Source: a virus (taxonomy: Duplodnaviria > Caudoviricetes). Taken from it: a stretch of DNA of 64,000 bases. Below the pieces are notes generated by a model. It had not been told where the DNA came from. It ran no database searches and worked only from the letters and a program-made list of their open reading frames with translations. This document shows positions 1 to 64,000 of the stretch, one piece after another (position 1 is the first letter of the stretch; each line of letters begins with the position of its first letter). The stretch covers positions 32,001 through 96,000 of the IMG/VR virus record IMGVR_UViG_2687453683_000002, one strand, 5' to 3'. Position numbers and translations under genes: made by a program.

Positions 1-3000
1 GTATCCAGAATAACCTCTTCACGGATTGGTAAAGTGATATCCACAATACCTGTCATTTTGTTCGTAGATGTGACTCCCATGATACTAAGGAGGTCTCTAG
101 CCCCGCCCTTCGCTACGTCGATTTCGGATTCGAGGTCGCTGTGAACACGAATCTTAGCAAGGATTTTAGAAGGGATTTCGCTTTGTGCAGGGTACATGAC
201 TTTGATTTTACTGTTCAGGTCTGTGCGACTTGGGACAATAAAGCTACCCGCTAGGTCATCGTGCCACAAAATGAACATGCTAGAATCAATACCGGACTGT
301 GCTTCTCTACGGACGGAGATTCTACCGTTCAGGTTTCTTACAATCCAAACATTGACCTTACCTGTCAGTTCTTCTTTTTCGGTTCTCTTTACCGTAATCT
401 TAGATTCTATGGACTTTTCAAAGAACTGGCGTACTGTAATACTTCCGTCAATCGTGTCGTATTGGACAACTTCGATGGCAGAGTCAACGTCACTTGCCAT
501 ACGCACCCTAACGGTAAACTCACCGTCAATATCGACGTTCCCGTAGGCAGGGACTTCAATCCTGCTAAACAGGTATCCAGAGTTTACTTGAATGCTGGAC
601 GGCAACATACTTGCCCCTACAATGTCCATCTCACCCAAGATGTCTTTTCTGAACGGTACGATGATTTTGGATTTAAGTTCTTTAATAACGGTACGTCTGA
701 CTGTGATACTTCCTGTGATATCGCTGTGGATAATCGGGAAGATTAACCCTTTCAAGTCAGGTCTGGATACTGCCGCCTGTCCTGTTAGTTCACTTCTGTC
801 AGCCCGTCTTGCTGTAACTGTGCCATCCAAATCACTGCGGAATCTGACGTAAACTGAAGAGTTAAGGTCAGGTCTGGATACCGTCAGGCTAGATTCCTTT
901 GTGCTGTCGTTCGTGTGCCTTACAGAGATGCTACCCTTGTAGTCGATGTAAGGGTTGACCTCAATCGTGCCGAGTAACTGGTACTGGTTGGCAACGATGC
1001 TTGAAACAATGTCAGTGTCTTCGCCGCCCCTTGCAATCATCACAGAGTCTAGGTCACTACGATTCAGGACTTCAATCGTACCAAGTTTATTACGCTCACT
1101 TACAATGAACTGCGCTGTCAGGTCTTCGTCCACTGTACGCACTACCTTGATTGTACCAACTTTGTCGATGTACGGTCTTACGTAGACGGTGGCAGGACGC
1201 TCTTTAACGGTTACAATTGCCCACCCGTAAAGGTTGTCGTCACCCCATACTCGAACACCTAGCTTCGACGGAGTGTCTTTTCTGTTGGCTACGTAAAGAG
1301 TCTGTTTCAGGTTTGGTCTGGATACCGTAATACTACAGTTCTCAAGGTCGTTCAGTTCTGCTTCTCGTACCGCCACTTTGGAAGTAAGGTCGCTCCAAGT
1401 CCCTCCTCTGACGATACCTTTACCTTGCAGGTTTGGTCTGGAAATCATCAAACGGGAAGGAAGGTTCTCGAACCGATTGCCTGAAGGTGTGACCGTTATT
1501 TTCGAGGACATGTCGTTCTTATCGGATTTCTTGAACACATTAATTTTGGACGACCAATCCTTTGTACGTGGGTACATTACCAAGATGCTTGTATCAATTC
1601 CAGAACGTCCAGTGCTTCGGATTACTTCATCAAAGTAAGTGTATTCGATGGACGGTGCTAAAGATACACCTGCGTCCATTGAGAAGAACTGAGACGATTC
1701 GTCAGCTTCGTTTACCGCCCGAACGTAGAAGTCTACGATGTTTTTACCTTCAAGCTTAGCTTTCAGGATGTATTCGGTGATATCGAAGGTGATGAAACCT
1801 TTCTCAACGTCTGCTGTAAAGTCTCCTTGGCTTACTACATCGCCCGCATTGGGTTGGTTGTTCCAAGTTACTCCTAACTCTGCCCAATCACCTGTTACGG
1901 CTCTTAGTTCAAGTGGGTACGTTGGAGTACGCCCGATGGAATGCTTAAGCTTCAATGTGACTTTTTCAATCTTGTAGTCATTGGACATGCCCAAGATATT
2001 CGTGATATCAAAACCTACAAGGCTTCGGAATATCTCTGTACGAGCGGCACTGTACCCTGCGACCAACGTCTGTTCTCCGCCATAGTTCAGCTTAGGGTAC
2101 GTTTCACGAATAAATGCGTCTCGTTTCGCAGTTAGTGTGTCTGTAACTCTCGTAGGCTGTTGAATGTCTACGATTGCGGTCATCTTATTGGAAGGAGTTA
2201 CACCCAAGGTCATCGGAAGGTCAGAGACTTGCTTTACGTTCACCTCAGAGGTTACGTCACTATCCCCCGTTCCCCAAATGTCAGTTTGGCCTGTCATCGA
2301 GTTCCGTAAGCGTACACCAATTCTGCCGTCAATAGTGGACTCGCTGATACCCATTGCGAAAATACTGCCGCCAATTTCCTCTGTTCCCTGACCGAAGATA
2401 TCGACCGTGCCTTCCATTGAGTTCAACTCTCGAACGGCAATCTTAGATTTAAGGTAGCTGTCACTCATCCTCTTGATGCTTATTTTCGAGTCGAGGTCAG
2501 CTTCCCTCACACCCCATATAAACGACGTACCGTCCATGGTGTTGTTCTCAGTTACGGAAATCTTAGAAGGTAGATAGGAATGACTGGGCACGGCTAATAT
2601 ACTCTCTAGGTCACCATCCCTTACGCCCCATATAAACGATGTACCGTCCATGGTGTTATTCTCAGTTACGGAAATCTTAGAAGGTAGATAGGAATGACTA
2701 GGTACTGCTAATGTACTCTCCAGGCTAGAGCTTACGACAGGCTGTATAACCCCTGCTATCTCACTGCTACCGCTCTCACTGACTGTAAAAAAGGCACTAA
2801 ATTCATTCCGGTAAGGTACGTTAAGTGAAGACGTAACGTCGGATACCTGCTTGACGTTTATAAAACTTGCTAAGTTACTTACGGGGATTATACCTTCCCA
2901 TGTATCGCCACTCAAACCGCTACTATCCATTACATCAATAGTGATGGAATTAATAAGGGAAGTGTATTTATTCTCAGGTACAGTGTATGAAAAACTGTAA

Positions 3001-3926
3001 GGCGTTGTTTGCAGTTTGCTCCAATCCATTTCTACCACACCATTAACAGAAATCCTGTATTTGGAGTTACCATTAGCGGGGTCTGTTACTAAGCCACTTA
3101 CGTTACCTTCGTTGTCTGTTGTCGATGACACAGCAGGTGGGAGTTTCAGGAATGTAAGAACTGCCTTACCGCTAGCTAAGTTACTTCCTGTTGTTGATGT
3201 ACTGCCAAAAAGCGTAAGGTCAATGTAGTTCCGGCCACCTGCACCGCCACCTCCGCCACCGCCTGATGCGGCGTACCAGTCTCCGGGAGTAGCAGAAGCA
3301 CCGCCACCTCCACCTGCACCACCGCCGCCATCATAATCAGTCGCACCGCTGTTTCCAACCGAACCTGTACCGCCCTTGCCGTTGTAGTAGGATTCAGAAC
3401 CACCGATACCGCCAGAACCGCCACCATGAGGAAATACGCCACTTGCTCCGCCTGAACCTGCTAAACCTCTGTATGATATGCTACCGCCGACTCCGTTTGC
3501 CCCACCAGAGCCGGCATTACCTCCCGAGCCGCCAGTACCACCTGCTGCAGTTCCTCCATTGTGTCCTGCCGATCCTCCGTTACCTCCACGCCCGCCACCG
3601 CCACCTGCGGCAATTATGATGGAACTTCCTCTTTTGACATAAGTGCCGCCTGCTCCGTTAGTACCGCTACTCCCGGAACTAGAAGTACCGCCATTAGATT
3701 TACCCGAGCCGCCACTACCGCCGCTACCACCATTAGATTGACCGCCTACTGTAATAGCTAATACTTCACCTTTGGTGAGGTTTATTTCCCCTTTTACGTA
3801 GCCGCCGCTCCCGCCATTCGTACTACCTGCTCCGCTTAACTCTATTAGATAGCGTCCGCCATTAGGTACTGTCCAAGATGACGTAGAAGTGGACGTAAAA
3901 TTAAATTTATCACCGACGACTGCCAA
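1..3926 (-). CDS. Large tail-fibre/adhesin-like protein (>1300 aa, 3'-partial): glycine-rich N-terminal domain, Ig-like repeat, DNRLRE-like domain, many short S-x-I-x-V repeats
   Basis: Absent from ORF track because it runs off the window. Manual translation from TTG at 3926 (RBS GGATGTG): MAVVGDKFNFTSTSTSSWTVPNGGRYLIELSGAG...GGGGGRGG...; DAFIRETYPKLNYGGEQTLVAG...RSLVGFDI...DWAELGVTWNNQP; frame open to position 3. Confidence 0.85.
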   Translation of the reverse strand, partial: MAVVGDKFNFTSTSTSSWTVPNGGRYLIELSGAGSTNGGSGGYVKGEINLTKGEVLAITVGGQSNGGSGGSGGSGKSNGGTSSSGSSGTNGAGGTYVKRGSSIIIAAGGGGGRGGNGGSAGHNGGTAAGGTGGSGGNAGSGGANGVGGSISYRGLAGSGGASGVFPHGGGSGGIGGSESYYNGKGGTGSVGNSGATDYDGGGGAGGGGGASATPGDWYAASGGGGGGGAGGRNYIDLTLFGSTSTTGSNLASGKAVLTFLKLPPAVSSTTDNEGNVSGLVTDPANGNSKYRISVNGVVEMDWSKLQTTPYSFSYTVPENKYTSLINSITIDVMDSSGLSGDTWEGIIPVSNLASFINVKQVSDVTSSLNVPYRNEFSAFFTVSESGSSEIAGVIQPVVSSSLESTLAVPSHSYLPSKISVTENNTMDGTSFIWGVRDGDLESILAVPSHSYLPSKISVTENNTMDGTSFIWGVREADLDSKISIKRMSDSYLKSKIAVRELNSMEGTVDIFGQGTEEIGGSIFAMGISESTIDGRIGVRLRNSMTGQTDIWGTGDSDVTSEVNVKQVSDLPMTLGVTPSNKMTAIVDIQQPTRVTDTLTAKRDAFIRETYPKLNYGGEQTLVAGYSAARTEIFRSLVGFDITNILGMSNDYKIEKVTLKLKHSIGRTPTYPLELRAVTGDWAELGVTWNNQPNAGDVVSQGDFTADVEKGFITFDITEYILKAKLEGKNIVDFYVRAVNEADESSQFFSMDAGVSLAPSIEYTYFDEVIRSTGRSGIDTSILVMYPRTKDWSSKINVFKKSDKNDMSSKITVTPSGNRFENLPSRLMISRPNLQGKGIVRGGTWSDLTSKVAVREAELNDLENCSITVSRPNLKQTLYVANRKDTPSKLGVRVWGDDNLYGWAIVTVKERPATVYVRPYIDKVGTIKVVRTVDEDLTAQFIVSERNKLGTIEVLNRSDLDSVMIARGGEDTDIVSSIVANQYQLLGTIEVNPYIDYKGSISVRHTNDSTKESSLTVSRPDLNSSVYVRFRSDLDGTVTARRADRSELTGQAAVSRPDLKGLIFPIIHSDITGSITVRRTVIKELKSKIIVPFRKDILGEMDIVGASMLPSSIQVNSGYLFSRIEVPAYGNVDIDGEFTVRVRMASDVDSAIEVVQYDTIDGSITVRQFFEKSIESKITVKRTEKEELTGKVNVWIVRNLNGRISVRREAQSGIDSSMFILWHDDLAGSFIVPSRTDLNSKIKVMYPAQSEIPSKILAKIRVHSDLESEIDVAKGGARDLLSIMGVTSTNKMTGIVDITLPIREEVILD
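2512..2724. repeat. 114-bp (38-codon) in-frame tandem duplication
   Basis: CCCCATATAAACGA at 2512 and 2626; two near-identical copies of LAVPSHSYLPSKISVTENNTMDGTSFIWGVR. Confidence 0.9.
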
Positions 3927-3943
3927 ATTTTATCACATCCGTT

Positions 3944-3982
3944 CCCATTGTATTGAGAAGTTACCTGCCCATTGTATTGAGA
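3944..3982. repeat. 15-bp direct repeat CCCATTGTATTGAGA x2 in leader of the 3926 gene
   Basis: Copies at 3944-3958 and 3968-3982; 11-bp core also at 12011-12021. Confidence 0.8.
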
Positions 3983-3987
3983 CATAG

Positions 3988-4023
3988 AAAAGCCCTTACC
4001 ACCAATATAAGATAGTAAGGGCT
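3988..4023 (-). terminator. Intrinsic terminator after RCC1 gene
   Basis: Minus strand AGCCCTTACTATC-TTATATT-GGTGGTAAGGGCT followed by TTT. Confidence 0.7.
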
Positions 4024-4032
4024 ATTCCTAGC
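4003..4032 (-). promoter_or_regulatory. Putative phage-type late promoter (GCTAG-N16-CTTATATTG)
   Basis: Matches motif recurring upstream of multiple tail genes. Confidence 0.6.
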
Positions 4033-6346
4033 TTTTTCTTGGGTCAGCTTTGACTAGGATATCGAACATACCGCCCCACATCGCCTGTCGATTAGTCGCT
4101 ATGCGAACATAGAAACTAATCTTTGCATTGTGGTCTAATTGCTCTACGTAGACAAGCTGAGGACGTGGCTCGAAGGGAGCATCTAGCTTACTCACTTCGG
4201 CCTTGGCATTGATTCCATCGAGTTCTCTTTGGTCAACCCACAGCCTGACATTCTCTACAGGGTAGCCTAGAGTGTTCTTTACGAATACCCTCTCTGCCGC
4301 TGTCGTCTGCCCCGCCACCATAGTCCCGAAGTCAAGGTACTTTAGCACATCTCCGAAGTCGTCTGAATAGAACGACTCTGCCGCATCGCAGAACAACAGC
4401 CCTGAATACACACCCATGAAGATCATATCCCTCGAATTCGAGCCGCCCAATTCATCCAACGTTTCAATGCGGACAGTGTTGTTCTTGCCCTTATTTACTT
4501 TCGTTTTCGGGATGACGTACTGGATTGTCAATGGTACAGGATTGTAGCCCGTGTATCCATTCTCAGGGTAAAGCTGTGCTCCGTTCAGGAGGATTCGATA
4601 CTGCACCTTATCTGAGTCGGGATCTGTGACCTGAGCGTTGATAAAGTTACCAAGAACTGTGCCTGTGATTGTAGGTGCAGTGTTTGTCTTGATGATTATC
4701 TGCGTCCACGTGGTTAGTGAGCCTAAGTCGTCCTGCACTTCAATCTTGAGAGTGTTCGCCCCCACGTTGAAGTCTGCGTTGTTGATTACTAGCCCAATGT
4801 CAACAGGTGGAGGGGTTAGTTCTGTGAATCCTGTAATCGGATACTTCTGTATGTTATTCAGTAGCACACGGTACTGTACTCTATCCCCTTCAGGGTCGGA
4901 TACTGTACCGCCAATCATGACGTTATCTTTGTGAATCTGAGCCGCAGATAATTCAGGAGAAGCTACAGGGGCAACATTAGTCTTCGTTGTAGTCCAAGCA
5001 ATGGAGTCTGTAAGCCCTTGTGAGTCCTGCACCTCTAACATTACCATGTTACTTCCGAGATTAAAGTACGTATGCGATAAATCCTTAGTAAGAATGAAGT
5101 CCGTCAACTGCGAAGAAGTCCATCCAGATGAAGGGAATCTCTGTGTACCGTTAACCAAAACCCGATACGACACCAGGTCATTGGCTATATGTCCGATGGT
5201 AGTAACAAGCTGACAGTCTTCCTTATGAAATGACGGTGTGATACTTGAGTCTGAGAAAGTGAATGAAACCTCACCGCCGCCCATAAGCCTACGAACGTCA
5301 CTAGCTACATTCTGCCAAGCCACTACACCTGTGCTACTGTTGTTGTTCGTAGCAGTTCCCAACATACCGTAATAGTTGTACCCTACGCCCCTTACTTTAC
5401 CATCGTTGTCCAGTACAAGAGTATAGTAGTAACCCATAGCTACTTGCCTAACGTTGGTTGTGGCAAGCCTTGGAGTGTAGTTTATACTTCCAGATACATA
5501 CCCCATCCCTAACTGCGCATAGTCATCGTTTCCGAATGTGTACAGCTTTGAATCGTTTGTTATCACGCCTGAGAAGTAGCCGCCGCAGACGACAGAGCGG
5601 CAGTTATCCATAATCTTGTGCGGAACTCCATAGAAGTTGTTTGTACCATTTCCTAGACTTCTACCTGTCTGCCCGTGGTAGTTATACCCCGTACCCCACA
5701 CAGAACCGTCAGTTTTCAGGAATAGCGAGTGGTATATGCCGCCATCTGCCTGTCGAACGTCATCCATTACAAATGTGAACGAAAGCTTATTGCTTGAGTT
5801 ATTAATCCCCAAACCACCGTACCCATTGTACCCTGTTGCGTATAGCTTATTTTGTTGGTTTATGATAAACGAGTGGGTGTATCCTGCCCCTACCCTCCGA
5901 ATACCCGTTGCGACCTTCTGAGGGGTGTATGTGTCTGAAGTACCACCATTGCCTAACTCCCCGTGAGCGTTGTACCCGAATGTGTGTACATCACCGTTGT
6001 TCTTTAGGGCAACGGTGTGCAGGTAGCCACAAGCGACTTCTTTAACATCTGACATGACCTTTACAGGCGTATAATTAGAGTTATTGTTCCTCCAACCTCT
6101 GGCATCCCCTAACTGCCCATAGTAACCGTATCCGAACGTATACAAGTCGCCGTTCATTAGAAGTACTGCTGTATGGTAGTACCCTTCAGCGACCATCTTC
6201 ACGTTGGACAGTGAAGTTAATCTTGTCTGCGTAGGGTAGACGGAAGAACTACTGAATCCTAGCTGACCGTGGCTGTTATACCCGAAGGTATAAACATCAC
6301 CGTTGTTCTTGATATACGATGAATGGAAAGCCGACTGTGTACTCAT
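4028..6346 (-). CDS. Putative receptor-binding protein: 7-bladed RCC1/BLIP-II propeller + Ig-like repeats + conserved C-terminal domain
   Basis: Seven G(Y/N)xxxG(Q/E)LG-type RCC1 repeats; repeats of DPxGDxVxYRVLxNG; C-terminus shared with the two upstream genes. Confidence 0.85.
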   Translation of the reverse strand: MSTQSAFHSSYIKNNGDVYTFGYNSHGQLGFSSSSVYPTQTRLTSLSNVKMVAEGYYHTAVLLMNGDLYTFGYGYYGQLGDARGWRNNNSNYTPVKVMSDVKEVACGYLHTVALKNNGDVHTFGYNAHGELGNGGTSDTYTPQKVATGIRRVGAGYTHSFIINQQNKLYATGYNGYGGLGINNSSNKLSFTFVMDDVRQADGGIYHSLFLKTDGSVWGTGYNYHGQTGRSLGNGTNNFYGVPHKIMDNCRSVVCGGYFSGVITNDSKLYTFGNDDYAQLGMGYVSGSINYTPRLATTNVRQVAMGYYYTLVLDNDGKVRGVGYNYYGMLGTATNNNSSTGVVAWQNVASDVRRLMGGGEVSFTFSDSSITPSFHKEDCQLVTTIGHIANDLVSYRVLVNGTQRFPSSGWTSSQLTDFILTKDLSHTYFNLGSNMVMLEVQDSQGLTDSIAWTTTKTNVAPVASPELSAAQIHKDNVMIGGTVSDPEGDRVQYRVLLNNIQKYPITGFTELTPPPVDIGLVINNADFNVGANTLKIEVQDDLGSLTTWTQIIIKTNTAPTITGTVLGNFINAQVTDPDSDKVQYRILLNGAQLYPENGYTGYNPVPLTIQYVIPKTKVNKGKNNTVRIETLDELGGSNSRDMIFMGVYSGLLFCDAAESFYSDDFGDVLKYLDFGTMVAGQTTAAERVFVKNTLGYPVENVRLWVDQRELDGINAKAEVSKLDAPFEPRPQLVYVEQLDHNAKISFYVRIATNRQAMWGGMFDILVKADPRKS

Positions 6347-6370
6347 TATTTAACCTCCCATGACTTCCTA

Positions 6371-9289
6371 TTAAGCAGGGTCTCCTACGACTCTGACATC
6401 GAAGAAGCCGCCGCCAATGGCTTTTCTTGAAGTGCTTATTCTTACGTAAAACGTAGCTTGTTCACTGTGCTCAAGAGAACCTAATTCCAGCATATGCGTT
6501 GGTGTGAACGGTTTGTCTGTCAGGCTCAACTGCACTTCTTCGTCTACGGGGTCTAAGTCCTTCTGTGCCGTGGTCAGTATAATATTCTTGACCTTGTACC
6601 CTACCGTATTCTTTAGGAATATCTTGAAAGTACCTGAGGTGTTACCCGCCACGACAGTACCGACTTCAAGATAACGAAGAACCTCTCCGATATCGGTAGA
6701 GTAGAATTGGTTACTCTCAGAGACAAACATCAGCCCTGCGTATTCAATCAAAGGATTAGTCACCCAACTAGACGTGACTCCCATGTCGTCTTCCATGACA
6801 ATCTTTACCTCATGCACGTTACCCAAAATAATTGATTCTTTTGGCAGTCTATACTGGACATTGATTGGTGTTGGGAGGTATTGAGTCATTGTCCCAAGTG
6901 TAGGAGGGTGCACTTGATTCCCGTTCACTAGAATCTTGTACCTTACAGCATCTCCGTCACGGTCAGTAATATTGGCATATAACATCTGCCCCCTGACCGA
7001 TGCTTCTTCAGCTTTGGCTTCTGCGTTGAACTTCTTGATCGTAAAGGATTTTGTCACAGTAGAGCCAAACTCATCCACGACATTGACCGTTACTGAGTTG
7101 TCTCCAATAGAGAGTCTGCTGTTCCTAATGGTGTGGACATAAGTGTAAGGAGTCTTGAGGTTTTCTGTGAACCCTGACTCTGGATATTCAGCCGCCCCGT
7201 TTATCAAAATCCGGAACTTTGTCATATCCCTCTCAGCGTCAAACACAGCAACCTCCAGGGTCACATTTTCCTTGTGGCAAGTCAGAGTCGAAGCCGTCAG
7301 GTTAAGGTTAGTATCTGTGTTTACCTTGGCGATGTTTAATACAAAAACAGAAATGCTCCCGCTAGAATCAAGTGCTTCTACGGTCACGGTGTTGATTCCG
7401 ATTTCTAAATCTTTGTTCATTAGTAGATGATTTACTGCGATTGGAGAAGGCAGTGTAGTTACCGATACCTTTTCCACACCATTCACGAAGACTTTATAAG
7501 ACATTGGCTTATTGTCGATATGGGATATACTACCTGTAAGAGTATAGTCTTGCCTAGCCACAGTAGCAGGAGTTACCTTCATGTCGTTGAAATATGGCTT
7601 CCTGTTTCCAATTTTCAGTTGGGTCAGAGCGTACTGGTAGCCGTTAGCCGTTACAAACGTTTCCCCGTCATAGTTATAACTTGAAGCGTTGAAGTAGCTG
7701 TTAACGTTATTTGCAATCGGGTAGGCATTAGCTAAATGCCCATCTCTAACACCAAATGCTCCTACGTGCGCCCCTGTTGAGGTAGGAAGAAACACATAGT
7801 CATCTGTCACCGCAAAGCTACCTAGATTGTTTGGGTAATACCAAGGAATATCTGTAACGAACTCAGGTACAACATTGTTCATATCGAGTTTAATCCTGTA
7901 CAGCTTGGCGATACTCCCCGCAGATTGGTAGTTAGCTAATACGTATGCGTACCCGTCATTTGTCTGCTTATTGAAGGCAAACTTTACGCCCGCCCAACTA
8001 TTTAACGTATCGCCACTAGCTACCTTATTAGCGATGGTATACGACTTAACAAGGGAAACACTCCAAGACATGCCGCTCTTATTGATTAGGTACTTGTGCA
8101 TCGTGAACGGGTCTTCATTATGGACGGCGTAGATGTGTCCATTAAAGGGATTGTAATCAAAGCAGTCAGGGTGAGATGTGGTTTGTTGCCACCCCGTTAC
8201 TTGGTAAGACCTTACGCTCTGAACAGCGCCACGGATGTTGGTAGCCCTAGTCATATGCCAGATATCATTACCGCCGTGACCCGTATCCCCGATCACGTCC
8301 AGCGTATTGTCAATCTGAACCAATTGCATATTGTACGTATACCAAGCAGGGATACTCCCCACACTTTTTATAGAGCTGTCAAACCCCTTGCTTAGAACGT
8401 CTCCGTAGAACTCCACTTGCTGAATCGTTTGGTCTTTACTTGCCCCCTTCCTAACAAGGGTTACACTCTTTCCATACCAATTACCATTTAACGTAGTGTA
8501 AGTCCCTGTAATAGTGATGTTGTCCGCTACCCTGAGGTTATCTATATATATGGAAGTATTATACATAGGGAAGTTTACGTGAGACCTGAACTTCAGTTGA
8601 GTAAACCTAATTGGCGTGTCCCACTGGAACATGAAACCTGCGTACAGGTCTCCGTTGTCGTCAAACGGGTAAGAGGTACTTCCAGTCATTAAAGCGGTAG
8701 GATTCCACCCACTGTACCCACTGGCAAATGCATAGTCGTACTGAGGGGCAACATTCTCAATAGAATCCGTGTACCATTGCCCGATAATTCCATTACCTGC
8801 GGGCAGTCCTTCTGGCGTGGTCATTGCTAACGAGACTTCTGCCGCAGATAACTTTCTGTTCCAAATACGAAAATTGCGTATATAGCCATTAAACAAGTAA
8901 CCACCACTTGCCCCAAAGCCACCAATCCAAGCAACATTAGTGACTGAACGGTTAGCGTTGGATGCGTTTCGGTTGGATATGACTTGCTTCACTCCGTCGA
9001 TGTATAGTTCCACGTTCGTTGGGTCGGGTACTCCATTGTAGAATACTCCCGCTACGTGTACCCATCTGTTGGCCAGGGAAGCGCTAGGGATTCCCAATAC
9101 ATCGCTGTTGTTTGTGTTAAATCCAAAACCGCCACCAGAAAAATAGAGGTCATAGTTACTCCAGCCAAACGGCATAACGCCTTCTACTCCACGCCAGTAC
9201 ATCCAAAATTCAACTGTGTTTTGCGCCCCCGCCGCCAGGTTAACCCCTGTCGCATCAATCTGGACACGTTGACCTTTTAGATTAGCCAT
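6371..9289 (-). CDS. Putative receptor-binding protein: LamG/concanavalin-like domain, beta-rich middle, Ig-like repeats, conserved C-terminal domain
   Basis: TVEFWMY...WVHVAGVF...LYIDG...FNGYIRNFRIWNRKLSAAEV (LamG-like); C-terminus YAGLMF...FYSTDIGEVLRYLEVG...FYVRI. Confidence 0.85.
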   Translation of the reverse strand: MANLKGQRVQIDATGVNLAAGAQNTVEFWMYWRGVEGVMPFGWSNYDLYFSGGGFGFNTNNSDVLGIPSASLANRWVHVAGVFYNGVPDPTNVELYIDGVKQVISNRNASNANRSVTNVAWIGGFGASGGYLFNGYIRNFRIWNRKLSAAEVSLAMTTPEGLPAGNGIIGQWYTDSIENVAPQYDYAFASGYSGWNPTALMTGSTSYPFDDNGDLYAGFMFQWDTPIRFTQLKFRSHVNFPMYNTSIYIDNLRVADNITITGTYTTLNGNWYGKSVTLVRKGASKDQTIQQVEFYGDVLSKGFDSSIKSVGSIPAWYTYNMQLVQIDNTLDVIGDTGHGGNDIWHMTRATNIRGAVQSVRSYQVTGWQQTTSHPDCFDYNPFNGHIYAVHNEDPFTMHKYLINKSGMSWSVSLVKSYTIANKVASGDTLNSWAGVKFAFNKQTNDGYAYVLANYQSAGSIAKLYRIKLDMNNVVPEFVTDIPWYYPNNLGSFAVTDDYVFLPTSTGAHVGAFGVRDGHLANAYPIANNVNSYFNASSYNYDGETFVTANGYQYALTQLKIGNRKPYFNDMKVTPATVARQDYTLTGSISHIDNKPMSYKVFVNGVEKVSVTTLPSPIAVNHLLMNKDLEIGINTVTVEALDSSGSISVFVLNIAKVNTDTNLNLTASTLTCHKENVTLEVAVFDAERDMTKFRILINGAAEYPESGFTENLKTPYTYVHTIRNSRLSIGDNSVTVNVVDEFGSTVTKSFTIKKFNAEAKAEEASVRGQMLYANITDRDGDAVRYKILVNGNQVHPPTLGTMTQYLPTPINVQYRLPKESIILGNVHEVKIVMEDDMGVTSSWVTNPLIEYAGLMFVSESNQFYSTDIGEVLRYLEVGTVVAGNTSGTFKIFLKNTVGYKVKNIILTTAQKDLDPVDEEVQLSLTDKPFTPTHMLELGSLEHSEQATFYVRISTSRKAIGGGFFDVRVVGDPA

Positions 9290-9306
9290 TATATTGACCT
9301 CTCTTC

Positions 9307-18900: not shown

Positions 18901-19831
18901 CTTCTTCGATATTTTCAAGAGGTCCCTCATGCCTTGTATCAGCCAATTCGTACCCTTTAAGGGAAGAATCCTTGGTACTAATCTCAGCAAGTTCGTAACC
19001 GAACTCCTTACTTTCACTCACAATGATTGCATACTCAACCGGATAGGATTCCCCGTCTGCCCTGTACATACCAACCTCTGCTGACTTGAAACGGGCAGTT
19101 TCTCCTTGCATCGTGATGTAAGGGTCATGGGTAGCAGTGCTCAGTAAAGCAATCTCCCCGTCCAAGATGTTTCTTACAATGTTCGACAAAACCGCCCGAC
19201 CTTTTTCCGCATTAAGGCGAACCCCATTCTCAGCCGTGTCGAAGCCTGACATTTGAGCGTCCGCTGATATTCCTGAGGTATTGGACTCCAAGGCATGAAT
19301 AACACTCTGCTTGTTAGATAGTGAAATGGATACTCTGTTCCCTTCCTCAATGGAGACCTTCACGTCATAAAGATCACCGGAGGATAATTCGTCAAGAAGT
19401 GCCAGATGGTCTGTTCTACTGCCTTCTCTCACCGCCGCACCTTCAGCATCAAGTACCTGCTCTAGCCTGCGTACGCTCTGTTGCTCTCCAGTTGTTACGT
19501 CCGTGACTGTTTCGCCGTTAAAATACTTATGTATGCCCGACAAATACGATACGATAGATGCGACTACAGTCTCCACCTCAAAACCGTCATACTGAGTGAC
19601 GTACTCAGCACTCTCTAGCCGCCCGAATAATCCAGTAGCCGAGTGAGGCACTTTATTTGCGCCCTTCATGGTATCTTCAATCAGTGTTCGATAGGTACTG
19701 TTAACGGGAGCGGTCAGGTGATATTGATTGTTTGCATTGATAATCTGCTCAAACCCAATTGTCAGTTCATAGCCCTTTTTAGAAAAAAGGGCGGTGAAGC
19801 TGATCAGGTAAGATTTCTTACCGTTCATCAT
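15962..19831 (-). CDS. Very acidic repeat protein (1289 aa) with basic/Trp-rich C-terminal tail
   Basis: About 19-residue quasi-repeats (e.g. EGVVVGIETG, DGVMERPETA, EGVMQETVTA); ends KKPRIWLILGKIASWSIWNWKKTR. Confidence 0.85.
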   Translation of the reverse strand: MMNGKKSYLISFTALFSKKGYELTIGFEQIINANNQYHLTAPVNSTYRTLIEDTMKGANKVPHSATGLFGRLESAEYVTQYDGFEVETVVASIVSYLSGIHKYFNGETVTDVTTGEQQSVRRLEQVLDAEGAAVREGSRTDHLALLDELSSGDLYDVKVSIEEGNRVSISLSNKQSVIHALESNTSGISADAQMSGFDTAENGVRLNAEKGRAVLSNIVRNILDGEIALLSTATHDPYITMQGETARFKSAEVGMYRADGESYPVEYAIIVSESKEFGYELAEISTKDSSLKGYELADTRHEGPLENIEEARRLEVTEDAFLSQTENAVSDMAFDAQDVAYIYAEKQNEADLTLTTLTDTYGGGDAEVNESIVAETVYHDPTMLSEFIIVDTCKDTHLETFTQVYTYQNVDVQEFVQTDTIMQASQQDTMTGDLIHPVHEGGIDGVLTQGETVHDSNLHESIAYETLVHEPAHLDLYTESTTREDVYIIASSSQATKHVKDARIETTRTVDKRVTAELQEFLTYETRRDGQFETIEVTYSQPGSFLTIDRTSTADTRQEGGVIPALESGKVEMDYDARIDGLEQSYYFNKGGIISFFTGVESISNGAENRLESAEYTSDAWGNESLTDASSDSEAKGRIEFSSQAVVNQEYAADVGKASDAEYFISSNSDIQIVTNAEIYVGGDPLVDRFMGADNISDRTDAEVEEMTEAEVTEHMQAEVQSLVTFEQIQGVIAESPEILKAVRLMEIMYGSKAVDLIEAGMENIIQDSITQGFTQADFPAITQAVIERMKQAGAGVTVVAINQDEVQAEHNKGAELAVENPSTGLYINEPEGTMPQEMSGASLFDFHRTADVSEIGRAISEANKLIGIMQTIESAEQTTFGEGLRPNTLTAAESDITKDGVVHFPETAVSDPTAEGVVVGIETGSVGMKYDGVMERPETADHMTNAEGVMQETVTAEQSDAKQVGYEHKPETAVNETGRDGVWFGIELAEQRADKEGVTHEIEGARISDGNSPSILHEIEGAWQSDAPRESVLHELELVTYGDREYEMEETKLEGATQNKSADAVLSEIEGATSFTSEEAVVLGLESADYFDGSTEGVISGGESAYLDDSSKVGTISEMETATLTTNAEAIVHGSEQATSGKEINPVVQEEELADYSSYQNESVIDELDSATRKRKRLVTDIHDDTESVNNREPIETHIAEPEDATRPTRAVEVGIEMSEEADRPKRVFEVDINQAEGATRPKREIETTIERAEGGILKTPEEPKKPRIWLILGKIASWSIWNWKKTR

Positions 19832-19857
19832 TCACCGCCAACCTCCCTTGCTATTTA

Positions 19858-21678
19858 TTAAGAGTTCTTCTTCAACGTTTCTTTCAGGATGCCGAGACCA
19901 ATTGGGGCAAACGGCGACATGTTAGCCAATGTGAACGGACTGACAGGTGTGTCTGCCAACGTGTAGCGGTAAAGTTGCTTGTACTCGTAAGTAGCAAGGA
20001 CTTCCGATTCAGACACAGGTTCTTTTCCGTCAAGGAAGTTGATTGTCTTCGTCTCGATATCAACTGTGTAGTCTGTGCCGAGCACTTGGTCTACGCAATC
20101 CACCTGAACTTCCAACTTAAACGGAGTTCCGTCATCCTTCAGAGAAGGCGAGTGCGCCATATGGAAGACTTTGTTTACGCCTGTGCCCTTGCCCACTTCT
20201 TCATGGTCGGATGTCTCCACTACTTCAAGTTCATCGAGTTGGGAAATGTTCTTAGGGTGTACGGCGTAACATTCATCCAGCTTACCTACAAAACCATCAT
20301 TCGGGTGAACAATGTACATCGGGGAGATGTGATACTTACCACTATAAACCGATGGATTAAATCGGGACTCACCCGCATCAACGTTCTTATCGTGCGTTAT
20401 GAACGCGAGGTAATGCTGTTGGTAGTATGTACCACCGATGGACTGTTGAAGCTGTACACCACGGTTTCCGTTGGATGTGTTGTTACCGTAGTCGACGTAA
20501 ATCGCACCCAACTTCATGTCTTTCTTCCATACAACTTCGTCTGCTTCCCGACAACCAGAGATAATGACATTGTTTTTGCGAGGGGACTTACCAAGAGTCG
20601 TTAGCCGCCCGATGTACAATGGAGCGAAGTAAGTATTCTCAGCGCCCGGAGTAGGATCTGGACGGAAAAACATTACGATTCGGTCTTTGGTTACATTCCC
20701 CCAGTAGTACATCGTACTATCACGTTGCCATCCTCTATCAAAGTTCTGCAACGGAGTGAAGGACAGAGCCGTTGGCAGGGATGGATAGATGTAATAAATG
20801 GATGAGTAAACAGCATTCATTAGATCATTCGGTTTATCGGGGTCAAAGTTCTTGACTGTGATGTCACCGTAATTCAGCGTTTGGTTTCCAGTGGCATTCA
20901 GAATTCTGATGTAGGATGCATGTAATTCTGCTCCTGCGTCTGGTGCTTTGCCAACGAACGTTACACTATTATTAGTGTAGTCAACTGTGTATAACGTTGA
21001 ATCCTGTTCAACCTGATTCACATAAACCCTTACAGTATCCGCTTTAATCGTCGCCACCGTTGGGATTTGGAACAACTTACGAGTTCCATCACCATCCGGT
21101 AAAATGGATTCAGGGTCTCCAACGACTACAGAACCGCTAACACCTTGTACGATTCGTTCGCCCCGCACATCATCGAATGTGAAGAAGTACATGCGCTTCA
21201 CTGGCTGAGGTGCAATTGGAGATGGGGAGTAGTTTGCTGTAATTGCGTCAGTCGGCAATGGTGCGGACGTGAATGTGATGATACCGTTCGTTTCATCAAG
21301 AACGTAGTCTGTCGAAGCAACAGCGTTACCGTTCTTATAGACGATGACAGAATCTCTGAGTACAGGGAACACTTGGAAGTGGAACTTCGTGTTTAATGTC
21401 TCGTTTTCAATCAACGCACCAAGTACGGAGTTCTGAGAAATAAACTCTTGCTCGCCCAAGGTTGGATTGCTTTTCTTGCCGTATCCGTAAACCATGCCGA
21501 AGTTCCGCATTTGGTTGTCCGAGCCGAGAGACCGGAACAAGCGGACATCTGCGAACTTCTGACCGTCTTGAGATACGGAGCGGTACTTTATGAATGTATC
21601 CCATCCCTTGGAGTTAAACAGTGCTTCAAGGTCTTTAGGGAATAGCTGAATCGTGGAATCTCCATCAAACCAACTCAC
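19858..21678 (-). CDS. Baseplate/structural protein paralogue 3 (606 aa) with three Ig-like inserts
   Basis: Shares PLYIG, FNPSVYSGKYHISP, VHPNDG with paralogues; repeated VYxNG...DY...ITF modules. Confidence 0.8.
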   Translation of the reverse strand: MSWFDGDSTIQLFPKDLEALFNSKGWDTFIKYRSVSQDGQKFADVRLFRSLGSDNQMRNFGMVYGYGKKSNPTLGEQEFISQNSVLGALIENETLNTKFHFQVFPVLRDSVIVYKNGNAVASTDYVLDETNGIITFTSAPLPTDAITANYSPSPIAPQPVKRMYFFTFDDVRGERIVQGVSGSVVVGDPESILPDGDGTRKLFQIPTVATIKADTVRVYVNQVEQDSTLYTVDYTNNSVTFVGKAPDAGAELHASYIRILNATGNQTLNYGDITVKNFDPDKPNDLMNAVYSSIYYIYPSLPTALSFTPLQNFDRGWQRDSTMYYWGNVTKDRIVMFFRPDPTPGAENTYFAPLYIGRLTTLGKSPRKNNVIISGCREADEVVWKKDMKLGAIYVDYGNNTSNGNRGVQLQQSIGGTYYQQHYLAFITHDKNVDAGESRFNPSVYSGKYHISPMYIVHPNDGFVGKLDECYAVHPKNISQLDELEVVETSDHEEVGKGTGVNKVFHMAHSPSLKDDGTPFKLEVQVDCVDQVLGTDYTVDIETKTINFLDGKEPVSESEVLATYEYKQLYRYTLADTPVSPFTLANMSPFAPIGLGILKETLKKNS

Positions 21679-21766
21679 GATAAATCACCTCTCGTTTGGA
21701 ATTACCCTGCTGGTTATCCTGACTAAATATACTTATTTAATAGGAATTAATGCCAGGGCTATATTG

Positions 21767-23245
21767 TTATGGGGTTGTAGGCTGTGTCGGTGTAGGTGTC
21801 GGAGTGACCTCCACGCCTTCATCATCTACAGTATTTAAGTACAATCCAATACCCGCTGGACGGTACTGAGTTCCCGGCTTACTTGTCAGTGGGGACACAC
21901 CCTCAACCAAGAAGTAACGGAATACATCGAATTCATCTGGGCAGTGATCCTTCTTCACACGCAGTTTGTTTGCGTTAAAGGACAGCGCCGATAATGCGAT
22001 GGTGTCTTTCAGTGCTCCCCGCACCCCTTCTTCTGGATGAACCACGTACAGCTTGGAAGTGTGAACCTTACCGCTGTATCGGGAAGGGTTAAAGGAATAC
22101 TTGTAAAGAGGATTCTCAGCGTTGTTCCAAGCCCGCGGATAGTCTCGCTTGCCATCCTGCGAAGTACGCATTGGAGGGATGGCATTGGCTGGTGCGTTCC
22201 AAGACAGGTAGTACGCCTGATATCGAGCACCGAGTTTACCACGGCTGACCATAACGTTGTCCAATCCGTTCGCAGGATTCTTAGGGTAGGTTTTCATCAG
22301 CGGCATGATGTTCGGTTGTCTCTTCGTCGTATCATCGAAGTCGTACTCAGCGATAGCAGTCAACCCCGCTGAACCTGTCTGTGTCACGATAGGTACACTA
22401 CCTGCGAACATTGCGTAGGCATCATCACCTTCTTCAATGGCATCCAGCTTACCGAAGTAGAGAGGAATGATTGGAACAAGGTTTCCTTCCGGTGCAGGTA
22501 CGTTGTCACATTGGATGATGAAAAACAGACTATCTCCGTTCAAGTGACCTTTAATAGAGATTTCTGAGTCAGCCCACCAGTTCGTATTTTGAATCGCATA
22601 GTTGATATCGTCGTCGTGGTATTTTTCCAAAAGGTTGGTGCGAAGACCAGCTTGCATGATTGGAGATTGCATCCGATTCCCTTCAGCTTTAGATACAGTG
22701 AAGGTAGCCGTCGAGCCTGTGCCTACCCAACCTGCAGCTTCTACTTCGATATCCAGAGCCGCCCGTTTAAGGTCGCCCGAGTTAATCCAAGGCAGTGTTA
22801 CGTCAGAGTAGTTAGGCATAAGTCCCGCCAAATTCTCGACCATATAGAAGTACAGAGTCTGAGGGGAACGATACTTACGGAACTCGTTTGTAGCCCATTC
22901 TGAGAACACCGCAAGTGTTGCAGGAGCCGGAGCTTTAGAATCAGGTGACTTGTTTAGCTTCCGAAGTTGACCAAGGTTCTGATTCCATGTACCAAGAACA
23001 GCAACGCCAAACATCTTATCCGTAGTGTTCTTGTAAATGAAGTGCTCCGCCACGTAGATTGGAATGTCGACCGTATCTTGACCAGTGTACGTGCTTCGCA
23101 TAATACCTGCGTCAAAAACCACTTTCTTAAAGTTAGCGACTGTTTCCCATCCTTGAGTAGCAAGTAGGTCTCCTAACCGAGGTTGAATATCCTGTTCCGT
23201 TACTTTCGGGGTAAACGAAGCAGGAGTTGTGTCGATAAATGGCAT
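21767..23245 (-). CDS. Baseplate/structural protein paralogue 2 (492 aa)
   Basis: WWADS, PLYFG, GARYQAYYLSW, FNPSRYSGKVHTS, VHPEEG. Confidence 0.8.
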   Translation of the reverse strand: MPFIDTTPASFTPKVTEQDIQPRLGDLLATQGWETVANFKKVVFDAGIMRSTYTGQDTVDIPIYVAEHFIYKNTTDKMFGVAVLGTWNQNLGQLRKLNKSPDSKAPAPATLAVFSEWATNEFRKYRSPQTLYFYMVENLAGLMPNYSDVTLPWINSGDLKRAALDIEVEAAGWVGTGSTATFTVSKAEGNRMQSPIMQAGLRTNLLEKYHDDDINYAIQNTNWWADSEISIKGHLNGDSLFFIIQCDNVPAPEGNLVPIIPLYFGKLDAIEEGDDAYAMFAGSVPIVTQTGSAGLTAIAEYDFDDTTKRQPNIMPLMKTYPKNPANGLDNVMVSRGKLGARYQAYYLSWNAPANAIPPMRTSQDGKRDYPRAWNNAENPLYKYSFNPSRYSGKVHTSKLYVVHPEEGVRGALKDTIALSALSFNANKLRVKKDHCPDEFDVFRYFLVEGVSPLTSKPGTQYRPAGIGLYLNTVDDEGVEVTPTPTPTQPTTP

Positions 23246-23293
23246 TTAAATAGCACCCCTTCACTTATTAGCTTTATATAGCAAGTCCTGCTG

Positions 23294-25954
23294 TTACACA
23301 GGACAGTTTACCAGGTATTCCCAAGACGAACCCGACCCCGAACTGGAGGACATGACCACCTTTATTTGTGTTACGCCGCCAACAGGACTGTATTGGAATT
23401 GGAGTGAACCTCCGTTAGATACTTCCATGTTGGTGCTGGCAAGCAACTGGTTCTGATAGTAAACATCCATACGGTCAGCTACCCCATACATGTTGTAGGT
23501 GATAACGACTCGTCCAGACGAATTGCCCATCTCATGCAGTTTCTCCGTATAAGCCCCGCCGCCAGAATCGTTCAGCTTACCGCACTGCAATGTATTAGCC
23601 GGTGGGGGTGGTGGAGGTGGTGGGGGCACGTACTTGGCAGTTACCATTATGGTTGCCGTGGCCGTTGCCTGCTGACCTACTTCATTCCACACCGTAAGCT
23701 TGACCGAATACGTGCCGACATTGCTGAATGTAAACGTTGCATTATCGACTGTATACAAGCCCTTTTTCACGTCACTCGCCACTTCCCACTTGTAATTCGT
23801 AATAGGGGAGTGCTTGCTGTACAGCGATGTGAACTTGATCGACGTGTCCTCTTCTATGCTTGAGTAAGCAGGGTCGATTGACAGAATAAGAGCAGGAGGT
23901 TCAGGCGGTGAAGGAGGAATCTCAGGGAGAGTGTACCCCGCCTTTAGAATGCCGAGAGCGGCAGGTCTGTATGGCGTTGCAGGTCTCTTTGTCAGTGGCG
24001 AAATCCCTTCGACCAAGTAGTAAGAGTAAACCTCATACCTGTTCTCGTCGTCACAGTAATCTCTCACAGCCTTTAACTCGTCACCATTCATTATAGTTAA
24101 GGGCGAGGTTAAAATAACGTTGCGCAGTGTTCCGAACGTACCATCTTCAGGATGAACTAGAAGCGCACGGGATGAATGAGCTTTCCCGCTGTACCTTGAT
24201 GGACTAAACTGGTACTTGTATTGCTCGTTCATGTAATCTTTCCAGGCCCTTGGGTGCTTATGATTGTCATCATCTTCCCTTAGCGGTGGCATAGAATTAG
24301 AAGGGACATTCCAAGACAGATAATGCGCTTGATACCTTGCACCGAACTTATTTCGCTTGACCATAATGGAGTCAATACCGTTACTTGGGTAGTACGGATA
24401 CTCCTTCATAACAGGAAGTAGAACCTCTTGCTTGATGCTTGCATCGTCATAATCGAATTGACCGGACTGCTTGAGAGCGGCTTCTACGGTAGCCCCGTTC
24501 TTGTTGTATGCGGTCCCTGAGAATAAGGCAGACGGTGTGCCTTCTGCGTTCCGATTGGTCTCGATATGAATTTCAAGGAACATCCGACCGGATACCGGAG
24601 TGTAGCCACTCACTCCATCTCCACTCACTGCTTCAATGGTCACAGAGGACATGCCCTCAATTCCAGTGATATTGAACTGCCCCATCAACTGAGCATCGTT
24701 CCTGTTACTTGTCGGCTCTACCGCCCCGATGGTATTGAATTTCCCAATTTCCTGTCCTGCGATGGTCAGTGTGACAGCTTCGTCAGGCATGTCGCCATCC
24801 GTGTCACCCATTAGCCATACCTTTACATACGACCCTGCATTGACCATCGGTTTACCTGAGATAATGGTGGACGTTTTCGTTTGTTTCCGGTAGAAGTCAA
24901 ACGTGATATCCCGATTAATAACCTCTTCAGTCAAACCGTTCACATCGAAGTCTCCCATGTAAAGAGGAATCGCAGGTACGGCGTTGTCATCCCAGACAGG
25001 AGCAGTGTCCGCAACGATAATCAGCATGAGCGACTTACCGTCCACGAATCCTTTGACGAACACCTTACTGTCGTCCCACCAGTTCGTAAATTTTACGTCA
25101 ACGAAGGCAATTTTCTCTGTGTGCTCAAGCTGAGGGATTCTTGTACGGGACGTGACTATTGGCGACTGATACATCTGAGGGAAAGAATCAGTAATCCGTG
25201 ACTGAAGAGCGTTTGTATTGTCGTCCAGACCCCACATGCTTGTCTGAACCTCAACATCCAAAGCCACCCGTTTCAATTCATTGACGTTCTCCCACCCAAC
25301 CAACATCTTCCCGTTTCCAATCCACTTCTCAAGCTGGTAGAAGTAAAGCGTATGCCGCTCAAAGAGGGCCTCTTCGTTAGCTTTCTGAATTGCCCAAGAA
25401 AATACGCCGCTGTCCTGCGGTGTCAACTGAGTACCGTAATCGGCATTTTTGTCATAGATTGCGAATGGTACTTTACAGTCCGTCCGTCCGATCTGCTCAT
25501 TAATGTGAGCCAGCATCGCCATGCCGAACAGGTTTCCGGATATATTTTTGACGACGATGTGCTTGGTCACATAAAAGTCGAAGGTGTCCGCTGACCCGAC
25601 TGTACTGTAGTAAATCGCTACCTGGCCGGATACCCCTGCTTCAAAAGTAATCGTGGTGGTTTCATCAGTGTTCTTGACCGCCGTGTAATAGGATGTTGGA
25701 GCAATCTCCCCATCAAGGTAGATGTAGTAATCATCGTTAAGTACCTTCGGCAAGTCTATTTCAGGGTTAGCCAACGGAAGGTAGAAACGCTTGATTGTTG
25801 GCTTGGTCAGCTTGTTAGAGTAGGCTACTTTAGTAAACTCTGTTACCTTTGACCAGCCGTTGGTTGTCATAATTCCAGCAAGTCCTTCTAGCAGGAACTC
25901 TTCGTTTATGGTCGTGTCGAGCCACGGCGTTGGCTGATATGACGTATCTGCCAT
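23294..25954 (-). CDS. Baseplate/structural protein paralogue 1 (886 aa) with PKD domain and proline-linked C-terminal beta domain
   Basis: WWDDS, GARYQAHYLSW, FSPSRYSGKAHSS, VHPEDG; PKD-like NYKW...FSNVGTYSVKLTV; poly-Pro linker. Confidence 0.8.
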   Translation of the reverse strand: MADTSYQPTPWLDTTINEEFLLEGLAGIMTTNGWSKVTEFTKVAYSNKLTKPTIKRFYLPLANPEIDLPKVLNDDYYIYLDGEIAPTSYYTAVKNTDETTTITFEAGVSGQVAIYYSTVGSADTFDFYVTKHIVVKNISGNLFGMAMLAHINEQIGRTDCKVPFAIYDKNADYGTQLTPQDSGVFSWAIQKANEEALFERHTLYFYQLEKWIGNGKMLVGWENVNELKRVALDVEVQTSMWGLDDNTNALQSRITDSFPQMYQSPIVTSRTRIPQLEHTEKIAFVDVKFTNWWDDSKVFVKGFVDGKSLMLIIVADTAPVWDDNAVPAIPLYMGDFDVNGLTEEVINRDITFDFYRKQTKTSTIISGKPMVNAGSYVKVWLMGDTDGDMPDEAVTLTIAGQEIGKFNTIGAVEPTSNRNDAQLMGQFNITGIEGMSSVTIEAVSGDGVSGYTPVSGRMFLEIHIETNRNAEGTPSALFSGTAYNKNGATVEAALKQSGQFDYDDASIKQEVLLPVMKEYPYYPSNGIDSIMVKRNKFGARYQAHYLSWNVPSNSMPPLREDDDNHKHPRAWKDYMNEQYKYQFSPSRYSGKAHSSRALLVHPEDGTFGTLRNVILTSPLTIMNGDELKAVRDYCDDENRYEVYSYYLVEGISPLTKRPATPYRPAALGILKAGYTLPEIPPSPPEPPALILSIDPAYSSIEEDTSIKFTSLYSKHSPITNYKWEVASDVKKGLYTVDNATFTFSNVGTYSVKLTVWNEVGQQATATATIMVTAKYVPPPPPPPPPANTLQCGKLNDSGGGAYTEKLHEMGNSSGRVVITYNMYGVADRMDVYYQNQLLASTNMEVSNGGSLQFQYSPVGGVTQIKVVMSSSSGSGSSWEYLVNCPV

Positions 25955-25969
25955 TTCATCACCTCCTTT

Positions 25970-26356
25970 CTATTTGAGAGTTTGGTAGTTTGCCCATACT
26001 ACCTTAGGCTTGCCGCCTTCATTAAAGAACTCAAAGTGAAGTTGCGTTCCCTGTTTACACGGGATAATCGCCGTCAGGTACATACCCTCCGGTAAATCCT
26101 TCGTGTAAATGTTCTTACATACCAGCCGTTCCCCTACGTACAAATTCCAATAGTCTCTTGCTTCATAGTTGGATACGCCGACTGCAACGGAAAGCAGCTC
26201 ACAATCCTCTTGAATGGTCAGCTTGTGTTCAACTTTGCCCGACATTTGGGACTCTATCATAATCCCTTCAATGTACGGGTTCGTTTTGGTAGGCATAAAA
26301 GGAGGGTCGAGTCTACCGCCTACCAAATAACTTGCAAAATTTGCTCCGCTAGACAT
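25970..26356 (-). CDS. Small tail-locus structural protein (128 aa)
   Basis: ORF tightly coupled within operon. Confidence 0.7.
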   Translation of the reverse strand: MSSGANFASYLVGGRLDPPFMPTKTNPYIEGIMIESQMSGKVEHKLTIQEDCELLSVAVGVSNYEARDYWNLYVGERLVCKNIYTKDLPEGMYLTAIIPCKQGTQLHFEFFNEGGKPKVVWANYQTLK

Positions 26357-26359
26357 TCA

Positions 26360-26776
26360 CTACACCGCCTTAATATATTCGAGCTCCAGATTCTTAAATA
26401 ATCCGTTCTCTCTAATAATAGTCGCTCTAACTGTGCTGAAAGATGCGATATCCGTTTCCTCTTCTAATTCCTCATTGACCAAGGCAGGATATGTAATCTC
26501 TATCAGGAAGCCTTCCACAATTAAATTTGCATCCCTCTCAAGGGTCAGAACTTCGATTACACCGTTATCGTATGTGTATACCACAGAGGTTACAAGAGCA
26601 GTATAACCTGCCAATTCTCTGCGGGCTTCCACGTTAATTACATTCGGTTCTTCAAGTGCATCCATGACAGTTAAATCATCGCCGCCAGTGTACAGACCGG
26701 ACTTCTTCATCTCCCTACGGATTAAATCGAGTATGGGATAGATTTCATTCGCGTTTACAAAGTTCCTAGTGTCCAT
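26360..26776 (-). CDS. Small tail-locus protein (about 138 aa)
   Basis: Start moved to MDTRNF (RBS GAGGTG), downstream of promoter motif. Confidence 0.7.
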   Translation of the reverse strand: MDTRNFVNANEIYPILDLIRREMKKSGLYTGGDDLTVMDALEEPNVINVEARRELAGYTALVTSVVYTYDNGVIEVLTLERDANLIVEGFLIEITYPALVNEELEEETDIASFSTVRATIIRENGLFKNLELEYIKAV

Positions 26777-26799
26777 AGCATACACCTCACCTTCCATAG

Positions 26800-26829
26800 C
26801 ATTATAAGAAAAAGCAGGGAACAATTAGC
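26800..26829 (-). promoter_or_regulatory. Putative late promoter (GCTAA-N16-CTTATAATG)
   Basis: Motif match. Confidence 0.65.
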
Positions 26830-26861
26830 GCCTTAAGCGTAAGTGCTCCCTGCCTATGTGG

Positions 26862-29800
26862 TTATCCTACTTCTGATATAGACTGCCACGTCAACTCTAG
26901 GTAGTTGACGATGCCATCGCTGTTACCGACGATTCTGTTCCCTTTAACCAAGAAGTAATTGGCAGTGAACGTCTTGGAATCGTATACGTAGACAGAGTCC
27001 AGCAGTTCGATTAACGGATTACCTTTGACTACGACGTTCTTCGTTCTTGCCTGACGTTTGTAATCGAAGAAAATCTTATTGGCTACATCCTCCTTCAAGT
27101 CTCTCATGGAGTTTCCGTCGATCTCTTCAATCCAATCCAACTGAGCACCCGCCGTGCGGATATTCCCCTTGGTTGCGATAATCAGAGACTTGTCGAAGAA
27201 GTGTTCCACGATACCCGCTGTACCGGAAATCATCAAGTGGTTTCTGACACGAGAGTAATCCGTAGAAGAAGTAACTTCCAGTAGATTCTCTCCATCAATG
27301 AACTCCCACTTCATACCCGCTACCATAGCCCAGTCTGGTGAATCGAGGAAGTCCATCTTCTCCATTCGGAACGTCCCATACCTGTCGCAGTAGGCACGGT
27401 AAGGAATATCTTGAATAATGGACTGTACGGCATCTGAAGCGTTTGTACCTATTGAGAAGGATACACTTGCCACGAACGGATTCTGCCAGCCGCCCACTTC
27501 CATAATATTTTGTTGAGTCACGGCTTCAAGTTCTCCGCTCTCCTTGTTGAATTTCATGAAGGTGTTCTTCCCTTTGTTCACGTCAATGTAAACTGTATCC
27601 TCGATTACGTAGTCAGGATTGCTCATATCCTCCGAATGAAATTTCCAAGTGCTCATGCCTGCATGGACAACAATGTCTTCTACAATGCTTGATTTAATCC
27701 AGGAGAACGCCCCGCTATCTCCTGCATAAGCTTCTTCCGGTGGGTACTGCATAGGCTTGTAGAAGATAAATTCCTCAAGCATGTCGTACCTGTCCACGCA
27801 ACTAAACGAGACGGTTTTCTCTTCGGAGTTCTCCGTAATCTCCCCTTTAATCATTCCAGTGAATACACGGACAACTTCTTCCCCATATCCCGCATAAATC
27901 CTGATTGGAGTGTACTCGCTAATAACATGTCGCAGTTCTCCTTCTTCGTAATAGCTCAACGGAGACTTGTCCGTCTTAAATGAGTCAGGGAACTCTGGTC
28001 TACGCTCCCAAGATGGAGAATAAATACCCGAAGAGTTGTCCAGCGTTAGCCGTGCGGTACTAATAGTCGTATCAAGGTGGGTGTTGATTTCCCAACTCAT
28101 TACATCTTTCTCAATGGTGTACATGTCTTCATAAACGAAGTCCCCAACTTCATACCACTTCTCGTCATACGTGTCACCGATGGCAGTAGCTAGTTGCTCG
28201 ATGGCATAGTCGTTGGCAGCGTACTTCACACTGTCGAGATACATCGTTCCATCCGTCACTGCAAACAGAATTCTGCTTTGGTACGGATAGTCGAATGCCG
28301 CCCCACGAATTCCGGTGTTAACCCAGACATCATTTATCTTCACATATACATCGATATCCGTTTGGTCATGGCAGACTACAGTGTACTCGATAAAATCAGA
28401 AGTCGTGTTTAGCTTAAACGTGCCGCCACCAGATGTATAAATTTGGTCATCCTTGATGTTCAGAAGAAACCCCTTCGTTCCATCACTAATAACTAACTTA
28501 CCGCTGGTACCCGCCGCTGTCTTCAGGCTAAAGTTAATCGTAAACGGAAACTTCTTGATTTTACCTAGCCGCTCGATACCTGCTTCACCTCCGCTGGTCG
28601 AGATTGCTTGGTAATCTCCTTTGTCCTTCTGTACAACCGTGCTGTACGGAGTCCAGTTGTTGGCACTATTCATTCCATCTTCAAAGTCCCACATTGCCTT
28701 CGATTCAACGGTTTCTACATCAAACTCTTTCGCTCTGAGCCACAAGATACCGAACTTTCCTCTCGACGCTTTCGAGGAATTGGCGAAAGTGAATTTCACC
28801 ACGTTATGTCCTTTTGGCATCGGTATGGAAGGTGGGTATGCCACTCCGTTTTTAGCGCTCACCCCGTTGATACGCACTACTTCGTAATCATTAACTGTGA
28901 CGATAATCGTGTCATCCAGTTCAAGGTCAGAGAAGTATGCCCAGCCAAGGTTTCCTGCCTTAAACCAATCGTGCTCGAAAATCAGCGTCTTTGCCTGGCC
29001 CGCCCCGCCCGTTCCGTTAAATCCGAGGACGTTCATCGAAGTCTTGTCATCAACAACAGTCATTTGCACTGCACCGTTTGTCTCTGTGTACTTCTTGACA
29101 TCAAGTGCAGTCTTCTTGGTTGTAAATTCCTTGAAGTAAGTTTGTTTAGTGGTTGTCCTGTTGTATTGGTACGTGACGATTTCCTTGTCGATGCTGGCAT
29201 CTCCAGTCGAGTCTGCCGTTCTTGGTTTACCATCGCCCCAAGACTTGACTCGTACAACAACGGGCTGCCTTCCAAACTTGAGGGCATTCGCCTTCGTATC
29301 ATAAAGAATGTCAATTCGGTTGCCTTTGATATCCCCGCCCGTGTCATCCGCAAGATACTCTCCCCAACTCGTTCCATTCACAATCAGTTCCACTTTGCTC
29401 TTCAAAGGGATGACAGAGGGATCTACCGCAATAATCTTCCAGTTCTTCCATGTCCGTACGTCTGTACCGCCCCGTGTGATTCCAATACAGCCAGGGCAGT
29501 CTGCTACATATGCCGTTGCTTCCATGTTGTATTCCACGTAGGAGGTCGAGTCTGCCATTACTTCTGGAGCGTCCATTAGAACAGAAGCATCCTGAATGTT
29601 CCTTGGGTCAATTTTCTTGCTTGCTGTCTGAATAGTTTTCTTGCCCCGAAGGTACGGTTCAGGATTCTGTGCTACGTCGTTAAATCGTACTTCAAAGTGC
29701 AAGTGTGTTCCGTCACCACCACCGCTGGAGATGGAGTGTCCGGTATTACCTCCAAGACCTACAATACCACCTGCGTTAACCTTATCCCCCACACTGACAC

Positions 29801-30359
29801 TGATTTTGTTTAAGTGGGCATACCTTGTCTGCCACCCGTTTCCGTGATTAACGTAGACGACTTTACCGTACCCTCTTAAGGTGCTGGCGATGGCTACTGT
29901 ACCTGCCCACACAGCGTAAACAGGGTCGTTCATCGCAAGGTCAAGGTCAATCCCTTTATGCTTTTTACGGGAACAGCGAGGGTCTGTCTCGAACCAATCG
30001 GTGATATACATCCCGTTGATGGTTCGCTCCCCATTCTCCTTCCCGTGCATCGTTGAACTTGCTTTTATTGGCATGGAGAAGTCTGCGTTTCTCAGGTCGG
30101 TGCTGGTATCAATCAGCGTACCGTCAACGTAGTTCGTAATCTTCTCCGCTTTGTCGATGGATAGCATATCATTCACTGCACTGTCTACCACATACTGGAC
30201 TGCATCGTATTTTCTACGGAAGCCCCGCACGTATGATGTTTTGTCCAACTCTACGATTACCTTCGGCTCGTTCCCTAGCGCGTTTACACGCTCCATGATG
30301 CCTTGTAGCAACTGCCTTGAAGGGTAGTTAACGTTAGATACATAAACCACTTCAGCCAC
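26862..30359 (-). CDS. Tail-associated lysin/baseplate hub: M23 peptidase + 3D domain + C-terminal hub
   Basis: M23 motifs HKGID, YAHL, HLHFE; 3D motifs ATAY, IIAVDPSVIPL, ADDTGGDIKGNRIDI; hub-like VRVFTGMI and VKGNPLIELLD. Confidence 0.9.
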   Translation of the reverse strand: MAEVVYVSNVNYPSRQLLQGIMERVNALGNEPKVIVELDKTSYVRGFRRKYDAVQYVVDSAVNDMLSIDKAEKITNYVDGTLIDTSTDLRNADFSMPIKASSTMHGKENGERTINGMYITDWFETDPRCSRKKHKGIDLDLAMNDPVYAVWAGTVAIASTLRGYGKVVYVNHGNGWQTRYAHLNKISVSVGDKVNAGGIVGLGGNTGHSISSGGGDGTHLHFEVRFNDVAQNPEPYLRGKKTIQTASKKIDPRNIQDASVLMDAPEVMADSTSYVEYNMEATAYVADCPGCIGITRGGTDVRTWKNWKIIAVDPSVIPLKSKVELIVNGTSWGEYLADDTGGDIKGNRIDILYDTKANALKFGRQPVVVRVKSWGDGKPRTADSTGDASIDKEIVTYQYNRTTTKQTYFKEFTTKKTALDVKKYTETNGAVQMTVVDDKTSMNVLGFNGTGGAGQAKTLIFEHDWFKAGNLGWAYFSDLELDDTIIVTVNDYEVVRINGVSAKNGVAYPPSIPMPKGHNVVKFTFANSSKASRGKFGILWLRAKEFDVETVESKAMWDFEDGMNSANNWTPYSTVVQKDKGDYQAISTSGGEAGIERLGKIKKFPFTINFSLKTAAGTSGKLVISDGTKGFLLNIKDDQIYTSGGGTFKLNTTSDFIEYTVVCHDQTDIDVYVKINDVWVNTGIRGAAFDYPYQSRILFAVTDGTMYLDSVKYAANDYAIEQLATAIGDTYDEKWYEVGDFVYEDMYTIEKDVMSWEINTHLDTTISTARLTLDNSSGIYSPSWERRPEFPDSFKTDKSPLSYYEEGELRHVISEYTPIRIYAGYGEEVVRVFTGMIKGEITENSEEKTVSFSCVDRYDMLEEFIFYKPMQYPPEEAYAGDSGAFSWIKSSIVEDIVVHAGMSTWKFHSEDMSNPDYVIEDTVYIDVNKGKNTFMKFNKESGELEAVTQQNIMEVGGWQNPFVASVSFSIGTNASDAVQSIIQDIPYRAYCDRYGTFRMEKMDFLDSPDWAMVAGMKWEFIDGENLLEVTSSTDYSRVRNHLMISGTAGIVEHFFDKSLIIATKGNIRTAGAQLDWIEEIDGNSMRDLKEDVANKIFFDYKRQARTKNVVVKGNPLIELLDSVYVYDSKTFTANYFLVKGNRIVGNSDGIVNYLELTWQSISEVG

Positions 30360-30364
30360 CTGCC

Positions 30365-31408
30365 TTATCTATATTTCTCCGTAATCCACTCTATAAATCT
30401 GTTGAGGAAGGTTACGGCTTCCGCTCTTGTAATACACGCTTCCGGTTCAAACTGACCATCTTCATAAAGCGGGAACACATAACACCCGTCATGGAATTTT
30501 TCATCCAACAGGGTCAGTACGTCGTTCGAGTACCATCTGGAAAGGATAACATCCTTATCCAGAATCGGTCTCAGCGGCGTATCATTGTATGTGAACGCAC
30601 GATCGGTGTACCGATTATGCAGATTCTCGTAAATACGGCTCATAAGTGAGAAGAAGTCTCCGCGACGAATACGAACGTCTCCGAAAAATCTGTCGTTGTA
30701 CGTCACTCGCCCTGATTCCACGACGACCGTTTCACTTGTACGTCTACTCACCCCTTTAATTACGGCGTTATACCCTATGACAGCAGGGAAGCCATTGTAC
30801 ATGTATGGCAAGTAAACTTCACCCTTATGAATGACAAACACGTCACGCTGAAATCCGATCGTGTTCCGGATGACCACGCCTGCATCACTTCCTGCGCCAA
30901 CGGTGACGAGAAGTCTCTTCAGCTTCACCCCAAGGACTGTACAAGACTCCGGTTGGTTGCTGTAGCTGAAATGGTATGTTGAAGCATACTTCAGGGTTGC
31001 GTGTGGCATCCGGTAGTCGCCTACTCCATTGTAAGGGGTATTGACACACCCGATATCTTTCCGGTCAGGGATGCCATAAGCAATGACCACGACTTCGATG
31101 CCCGCCGACAGCGGGTTGGTCATGGTTACTTTTCCGTTCTCTACCTTCTCAGGAAGAACCTCCACTCCGTTCACGATAACGAACACCGGATTACTCAAGT
31201 GGTATTTGTAATCAGGTACAAGAAACTCTTGCTGTCCGCTTACGGTCACGAAGCGCTTGACCATTCGCTCGTACCCTTCTTTGAACACGTTGTACGTCAT
31301 GCCGCTTAAGACTTCTACGTCACCTGTCAAATCCGTTCTCATACGGGTAATCTCAAGTGTGTCACGGTAATACCAATCCAGCGGATCTACGTCAATCCAT
31401 CTTTTCAT
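30365..31408 (-). CDS. SLH-domain tail protein (two SLH-like motifs, the first split by an insertion)
   Basis: WIDVDPLDWYY...IRRGDFFSLMSR; RWYSNDV...FEPEACITRAEAVTFLNR. Confidence 0.75.
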   Translation of the reverse strand: MKRWIDVDPLDWYYRDTLEITRMRTDLTGDVEVLSGMTYNVFKEGYERMVKRFVTVSGQQEFLVPDYKYHLSNPVFVIVNGVEVLPEKVENGKVTMTNPLSAGIEVVVIAYGIPDRKDIGCVNTPYNGVGDYRMPHATLKYASTYHFSYSNQPESCTVLGVKLKRLLVTVGAGSDAGVVIRNTIGFQRDVFVIHKGEVYLPYMYNGFPAVIGYNAVIKGVSRRTSETVVVESGRVTYNDRFFGDVRIRRGDFFSLMSRIYENLHNRYTDRAFTYNDTPLRPILDKDVILSRWYSNDVLTLLDEKFHDGCYVFPLYEDGQFEPEACITRAEAVTFLNRFIEWITEKYR

Positions 31409-31411
31409 TTC

Positions 31412-32032
31412 TTAGTACCCCCTCAGCAACTTGTCTACGTGTCGGTACGTCCGCATAAGAAACGTAATGGATTCTGCTCTTGTAGCCGCTTCGTCCGGAC
31501 GGAAGTAAACCACAGACTCCCCGTCTGCTTCCCAGTTCGTGGCGATAAGTCCAAGCTGCTGCATATTGTCGATATACTTGTTTGCCCAATGATTTTCGAT
31601 ATCAATGAACTCTGTCATGTACTTGTACTCAAAATCTTGCTTGCGGACGAGAGACATGCCGATGGTTACGATGTACTTCGTTTCCATCTCAGCGGTTTTA
31701 ATATCGGGTTCTCCAGTTACGATGCCGATGTAAACTGTACCTTTCTCGTCGTAATACTTATGTTGAGAGCCGATGAACTGAAGCCAGTCGGCATATTCCT
31801 TCTTAGAATAAAACAGCATGGTTAGGGTAGCGTTATAATGAGACGTTCCGTTTTGCACAAGCCCGGCCGAAGAGGCCAAGGTCTGGTTGACATGGGTCTT
31901 CAGGTAAGGCGTTGGCGGTTTGTACTCCGTAATCAGCTTTGCCTTGACCTGATTAAACTGGACTCCGTTGTCGTAAAACAGTTTCTTCTTATACACCGAA
32001 TCCTCTGACAAGAGGTTATTTTGTTGTGTCAT
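31412..32032 (-). CDS. Distal-tail (Dit-like) protein with C-terminal SLH domain
   Basis: Immediately after TMP; FIDIENHWANKYI...FRPDEAATRAESITFLMR; start moved to MTQQNN (RBS AGGAGG). Confidence 0.75.
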   Translation of the reverse strand: MTQQNNLLSEDSVYKKKLFYDNGVQFNQVKAKLITEYKPPTPYLKTHVNQTLASSAGLVQNGTSHYNATLTMLFYSKKEYADWLQFIGSQHKYYDEKGTVYIGIVTGEPDIKTAEMETKYIVTIGMSLVRKQDFEYKYMTEFIDIENHWANKYIDNMQQLGLIATNWEADGESVVYFRPDEAATRAESITFLMRTYRHVDKLLRGY

Positions 32033-32053
32033 GACCTTACCTCCTATAAAATA

Positions 32054-32094
32054 ACTCCCCATCTCATTATAAGACGGGGAGTGGTTTCACTAAC
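32054..32094 (-). promoter_or_regulatory. Terminator hairpin whose loop holds the -10 of a putative late promoter (GTTAG-N16-CTTATAATG)
   Basis: ACTCCCCGTCT-TATAATG-AGATGGGGAGT on minus strand; motif at 32065-32094. Confidence 0.65.
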
Positions 32095-35000
32095 TTCGGT
32101 AGTTGCTAGGATTCATCGCCTGTTGGCTACGAAGGCTTCCTACCCGCCCTACAGACAAGCCTTGTCCAATGGACTGTCCGACTTGTTGCAACTGGCGGTT
32201 TGTCATGCCGTTGGTGATGTTAGGAAGAGTGATGTTGACGGTGACATCTCCTGTACCGATCGTTGTCGTGTTATGAGTGTTGCCACGGGTAAGGTACTCG
32301 TAGCGGCTCATAGCACTTACTCCATTAGGCATGTTGAACGTTCCCGCTGTGGATTTCATTTCATCCAAGATGCCCAACTGAGCCTGTAAAGATTGCTTTT
32401 GCAAGTCACGGATTTCGGCGTTAATCTTAGTTGTTTCGTCCGCTCCCGCTGCAGGAAGTTTAGCTCTCAGATCGGCAATGACCTGGTTGATTTCAGATAC
32501 CTCTTCCTTGGCATTGGCAATCCGCTTGTTACGAAGGATCGGCGAGGAGTCATCAGGGTTTCCAGTTCGTAGCTTGAGTTCCAGCAACTCATTCTCACGG
32601 TCAGAACTGTTGTCCTGAATCTTAGCCCTGCCAATTCCGATGGAAGCAAGGTTGTACTCTTTAATCAGGGCTTGCTCATTGGCAATTGTATTCTGTAGCT
32701 GTAAAACCTGCGTTGCCTGGTCTTCGGAAAGGTCTCCGATGGCTTGGATTGCTTGAAGGTTTGCCAGCTCATTTTTCATCTGAGATAGCTTATTCAGTGT
32801 AATCTTCTTCATGGTGTCCAAGTATTCTTGAGACTGAGTGTCCATGTTGTACGCAGCCGCCAATTCTTTTGCTTGAGCAATAAGGTCAATGCGAGACAAG
32901 CTGTTGTTAACCTTACGGACCTGACCTTGATACGTTTCTTGTTTTGTGTTCCACTCTTGCTGAAGAATGTCAACTTCCCCTTCGGATGCCACTTTATCTC
33001 TTGTCGAAGTAAGGTTATCATAAGCAGTTTTGGCATCGGCGTACTCTTGCGACTCAGGGTCAGCGCTGTCCATGACCGCCTTGGCGTTGGCGATATACTT
33101 GTCAATGATATCCAGTTCTTCATTCAATACCTGTCGCATGGATTCGGTCTGATTCTTACGAAGTGCAATGTACTCGTCGGAATCAGTCTTCATTCCGCTC
33201 ATTAGGGCACGAAGCGTGTCAATTTGACTGGTGTCCTTAATCTCATTGATACGGTCAGAGACACGGCTTAGAACAGAGCCAGAGTCGATGGAAGAGAACT
33301 CGGCTGCACCTTCCTTGTACTTCTCGTCATATTCCTTCTCCGCATTCTCTTGGAGTCTCTTGTCCTCTGCCTCTTTAAGTTTTGTTGCTTCGTACTGCTT
33401 GTTTATGGCTTTCTGTCGCATCTTTTCTGTTTCTGCAGCACGCCCAGACTTTGCATTGAACTCAGCAACGGCTTCCTCTACTGTCTGTCCACCGCTGGCT
33501 TCCCGTTGTTTGAGCCATTTTGAAAATTCTTCACCAGTTCCTGAGAAATTGTAATAATTCATTATCTCGCCCATAATGCCAAGTTCCTCCGGTTTGTATC
33601 CTTTAGTCTTGAAAGGATTGGAAGGTCCACCTTGGGCTTCAAAGACACCGAGGTCGGATGGAGTTCCACCGAAAAAGGATGATATTCCGTTCTTTGCAGA
33701 GTAGAAAAGCCCCATCAAGTTATTCCGATTCTTAGCCCAACCGCCTTCAGCAAGCGCGTTAAACGTGTTAGCCATGCCTTTCAGGTCGTTGTCACGGTCG
33801 TCAGCCTGAGCAAGTAACCTTTCGTCATCTGTTGACAGGTAGGACTCTGTCAATCCTTTAGCCGCTTGAGCGAGACCGATTGCCCCAGCAATCTCCATAG
33901 CCATCTTAGCGAAACCTCCCGCCAAGTTTTTAACAGAAACCAGAGCCCCCTTGCTTAAGTCTGGAATATCCTTCAAGAACTGTTTGAACCCATTCTTGAG
34001 GGATGCCGTAGAAGACATTCCAGAGTTCATGCCTCGTACAGCATTGGACAGATCTCCGAAGGCAGGGGAGGCTTGTCGAGCAGAAGCAGCGGCTTCCCGC
34101 TGGGTCTTCTCGTAATCATCCATCGCAGTACTCAGTTTTTGGATATCGTCAATCGGAGGTAAGCCGTTTCGCTGTCTGTCCACCAAGTGGTCTTCAAATC
34201 CCTGGAAATCTCCTTGAGACATTTGGGACATCCTATCGGACAATTTAGAGTAATTGCTATCGCTTGCTCTATGTGTATTAAACACTCCTTGATTAGCGGT
34301 ACTGCTGTTCAGGGTGGTCAGGAGGCTAGGGGTAAGGACGGAAGCCAATTCAGTTCGGGTACTTAGGCGGCTGTTGTACTGCTTCGTCCGGTCGAATTTT
34401 TCATCATCCGTCAACTCCTTGCCCGGATTCCAATTTTTAGCTTCGTCCATCGTGCTAAATAGAGTCGGCAAGTCTTTAACCTCTACCTTATTAGAATCCA
34501 GGTAGTTCTCATAGTGCTTGCGTTGCTTTTCCGTCAATCCGTTCAAATCACGTAAATAACCACCAAGTAATGGGTCTTTCTGCATCTCCCCGACCTCTTT
34601 ACGCGTCATGTTCTTGATAGAATTATCAACATTCATGCCCGATACGTTCTCCAGAAATGAAGTACGTGCAGACTCCCTCTCGAAGTTTGCACCAATCTTC
34701 CCAGCGCCCCACTTAACTCCCTTAAGCAGCATCATCCCAATCAATACGTTAGTTAGCACGTCTCCTAACTTGACGAACAATTGGGCATTCTTTGTCACGT
34801 TTTCTGCCATGTTCATAAGTGCGTAGGACACTTTATTGATGGTAGGGGTCATCTCCTGAACAAGAGCATCAAAGGCAATCGTTATGCTTTGCCCTGCCCG
34901 TTTAGTGTTGACGAGTGGGTTGTCTACAGATGACTTAACCATGTTCTCATATTTAGATTTATCAAAGTTTCCACTAACTTCCATGACCTTAACGAACGTG

Positions 35001-37342
35001 TTCATAATTTCGTGCATCGTAGCCGCACCTTTGGAAGATTGATACGTGCCAAACAAAGCATCATTGGTATCGCGAACGGTAGGGCTGTCTGCACCGGACA
35101 ACTTCTGAGCAATGGCCTTAAACAGTTCTTCCTCTGGAACAAGAATCTTTGCTCCTGTGTCATCAACTTTCGCTAGACCAAGTTCCTGCAATTTTTTCAT
35201 AGCCTCAGGAGATTGAAGTCTGTTGGCTACTTCTGCACCGTCGTCGCCGTAGTATGGATCAACCTGTGATTTATCCATTTTGTTCAGTGCATTAGGAGAC
35301 CGTAACCTGCTCAGAATGGAGTTGTAGAAGTTACTGACATTCGCCCCTTCAAGTGATTTTGCTTGGAGAGTCGTACCCGCCATAACGATTGCCGTTTCAG
35401 GGTCAACTTTGGAACTTGAACTTTTCAGTGCATCAATAATTTGCTCAATACTTGTTTTAGTCACGTCAGATACAACCGCCAAAGGTTGTGCGATTCTATC
35501 CTCCAGGTCAGCCACCCCAAGTCCAAACTGAGCCTTCGTTGAGGCAAGACCATTGGCAATATTGCCAGGGCTACTTCCAGGGGCTAGTGCATTCAACTGT
35601 GCAGTTACGCGGACAAACTCCTTCATCTCTACAGGGTCATCAAGCAAACCAGAAGCCATGCCCCCTACTTGATAAAGCTGTTTGTAATCCGTGCCATAAA
35701 ACATAGACTGCTGTCTGATAAAGTTTTGCAGATCGCTGACCGTACTCTCCACGCCAGCCATGTTCGTCTTTTCAAGAGAGTTGCCGTCTTTGTCTTGGTT
35801 ATATTCGTCCTTCTGCTTCAAGTTCTGCATCATTTTAAGCTTTTCAGGCTGAATATTCTTAAACGCCTCAACCGCTTTAGACATCGCCATCATTAGAGCA
35901 TTATCGAAGGCTCCCGAAATTCTTTGACGCATGATGTTGATGATTGCCCCTTGTACAGCTTCGGCGTTAACCGCTCCCGATCCACTATCCTTTTCACTGT
36001 TACTGCTTCCTTTGGATGCAGTTCCTCCACCGTCGCTGTGACTGTCAGAAGAAGACGAACCAGAACGAGGAGTAGAAAGGCCAAGTCCTCCTGCATTCCG
36101 AATCTGAGTATCACTGTTAAGTCCACCTGGTCCGGATTGAACCTTATTAATCTCTTGGATGATCGACTGCACCTGAACGTTTACCTGCTCACGGATTTTG
36201 TTAATTAACGCTTTGTTGAGGCGGTTAATCTGATTCACGAGGTGATGCTTCAGCTTAGTTTCAGGGGTGATTTGCACATCATTTATTGCCGTTATTAATT
36301 GGTCAATCTCTTCCTGAACATTGTTGCTCAATTTCTTGTCAAGAGTCTTTGCCACTCGTTCAAGTTGAGCCTTCAATCCAGCGCCACGAATAGAGCCTAA
36401 ATCGACCGTGCCGAGCGCTTCCAGCTTGTCCACCGTAGTGTCAAGTTCCTGAGCAAGAATCTTCTTGACCTTCTTGCTCAGGTCGCCTAACGGAATCTGC
36501 ATCTTGCCCGCCATTGCAGTGTTAATTCCTGCAACGGTTTTGTTGACGTATTCATTCAGGCTTTGTTCAAGTTCGTTAGGGATTCTCTTTACCTTGTCCG
36601 CAACTTCCATTCCGCTCATGTCAGGAACTTCAACATCTATTGCCTTCAACAATTTTTCCTTAGCTTCCTTGATTACCTTGTTCAAGTCTGCCTTGGAAAT
36701 TTTCATGTCGCTGGCATCGGCTACGTCAAGGTTCTGAAGCATACTCACAATCTTTTGTTTGATTTTATTGACGAAAGCGATGACCGTTTCCTTGCCAATC
36801 GTAATCTGTAAACGGTCAAGAGTTTCCGATTTCATCAGATTGGATTTTTGCTTCTGGATAGCACTGACAAGGTTTCGAATTTGTAGATTGATGACCTTGG
36901 CTACTTCTTTATTAATCTCGTTAAATCCATCTTTACTGATAGGAAGCTGTTGCCCGCCGGCGTAGTTAGGGTCGATCTCAATGTGCATGTTACGAACGTA
37001 CGTCCGCAACTCTTCATTAATTTCATTTTCAACTTTGCCCAAGATACCTTGAAAAGTCTCAGGTTTAACCGTGAGCCCAGCAGAACCTAACTGCTCAAGA
37101 ACAATCCCGTTCCCTGTGATGAAATTGTTGAGTTCATTTGTCAACGACTGACGGAGATTGCTTCCAGCCCCACGTGATACCTGCGATTGCAAACCGGACA
37201 GAGACGAACGCATTGCGTCAATCCGCTGCTCCAATCTACCAAAACGAGAATCGAGAGTTTCCATCTCCTGCCCATATCGAGCCATATGATCTATGGATTT
37301 CTGCAACTCTAAAATCACGTCAGTTTGGATTTTGTTGTTCAT
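32090..37342 (-). CDS. Tail tape measure protein (1750 aa)
   Basis: Long helical protein after the chaperone pair, with hydrophobic segment and C-terminal GDVTVNITLPN motif. Confidence 0.9.
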   Translation of the reverse strand: MNNKIQTDVILELQKSIDHMARYGQEMETLDSRFGRLEQRIDAMRSSLSGLQSQVSRGAGSNLRQSLTNELNNFITGNGIVLEQLGSAGLTVKPETFQGILGKVENEINEELRTYVRNMHIEIDPNYAGGQQLPISKDGFNEINKEVAKVINLQIRNLVSAIQKQKSNLMKSETLDRLQITIGKETVIAFVNKIKQKIVSMLQNLDVADASDMKISKADLNKVIKEAKEKLLKAIDVEVPDMSGMEVADKVKRIPNELEQSLNEYVNKTVAGINTAMAGKMQIPLGDLSKKVKKILAQELDTTVDKLEALGTVDLGSIRGAGLKAQLERVAKTLDKKLSNNVQEEIDQLITAINDVQITPETKLKHHLVNQINRLNKALINKIREQVNVQVQSIIQEINKVQSGPGGLNSDTQIRNAGGLGLSTPRSGSSSSDSHSDGGGTASKGSSNSEKDSGSGAVNAEAVQGAIINIMRQRISGAFDNALMMAMSKAVEAFKNIQPEKLKMMQNLKQKDEYNQDKDGNSLEKTNMAGVESTVSDLQNFIRQQSMFYGTDYKQLYQVGGMASGLLDDPVEMKEFVRVTAQLNALAPGSSPGNIANGLASTKAQFGLGVADLEDRIAQPLAVVSDVTKTSIEQIIDALKSSSSKVDPETAIVMAGTTLQAKSLEGANVSNFYNSILSRLRSPNALNKMDKSQVDPYYGDDGAEVANRLQSPEAMKKLQELGLAKVDDTGAKILVPEEELFKAIAQKLSGADSPTVRDTNDALFGTYQSSKGAATMHEIMNTFVKVMEVSGNFDKSKYENMVKSSVDNPLVNTKRAGQSITIAFDALVQEMTPTINKVSYALMNMAENVTKNAQLFVKLGDVLTNVLIGMMLLKGVKWGAGKIGANFERESARTSFLENVSGMNVDNSIKNMTRKEVGEMQKDPLLGGYLRDLNGLTEKQRKHYENYLDSNKVEVKDLPTLFSTMDEAKNWNPGKELTDDEKFDRTKQYNSRLSTRTELASVLTPSLLTTLNSSTANQGVFNTHRASDSNYSKLSDRMSQMSQGDFQGFEDHLVDRQRNGLPPIDDIQKLSTAMDDYEKTQREAAASARQASPAFGDLSNAVRGMNSGMSSTASLKNGFKQFLKDIPDLSKGALVSVKNLAGGFAKMAMEIAGAIGLAQAAKGLTESYLSTDDERLLAQADDRDNDLKGMANTFNALAEGGWAKNRNNLMGLFYSAKNGISSFFGGTPSDLGVFEAQGGPSNPFKTKGYKPEELGIMGEIMNYYNFSGTGEEFSKWLKQREASGGQTVEEAVAEFNAKSGRAAETEKMRQKAINKQYEATKLKEAEDKRLQENAEKEYDEKYKEGAAEFSSIDSGSVLSRVSDRINEIKDTSQIDTLRALMSGMKTDSDEYIALRKNQTESMRQVLNEELDIIDKYIANAKAVMDSADPESQEYADAKTAYDNLTSTRDKVASEGEVDILQQEWNTKQETYQGQVRKVNNSLSRIDLIAQAKELAAAYNMDTQSQEYLDTMKKITLNKLSQMKNELANLQAIQAIGDLSEDQATQVLQLQNTIANEQALIKEYNLASIGIGRAKIQDNSSDRENELLELKLRTGNPDDSSPILRNKRIANAKEEVSEINQVIADLRAKLPAAGADETTKINAEIRDLQKQSLQAQLGILDEMKSTAGTFNMPNGVSAMSRYEYLTRGNTHNTTTIGTGDVTVNITLPNITNGMTNRQLQQVGQSIGQGLSVGRVGSLRSQQAMNPSNYRS

Positions 37343-37362
37343 AGTCTCACCACCCTCATAAA

Positions 37363-37403
37363 ATAAAACTCCTGCCCCTCCCTAGAAGGAAGCAGAGCAG
37401 GAG
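37363..37403 (-). terminator. Terminator-like hairpin upstream of TMP
   Basis: CTCCTGCTCT/GGGGCAGGAG stem followed by TTTTATTTT on minus strand. Confidence 0.55.
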
Positions 37404-37406
37404 GAT

Positions 37407-37751
37407 TTATAATAGCTGTGCAAGGTAATTCATATCTTCCGCATCGGCTACTTTATAACCATTCACGTATTTACCGTCAGTTGTTACTTCCTCTTCACTG
37501 GTTGAATCACCAGCAGGAACGCTTCCGCCGAACAGGCCGCCAAGCGACATGGTAGAAACCTTGATCGTAAACTGAATGTGTTCGTTGCATTGTTCCAAGT
37601 AGTAACCTAACTGAGGTAAGGTTAACTGCCACACATCATGCTTTTTCAAGTGGCAGTAGTGGGCAAGTTTGAAGAAGATGTTAGCCCAATCGACAGGCGG
37701 CTGACTGTCATAGTCTTCTTCCTCTTCCAGAGTGGTTACATGGACTTTTTT
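37407..37751 (-). CDS. Tail assembly chaperone GT extension (-1 frame)
   Basis: Overlaps chaperone G in -1 frame; VWQLTLPQL motif typical of gpT-like segments. Confidence 0.8.
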   Translation of the reverse strand, partial: KKVHVTTLEEEEDYDSQPPVDWANIFFKLAHYCHLKKHDVWQLTLPQLGYYLEQCNEHIQFTIKVSTMSLGGLFGGSVPAGDSTSEEEVTTDGKYVNGYKVADAEDMNYLAQLL

Positions 37752-38194
37752 AGCCCATTGAGACCAATCATGCAATCGATAATCTGTTTAGCCGTCTCCA
37801 AATCAACGTACTCTCCAAGATGCTCGACCGTCATGTGTTTGTAATATGGCTTAAATGCCATAAGGAGCACTTCAAGCAATTCTTCAAATCTATCTTCCTC
37901 ATCTTCAGGGATAAGGTTAGCGATGATTACACCGGAATCAATCGTATTAAGTCTCTTCATCAATCTTCGAGCATCAAGCAACCCTAGTGGTGGGATGTAA
38001 TAGGTCTTACCGTCACGTAAGCGAACCTGTTCATCTGTCTCGAAGAATACTTTCTCACGAATGTCAGCTTCCTCTTGGGTCAGTGGCTTCTTCTCTTCTT
38101 CAGCTGTTACCTGTGGAGTCTGCTCTTCTACTTGACTGGCCACTTCTTCAGCGATGCCACCAGCTTTTGGAATAACTAAATCTCGTTCACTCAT
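37736..38194 (-). CDS. Tail assembly chaperone G
   Basis: Between tube and TMP; start moved to MSERDL (RBS AAGGGGG). Confidence 0.85.
   Translation of the reverse strand: MSERDLVIPKAGGIAEEVASQVEEQTPQVTAEEEKKPLTQEEADIREKVFFETDEQVRLRDGKTYYIPPLGLLDARRLMKRLNTIDSGVIIANLIPEDEEDRFEELLEVLLMAFKPYYKHMTVEHLGEYVDLETAKQIIDCMIGLNGLKKSM
37745..37751 (-). other. Programmed -1 frameshift slippery heptamer A AAA AAG
   Basis: CTA AAA AAG TCC ATG TAA in 0 frame; -1 frame reads KKVHVTTLEEE. Confidence 0.85.
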
Positions 38195-38283
38195 TTTAAT
38201 AGCCCCCTTTATAATTCTCCCCCAAGAAAAGTGAATCGAATTGACCACAGAGCGGGGGAAGTCCCTGCAATCAACTCACAGAA

Positions 38284-38313
38284 CATTCTAAGGAAGTAAA
38301 CCTAGACTCTAAC
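38284..38313 (-). promoter_or_regulatory. Putative late promoter (GTTAG-N16-CTTAGAATG)
   Basis: Motif match with one mismatch in -10. Confidence 0.55.
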
Positions 38314-38324
38314 ATTAGGTATGT

Positions 38325-38348
38325 AAAAAGACTCCCCGAAGGGAGTCT
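38325..38348 (-). terminator. Intrinsic terminator after tail tube gene
   Basis: AGACTCCC-TTCG-GGGAGTCT then TTTT on minus strand. Confidence 0.8.
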
Positions 38349-38353
38349 AGTGA

Positions 38354-39412
38354 TTAGCAATCTTCCGCAGAAACAGAACCAACTTCGTAGCGCTTGATAG
38401 AACCAAGCTTACCGTCCGGACGTTCAGGGTCGATTACAGTTAGCGTTACGCTATGCGTGGACGCTTGTTGACGTTGTGCGTCAAGCGTGAAGTTGGACTT
38501 CACACGGCATTGGAACAATTCGGTTTGATAACCTTGGATTGTACCGTCCTTCTGCTCGAACTGACCATCGTGAACAACGTGTACTGTCAACGGCATGTCC
38601 TTGTTTGTGATATCGAGGATATCAACAACTTCGTTCCGCTTGTAGTTGACGTAAATGTTTACGTCCTTGAGGGCCGAGTTGAACTTCAGAATGCCGCCAC
38701 TTACTACGTACTGGTCTTCAGTAGGCGTAGAGCTAGTCGTTTTCTTCAGCAATTTGTTACCTTGCAGAGTACGAACAGAAATCTGAGGGTCAACGTTCAA
38801 GGATGCTCCGTACACAAGATCAACAGTAAAGTCTGAGCCGTTCTGTTTAACCGTGTGCTTTTCTTCCAGCACCCACACGAAGCCGTCAGGGTCTGGTGTA
38901 ATCCCAGCCAGTGCCGCAGCATAAACGATAACAACCGTTTTACCTGCCAGCGCCATATCGAATACGACATCCTGACCCGTTACCGTAACGTCTGCACTCA
39001 GGTCAGCGCCGCCCACAGCACCCTCGAAAGACTTAGGTTTTGGAGAAGCGAGAGCGACTTGGGTAAGTTTCGCTTGATACGGAGAAGCGGAAGGGACTAC
39101 AAAGGTCTCAGTGACCATGCTGTAGGCCGAACCAGAAATACCTTCACGGAGTTTCGAGCCAGTAGCCAAACGTACAAGGTTAAGGTCGAACTTAGCGGAT
39201 TCCGCTGTGATATCAATTGTCTTCTTACGAAGCAACGTATCCAGTGCTACGCTAGAGTCGCCGCCCTCAATGTCCTGCATGTCCAGCTGAATATCCAGAC
39301 GCATGTTGTTCAGCGTACCGATTGTAACGAGGTCGTCACAGTTCGGGATTTTCGCCATGAACTTACCAGCGCCCTTAATCAACATTTTTTTGTTCTTAGT
39401 AACCTTACTCAT
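38354..39412 (-). CDS. Major tail (tube) protein with Ig-like insertions
   Basis: Position; tube-like N-terminus (KGAGKF...DIEGGDS...ITAESAKFD) and C-terminus (FTLDAQRQQASTHSVTL); followed by strong terminator. Confidence 0.8.
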   Translation of the reverse strand: MSKVTKNKKMLIKGAGKFMAKIPNCDDLVTIGTLNNMRLDIQLDMQDIEGGDSSVALDTLLRKKTIDITAESAKFDLNLVRLATGSKLREGISGSAYSMVTETFVVPSASPYQAKLTQVALASPKPKSFEGAVGGADLSADVTVTGQDVVFDMALAGKTVVIVYAAALAGITPDPDGFVWVLEEKHTVKQNGSDFTVDLVYGASLNVDPQISVRTLQGNKLLKKTTSSTPTEDQYVVSGGILKFNSALKDVNIYVNYKRNEVVDILDITNKDMPLTVHVVHDGQFEQKDGTIQGYQTELFQCRVKSNFTLDAQRQQASTHSVTLTVIDPERPDGKLGSIKRYEVGSVSAEDC

Positions 39413-39874
39413 TCAGAAAACCTCCTTATATTCATCTATCCCAATGGTGAAGCATATTTGGGTGAAATACTTGTAGGTGTTCTCTAGATCGATGTCATCT
39501 TCAGCACTAGTGACATACTCACCTTTGAACACACTTCCTTTCGGCATCCAGAAGTAATGATCGTCGAAAATCTGGCAAATACGGTCAGCGATGTTCACTG
39601 CCAGTTCCACGTCATCCTGTGTATAGATATCGAAGTCAACGATGAACCTATACTCAAGGTGATTCTCGCCTCTTGCGCCGGGATTTTTGTAGAACGTCAT
39701 CAAGGGCAAGTTGTGCTGAACGAAGTTCTGCGGCTTCTTTCTCTTCTGAATCTTCGTTCCCAATTCCTCCAGAGATGCGTCTGCCGCAAGCCCTAGCATG
39801 GCAAAAATCTCAGGATCTTGACGAAGCTTGGAATGAATACAGGCGTAAACATCAGAGACGCTGATCTTTCCCAC
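39413..39874 (-). CDS. Tail terminator/completion protein
   Basis: Directly upstream of tube gene; LPLMTFY...VDFDIYT motif; GTG start at 39874. Confidence 0.65.
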   Translation of the reverse strand: MGKISVSDVYACIHSKLRQDPEIFAMLGLAADASLEELGTKIQKRKKPQNFVQHNLPLMTFYKNPGARGENHLEYRFIVDFDIYTQDDVELAVNIADRICQIFDDHYFWMPKGSVFKGEYVTSAEDDIDLENTYKYFTQICFTIGIDEYKEVF

Positions 39875-39878
39875 ATCA

Positions 39879-40130
39879 TCACATCCTCTTATGAATGCTT
39901 CGTATACCAATATAAGTTGAAATGGGTATATTTCTAACCGCCCTGCGTACTGCGTTGTCCACCATTGAAATGAATTCATTAAGGCTATATTCGAACAGTG
40001 AGACGGTGGAATCTCTACCTAAATGGTTCTTTTTCATTCTATTAGGAGGGCTCCTGACGTTGAACTCATGGATGTTGTCGCCAAGTCTACCCACTGCCCA
40101 TAGGGTTTTTAGAAGCTAAGTGGCTGGTGT
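39879..40130 (-). pseudogene. 3' remnant of neck/head-tail joining gene
   Basis: No credible start; stop abuts the next gene; frameshifted upstream piece (PYGQWVDL). Confidence 0.4.
39908..39938 (-). promoter_or_regulatory. Putative late promoter (GTTAG-N17-CTTATATTG) for terminator/tube genes
   Basis: Motif match, one extra spacer base. Confidence 0.55.
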
Positions 40131-40168
40131 GTGTTCTATCGAGGACCTTCCATCCCAAGCGTACTTCT

Positions 40169-40507
40169 TTACTTGATTTCGATAATGGATGCCACAGGCT
40201 GGCTACCCGAAGTCATAAATAGCTTCCGAGCCTTGAACGCCTTTTGCTCCTTGAAAAGCAAACGTTGATCTTCATTGCCCACTCGGAGATTCGGTTTGTC
40301 ACTGACATAGATATCTCCGAAGCCCAAGTTCTCGACAATCAAGGTGGTATCTTCTTCTTGAGCGTTATAAATGAACTGACCCATGATAGAAAGTTGTTGG
40401 GTAAACTCTGCTACTACGTCGCCCTTCAATCCATCTAGGCTAACCGTTTCAGTCTCTTTCTCAGGGGCTTTAGAAGTCCTCTTCCGTTTGTTTGTTGTTC
40501 CTGCCAT
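40169..40507 (-). CDS. Hypothetical phage protein (112 aa)
   Basis: Intact ORF with RBS GAGGGGAG. Confidence 0.7.
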   Translation of the reverse strand: MAGTTNKRKRTSKAPEKETETVSLDGLKGDVVAEFTQQLSIMGQFIYNAQEEDTTLIVENLGFGDIYVSDKPNLRVGNEDQRLLFKEQKAFKARKLFMTSGSQPVASIIEIK

Positions 40508-40656
40508 TTTTAAAACGCTCCCCTCATTGTGATATGTAATAATTCAAACCAAGTAAAAAGTCGTCCACTAATTTCTGACCAGACTTGTGTTCAGACGGGT
40601 AAACATGTTCTTTCAGCATCCCAAACTCCTTACACCTTTCTATCTTTGTCACAAGT

Positions 40657-40746
40657 CATTATAGGGTGTAGACCTTTCGTTAACTTAAAGTAGGTCGTAT
40701 TTACCTGCTGTAAGTACATTATAGGTAGGTGGAGTCTCGCTTTAAC
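40657..40746 (-). promoter_or_regulatory. Two tandem putative late promoters (CCTATAATG at 40657-40665 and 40717-40725)
   Basis: GTTAA-N16-CCTATAATG at 40717-40746; GTTAA-N14-CCTATAATG at 40657-40684. Confidence 0.55.
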
Positions 40747-40839
40747 CGAAAGCTTTTAAAAACAAATAGCGTGACCCGCAGGGTAACGCCAAGCTTTGCC
40801 ATAGTTTTACTCAGTGAGTATTTTCACTACCCCTTGCCT

Positions 40840-41013
40840 ATGTTTTATTATTCTATATATCTTTCTTTTATATCTCTTAATCTTTTATATCTCTTTATAC
40901 GGTGTAAACTTTACAATACAGAACTCACAACAAATGCACTTTTTACACTTCATAGGGGTCTGTATGGTAAAACATACACTTCAGACCTGAATGGTAAACT
41001 GTACACTTCAGAC
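40840..41013. repeat. Iteron-like repeats with adjacent AT-rich strand-asymmetric tract (replication origin remnant)
   Basis: ATGGTAAAACATACACTTCAGAC (40964-40986) and ATGGTAAACTGTACACTTCAGAC (40991-41013); TACACTTCA also at 40944; T/C-rich tract 40840-40900. Confidence 0.5.
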
Positions 41014-41019
41014 ATAACA

Positions 41020-41255
41020 TGCAGTAAGTATCTGGCGGCTGACCTATTCGAGAGAGGGTTGAATGCTTCGGCTATTACCACATACCTTGGGTGACTAAGC
41101 TTCTGAGCGATGGTAGGAAGGAGTTCCCGTTGCAAGATGAAATCGTAAAGCTGACTAAACTGAGCAGGAAAACAGTTGTCATATCGTTACAGGCTTTGGA
41201 GGATTGCGGACTACTGGTCTACGTTTATACCAAAAGAAACAGAGCCACGGCGTAA
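41020..41255 (+). pseudogene. Disrupted winged-HTH (HTH_36-like, replication-initiator type) gene
   Basis: KYLAADLFERGLNASAITTYLG* then shifted frame EFPLQDEIVKLTKLSRKTVVISLQALEDCGLL. Confidence 0.5.
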
Positions 41256-41326
41256 GTTGCCTGTGGCTTTGTCTTTAGTTTCTGGATCCCCCCCATGAGG
41301 GAAGGCATTGGCCAGTGTTCCAGTTC

Positions 41327-41478
41327 TTCAGGGTCTTTTGCAAAGTCCATGTTCAAGTCTTCCCATTTGATGTTCGGGTTGATTTCCCTCGATGCCCGAT
41401 GACATTATCTCTGGAAACTCAGGGTCTTGTCCCTGCTTGTACTTGTACATCTCTTCCGAATCGGCAAATTCAGCTATA
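41327..41478 (-). pseudogene. Terminase large subunit-like fragment
   Basis: YKQGQDPEFPEIMS then frameshift AS(R)EINPNIKWEDLNMDFAKDPE, resembling the TerL xTWEVNP...F..DPE motif. Confidence 0.45.
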
Positions 41479-41628
41479 TCAATCCATCCCTTCTAAGTGC
41501 ATATCAAAACGTTCAATCATAAACTCGAAAACGGCAGACAGGTTTCCCTCAAAATAGTGGTCAGCTACCTCCTGCAAATACTTTTTATTCTCTGGAGTTG
41601 TTCTCAAGTAGATCCTCTCTGTTTTCAT
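41479..41628 (-). CDS. 49-aa ribbon-helix-helix-like DNA-binding protein (not in ORF track)
   Basis: MKTERIYLRTTPENKKYLQEVADHYFEGNLSAVFEFMIERFDMHLEGMD; ATG overlaps upstream TGA. Confidence 0.6.
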   Translation of the reverse strand: MKTERIYLRTTPENKKYLQEVADHYFEGNLSAVFEFMIERFDMHLEGMD

Positions 41629-41888
41629 CACGATAACCCTCTCTCCTTCATACACGGTCTACAGCCAGTGAGTGTTTTTGGCAGAACTTGCATCCGCTGG
41701 TTAGAATCATCTAACTCTTCAGGCAAGACCAAGTAGCCATATCGGTTCATGACTTTTCCTGTAATTTTACCGATACAATGGAGACAAAGCAGGGGTTCTC
41801 CTTGAAGCCCTTCGGCAACAAAGTTCTCCCTTGCTTTATCTGTGACGTACCTGAACTCGCACTTAATGCACTTGACTAGCTTATCCAC
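41628..41888 (-). CDS. Cys-rich zinc-finger-like phage protein (86 aa)
   Basis: CIKC...CLHC...CRPC. Confidence 0.6.
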   Translation of the reverse strand: MDKLVKCIKCEFRYVTDKARENFVAEGLQGEPLLCLHCIGKITGKVMNRYGYLVLPEELDDSNQRMQVLPKTLTGCRPCMKERGLS

Positions 41889-42403
41889 TTTACGTCAATC
41901 CCTTTGTTCGACTTCTTACCGGAAAGAGTCAAGTGTGCTTGAGATGGGAACGATTCTTCAAAGCCATCACGCTCCGCGTACTCCGCAGTGTTAACAATCG
42001 TATTTCGGCAAACCAGCCAAGGCTTCTCTTCTCGAACCAACAATCCATTGTACGTGTCAATAGCGGATCTCTTGATTGGCTTACTAAATTCCTTGTGCCA
42101 ATGCCTACAATATGTAACGTTTAAAGGTTTTACAGGCTCAAGCTTGTCCATTACAAAATAAATTGGTTCTCTTGGATACATATATTGTATATATATTCCA
42201 CCTTTACCGAGTTTTATGACTCCTTCAATATAGTCACCGTTCAGTAGATTACGAATGTTATGTTCATTAGTCTTGGCGAAGTCAATCGCTCTATCAAGCA
42301 ACCTAATATCAGCGGCTTCAGGCCCGATATGCGAATCATTAAGTAATAGTACATTCAAGTTCTTCACCAATGGGGCGTTAAAACCTGATTTCAGGTATTT
42401 CAT
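41876..42403 (-). pseudogene. Calcineurin-like metallophosphoesterase, internally deleted
   Basis: DSHIG and NGDYIEG motifs present; GNH motif missing; GHxH degenerated to RHWH. Confidence 0.6.
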
Positions 42404-42405
42404 TG

Positions 42406-42627
42406 TTATCCTCCTAGTCCAAGTAATTTTCTCCGTATCTCCGCTTTCTTCTTATCTTTAGCACAAGGTCGGCACTCGTAAATTCCCATGTACCTATCCA
42501 CTAACTCTTGATAAGGAACATTCAAGGTATCCGATAGACAGTGGATACATTTACTGCCTTCCGTCTCATAGATAGTGGCTAGAGCCTTTGCATTCTGCGT
42601 AATAAACCTTCCGCAACCGCATTTCAA
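42406..42627 (-). CDS. Cys-rich zinc-finger-like phage protein (about 73 aa)
   Basis: CGCG...CIHC...CRPC; TTG start after GAGGTG. Confidence 0.6.
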   Translation of the reverse strand: MKCGCGRFITQNAKALATIYETEGSKCIHCLSDTLNVPYQELVDRYMGIYECRPCAKDKKKAEIRRKLLGLGG

Positions 42628-42645
42628 TATGACCACCTCATTTAC

Positions 42646-42675
42646 CAATATAGGTAGGTTTGTTCGTACTTAAAC
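42646..42675 (-). promoter_or_regulatory. Putative late promoter (GTTTA-N16-CCTATATTG)
   Basis: Motif match at the head of the minus-strand gene run. Confidence 0.55.
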
Positions 42676-42960
42676 TTTTTGTACGTACTAGACGCAACCT
42701 TTCACGTAGATGGCTCGACTGCTGAAAATGTATAGAGCAACCTAGTGAGATAATTGAAAAAGTTTTATTAACTAGAAAGTACAATCCTAGACGTACATAT
42801 CAATCATGTGCAAGCCAACTGACCATTCTCGAAATTGACTAGTGTGAAAGACTTGGTGTTCGTGGCGAAATAGTAAACTTGTGTGGGGGTTGCTAGAGTT
42901 AAATATGCGGTGAGAACAGACGGACCCGTGCCAATGCGGGGGCGCGTGTTGATTCTCAGA

Positions 42961-43010
42961 GCGGTCTCATACGCCGCTTCTCAAGGGTTCAATTCCCGTC
43001 AAGACCAGCA
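42961..43010 (+). pseudogene. tRNA(CAT) 3' remnant
   Basis: Anticodon arm GCGGT-CTCATAC-GCCGC and T arm GGG-TTCAATT-CCC; no matching 5' acceptor strand; ends GCA. Confidence 0.6.
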
Positions 43011-43013
43011 TAT

Positions 43014-43091
43014 CGGGATGTGGAAAAGTTTGGAGTTCTCGCTTGCCTTGGAAGCAAGAGAACGCAGGTTCAAGTCCTGCCATTCCGACCA
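43014..43091 (+). tRNA. tRNA-Pro(TGG), phage-type
   Basis: Acceptor CGGGATG/CATTCCG, anticodon arm CTTGC-CTTGGAA-GCAAG, T arm GCAGG-TTCAAGT-CCTGC, discriminator A, encoded CCA; D stem has a mismatch. Confidence 0.85.
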
Positions 43092-43092
43092 T

Positions 43093-43167
43093 CGGGAAGT
43101 AGCTGAAATAGATTAGCGGCGGTGTGAAATACCGTAGATATTGGTGCGTTACCAACCTTTTCGACCG
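43093..43167 (+). tRNA. tRNA-Phe(GAA)-like, degenerate
   Basis: Acceptor CGGGAAG/CTTTTCG, anticodon arm GCGGT-GTGAAAT-ACCGT, atypical T loop TGCGTTA, ends CCG rather than CCA. Confidence 0.6.
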
Positions 43168-43209
43168 TATGCTCTCTTAATTTAATGGAATTTTATGTTC
43201 ATTTTTAAG

Positions 43210-43262
43210 TTATGCACTAATCTTAACTTCATTTATTTTGTGAAGTAAAGATTAGTGCATAA
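43210..43262. terminator. Long inverted repeat after tRNA cluster
   Basis: TTATGCACTAATCTTAACTTCA / TGAAGTAAAGATTAGTGCATAA. Confidence 0.65.
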
Positions 43263-43264
43263 AG

Positions 43265-43298
43265 AAAAATCCCTCACGCCATGTGGCGCAAGGGATTT
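43265..43298 (-). terminator. Hairpin directly after the glnA 3' fragment (probable native glnA terminator)
   Basis: AAATCCCT..CGCCA / TGGCG..AGGGATTT followed by T-tract on minus strand. Confidence 0.55.
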
Positions 43299-43303
43299 GG
43301 GGA

Positions 43304-43354
43304 TTAGTACAACGTGATATATTGATCGCGTTCCCATTGGTGGACTTGTGTACG
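43304..43354 (-). other. glnA: att site: duplicated 3' end of glutamine synthetase gene
   Basis: Translates RTQVHQWERDQYITLY*, the C-terminus of Bacillales GlnA; no upstream glnA frame. Confidence 0.85.
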
Positions 43355-43458
43355 GTTTATGTTCCTAGCTTTCAAATGGAATCATTTACTGTACCAAATC
43401 CGTGTAAATCAGCTTTTTCTCCTGTTCATTTTTCAAAGGATTTCTTATTTTATTATAG

Positions 43459-43491
43459 TTTTGTGGGCATTTTGTGGGCGCTTTTGTGGGC
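43459..43491. repeat. Three TTTTGTGGGC direct repeats (tyrosine-integrase arm-type sites)
   Basis: Copies at 43459, 43470 and 43482, about 105 bp from the att core. Confidence 0.75.
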
Positions 43492-43564
43492 GCCCATACC
43501 ATTTTCAAATATTATCTAAACCCATTTTGTACAAATAAAAAAAGTCTGTTTGAGTTTAGTATAT

Positions 43565-44971
43565 CTATTTCTCGTTGCCTATAAATTCGTCAAATGTTTC
43601 TTGGTTACAAAAGGCTACCTTCATATTTTGACGATCATAATCTCTATAACGAATTATCCTATTTTGTACTTCAAATATAAAGTTATATTCAATGTGTAAT
43701 TTACTCTCTGAGATTCTAATGTTCTTAATTAATTCTGAAATGAATTTACATACAAATTCGGTATCACTATAAATAAGTCTAGTTTTAATTTTTTCATTGA
43801 GAAATTTTTCACTTTCATCTGGGGTTTTCTCTATTTCTTTATAGTATTGAATCTTCAAATGTTGCTTAAATTTATTATATTGAAAATCATTTAAATCTAA
43901 AAGATATTTTTCATAAGTTTCATAAATTCTGACATTTTGGCTAATTAAACTATCAAAATCTCGCTCATTAGGCTTATATTCTCCCCTATCACTGTAAAGC
44001 CACTTCTTAAAATATGAGAAATTTCTAGCTAAATCACTAATAATAACGTTGAACGCACTCCCGAATCCATACTCATATAAGTCAACTTTACGATCAGTCT
44101 TATCTAAAATTATATAAGTTATTAATGGATTTTTAATAAATGGCATTTCCATGCCCATAGTGGTTTGAAAAAAATAATCATGCGGGAGTTCAAAAATTTC
44201 TACTGCACGTAATAAGTGTTCAATTTTAGGAAACCTTCTTCCTTCAAAATAATCATCAATAGCACTGATTTCAAAGCCCAATAAGATTCCTATTTCATAC
44301 TTAGTATATCTTGATTGATGGAATCGATAAATGGTGTTCAACTTATCAGCAAATTTAGAAACAGTAAACTGGAATTCACCTCTGTAGAACTCATCTTCCT
44401 CTTTAAACATAAAGCATTCTGATTTTTTATCTTTTAAGAACTGTATATCCTCAGTTTTTAGATTGTATTTTCCTATAAGGCTAACTTTGTGAATCAACAT
44501 ATTAATATCATCAATGTTAGCTTTTATAGAGCTAGCATTTCGACGGAAATAAATGGTATATTCACTTATAATTGCTTTACCTTTTTCGTTAAATAAGTTT
44601 ATTGGTGATACCATTACTTTGTCAGAATCATGTACATACAATAAACCTACAACCTTTTCGCCCTCATCATGAATACTATAATAGTTCAAGTCAAATATAA
44701 TTTGTTCACCTAACACACTTATAATTTTTTCACCTAGTGATGTAGGATCAATTTTTTTATCTACTCCTACAATTCCAGAATTATCATCAACACCTAGTAC
44801 TAGCCAGCCACCTCCACTATTTGAGAAGGCTAATATATCTTTCAGCATATTTGCAAACGCAATATTAGGACTTATATGTATGTCTCTTTTGTAATCCCAT
44901 TTATTATTCTCTGTTCCTAATCCAACCAACTCAAAAAATTTATCTTGAGAATTATACATGCTATCACTCAT
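43565..44971 (-). CDS. Schlafen/AlbA_2-domain protein with internal XRE-like HTH
   Basis: ENNKWDYK...KDILAFSNSGGGWLVLGVDD; YEIGILLG...YFEGRRFPKIEHL...YFF. Confidence 0.8.
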   Translation of the reverse strand: MSDSMYNSQDKFFELVGLGTENNKWDYKRDIHISPNIAFANMLKDILAFSNSGGGWLVLGVDDNSGIVGVDKKIDPTSLGEKIISVLGEQIIFDLNYYSIHDEGEKVVGLLYVHDSDKVMVSPINLFNEKGKAIISEYTIYFRRNASSIKANIDDINMLIHKVSLIGKYNLKTEDIQFLKDKKSECFMFKEEDEFYRGEFQFTVSKFADKLNTIYRFHQSRYTKYEIGILLGFEISAIDDYFEGRRFPKIEHLLRAVEIFELPHDYFFQTTMGMEMPFIKNPLITYIILDKTDRKVDLYEYGFGSAFNVIISDLARNFSYFKKWLYSDRGEYKPNERDFDSLISQNVRIYETYEKYLLDLNDFQYNKFKQHLKIQYYKEIEKTPDESEKFLNEKIKTRLIYSDTEFVCKFISELIKNIRISESKLHIEYNFIFEVQNRIIRYRDYDRQNMKVAFCNQETFDEFIGNEK

Positions 44972-45021
44972 CCTATAGATATAGTTTTCTTTATTAATAA
45001 TTGTTTACAATTTACCCCTGT

Positions 45022-45594
45022 CTACTCAATAGCTAAAGAGAAAAAAGGATTAGGCGTATTAGCATGAAAATCTAATATGTACCCCTTACTATTCATCATC
45101 TCATTCAAAATTTTAAATGTATCGGTATTAATCACTATAAACTCGGTTGTTTCAGCTAAACTAGGTCTTGATCTACCATCTCTCGATATATATTCAGAAT
45201 AGGAGATATTTAATCTCCCGTACAAATCTAACCTTTGTGGTGTGGTCATATAGATTCTTGAATATCTAATAGCAGATTGACATCGTTCTTGTTGAGTACG
45301 ACTCCACCAAAACTTTTCAAAATACTCAGATATCTCATGTTCATGTTCACTAAAAATACTAATTATACTCCAATCTTTTCTCAAGTAACAATCAGCAATA
45401 TTGACCTTATCACTGTATCGCTCTCTTCTTTCCTGAAGTATTTGTTTTAACTTCGGTTCTTCACTTTTATTCTTTAACTTTTCAGTTAAAGAAGGTCGAT
45501 GAGAGTTTCTTTTATTTTTATCATATGCTCTTACAAGCTCTCTTGCTGTCGACCTAGCTAATGCCCTTGTTAAAATATCGATTAATTTTGCCAA
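45022..45594 (-). CDS. Hypothetical protein (190 aa)
   Basis: ORF with RBS GGAGG; AT-rich; co-oriented with the Schlafen gene. Confidence 0.65.
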   Translation of the reverse strand: MAKLIDILTRALARSTARELVRAYDKNKRNSHRPSLTEKLKNKSEEPKLKQILQERRERYSDKVNIADCYLRKDWSIISIFSEHEHEISEYFEKFWWSRTQQERCQSAIRYSRIYMTTPQRLDLYGRLNISYSEYISRDGRSRPSLAETTEFIVINTDTFKILNEMMNSKGYILDFHANTPNPFFSLAIE

Positions 45595-46347
45595 ATTTAT
45601 TCCTCCATGAATATATATTCTACACTTACGATACCTGTTAAACCACTACTTAGTTTCACCCCCTCGTTCCACATTGATTTCAAATCCTCTGTAGCCGTTT
45701 CATTGGCTACCTCAAGATCTTTTATCGTATCAATTGCCATAATTGTTGGCAAGGCGCACGATAACTTTTACCTTTTGTGTATGCCCCGTTGGATTATTAT
45801 CCGCTTGGTGGTGTAAGGATACCCATGATTCTGTTCTCACCAGATGTGGTTGCTTCAAATTGGGAACTAGCTACATCCCATCCCACAAAAGTGCTAGTCG
45901 ATGCATCATTACTGAGAATAGCTCCTGTAGTTGTTAGTAGTTCTAGGTCTACTGTAACTAATTCTTTTTGTATTATTCGAGAGATTTTGATCAATTCCTG
46001 TGTTTATCCTTTTTAAAAATTACCGTGCCTCATGAAAGTTTTTGTCCCAAAACACAGAAGCGCTCTAGTCCTCATTATTTCAAATTATTGCCGCTGTTCG
46101 GATGTAATGATGACAGGCTAGTTGGTTCATGGGCTTATGTTCTTGTCCCTCGACACCTTCTTTACCTATTCTAATGAAGAAACTCAATTTGGATATTCAT
46201 CAAAGACCATCAAAATTATAGGATCGTAGTAGTTTTTCTTCACCCCAACAACACAAATTTTATAAACGAAAATCCGCAGTTTATATATCATCAGTTATTC
46301 GCAGCTATAACCTCAGATAATGAAATCCAACAGTAATCCTCATCGCC

Positions 46348-46518
46348 TCAGGAACGTTGCTTTGTTACGTTAACAGTATTCAATTCGTTTGAGGTGAAGA
46401 GATGAAAGATGTTATAGCCGTGATTAACACTCATTGCCTGAAGATACGCCTTACGATGTTCTGGAAGAATTACTCGAGATCCCTCGAAAACTCCGTTCCC
46501 CGTCAATTCGCTTGTCAC
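46348..46518 (-). pseudogene. yolD: Truncated YolD-like gene
   Basis: N-terminus MTSELTGNGVFEGSRVILPEHRKAYL matches the YolD start; the rest is missing. Confidence 0.65.
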
Positions 46519-46531
46519 AATTCGTTTCTTC

Positions 46532-46825
46532 TCAATATTGTGTCCAGTAATCCGTGTTCGCAGGTTTAAGCGTCGATTGTACCTTGGGAAGTTGTGGTTT
46601 CTCAGATTCGCGCTCCCAACCCTCAAGAATGGCGATGTTAGATGTGTCTGACTTGTCATCCCAATATATGTATTCGGCGGCAATAAGGGCGTCTAAAGCA
46701 GCCATGACATCTGGATTAAGCTTCCCTGTCTTAACCGTTAGCTCGTGAATTGTGGGAAACCTGCGCCGCCCACCTTTGTAGTTGTACAAGATCCGTAAGA
46801 CCTTTCTTTGGAAATCCGTTAGCAA
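46532..46825 (-). CDS. LexA-N-like winged-HTH protein
   Basis: LTDFQRKVLRIL...FPTIHELTVKTG; TTG start after GAGGTG. Confidence 0.7.
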   Translation of the reverse strand: MLTDFQRKVLRILYNYKGGRRRFPTIHELTVKTGKLNPDVMAALDALIAAEYIYWDDKSDTSNIAILEGWERESEKPQLPKVQSTLKPANTDYWTQY

Positions 46826-46852
46826 GTTAATCACCTCGTCAATATTATACGG

Positions 46853-46864
46853 GAACGTAAGTTC
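46853..46864. promoter_or_regulatory. SOS (LexA/DinR) box GAAC-GTAA-GTTC
   Basis: Gram-positive GAAC-N4-GTTC consensus next to minus-strand TATAAT (46844-46849). Confidence 0.7.
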
Positions 46865-47078
46865 TTTTATCGACAACAAAAATACCCAGTCGCACAGACT
46901 AGGTACATTTATAAGGAATCTCATGGAGAGAGAGTTATATCATCATTCCCAATAAGGACAAGTTTCTTCTTCTACATAAACAATAAGTTCACCTGGCGTC
47001 ACTACACGCTTTTAGAGCATCAGGTGAAGGAGTATTTTAAGGAGTTGCCGAAGTAAACAAAACGGAGGTAATTAAATA

Positions 47079-47526
47079 ATGAAAAAGTTATTTTTAGCTA
47101 TTATCGTATTTGGGATTATGTTTGCTGTAGTTTATTTCAACCAAGAGCCTAAATGATTATCAGAAGAAGCCTGTCAAAGAAAGCACCCCAGCAGCAACTG
47201 GGCAAGTTGTAGAACTGCTCTTCCCCGCTGATCGTTATCCAGAAACAGCCAAGCACATTCAGGACGCCATAGACAGCGGTCATGCAGCAACATGCACCAT
47301 TGATAGAAGTGGCGCTGATGAAAACCGCAAATTGTCCCTGAGAGGTGTAGAAACAAAAAAAGGATACGATCGTGATGAATGGCCTATGGCAATGTGTGCA
47401 GAGGGTGGAGAAGGAGCCGATATTGAATACATAAGTCCATCGGATAACCGAGGCGCTGGCAGTTGGGAAGGAAATCAGTTGGAGGAATATCCGGATGGTA
47501 CATTAGTGGAGTTTATATTTGAGTGA
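47079..47526 (+). pseudogene. NucA/NucB-family DNase, frameshifted
   Basis: Signal/TM MKKLFLAIIVFG... stops at TGA 47154; shifted frame gives [17 protein letters not shown]...[10 protein letters not shown]...DNRGAGSW. Confidence 0.85.
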
Positions 47527-47534
47527 GGAGATAA

Positions 47535-47891
47535 ATGTTTATGAGTAAGAAGCTTAACGAAATTAGTGACTACATTGGCGTGTTTTGTTTGGGTACATTA
47601 ACTTTATCATTTTTTGTATTATCAATCATATTTATTATCAAGGCGTTCATCAATATTTATAAAAGATTGAAAGGTGTAAGAGTAAATAAAATGGTCCCTT
47701 GCACATCATGTAGACGTTCGATTTCAAACACTGCCATTATTTGCCCATACTGTGGTGAACATTATGGTAAAATGAATGGATTAGGCGATTCAATATTTAT
47801 CTGTTTTCTTTTTGCCATAGGTCTTTTCGTGATAGGAATTGTAAGTCTAACAAAGTCTGTTGAATGGTTTGAACAAACTTATATGAAGTGA
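47535..47891 (+). CDS. Membrane protein with zinc ribbon
   Basis: TM - CTSC...CPYCG - TM. Confidence 0.75.
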   Translation: MFMSKKLNEISDYIGVFCLGTLTLSFFVLSIIFIIKAFINIYKRLKGVRVNKMVPCTSCRRSISNTAIICPYCGEHYGKMNGLGDSIFICFLFAIGLFVIGIVSLTKSVEWFEQTYMK

Positions 47892-47953
47892 TCTCCATAA
47901 CTTACCGCCTCAATCCTTATGGCAAAACGCTATAATTGGATTGAGGTGTTTTT

Positions 47954-48811
47954 ATGTTCATTAGTCCTATGTTACTTGAAACAGCACCAGGTCCCTTCTC
48001 ACATTCAGCATTCATTTTTGAACCTAAAGTAGATGGGCACCGGTTGATATATTCGCAAGAGTCCGGCAATGTCCGGTTATACACACGTCACAATAATGAA
48101 TGTACTCGTCAGTACCCGGAATTGCTTCTGCCGTTTGACTCTGATATTATCCTAGACGGCGAGGTAGCTTGCACTGATCCCGAAACCGGACTAAATGACT
48201 TCGAGGCTGTGATGAGCCGATTTAGCACACGTCAGCACTCCAAGGTACAGCAGCTTATCAAAACACTGCCTGCCACGTTCACCATATTTGATATTCTTTT
48301 CTACCAAGGACGGGATCTACGTAAGCTACCTCTTATGGAACGCAAGATGATCCTACACAGTCTATCTCTTCCTTCCTCTAACTTTGGAATTGTTCCACAT
48401 ATAGAAGGCGCTGGAGAGGACTTGTACGCCCAAATAGAGTCTATGGGCATGGAAGGTGTAGTTGGGAAGCGCAAGGACAGCCAGTACGTCAGCAGACGGT
48501 CCAAGAACTGGATGAAGATCATTAACTGGTCTTACGCGAATGTATTCATTACCGGGTATCGCAAGGCTGAATTTGGATGGCTTGTGGCTGTTCGCGATCC
48601 GTCTGGAAAGCTCCGACCAGCAGGGATAATAGAACATGGCCCGAGCCCAAAACATAAGCAGGCATTTCGTGGTGTATGCAAGCAGCTCGTAACGGGCCAG
48701 GACAAGGATTATGTGTACCTGGAACCAAAGATACAAGCTCGCGTCAAGATGCGTAACTGGACCAAATCAGGCTTGTTGCGTATACCCGTGTTTGATCAAT
48801 TTATTGTGTGA
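47954..48811 (+). CDS. ATP-dependent DNA ligase (LigD ligase-domain / SPbeta LigB type)
   Basis: EPKVDG, ILDGE, FDIL, EGVVGK, WMKI motifs. Confidence 0.9.
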   Translation: MFISPMLLETAPGPFSHSAFIFEPKVDGHRLIYSQESGNVRLYTRHNNECTRQYPELLLPFDSDIILDGEVACTDPETGLNDFEAVMSRFSTRQHSKVQQLIKTLPATFTIFDILFYQGRDLRKLPLMERKMILHSLSLPSSNFGIVPHIEGAGEDLYAQIESMGMEGVVGKRKDSQYVSRRSKNWMKIINWSYANVFITGYRKAEFGWLVAVRDPSGKLRPAGIIEHGPSPKHKQAFRGVCKQLVTGQDKDYVYLEPKIQARVKMRNWTKSGLLRIPVFDQFIV

Positions 48812-48865
48812 GCTAATGCAAAAAAAAGCTTCGCAATTCAATGCGGAGCCTTTTGTATTGACTGT

Positions 48866-49618
48866 TTAGTATTCGCTCACTTCAAATGTAAGAACTCGAT
48901 CAAACAGGATATAGTCCTTGCGACTTTTGAACGGGCCTTTGTTGTTGTCATGTTTGTCAATAGCGTAAGATGCCTTTCCGCTTCCAGCTTGTTTTGTTTC
49001 ATACCAGTCAATAAAGCTGTTAACTTCTTGCATACTTAGGTCGAATTCTTTTTCAAGACCTGTGGTCATTGTGACTACCATGATGGCTCTGTTGCCAGAT
49101 GGTTGCTCTGGTTGTGGTTCAGGTGTATATGCGTTAAATTCAAAAACCTTCAATGTTGAATTGGCGTTTGTGTTAACTAGGCTGATTTTACTTACACCAT
49201 CTGCAGGCACTGGTAATGTCACTAAAGAGCCATCGGTAGTACTTACTTGAAAATATGTAACGTAATTTCCTTGACTATCTAAGAGCTCGATTACAATATT
49301 AGTACTTTTATCTGCCTTCAAACGGTAAGATACAACGGTCTGAGGAGAATCAAAATCATAATAAATATGATCCAAGGTTCCTGTGGGACCCGGAGTACTT
49401 TTATCAACAAGAAAAGACGTATTCTCATTATTATCAGTTGCTTCCGTACCTATTAAACTTCCTCCAGTGAATCCACCGCTATTATAAAGTTGCTTGCCAT
49501 CAAGCAACCCACCACTGTAATCCACAGCAGCTTTCACGCTTGCATTTGGAACTACACTTAAAGCTAAAATAAATGCCCCAATCATTAAAACGATTTTCTT
49601 AAAAAACGTTGTTTTCAC
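48866..49618 (-). CDS. Secreted protein with discoidin/galactose-binding-like domain
   Basis: GTG start VKTTFFKK plus signal peptide; ATDNNENT...YYDF...FEFNAY; C-terminal GLEKEFDL...KGPFKSRKDYI. Confidence 0.75.
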   Translation of the reverse strand: MKTTFFKKIVLMIGAFILALSVVPNASVKAAVDYSGGLLDGKQLYNSGGFTGGSLIGTEATDNNENTSFLVDKSTPGPTGTLDHIYYDFDSPQTVVSYRLKADKSTNIVIELLDSQGNYVTYFQVSTTDGSLVTLPVPADGVSKISLVNTNANSTLKVFEFNAYTPEPQPEQPSGNRAIMVVTMTTGLEKEFDLSMQEVNSFIDWYETKQAGSGKASYAIDKHDNNKGPFKSRKDYILFDRVLTFEVSEY

Positions 49619-49833
49619 ATGAATCCCCCTAAGATTATTATGTACATTCCCTACTTCTATTGTAGAATGAAGTTTATCCAAACGTCTAAACATAAACTTG
49701 CTGATCTATAAATATCATCTAATTTATTGCATATTTATTTTTATTTGGATATGCACCCCCACATATTACCCGTTTCTATCTTTAAAGATTTGAGTTAAAT
49801 TACATATAATAGCGTCTTTAAGGAGGCTTCGAT

Positions 49834-50505
49834 ATGTGCGGAAGATTCACGATTACAGATCCAATTGAAGAAATTATGGAGAGATACTATGCTTCTATAG
49901 CTGATGGATTCGAATACAAACCTAATTACAACGCTGCACCCATGCAATACATTCCGTCGATTATCGGGAGCAAAAACGGCAATGGACTGGGCTCACTCCG
50001 ATGGGGTTTGGTACCCGTATGGGCCAAGGATGACAAGATTGGTAATAAGATGATTAATGCTCGGGCAGAAACGATCGCGGAAAAGCCAGCTTTTAAACGT
50101 CTGATCAGTTCCAAGCGCTGTATTATCCCGTGTAGTGGTTTTTATGAGTGGAAAAAGGAAGGATCCAACAAGCAGCCGATGCGAATACTCATGAAGGATG
50201 ATAGCATCTTTTCTCTAGCTGGCCTATATGACACCTGGACAGACCCAGACGGGAATAAGCTCAGTACTTGCACCATCATTACTACTGAACCAAACAGTCT
50301 GATGGAAGACATCCATAATCGTATGCCGGTCATCTTGCGCCCTGAGGATGAGGAAGAATGGCTTGGAAGAGATAATGAAGATTTGCAGTCGCTGCTTGGA
50401 TTGCTCAAGCCATATCAAGCGTCAGAGATGAGAGCTTACGAGGTGCCGAAGGAAGTCGGTAATGTGAGGAATAACAGTGTGGAACTATTGAAAAAAGTTA
50501 ATTAG
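49834..50505 (+). CDS. SOS response-associated peptidase (SRAP/YedK/YoqW family)
   Basis: MCGRF N-terminus, INARAET, GFYEW, IHNRMPVIL. Confidence 0.95.
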   Translation: MCGRFTITDPIEEIMERYYASIADGFEYKPNYNAAPMQYIPSIIGSKNGNGLGSLRWGLVPVWAKDDKIGNKMINARAETIAEKPAFKRLISSKRCIIPCSGFYEWKKEGSNKQPMRILMKDDSIFSLAGLYDTWTDPDGNKLSTCTIITTEPNSLMEDIHNRMPVILRPEDEEEWLGRDNEDLQSLLGLLKPYQASEMRAYEVPKEVGNVRNNSVELLKKVN

Positions 50506-50633
50506 AGATTCGACTAGAGTGATACCTTAGTGGTAGTCACTCTTTTTTTACTGTTCATAATACAGAAATATATGGAAATAGACGAATAACTTTGATAACA
50601 TAAGTGGATTGATTACATAGATGGAGGAACAAA

Positions 50634-50963
50634 ATGTTTGATAATATGGCATCTTACTCACTTCTGGGTATTGCCGGTCTCATCACTACTTGTTTGTTTA
50701 TATTTGGTATAGCCTGTTTAATAGCATTTTTTATCAATATCTTTAGATTGATCAAAGGTCGATTTAACCGAAAGTTAGAACAATGCCAATCGTGTGGTAA
50801 TACTATCTCAATATCAGCTATCATTTGCCCTAATTGCGGCCACCACTATGGTAGATCTAATGGAGTTTTCAATTCAATTTTCGGGTCATTCGTTGGTTTC
50901 GTAATTTGCATTGGCGGTGGATTCATAGCATTAGCTGAACTTATGAAGATGATAAATAATTAG
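50634..50963 (+). CDS. Membrane protein with zinc ribbon (paralogue of 47535-47891)
   Basis: CQSC...AIICPNCGHHYG vs CTSC...AIICPYCGEHYG. Confidence 0.75.
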   Translation: MFDNMASYSLLGIAGLITTCLFIFGIACLIAFFINIFRLIKGRFNRKLEQCQSCGNTISISAIICPNCGHHYGRSNGVFNSIFGSFVGFVICIGGGFIALAELMKMINN

Positions 50964-51077
50964 GTGAGAAGGAGCCATAAAAGCCTCCTTTTTGGTACCT
51001 TAGATTCAAACACGTTAAAGAATTATTTACTGCCCATGATCTTAATTGATGCCTTTCTAATTTTAGAAAATTATACA

Positions 51078-51096
51078 TAGGTCTGATAGACTATTC
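51078..51096 (+). repeat. 19-bp repeat TAGGTCTGATAGACTATTC, copy 1
   Basis: Identical copy at 53261-53279; both precede an RBS. Confidence 0.8.
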
Positions 51097-51413
51097 TGGG
51101 GTAAATTACATAGTTGGAGGGAATACATGGAAGAGAAAATAGGTATTATAATTACAGTCAGTTTTCATTCTAACAATGTTCTATTTGGCTACTCGTTTCT
51201 TTGGTAGAATGTTCGGAAATATAAGCTGTTTTTTGTCCTTATTGTGGTCAAACTTTCGGAAAAATCAATTCATTCTCTACCTCTATATTCGCCAACTTTT
51301 TTGCTGGAGTTGTAGCTCTTGCTGGAGGAATAGGACTTTTATTTTATTTGTTAGACTTATTAAAGGATCAGTAATCTAGCTTTCAGCTACAAAGGAGCCA
51401 TTAACCAAGGCTC

Positions 51414-51626
51414 CTATTTTTGTACCCTAAATTCAAATGTCTCACGAAAGTATCTCTTCCCCATGATCTTAATGGATACTGGGCTGTACTCCACCACCGG
51501 ACCGCCATAGTCAATGATGTGCTCGTGATCATCCAGAACATGCCAGACGGATACGCGTACCTCAGTTAAGGCTGCTGTGAGGAAATCCATATCTGTAGAT
51601 AATACTCTGTATGTATGATTCATCAA
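51414..51626 (-). CDS. Small hypothetical protein (70 aa)
   Basis: ORF with RBS; a degraded copy of its 3' end lies at about 50990-51050. Confidence 0.65.
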   Translation of the reverse strand: MMNHTYRVLSTDMDFLTAALTEVRVSVWHVLDDHEHIIDYGGPVVEYSPVSIKIMGKRYFRETFEFRVQK

Positions 51627-51718
51627 ATCACCCTAATTGATAATTCAACTATCAAGTGGCGATACCTTCATCAAAAAAAAGAAGAACCCTGACAATATGT
51701 CCAGGATTCTTTAGTAAG

Positions 51719-52372
51719 TTACTTATAATGCGAAGTTGGCTGTACCACTAGTACTGTCTCTTTTTTAAAGTCGTCTGCCTCCATGTAAAGTTTAACTCCC
51801 TTATTACTAATACCAGTTACATTAATTTCTACATTTTCTTGCTTACCCTCTTCTAAAAATAACGATTTGATATGCTCACCTGTATCTTCATCTTTCAATA
51901 ATATTTGTCCAGATCCATCTACTAGTTTTAGATCAAGAACCAAGGTCTGATATTTATTATTAGGATAGAGCACGATATAACCTAAATTTTTAATTGTAAC
52001 GACTTCTTTGTATTTATTCTCCGTATATTTCGAATCTCTTGAAAGGCCAGCATATGTTGAAAAATAGTAAATTCTTTCTTTATCAAAAGGAGTTTTAGCA
52101 AGTTTTTCACCGAAACTCATTTTGCCTGATTTGGCGTCGACAGTTATGTTCGTCTTCGTTGCTTCTTTTGCTAGACTAACTGGTATGTACGTTTGTCCAT
52201 TGATTACTACTGGTTGTGTTTTTGACTGCGGGGTCCAGTTGCTACCATTTAGAGCATACTTGAAATTACTAACCGTTGCCTGAACTGTTTTACTTTTTGA
52301 TGCAGCAAATGCTCCCGTTCCTCCGACCACTAGAAATGCCAATAACAGTAATCCTGTTTTCTTAAATCTCAT
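51719..52372 (-). CDS. Secreted protein with copper-amine-oxidase N-terminal (stalk)-like domain
   Basis: Signal peptide (AFA); PVVINGQTYIPV motif. Confidence 0.75.
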   Translation of the reverse strand: MRFKKTGLLLLAFLVVGGTGAFAASKSKTVQATVSNFKYALNGSNWTPQSKTQPVVINGQTYIPVSLAKEATKTNITVDAKSGKMSFGEKLAKTPFDKERIYYFSTYAGLSRDSKYTENKYKEVVTIKNLGYIVLYPNNKYQTLVLDLKLVDGSGQILLKDEDTGEHIKSLFLEEGKQENVEINVTGISNKGVKLYMEADDFKKETVLVVQPTSHYK

Positions 52373-52489
52373 TTTCTTCCTCCTCAGTACTATCTTGGTT
52401 TTGTACTACAATATTATCTCAAAACTTTCCTATATAGTAAATAAGTATTATAATGATATAGATAAATTGACCCATATTCGGAGGTTATA

Positions 52490-52696
52490 ATGATTAAAGA
52501 TCTTCTTTTGGCAGAAAATAAGGGATACTCAGTTTGCTTGGTTTTTGAAGATAATTCGAATTACATAGGAATCATTATGATGTCAACTGACAAAAAGAGG
52601 GTTAAGATTAAACATCAACATGGAGTTGAATGGATTCCAGTTACAGATATAGTCAGCTGTTCAGTATCTATTCCATTTCAAAATACATCCGAGTAA
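52490..52696 (+). CDS. Small Sm-fold/YolD-C-like protein
   Basis: RBS GGAGG; G..M...KRVKI...EWIPVTDI. Confidence 0.55.
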   Translation: MIKDLLLAENKGYSVCLVFEDNSNYIGIIMMSTDKKRVKIKHQHGVEWIPVTDIVSCSVSIPFQNTSE

Positions 52697-52741
52697 AGTG
52701 ACGATTTAATGATCGGATGTATTTTGATTATATTCACACGA

Positions 52742-53200
52742 TTATTCAAATCCATTTGTTAGAGATTTCATTTCATCAATTACTTGATAAAGTCTAATAA
52801 TCGCTTTCTCATAAAGCTCTGCGATTGGTATTGCAATCGAACTGGCAACAAACAAAATTGCGAAGTTTACTATTATAGCTATTACGGTTATTGTTACCTT
52901 AACTTCAATAGAGTTTCCAAAATCTAACTTCAGTTGAAAATACTCTATTTTACTCATGAATATAATTGTATATATCGTTGCATACAAACTAACTGCTCGT
53001 GCAGTAAATACTACCAAATTGTTTACAGTCACCCCATCATTCATATAATAAATTAAAAAACCAATATCAAAAAACATCAACAATTTCCCCAGTATCGGTA
53101 AGTTGCCTAAAATACTACTTTCTAATAACCCCACACTTATTATTTGTAATAATATCGATCCTACAATACATACTAAAATCCAAACTAAAAATTTCGGCAT
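52742..53200 (-). CDS. Multi-pass membrane protein
   Basis: About four hydrophobic segments; RBS GAGGAG. Confidence 0.7.
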   Translation of the reverse strand: MPKFLVWILVCIVGSILLQIISVGLLESSILGNLPILGKLLMFFDIGFLIYYMNDGVTVNNLVVFTARAVSLYATIYTIIFMSKIEYFQLKLDFGNSIEVKVTITVIAIIVNFAILFVASSIAIPIAELYEKAIIRLYQVIDEMKSLTNGFE

Positions 53201-53260
53201 TTAACAATCTCTCCTCGTAAGTTCCCCATAAACCTACCTATCTCCCTAGATAAAAATACC

Positions 53261-53279
53261 TAGGTCTGATAGACTATTC
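53261..53279 (+). repeat. 19-bp repeat TAGGTCTGATAGACTATTC, copy 2
   Basis: Identical to 51078-51096. Confidence 0.8.
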
Positions 53280-53315
53280 ATGTTGTTAATTATTACTATA
53301 TCAGGAGGATGAAGA

Positions 53316-54023
53316 TTGAAAAAGCCTATTCAGAAAAAATGGTGGTTTTGGCTTATAGTTGTGATTATAGTGGGAGGTATCTTTGGAAACAAAGATGAGG
53401 AGAAAACTGAGAAAGAAGAAGTTGCGAAAACCGAAGTATCCACTCCTGCTGAAACCAAGCCGGGAACTGTTGTTGCTGAAAAATCTGCTAGTAAGACCCA
53501 GGATGTTAAGGTAGCCAAAGAGGACGTTCAGAAACAAAAGGAAAAGATAGCAGAAATACCAGGAACTCTGGGAATGACTCCGGAAGAATTTCGTAAATCG
53601 TTCAATAAACGCGCAGATGTGCTTAATAACTCCAAACTGAAAATTGGCAAGAAATTAAACATTGAAACTGGACCAGCTCAAGATGTATTCCAGTATATGA
53701 CCACAGATTACAAAGGCATAGCCGGATCAGTAAACAAAGCAGACGGATCATTACGTGATGTAATGATGATAGGCCAAGGTAATGGTACTCTTTCATCTGG
53801 AACAGATCTTGTTTTAACTATTGGTTTAGTTATACTCGCAACCAATCCAGACTTACCATCGAAAGCTGTTGGTAGTGTTCTTGATGATCTGGGTATCCTT
53901 AATGAAGGCGTGGATTGGACAACTGTAAACGAATCAACAGAACTAAACGGAATTCGTTATAGCATAACTGGATCTGATGCTATTGGAATAATGTTCAGTG
54001 CTAGCGACGCAAATGATAAATAA
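53316..54023 (+). CDS. Membrane-anchored surface protein (prophage moron type)
   Basis: KKPIQKKWWFWLIVVIIVGG anchor plus charged linker. Confidence 0.8.
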   Translation: MKKPIQKKWWFWLIVVIIVGGIFGNKDEEKTEKEEVAKTEVSTPAETKPGTVVAEKSASKTQDVKVAKEDVQKQKEKIAEIPGTLGMTPEEFRKSFNKRADVLNNSKLKIGKKLNIETGPAQDVFQYMTTDYKGIAGSVNKADGSLRDVMMIGQGNGTLSSGTDLVLTIGLVILATNPDLPSKAVGSVLDDLGILNEGVDWTTVNESTELNGIRYSITGSDAIGIMFSASDANDK

Positions 54024-54041
54024 ATACGAAGGAGAAGCATC

Positions 54042-54596
54042 ATGAAAAGAATACTAGCTCTATTCTGTGCCATGGCGATGTTTGGGTTCGTATTAAGCCC
54101 ATCTTACGTTGAAGCTGCTACTGTAAATCCAAAGACTTTGTTAGAAAAGAAATTCCCTAGAGAGCGTGTAACAGTCAGTAAGTCAGTAGACCTAAACGGA
54201 GACAATAAGAAAGAACACTTGTTGATCACTGAATCAGGCAACTTTTATCTTATTAATTCCAAAGGTGTCATAGTACTTATAGATACAAATTACTATAGCG
54301 ATGAAGAACCAACAATCCATATCCTCAATGTTTCGGCTAAAGAAAAGCAAGTAGCTGTTACTCTTGACTATTTACCATCAAATACAGAACTGCTCGTTTA
54401 TAAATATCAGAATGGTACTCTTAAAAAGAAGTTATCTGTTATGGGTGATGTTGGAATAGAGATTTCGAAAACCGGGGAAATAATTCAAATGTGGAAGAAT
54501 TACTATCCAGAAGGTGGTTGGAAGATCGCAGTTGCAAACTATAAGTGGAATAGTAAGAAAGATAAATATGTAGGTTCAGGTGAATTACCACGATAA
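54042..54596 (+). CDS. Secreted hypothetical protein
   Basis: Signal peptide (VEA); DLNGDNKKE motif; terminator at about 54600-54641. Confidence 0.75.
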   Translation: MKRILALFCAMAMFGFVLSPSYVEAATVNPKTLLEKKFPRERVTVSKSVDLNGDNKKEHLLITESGNFYLINSKGVIVLIDTNYYSDEEPTIHILNVSAKEKQVAVTLDYLPSNTELLVYKYQNGTLKKKLSVMGDVGIEISKTGEIIQMWKNYYPEGGWKIAVANYKWNSKKDKYVGSGELPR

Positions 54597-54903
54597 GACA
54601 AATAAGACTCTTTCGACTTAGTTTCGTGAGAGTCTTATTTTTGTTCAATTATGCAAAGCTTAAACTAAGTATCAACTCCTCTTGCTTTGCCGACCTAGGG
54701 CATAAGCCGTCACATAATTGATCCTGTCGTTACCCAGTGCAGGTAAGTTTGTCTCTCCTGTTACGATAGAAAGTTTATTTGCGCCAGCCACGCCCATCGT
54801 AGTCGTTACTGTACTCTTCTTCCTAGTGACGACAGTACCTATTATTTCGTAAGCTGTGATGCACTTTTTTTTTACTCATAGTAAAAGGAACCCCAAACGA
54901 AGC

Positions 54904-55317
54904 TTATTTCAATACGATAAAGATATTTTCAATGTACTTCCCGTATGTATCTTCCCAATGATGATTTGAATCAGCTTTAGAATCAAAGAAAAAACTCTCT
55001 CCTGATCTGAGTTTTATTTCAAGTTGCCTCTCTTCTTGGCGCGAATTTGACTTAATAATCCTTAACGTCTCGACTTGAAAATTTTTATAATACATGACAT
55101 CAGATGCTCTTGCGTTTTGCCTGAAACGAATAATACTTTTTTCTGTGAATATAAAAAACTCAACTTCTGCACTATCTGTAAAAAAATTTTTGGGATAGAA
55201 GGCTCTTACTTCATCATCGGTAACGTATTTTTGAATATTTGATAAAATCTTCGTATATCCACCATACGAGATACTACCCATTTCTCTTTTGAAATCATGA
55301 TAACTGTTCATTTTCAC
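54904..55317 (-). CDS. Hypothetical protein (DUF3908-like)
   Basis: ORF with RBS; FYPKNFF motif recalled from the family. Confidence 0.6.
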   Translation of the reverse strand: MKMNSYHDFKREMGSISYGGYTKILSNIQKYVTDDEVRAFYPKNFFTDSAEVEFFIFTEKSIIRFRQNARASDVMYYKNFQVETLRIIKSNSRQEERQLEIKLRSGESFFFDSKADSNHHWEDTYGKYIENIFIVLK

Positions 55318-56000
55318 TCAACTCCCTCTTGATACGATAGTTCGACAGGAAGGAATAATATCCCTCTTTTAACATCGTCTATGGGGCAATTGAAGAACGC
55401 CTTCCGGTTTAGTCCTTGTGACATATGGTTATTTTCGGTATACAATAGACTTTACTCCAAGAAAGAAGTGAAACCGGGTGAATCGACTGAGATTGAAGAT
55501 TGAACTTTTGTTCAAAACATTCACAGTCCGTATCGTTATTTTTAGACGTTAATTGCGATACGGCATCCGGACCTGAAATAAAATAAATGCCCTAGAAAAG
55601 GTCGCATGTAAAAGTGCGTGAACCGATCAATGGGTCGCACTCCTATTGGAATGCGTAAACGAAATCTCTGACCCTAGGTTCAGCGGCTGAAAAGCCTCGT
55701 CCTAGGGTTTTATAAGTAAAAATAATACTTGTTAATCTAATTCATAGAATTTCTAGCAATGGAACCTCCTAACGGGGAGCCATGTGATCAAAAACTTATA
55801 ATCTGAATGTTGTACGTCAAGACCACAATCTCTTGACTGTCTTTGATCTGGTTTTTGAAATCTTATACTGTATTATGCTTTGCTCAACGCAACAAGTTCT
55901 TCGATCTCCGAAAGCTTGTACGAGATATTATGTTTTGAGTAACCCTTGAAATTTCCATATGGAATCATGTTAGATATATAACGTTATTTCGCTTATAAAC

Positions 56001-56156
56001 TCAAAGCTCAATCTTTAAAATGTACTCATTTGATGGTAAGACTAAATTAATCTTTACAGGCAAAGGTAATTCAAACTCTTTTATTATTGCTCTGACATAG
56101 CACTCTGCACTTCGCTTCTGTATATCCCATGGGAAATAAATTGTGTGATTGTTCAT
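56001..56156 (-). CDS. Small hypothetical protein (51 aa, not in ORF track)
   Basis: RBS GGAGG; MNNHTIYFPWDIQKRSAECYVRAIIKEFELPLPVKINL... Confidence 0.45.
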   Translation of the reverse strand: MNNHTIYFPWDIQKRSAECYVRAIIKEFELPLPVKINLVLPSNEYILKIEL

Positions 56157-56572
56157 TTACTGTCCTCCATGTTGCCAGGCTTAGTATTTAGTCATGAGAG
56201 CATTACTTTTGCTATGAATGAAAAAACTTGCCTACCCTTAAATACTTCAAATGAATGAAAGTTTTGTGGATCAATAAACGTTGAATCAATTAAAATTATG
56301 TAATCAGACCCGTATTAGAACTTATATTCAAACGATAAACTGCACGATTCATGAGTAGTGAGTTTTTAACCATACTACTATCAATCATTTCTCACCATCC
56401 TTTATAAGTCATGAATAGTAATTATCCATTTTAGGATCATAGTTTTCTTTCATACAAATACACTTAAATTTATTTATGGCTTTAATCCTTTAAACTGAGC
56501 CGCAGTTAGATTTATGTTCCGCGATTCTCACGGCTCCATTACCTAATATCATAATTCACTAACCAGACGGAT

Positions 56573-56740
56573 CTAACTGGATGATGTTTTTGTATCATTG
56601 TTGTGTTGATTTATTAATTCATCTAATAGTTCGGATTGACTGATAACCAGAGAATGTTCAATACCGTGGATGCTAACTAACTTGTTTAAGACATACCTCT
56701 CTTGTTCTATTTTTTCTTTAATTGTAGGATTAGTTGACAT
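56573..56740 (-). CDS. Spo0E-like aspartyl-phosphate phosphatase (55 aa, not in ORF track)
   Basis: MSTNPTIKEKIEQERYVLNKLVSIHGIEHSLVISQSELLDELINQHNNDTKTSSS; RBS GAGGTG; SQELD-like motif. Confidence 0.75.
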   Translation of the reverse strand: MSTNPTIKEKIEQERYVLNKLVSIHGIEHSLVISQSELLDELINQHNNDTKTSSS

Positions 56741-56819
56741 CGCCAATCACCTCTATAACTAATCCTATCTCTTTCTATTCAAATTCAAGACTGGTGAATT
56801 TATACAAAAAAGACAATTA

Positions 56820-56845
56820 AAAAAACCTCCATTCCAGGAGGTTTT
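56820..56845 (-). terminator. Terminator after peptide gene
   Basis: AAAACCTCC/GGAGGTTTT stem. Confidence 0.75.
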
Positions 56846-56863
56846 GGACATTATTATTCTGTT

Positions 56864-57016
56864 TTACCAACCGCCAGCACCGTGTGAGCTCGTTTTTATT
56901 ATGGAAATATCTTTTTTTGGAATAACTTCGTTGTTACCAGCTGATACCTGATTAAGTGGAGCAATTACCAAAATTGCTAAAGTCACGGCCAAAGATGCGA
57001 TCATCATCTTCTTCAT
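56864..57016 (-). CDS. aloP: Secreted signalling pro-peptide (AloP-like, 50 aa, not in ORF track)
   Basis: MKKMMIASLAVTLAILVIAPLNQVSA-GNNEVIPKKDISIIKTSSHGAGGW; ATGA overlap with receptor gene. Confidence 0.8.
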   Translation of the reverse strand: MKKMMIASLAVTLAILVIAPLNQVSAGNNEVIPKKDISIIKTSSHGAGGW

Positions 57017-58386
57017 ATAACTAATTCTACCTCCTTTAAAATTGCTTTATACTTATCTAGTTGATCCTCTGTCGCTAAATGCCTCAATTTCTCAAATAAA
57101 CAGAAGCATCTGACCAGATAAGTATCATTATTTAGTTTAGCAGATATTGCCAAACTATCTAACACAAAGATTATACCAATACTAGGACGCAGAGATCTAA
57201 TATAATATTCAGCTAAATCAGCTAAGAAAATCACAAATCTGTCGTTAATTACTTGCGAAGTGTACGTTCCCACCCTTTTTTGGGAGATTACCTGATTATG
57301 AATCATATCATGGTAACGCTCTAAAATGTGGTCGATGTTGAAGGAGTATTTCAGCGCTGCTCTGACAACTTTGAATAGACCTAGAAGTATTTCGTTATCA
57401 TTGTTAGCCAGGGAATCTACATACTTATCAATAAGATCGATATCCCCTGTCATTATTCTATAAAGCATTCTATTAGCGGCGGACCAGACTAAAAATTGTT
57501 TCTTAGTATGTTCAGCAGCAGCGTCAGTTTCAACGATCCAACTGTGATCCTCATATTTTTCTAAATGGTAAAAAGCTTCATTGAAATCCTGAGCCTCTTC
57601 AGCGACTGTCCCTAATAGCAAATGTGAATACAATATATATCCAAACAACATTTTTTTGGGAGCAGTTGATTCTACCTTATTGCCTGTTCTTTTATGTTTT
57701 AGATCATATTGTATTCTAGCTATTCGACCCATTTCAGTGCTTAATTGTTTTGCCTTCTCCCACTTCTGCAAAGAAACGTATACGTTAGCTAGATCTTTCA
57801 ACGCATCTAACTGTTCTGATTCACTTAGCCTTTTGACAAACGGCTCGAATACTAGAGCAAGCTCATAATTAATTTGCTGGTCATCCCCTAGTGATAATTT
57901 AAAGATTCTATATTGGCATATCGCCAACCTTTCGGCGTGCTGATAACGTTCTCCTTCTGAGACTTTTTTATAGATAAGAAGTGATGCCGTGGTGTTGCCT
58001 CCTTCAAACAGAGACTCAGCAAAATTAAATAAAGAAGAAATATAGTAAGATTTCTCCAACATAAGATCAACAATTTTTTCAATACAGGTTAGCTTATTTA
58101 ACTGTGAGCATCTAATTAGAAACGGCCGTAACCTTCTCCAATCTGTTGATGGATCAATTAGCAGCTCATCTACATATAAATCATAAAAAGTGCCCTCTTC
58201 AAGTCCCATTGTGTATGTCATTCTATCAAGAGCTTTGATCGGAATGAGTTGAGAACCATTTATGAAACGACTCAGAGTTCCAGAATTAATACCCGATATT
58301 TCAGCAAAATGATAAACAAGCATTTGGTTTTCTTCTATGTAATTTAACAACTCTGCCCGAATTGATTGTTGAGTTATCACTTCCAA
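57013..58386 (-). CDS. aloR: RRNPP-family HTH-TPR peptide receptor (AloR-like)
   Basis: N-terminal XRE HTH (FAEISGINSGTLSRFING) plus helical TPR-like body; TTG start after GGAGGTG. Confidence 0.8.
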   Translation of the reverse strand: MEVITQQSIRAELLNYIEENQMLVYHFAEISGINSGTLSRFINGSQLIPIKALDRMTYTMGLEEGTFYDLYVDELLIDPSTDWRRLRPFLIRCSQLNKLTCIEKIVDLMLEKSYYISSLFNFAESLFEGGNTTASLLIYKKVSEGERYQHAERLAICQYRIFKLSLGDDQQINYELALVFEPFVKRLSESEQLDALKDLANVYVSLQKWEKAKQLSTEMGRIARIQYDLKHKRTGNKVESTAPKKMLFGYILYSHLLLGTVAEEAQDFNEAFYHLEKYEDHSWIVETDAAAEHTKKQFLVWSAANRMLYRIMTGDIDLIDKYVDSLANNDNEILLGLFKVVRAALKYSFNIDHILERYHDMIHNQVISQKRVGTYTSQVINDRFVIFLADLAEYYIRSLRPSIGIIFVLDSLAISAKLNNDTYLVRCFCLFEKLRHLATEDQLDKYKAILKEVELVI

Positions 58387-59222
58387 GGATGATTTCACCT
58401 CCACTGATAATCCATTTTTTATGTCTTTATTATCTATATAGGTATCATATGGATTATTCTACCATCGGTCAATGGTTTTTCTGCAATAATACTTGAACAA
58501 TTGAATTTCGCAGAATTATTAGTTAACTTTTCATACGAACAAAAAAAGGTACCAAAGAACCCAGCCCATTTAGGAACTTCATCTAAAATTAGATTTGATG
58601 TTGAACCAGTAATCACTAGTATATTGGAAATTGTTTAAACAATCGACTTATCTAATCTTTCTAGAAGACTACTTACAACCAACACATATACAGTCTATGA
58701 TTAGCTTCCTTGCGCTTGTATTTTTAAAGACAAGAACCCCGATCAAAATATAATGATTGGGGTTTGTGTAAAAATAATATTCTAATCACTTTATGAGTTT
58801 GTAATTATAGTTCCTACTAGGATGAATCACGAGTCATTCTCAAACTTGTGCAACTTTACTGGTAAAATTCCCTCTCCCTTCACATTACTCTGGTTGGCAA
58901 ACTTCTCTAAAGCTTCCAAACATGCTTGTCTTTTAATTACGTCATTTCATTCTGATGGGCATAACTCTTTCTCCTCAGGAGACTGTCCATTTTTGGAAAT
59001 GCATAAGTTCCTCTTCTTGATTCTCAACCCAACCTAGCCTCAAAATTTCCTTGTATTGTAACTATTATTATTTTTTAATGTAAAGACAAATAAAATCTAT
59101 TACAATGGCGTTAGATCAGTATTTTGCAATTAAGATTCTTTCATGAAAAAAGCCTTAGAGTTCTTAAACTCTAAGGCTAAAATTATTTTCACAAACACCA
59201 CTTATTATAGATTCAGGAGTTA

Positions 59223-59747
59223 TTAGGTTATTTCATTCAATATATTAAGGGTTTTAAAAGCTGTTAGAGCATTAGCTTTTGAAGCATATATCTGTGGGCT
59301 CTCCAAATTGCTTAACTGAAAAATCTCTCCTGATTCAAAAACGATAAATCTTCTGAGTAAATCAACTAATCTCTCTTGATCTAGATCTTTATAAGCCTCT
59401 GATGTAAATGTTGCCAAAATATGATCAAAATCGACTTGTTTACTCCTCGCTATATAGGCATTATAATCAAAAGCCGCAATCGTAAAATTTTCCGGTAATG
59501 CGTATATTTCAAGTGATTCTAAATATTCCGCTTTTTCGAAAGATTTTAATAGTTTTTTTTCAGTACGAACCAACGTCCTGAGCTTTCCACCTTGGAATGA
59601 ATCACCTGAAATTCCGATATAATTAGGCTTAAAATTTAAACTGGTAATAATCTCTTTTGAAATATGATAAAAATCATTCCACTGATTGATATTATTTGGT
59701 TCGATTTGCCCATATAATACTATCGATGTTGTTAATCTTTCCTCCAT
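59223..59747 (-). CDS. Putative Rhs immunity protein
   Basis: Starts 12 bp after the toxin stop with RBS GGAGG; acidic and AT-rich; terminator at about 59146-59178. Confidence 0.75.
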   Translation of the reverse strand: MEERLTTSIVLYGQIEPNNINQWNDFYHISKEIITSLNFKPNYIGISGDSFQGGKLRTLVRTEKKLLKSFEKAEYLESLEIYALPENFTIAAFDYNAYIARSKQVDFDHILATFTSEAYKDLDQERLVDLLRRFIVFESGEIFQLSNLESPQIYASKANALTAFKTLNILNEIT

Positions 59748-59759
59748 GTACTACCTCCG

Positions 59760-62700
59760 TTATTTTTTTGGTGGCAAAATATAGATGTCGCCTGCTCTAT
59801 TCCCCATAAGTCTTTGATTGTCCTGCATCCGTTTTATTAAATCAGAAACTCTATCAGTTTTACTCGGAACCTCATATTGATCTATTTTACCGTCTCTTCT
59901 AACTGACATTATATCAGGTCTTCTATTAGGGCTGATGCCCTTTATCTCATTCCCCATTCCTTTATTAAGATATACCTTAACAATATCCTTACTTTGAGCT
60001 AATTTTGTAGCTTTTTCGGTCATTGCCTCCCAGTGACCAGGTGTTTTGTTAGTATGCGGCTTGCTTGGATATACAATCTTAGAATTAGTTGTAGTAGATT
60101 TTACGGTTTGACTTACTCTCGACGCCTGAATTGATCTAACTTCAGACTTCAGCGAATCAACAGATGGGGGCTTTACAAATTTTAAACTACTGGATGATCT
60201 TGAGCTATTCGGTGTTCTAAAAGTTATTCGGCTTACTGGAGAAATCCCTCCTCCACCGCCACCTGGACTCATTTCTTCTCTATGACCACTAGGATCAACA
60301 TAAATCAGTGGATTGTTCTTAACATACGCATACAAATTCAAACTCAGCGGATCGTTTAGCTCACCCTCAAAAGTGTCCTCATTAATAAACCTACCCGTAT
60401 TCGGATCATACCATCGCGCACGCAAATACTGCAACTGAGCCGTATCATCCCATAGCTCGCCAGAGTACAAGAAAGGATTATGAACTTTCTCCTCTTTCGA
60501 CTCGACGTTCCCCCAGGCGTCAAACTCATACTTGTTCAGCAACGCACCGTTGGCATCCCGCAGCTCGGTAACATCTCCGTGTCCGTTCGTTTGCACATAC
60601 GCCTTGCTACCAGTCGCATAGACAATAGCTTCCAGCTTAGCACCACGAATATAGTTGGCCTTTAGTTCCGGCGTGCCATTGCGCACCTCAGCTTCAGCAA
60701 TGATCTGAGCAACATCATCATAGTAATAACGAGTGGTCACACCATTTTCAGCACGTTCAACCAGCAGATTGTCACCATTGTACTGATATCCCACTTTTGC
60801 TGTATCTGTGGTGACTTGAGTCAAACGATCTCGGGTATCATACTGATACTCGGTCTTCACCGTGTTAACTTCCTTGTCCGACTGCATCGTCAGGCGGTTG
60901 CCTTGTTTGTCATATGTGTACTGCTCGTTATTACCACTTGCCGTAACAATGCGATCGAGCTGGTCATACGTAAAGTCATCTTGAACGCCCTGCTGTACAC
61001 GCTTCGTTATATTTTTGTTGTTATCATAACTGTAGCTGTATACACCTAAAATAGCTTCATCACGCACTTGCTCCAGACCGACAAGATCCAGACCGTTATA
61101 CGTTTTGCGATCTTTCACACCATTTTGAAACTGTGATGACTTAAACAATCCATTCAGGTAATACGAATACTGCGCATCTGGTGCATCCTTCTCTGTTCCC
61201 ACCGAAGTCATTCGGTTCATTGTGTCATACGTGTAATAGACGGTGTTGCCAAACGGCCCCTTCATCTCGGTTCGATTGCCACTCAGATCATAGATGAACT
61301 CGATTGTAAGCCCATCCGGATAGGAGAGTCGTGTCAATTGTTCCGTCGCTGAATCATATTGATATCCTGTTGTACCCGTGCGGTCTGTCATACTTGTACG
61401 TTTACCTACAGCATCTACAGCATAACTGATCGTTTCGTCTGAGCTCACTTTACGGAGCAAGTTACCGCGCAAATCATACTCATATGTGAATGTATTTCCA
61501 TTGCGATCCACATATTTCGTCAGGTTACCGCCAGGTGTATAGTAACTTTTCGTAGCGTTGCCTGACTTGTCCTTCGTCTGAATACGGCGATTAAGCTGAT
61601 CATACCTATTCTCTTTGATGTTACCCGCTGGATCAATCGTCTTGAGTAGATTGCCTGCAAGATCGTAGCTGTATTGTGTCTGTTCCCCATTAGCGCTGGT
61701 CACTTGGCGAAGCTGCCCCATGACATCATAACTGAACGCGGTGATGTTACCGTTGCCATCCGTTTGCTCCAGCGTTTGACCGCTAATGTTATCGTATTTA
61801 TTTTGCTCCAGTATTCGGGAAACTTGATCAATCTGTGTTTTCTCTTCTGTTTTGATATCTTTGCCCCACTTGTCGTAGGTGGAAATCTGGATGTAACCTT
61901 CGGCATCGGTACTTGTCGCTGTGCGAGCTACATCATCATATTTCATGGATATGGACGTACCATCGGCTCCAGTGGTCATTACCACACGGCTCCAGTTATC
62001 GTACGTATTACGTATGCGATTACCCAGTGCATCGTCTGTCCAGGTAGCTCGGCCATACGGATCATACCCGGTACGCTGAGATACCACGTAACTGTTCCCT
62101 GAGAAATAACCGTTTTCGATCGCTTGACCTAGTGAATTCCATTTGATCAAACGTTGTTGTCCGAGCTCATCCGTCACTTTGATCGTATTGTTGATATCAT
62201 CATAATCCGCGCGGAGCATGGTTCCGTCTGGTTGTGTCACTTCAGTGGTTCGACCAACGGCATCCAAGCGATATTTTGTTGTACGTTGCTCTGCATCCGT
62301 AGATGCAATTAATGCACCCGTAGACAAGTCATATTCCGATAATGAGTTTATCTGTGTTGTTTGACCATCCACATCGGTTACCATCGTGCTTAGACGAGTT
62401 GGAAATGCGTTTTGATAACGACCATCATATTCGAGTGTCGCATTTCGTTCCTGTTTGCCATCCGATATCCGTTGAGTTAATAAGTTGCCATAGGCATCAT
62501 AGGTGTAATCTGCCTGTGTCAACAGTTCACCACTGGTACTGTCTTTACGGTTCACAATTTGCTTAATTTTACCCAGGTTATCCCGTGTAAGAGCCGTATA
62601 TTTCTTGTTGGTTGCATCCACCATGTCGGTGACACTCATTAACCAGTGTCTGGTATCATCATACGTACTAGTGGTGGTGCGTCCCGTTGCATCCGTTACC

Positions 62701-64000
62701 GAGGTGATATTGCCGTAGTCATCCAACTGTACGGTGGTCGTTAATACGTCCTTAGCCTGGTTATCCGTTACAGTAGTGACCGTTGGTGTTGGTGCAGCAT
62801 AACCACGTCCTTTGACGGTTTTACCATAGGTATTCGTTGTTGTTTGGGTCTTACCCTCTGCATTAACAATGGTTCCGTCCAGATAGAACTGGGCTGGTGT
62901 ATCATTGTTAATAAAATCTTTACGGTAGTTATATTGTGTGTTGGTTAATCCATTACTCACCGAGACAGCAAAAGTTGTGTCCTGTGAAAATGTTGCTCCT
63001 AGATCTGAGGTGTAGCTATACGTTTGACGGTTGAAATCCTCTGTTGTTCCATTTTCATACGTAATCTGATCTTTACGAGAAAGCACACGATAGGCATCAT
63101 TGAACGAATCTTCACCAATGTAACGCTTAACTGTTCCATTCTCATATTCATAGAACGTTTTGGCCCCCGTGTTATGTTGTACAGATGTTAGCAAAGCATA
63201 CGGATTAAGCGCCGCACGTTCCGGGCTGAATCCAGGTAGGTTAAACTTGGCATCAGCCAATTTGTAAGAATAGGTTGTTTTTCGTCCCAGCGGATCGATG
63301 ACCGAATCGAGTAGTTCGATGCCATTTTTCGTTTGTTTGTTATACGTGACTGTACGGTTTCCTTGCACGATCGTTACAGTTGAAGAACTATAGCTGATAC
63401 GAATGGTATTACCAATAGCATCCTTCACTTGGGTTAACAATTTGCTGTTATACACCGAATTATTTTCATAGAAAAATTGAACATCATTTTTCTGCCCATC
63501 GGAAATCTGGAGTAGATGTCCATCCACAGAAAAATATTGCTTGGTTAATCCATCTGAAGAAGTCATGACGAGAGATGAGGTTTCACCATTTACCGTTACC
63601 GAGGTATTTGGATTTACTGTAATCCCTTCCCAGTCATAGCCTTTAAGCGTGTTACTTGCAATTTCATAGCGGCCCCCATCTGCCATGACCATATACGACT
63701 TGCCATTCTCCGTTTCAATGTAAGGCAGTTTCCAGGACCATCCCTTACCAAGTGGTGCTCGTTTGTCTGAAGCAGCAGGAACCGTTTTGTTGTAGTAAGT
63801 GACATCAAAGTTACTACCTACTTGATAAGCACGTATCTCAGCAGATGGACTAGAAGCCAGATAATAGTTGTAGCTACTATCCATTGAAGTAGAGATCCCT
63901 TTTCCAGCATTACTATTTACGATATTTTTCAAATCGTTAACTGCTGACCAATCGGGTGTACCATCCGTATATAAAGTGATAGTCTCAGCAGGACCTTCTG
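59760..64000 (-). CDS. Rhs/YD-repeat polymorphic toxin (5'-partial) with PD-(D/E)xK-like nuclease tip
   Basis: YD repeats; core YLRARWYDP...GRF...NLYAYVKNNPLIYVDPSGH; tip RRPDI...QYEVPS; frame open to window end. Confidence 0.9.
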   Translation of the reverse strand, partial: EGPAETITLYTDGTPDWSAVNDLKNIVNSNAGKGISTSMDSSYNYYLASSPSAEIRAYQVGSNFDVTYYNKTVPAASDKRAPLGKGWSWKLPYIETENGKSYMVMADGGRYEIASNTLKGYDWEGITVNPNTSVTVNGETSSLVMTSSDGLTKQYFSVDGHLLQISDGQKNDVQFFYENNSVYNSKLLTQVKDAIGNTIRISYSSSTVTIVQGNRTVTYNKQTKNGIELLDSVIDPLGRKTTYSYKLADAKFNLPGFSPERAALNPYALLTSVQHNTGAKTFYEYENGTVKRYIGEDSFNDAYRVLSRKDQITYENGTTEDFNRQTYSYTSDLGATFSQDTTFAVSVSNGLTNTQYNYRKDFINNDTPAQFYLDGTIVNAEGKTQTTTNTYGKTVKGRGYAAPTPTVTTVTDNQAKDVLTTTVQLDDYGNITSVTDATGRTTTSTYDDTRHWLMSVTDMVDATNKKYTALTRDNLGKIKQIVNRKDSTSGELLTQADYTYDAYGNLLTQRISDGKQERNATLEYDGRYQNAFPTRLSTMVTDVDGQTTQINSLSEYDLSTGALIASTDAEQRTTKYRLDAVGRTTEVTQPDGTMLRADYDDINNTIKVTDELGQQRLIKWNSLGQAIENGYFSGNSYVVSQRTGYDPYGRATWTDDALGNRIRNTYDNWSRVVMTTGADGTSISMKYDDVARTATSTDAEGYIQISTYDKWGKDIKTEEKTQIDQVSRILEQNKYDNISGQTLEQTDGNGNITAFSYDVMGQLRQVTSANGEQTQYSYDLAGNLLKTIDPAGNIKENRYDQLNRRIQTKDKSGNATKSYYTPGGNLTKYVDRNGNTFTYEYDLRGNLLRKVSSDETISYAVDAVGKRTSMTDRTGTTGYQYDSATEQLTRLSYPDGLTIEFIYDLSGNRTEMKGPFGNTVYYTYDTMNRMTSVGTEKDAPDAQYSYYLNGLFKSSQFQNGVKDRKTYNGLDLVGLEQVRDEAILGVYSYSYDNNKNITKRVQQGVQDDFTYDQLDRIVTASGNNEQYTYDKQGNRLTMQSDKEVNTVKTEYQYDTRDRLTQVTTDTAKVGYQYNGDNLLVERAENGVTTRYYYDDVAQIIAEAEVRNGTPELKANYIRGAKLEAIVYATGSKAYVQTNGHGDVTELRDANGALLNKYEFDAWGNVESKEEKVHNPFLYSGELWDDTAQLQYLRARWYDPNTGRFINEDTFEGELNDPLSLNLYAYVKNNPLIYVDPSGHREEMSPGGGGGGISPVSRITFRTPNSSRSSSSLKFVKPPSVDSLKSEVRSIQASRVSQTVKSTTTNSKIVYPSKPHTNKTPGHWEAMTEKATKLAQSKDIVKVYLNKGMGNEIKGISPNRRPDIMSVRRDGKIDQYEVPSKTDRVSDLIKRMQDNQRLMGNRAGDIYILPPKK

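Follow-up and report, generated by a model that had tools for sequence, protein, structure and literature searches.

Judged by homology and gene order, the window (the whole 64,000-nucleotide stretch of DNA analysed) contains most of a ~70-kb remnant of a Jenst-like siphophage whose terminase, portal, scaffold and capsid genes were lost long ago. On the evidence of its genes, the element still functions as a working genetic unit, and its 43-kb tail-and-lysis set has stayed intact under selection in many Paenibacillus species despite the loss of head and packaging genes. This makes it probable that the element is not dead phage DNA but either a weapon that produces particles or a mobile element that depends on a helper. 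The original prediction, a headless, sheath-less tail locus retained as a host weapon or surface appendage, is partly supported. Literature searches found no published description of the element.

Identity and descent of the element

Positions 1 to 42648 (minus strand) represent the tail module of a phage related to the Brevibacillus siphophage Jenst (126 kb), and all the long open reading frames (ORFs) in this span are on that strand. The tail, lysis and early genes are colinear, gene for gene, with those of Jenst and SecTim467 (Jenstvirus, 126-130 kb siphoviruses), homology and gene order together indicating Jenstvirus descent; over the tail and lysis genes the match runs from gp160 to gp134, including the holin and Amidase_2. 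The element and Jenst share a tube protein (83 % identical), a tape measure protein (TMP) of equal length (51 %), the same late-promoter motif and the same sigma-factor genes. Compared with Jenst, the element is without terminase, portal, gp167, gp166, capsid, thymidine kinase, rep/par genes and an intact integrase, its early block is inverted, and it is chromosomal, whereas the Jenst sequence is a virion genome. Jenst is placed among the elements in the tree. The proposed origin in a large tRNA-carrying siphophage is supported, as Jenst carries six tRNAs and its tail was recorded by TEM as non-contractile and 286 nm long (PMC4909266, Table 2).

Tail genes

The tail set, from the gp160-like gene to the last tail gene, comprises 23 ORFs with 13,933 codons at a coding density of 97.9 %. 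More than 20 tail genes had been predicted to be free of frameshifts and premature stops, and all 23 ORFs are unbroken: none has an internal stop, and all align with their Jenst counterparts over the full length and in the same order. The sole frame change is a programmed -1 slippery site, A_AAA_AAG, and all 17 relatives that were examined share it. The predicted 1750-aa TMP is also present. In window coordinates, the tail genes are:

39413-39979, minus: gp160-like protein directly before the tube gene, in the tail-end or terminator position (phrog_32412; Jenst gp160, 76 %; dN/dS 0.18-0.23)
38354-39412, minus: major tail (tube) protein, 352 aa (Jenst gp159 'virion structural protein', 83 %; dN/dS 0.06-0.11)
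37407-38248, minus: tail assembly chaperone pair, overlapping ORFs with the slippery site at 37745-37751 (dN/dS 0.02-0.25)
32090-37342, minus: TMP, 1750 aa (phrog_32382, 1964 bits; Jenst TMP, full length; dN/dS 0.24-0.30)
30365-32062, minus: gp155-like (216 aa, weak SLH, E 2.5e-4) and gp154-like (347 aa) proteins in the distal-tail position (Jenst, 82 % and 58 %; dN/dS 0.03-0.10)
26862-30359, minus: tail-tip protein, 1165 aa, with Peptidase_M23 and 3D domains (Pfam), a predicted cell-wall hydrolase (Jenst gp153, 67 %; dN/dS 0.05-0.08)
19858-26824, minus: conserved baseplate core, gp152, gp151, gp150 (886 aa, PKD), gp149 and gp148 (606 aa, DUF2460) (Pfam; dN/dS 0.04-0.32)
11379-19831, minus: gp147-like (1289 aa), gp146, gp145, gp144-like with a 300-aa insert, gp143 and gp142, colinear with Jenst
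4028-11346, minus: three paralogous receptor-binding-type proteins of 679, 972 and 772 aa, with differing N-termini (LamG; RCC1 propeller, Pfam) and a common C-terminal ~400 aa
1-3926, minus: distal protein of 2227 aa carrying two CBM96 modules, of which the window covers the first 1308 aa (Jenst gp139, 45 %)

The last of these ORFs extends 2.76 kb past the left window edge. Relatives of the tube protein are annotated 'tail protein' in their source records; a poor AF2 model (pLDDT 56) left the tube fold unconfirmed, and a PDB sequence search returned no match. All core tail genes, the baseplate core gp152-gp148 among them, are full length in 9/9 composites, the gp160-like gene is absent from some relatives, and the length of gp147 varies between 287 and 2320 aa in relatives. 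The three receptor-binding-type paralogues align pairwise at 32-35 % over their C-terminal 380-450 aa, and receptor-binding genes have been swapped as cassettes between near relatives whose core is 96-98 % identical. The multi-adhesin array is no innovation of the headless form; it is inherited from Jenst-like phages, which have gp141, gp140 and gp139.

Head and packaging remnant

The stretch that separates the gp174-like gene from the tube gene is ~2.2 kb here and 10.5 kb in Jenst, where it holds the terminase-portal-capsid block. The features of the remnant and of the start of the late block are:

42406-42648, minus: small, Cys-rich gp176-like protein whose gene opens the late block (phrog_32445, E 6e-43; Jenst gp176, 78 %), with a late-promoter motif at 42646-42675
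41876-42403, minus: gp175-like metallophosphoesterase that has lost ~80 aa in frame, matching only Jenst aa 1-94 and 175-253 (dN/dS 0.63 and 1.54), probably dead
41628-41888, minus: gp174-like four-Cys small protein (phrog_29009; dN/dS 0.05-0.23 in more distant pairs)
41327-41450, minus: terminase large subunit (TerL) remnant, ~43 aa in two frames (tblastn to Jenst TerL aa 246-288)
40717-40916, minus: retained regulatory stretch with a palindrome, TGTAAAGTTTACA (40902-40916), and a late-promoter motif (40717-40746), conserved in 7 loci
40506-40595, minus: portal remnant, ~30 aa (tblastx to Jenst 14327-14416, 57 %)
40169-40507, minus: gp164-like protein, 5'-shortened (112 aa against 131; phrog_36726; dN/dS 0.13-0.40)

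The gp174-like gene is present in 13/13 headless loci and in the G081 element, the same TerL fragment occurs in locus L004, gp164 is full length in L005, L008, L009 and L014, and gp161 is reduced to its C-terminus. The predicted lack of sheath, capsid and portal ORFs holds: Phage_sheath_1 and Phage_capsid had no match in the 120-kb record, the control genomes matching, and the portal survives as the remnant listed. The same prediction took this shredded stretch for the former head, packaging and replication genes; the fragments are indeed of head and packaging genes, but the replication genes lie intact elsewhere, to the left of the window. A PBSX-type defective phage or gene transfer agent was considered and rejected, capsid, portal and terminase genes being absent or present as fragments only.

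Regulation, lysis, replication and flank

The late-promoter motif has 8 matches against 0.39 expected, and 7 precede tail genes, in positions that relatives share; Jenst carries it at 13518, between TerL and portal. A search for lysis genes to the left of the window had been proposed, and a cassette of a holin-like gene, gp136, Amidase_2 and gp134 was found there (contig 27079-28841, 3-5 kb left of the window; dN/dS 0.07-0.39). In 10/13 hosts the tube gene is followed, 33-50 kb downstream, by a homologous lysin. The locus had been taken as tail-only; in this clade it also keeps, under purifying selection and to the left of the window, two sigma-factor genes and a replication module (contig 17-27 kb) of a DnaD-like protein, helicase loader, helicase, primase and 863-aa DNA polymerase (dN/dS 0.08-0.2). 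A gp075-like protein, zincin-like with a HEIGH motif and a virion-type N-domain (dN/dS 0.06), is retained even in minimal forms of the element. The features of the right-hand flank are:

43014-43091, plus: tRNA-Pro(UGG), left over where Jenst has its tRNA array (ARAGORN; also present in L004); it aligns with Jenst tRNA-Pro over just 29 nt at 90 %
43304-43351, minus: last 48 nt of glnA, by alignment to G001, where whole glnA adjoins the element
43565-44971: Schlafen/AlbA_2 protein, 468-aa ORF

Of glnA, no more than this 48-nt end falls within the window; contigs of runs X2, X4 and X5 continue into glnA at 43356, and a second inserted element starts right of the fragment.

Selection on the tail set

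Tail, holin and lysin genes have dN/dS of about 0.03-0.3, against 0.6-1.6 (about 1) for the broken genes, and in the 13,933 tail codons no nonsense change was observed where 83-165 were expected under neutrality at the divergence seen. The head-loss junctions are common to the window's own element and those of G001, G002 and G003, which have since diverged to dS of about 0.2, so the selection acted after head loss. Retention of the tail by selection, as originally proposed, rather than by recency of head loss is supported, and the neutral decay of tail genes that would have spoken against it was not seen. In a cryptic decaying prophage the remaining genes would evolve neutrally, and here they do not: those for tail, lysis, sigma factors and replisome all have dN/dS of 0.03-0.3, and values near 1 are confined to fragments.

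Recurrence of the headless layout

The headless layout is found in 13 of 15 related loci, from other species, with tube proteins 74-98 % identical to that of the window, and 12 members form an all-headless clade with 100/100 support. Distribution is patchy, a full-length tube gene occurring in 14/93 genomes of the genus, and a Jenst-type capsid gene in 0/93. Head genes located elsewhere in the replicon would have told against the tailocin prediction; they were sought in the genomes of relatives, including the nearest, the 99 %-identical G088. The Jenst-type capsid gene was absent from the whole genomes of 13/13 hosts (the control genome matched), nor did the complete genomes of relatives yield a cognate portal. 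Only fragments of the capsid, portal and terminase block remain in the locus, and no cognate set was found elsewhere in the genomes of relatives.

A minimal sub-lineage of 34 kb has a TMP of 286 aa, the short TMP being conserved in 5/5 further genomes, and carries, apart from its regulators and tail genes, just a holin-like gene. The phage polymerase is absent, yet the tail kept, in 6/13 hosts and in the G081 element. The connector genes gp163 to gp161 are gone in most loci; gp164 and gp160 beside the tube gene are often retained. A 137-kb plasmid of P. peoriae is an intact Jenst-like relative with TerL, portal and capsid genes.

Mobility and insertion sites

Comparison of divergences indicates that the headless element moved between species, an unexpected result that the original prediction did not foresee. 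Between species, the element has dS of 0.07-0.33 (about 0.2, against about 2 for housekeeping genes); 11 flanking housekeeping genes give 0.47 to more than 2 (G001 and G002) and 0.30-0.81 (G002 and G003). The G002 element is a clean 66-kb insertion at a site that is empty in G001 (243 bp) and G088 (222 bp). Insertion sites differ between copies, which are circularly permuted. A locus downstream of glnA had been expected across Paenibacillus, and this position is not conserved: the element adjoins glnA in G001 and G088 only, plus the window by inference, and the other sites lie elsewhere. The element has spread horizontally as a discrete unit, as satellites do, and is not the stable, host-inherited chromosomal locus typical of tailocins. 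An intact integrase was found in 0/10 composites (fragments in 4/10, none in 6/10). Neither end repeats (minimum length 12 nt) nor att-like repeats were found, no small terminase was recognised in the element, and the Jenst terminal repeat had no match in it, although a weak likeness in non-coding DNA might escape such a search.

Proposed function and alternatives

We lean slightly towards the element being an F-type-tailocin-like particle producer. Upon induction, its own sigma factors would recognise the set of phage-type late promoters, from which the 43-kb tail operon would be transcribed. The tube protein would assemble around the 1750-aa TMP, aided by the frameshifted chaperone pair, into a flexible tail of ~290 nm (from Jenst's ratio), and a large baseplate would bear a tip that hydrolyses peptidoglycan, together with several receptor proteins that bind carbohydrates. 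The holin and amidase would lyse the producer and free the headless tails, which by analogy with F-type tailocins might attach to related cells and harm their envelope; the replisome kept in this clade may increase gene dosage upon induction. Agreeing with this are a complete non-contractile tail gene set (tube, G/GT chaperones, TMP, tip, baseplate and receptor-binding genes) with no sheath, and the element's own lysis cassette. Counting against it are purifying selection on replication genes, which described tailocins are not known to carry, the failure to identify a repressor or SOS control, and the absence of a Jenst-type lysin from G081. The reduced relatives (6/13 hosts, G081) do agree with tailocins in being without phage replication genes.

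The locus is not fixed, and the element passed between species after losing its head; a selfish element would explain this no less well than a host weapon, and the simple picture of a domesticated weapon is weakened. The element could instead replicate, build its own tails and lyse the cell, with packaging and spread through the capsids and terminase of a Jenst-like phage, mirroring capsid-forming satellites that borrow tails. The low element dS beside that of the flanking genes, the clean G002 insertion, the circular permutation, replisome constraint, the intact P. peoriae relative and the frequent retention of gp164 and gp160 all speak for such helper dependence. This is a live rival but unlikely, given that no intact integrase, repeats or small terminase were found, the loss of the connectors gp163 to gp161 from most loci, the tails kept without a phage polymerase, and the 0/93 count for a possible helper capsid gene. 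Somewhat more doubtful is that tails are made for a purpose other than kin killing, such as attachment (for instance to surfaces, to fungi or to polysaccharides of plants), a phage decoy or receptor block, or delivery of the gp075 zincin-like protein: the CBM96, LamG, RCC1, PKD and weak SLH domains and the constrained gp075-like protein suggest it, but infectious Jenst has the same domains, and the M23/3D tip and lysis cassette suggest bacterial walls as the target. An ordinary decaying prophage, its tail intact merely because decay consists of a few recent deletions, is highly improbable. The 120-kb record does hold IS insertions, many early genes in fragments (ligase, RecB, Gam, integrase) and the broken gp175, and CheckV rates it as a provirus, 92 % complete; the selection tests already contradict this reading, head loss being common to elements at dS of about 0.2 whose tails carry no stops, and the headless state recurs across the divergent tube proteins and the well-supported clade.

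Comparison with known systems

The loci of F-type tailocins (F-pyocins, Listeria monocin, rhizoviticin) are fixed and roughly 10-20 kb. By description, they are like the element in having headless, sheath-less siphophage-type tail genes, a lysis cassette and variable receptor-binding genes kept in bacterial chromosomes. The element differs in its 43 kb of tail genes within 34-70 kb, its own sigma factors, its replisome (in this clade) and its interspecies movement; to our knowledge, described tailocin loci are without replication genes. Capsid-forming satellites (cf-PICI) retain heads, borrow tails and carry integrases. They too are phage-derived with one half of the virion genes kept, whereas the element keeps tails, is without an intact integrase and has a hypothetical helper dependence.

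The efagins of Enterococcus faecalis are presented in a preprint as chromosomal phage-related particles that recognise cell-wall carbohydrates, restricted to that species and carried by all of it (bioRxiv 10.64898/2025.12.13.693970). By this description they resemble the element in being chromosomal, phage-related and in a Gram-positive host; the element is patchy (14/93) and horizontally spread. The PBSX-like defective phage or tail-like bacteriocin of Brevibacillus laterosporus, reported as inducible and contractile (XkdK sheath) with capsid genes (PMC9406221), comes from the same bacterial family as the Paenibacillus element, yet is unrelated to the Jenst-like element. A Jenst-like element is also present in B. 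laterosporus (L015; H5).

Genome organization and relationship to phage Jenst

The source record is a single IMG/VR provirus of 120,234 bases (the contig in what follows), of which the window represents bases 32001-96000. Every long open reading frame (ORF) from window position 42648 down to 1 is carried on the minus strand, and the G+C content of this stretch is 44-50 %, compared with 33-40 % past 43 kb. The nearest phage, identified using PHROGs and tblastn, was the 126-kb Brevibacillus phage Jenst, which is listed as a siphovirus by transmission electron microscopy, its tail measuring 286 +/- 22 nm (PMC4909266, Table 2). The tape measure protein (TMP) is 51 % identical to that of Jenst over its full length, and the tube (major tail) protein is 83 % identical. 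All Jenst ORFs were searched against the contig with tblastn, and the following blocks were located (gp numbers are those of Jenst genes):

Contig 71964-29246: gp160 to gp139, colinear with Jenst and full length
Contig 28841-27079: holin-like gene, gp136, Amidase_2 endolysin and gp134
Contig 26870-4908: early block, in the orientation opposite to that of Jenst

The second of these blocks supplies the lysis genes that the original prediction had proposed seeking to the left of the window. Only a fragment of the Jenst-type integrase remains in the element. The DNA polymerase, also left of the window (contig 17204-19795), is a single 863-aa ORF; that of Jenst is annotated in three pieces, two of which are separated by an endonuclease gene.

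Tail block

The tail block, originally described from its reading frames as free of visible frameshifts and premature stops, is unbroken, with 23 ORFs, 13,933 codons and a coding density of 97.9 %. Domain matches were obtained for the following proteins:

1165-aa tip protein: Peptidase_M23 and 3D domains
606-aa protein: DUF2460
886-aa protein: PKD
Three paralogs: Laminin_G_3 and RCC1 in two of them, and ~400 aa at the C-terminus common to all three
Last tail protein, 2227 aa: two CBM96 modules
gp155: SLH, a weak match

The overlap of the chaperone gene pair contains a canonical A_AAA_AAG nine bases 5' of the stop, and all 17 relatives, Jenst included, have retained it. Searching PDB sequences with a profile of the tube protein returned no matches, and an AF2 model built on a 16-row alignment reproduced the tube parts badly (mean pLDDT 56). 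The gp144 homologue (window 12680-13936) has 418 aa vs 119 aa in Jenst, owing to an in-frame insert of ~300 aa that is kept in nine relatives (protein length 364-418 aa). Left of the window, a gp075-like protein of 372 aa (contig 13886-15004) has an N-terminal region of ~125 aa that is a paralog of the structural gene at window 25970-26356, and a HEIGH zincin-like motif at residue 282, with no Pfam match; at least its N-part is retained even in minimal elements of 34 kb.

Head-block remnant

The interval between gp174 and gp160, which in Jenst spans 10.5 kb and contains gp173, gp172, thymidine kinase, the terminase large subunit (TerL), gp169, portal, gp167, gp166, capsid and gp164-161, is 2.2 kb long in the window, where it holds:

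gp173
TerL remnant, ~43 aa in two frames
Portal remnant, ~30 aa
gp164, shortened
gp161, its end only

No match to the sheath and HK97-capsid Pfam families was found in the 120-kb record, and the control genomes matched. More distant loci carry other remnants, namely thymidine kinase with gp167 and capsid fragments in L007, and gp163 and gp162 in L014, and these differences fit the ongoing erosion of an unselected block.

Selection on the element

Composite copies of the element were assembled for nine relatives and compared gene by gene, with pairwise dN/dS calculated by the Nei-Gojobori method. Genome G006 was left out because its locus is split over contigs, and G009, G010 and G012 are represented by their 21-kb loci, outside the nine-relative table. 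The genes from tube to gp148 were each a single full-length ORF in all nine composites (40-99 % identity), and the distal genes varied in length and fell to 24-60 % identity, even where the core was 96-98 % identical.

Pairwise dN/dS of element genes
Tube: 0.06-0.11
M23 tip: 0.05-0.08
gp150: 0.06
gp148: 0.05-0.07
TMP: 0.24-0.30
Distal genes: 0.1-0.3
Holin: 0.07-0.11
Lysin: 0.10-0.13
Helicase loader, helicase, primase and polymerase: 0.08-0.2 (window vs G002); <=0.37 (near-identical window-G001 pair)
Two sigma-like genes: 0.05-0.15
gp075-like gene: 0.06
gp175, broken: 0.63 and 1.54
Ligase, Gam and gp118 fragments: 0.8-1.6

Identical head-remnant junctions were present in the window and in the related genomes G001, G002 and G003, and the head was therefore lost before these four split (dS ~0.2). 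Over that divergence the tail genes gained no nonsense changes, against 83-165 expected under neutrality, and the retention of the tail by selection that had been predicted is upheld in that its codons are not decaying. The evolutionary claim, that a headless Jenst-like element has been maintained by selection, is strongly supported.

Putative promoter motif

The motif GYTAR-N16-CYTATAWTG had eight matches with at most one mismatch (0.39 expected), and seven of these were on the minus strand directly upstream of gp176, gp164, the chaperone gene, gp155, gp152, gp143 and gp139. Exact copies occurred at equivalent places in relatives, and in Jenst at 13518, 15449, 46732 and 53286. One copy, at window 40717-40746, is inside the head remnant and is preceded, 160 nt upstream, by a conserved palindrome. 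Seven loci retain this copy, and its position corresponds to that of the promoter separating TerL from portal in Jenst; it would be a late promoter that escaped the head deletions and now faces the tail genes. Three runs marked 'RNA?' gave contigs of even depth over coding and non-coding DNA alike and so say nothing on expression; one true RNA run had 0 reads on the stretch.

Recurrence of the headless state

The tube protein, used as the query against species-representative genomes, detected 15 loci. TerL, portal, gp167, gp166 and capsid were missing, small fragments aside, from 13 of them, which came from 11 Paenibacillus species, 'Bacillus sp. FJAT-27264' and one Brevibacillus laterosporus. 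The tube gene, chaperones, TMP, gp155 and gp154 were retained in every one of the 13. The other two were an intact prophage in B. tequilensis (L018) and a rearranged locus (L017), which was left out of further analysis. Intact cognate head genes elsewhere in the replicon would have counted against the original prediction. Among these relatives, none of the 13 headless hosts contained a copy of the L018 capsid protein in its whole genome (the control genome matched itself), and one had a broken 38-aa capsid remnant at the locus. The phage polymerase was intact in six of these hosts, split in one and absent in six.

Among 93 genomes of the GTDB genus of G001, a full-length tube gene (69-99 % identity) was present in 14 and the Jenst-type capsid gene in none. 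Portal matches were found in 12 of the 93, all 34-45 % identical, and the tube-positive genomes held only two of them, both fragments. A second, distant family occurred in 21 further genomes of the 93 (among G016-G103), with ORFs of 278-292 aa that align with the tube protein in its C-terminal half at 39-43 % identity. Jenst and L018 are intact relatives, as is a circular P. peoriae plasmid of 137 kb encoding TerL, portal (65 %) and capsid (66 %). The TerL homologue of this plasmid, pPlas1 (L059 14749-16663), is annotated as two ORFs with ~200 nt between them.

In a tree built on tube, chaperone, gp155 and gp154, 12 Paenibacillus loci formed one all-headless clade (support 100/100). The best tree nested Jenst among the headless loci, next to L013, with L015 and G081 outside; forcing all headless loci together cost 13.9 log-likelihood units (p-AU 0.055), and the headless state may have arisen once or several times.

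Genome G081 belongs to a group at 70 % identity, at which level the matches were named P. terrae, P. kribbensis and Paenibacillus sp. IHB B 3084, and carries an element of 34 kb with host genes on both flanks. Its genes are arranged as gp174, tube, chaperones, a 286-aa TMP, baseplate and distal genes, then a holin-like gene, a sigma-24-like gene, the gp075 N-part, gp080 and the second sigma gene. A short TMP (open frames of 252-301 aa) also adjoins the tube gene in all five other genomes of the group, and at the 0.165 nm per residue of Jenst a TMP of the G081 type would give tails of ~45 nm.

Location and mobility

The element directly follows glnA in G001 and in G088, a genome 99 % identical to that of the window. 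The window itself has only the last 48 nt of glnA, followed by low-G+C foreign DNA, and contigs of three runs, at 99 % identity, continue into glnA at 43356, which shows that a second element has inserted at the glnA end in the window strain. A 468-aa ORF (window 43565-44971) was considered as glnA and rejected, its product being a Schlafen/AlbA_2 protein. The idea that glnA is a conserved anchor of the locus had to be abandoned, since the element lies elsewhere in G002, G003 and other species. The G002 and G003 copies are circularly permuted (early-tail-lysis) and >100 kb from glnA, at mutually unrelated sites, and sites differ again in other species except for the sister pair L008/L009.

Eleven housekeeping genes by glnA had dS values of 0.47 to >2 (G001-G002) and 0.30-0.81 (G002-G003), and the element core had values of 0.07-0.33 (window-G002) and 0.03-0.31 (G002-G003). 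The flanks of the G002 copy are separated by 243 bp in G001 and 222 bp in G088, where they are only 69-76 % identical, the intergenic DNA being too diverged to place the insertion junction to the base. From this spacing and the low dS of the element it follows that G002 gained a discrete 66-kb unit after head loss. No intact integrase, att sites or end repeats were found for the element, the Jenst terminal repeat had no match in it, and PHROGs revealed no recombinase among ten further early ORFs, one of which is a 32-aa piece. The 3' end of glnA may be a recurrent prophage landing site. In G005, a broken portal-like fragment (G005:C1:203541-203708) is located 1.4 kb downstream of glnA, and the Jenst-like element is on another contig.

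Possible function

We lean towards reading the gene set as that of a non-contractile tailocin, the element functioning as a producer of tailocin-like particles. This fits with a tail tipped by a wall hydrolase, distal proteins that bind carbohydrate and can be swapped, a lysis cassette, and promoters and sigma factors belonging to the element. The minimal forms resemble a fixed weapon. The element could instead still be selfish, its tails perhaps aiding its own spread using borrowed heads, which we regard as unlikely; the conserved replisome, the circular permutation of copies and the transfer across species fit this reading. It is likewise doubtful, though conceivable, that the element is a 'tail-forming' half-phage, a mirror image of capsid-forming satellites, and thereby a new kind of mobile element, which has kept replication, a sigma cascade, tails and lysis, has discarded its heads, spreads between species via Jenst-like helper capsids or a capsid-free route, and belongs to a lineage grading into fixed tail weapons of minimal size, 34 kb, whose TMP is six times shorter.

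To our knowledge, Gram-positive non-contractile tailocins are few, with monocin and the efagins being those located in the literature. If the tailocin reading is correct, a widespread Paenibacillus family would be added to them. Paenibacillus has uses in crop protection and some species are bee-associated. The 43-kb tail apparatus combines swappable carbohydrate-binding receptor proteins with a natural series of TMP lengths from 286 to 1750 aa, and the interspecies spread of a headless element raises the concrete question of whether half a phage is transmissible. Prophage callers apply labels such as 'intact' and '92% complete' to loci that are unable to make virions. In the literature covered, supplements aside, no Paenibacillus or Jenst-like tailocin of this family was described, and the prophage tables of PMC12643537 may list such loci; that genome paper names Paenibacillus prophages which PHASTEST scored as 'intact' and Jenst-like. 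PMC9406221 describes the tail-like bacteriocin of B. laterosporus as contractile and of the PBSX type.

Neighbouring DNA in the record

The second inserted element starts at the glnA 3' end (window 43351-64000, contig 75351-120234), is low in G+C, and encodes a Schlafen/AlbA_2 protein, a weak AbiU2-like HEPN protein, an ATP-dependent DNA ligase, an SRAP peptidase and DUF3908. Early-type phage genes, one of them SSB-like, occur farther right, beyond the window. An RHS-repeat protein at window 59223-63998, analysed by Pfam scan, extends to 2076 aa in the contig (91760-97990), has a distinct C-terminal end, and is followed by a 174-aa ORF at the usual immunity position. At the other end of the contig are transposase-like ORFs at 1999-3297 and 7779-9006, the latter in the early block, flanked by the Gam fragment and a gp115-like gene, and a putative TraG/VirD4-like fragment (contig 3691-4179), assigned from a motif.
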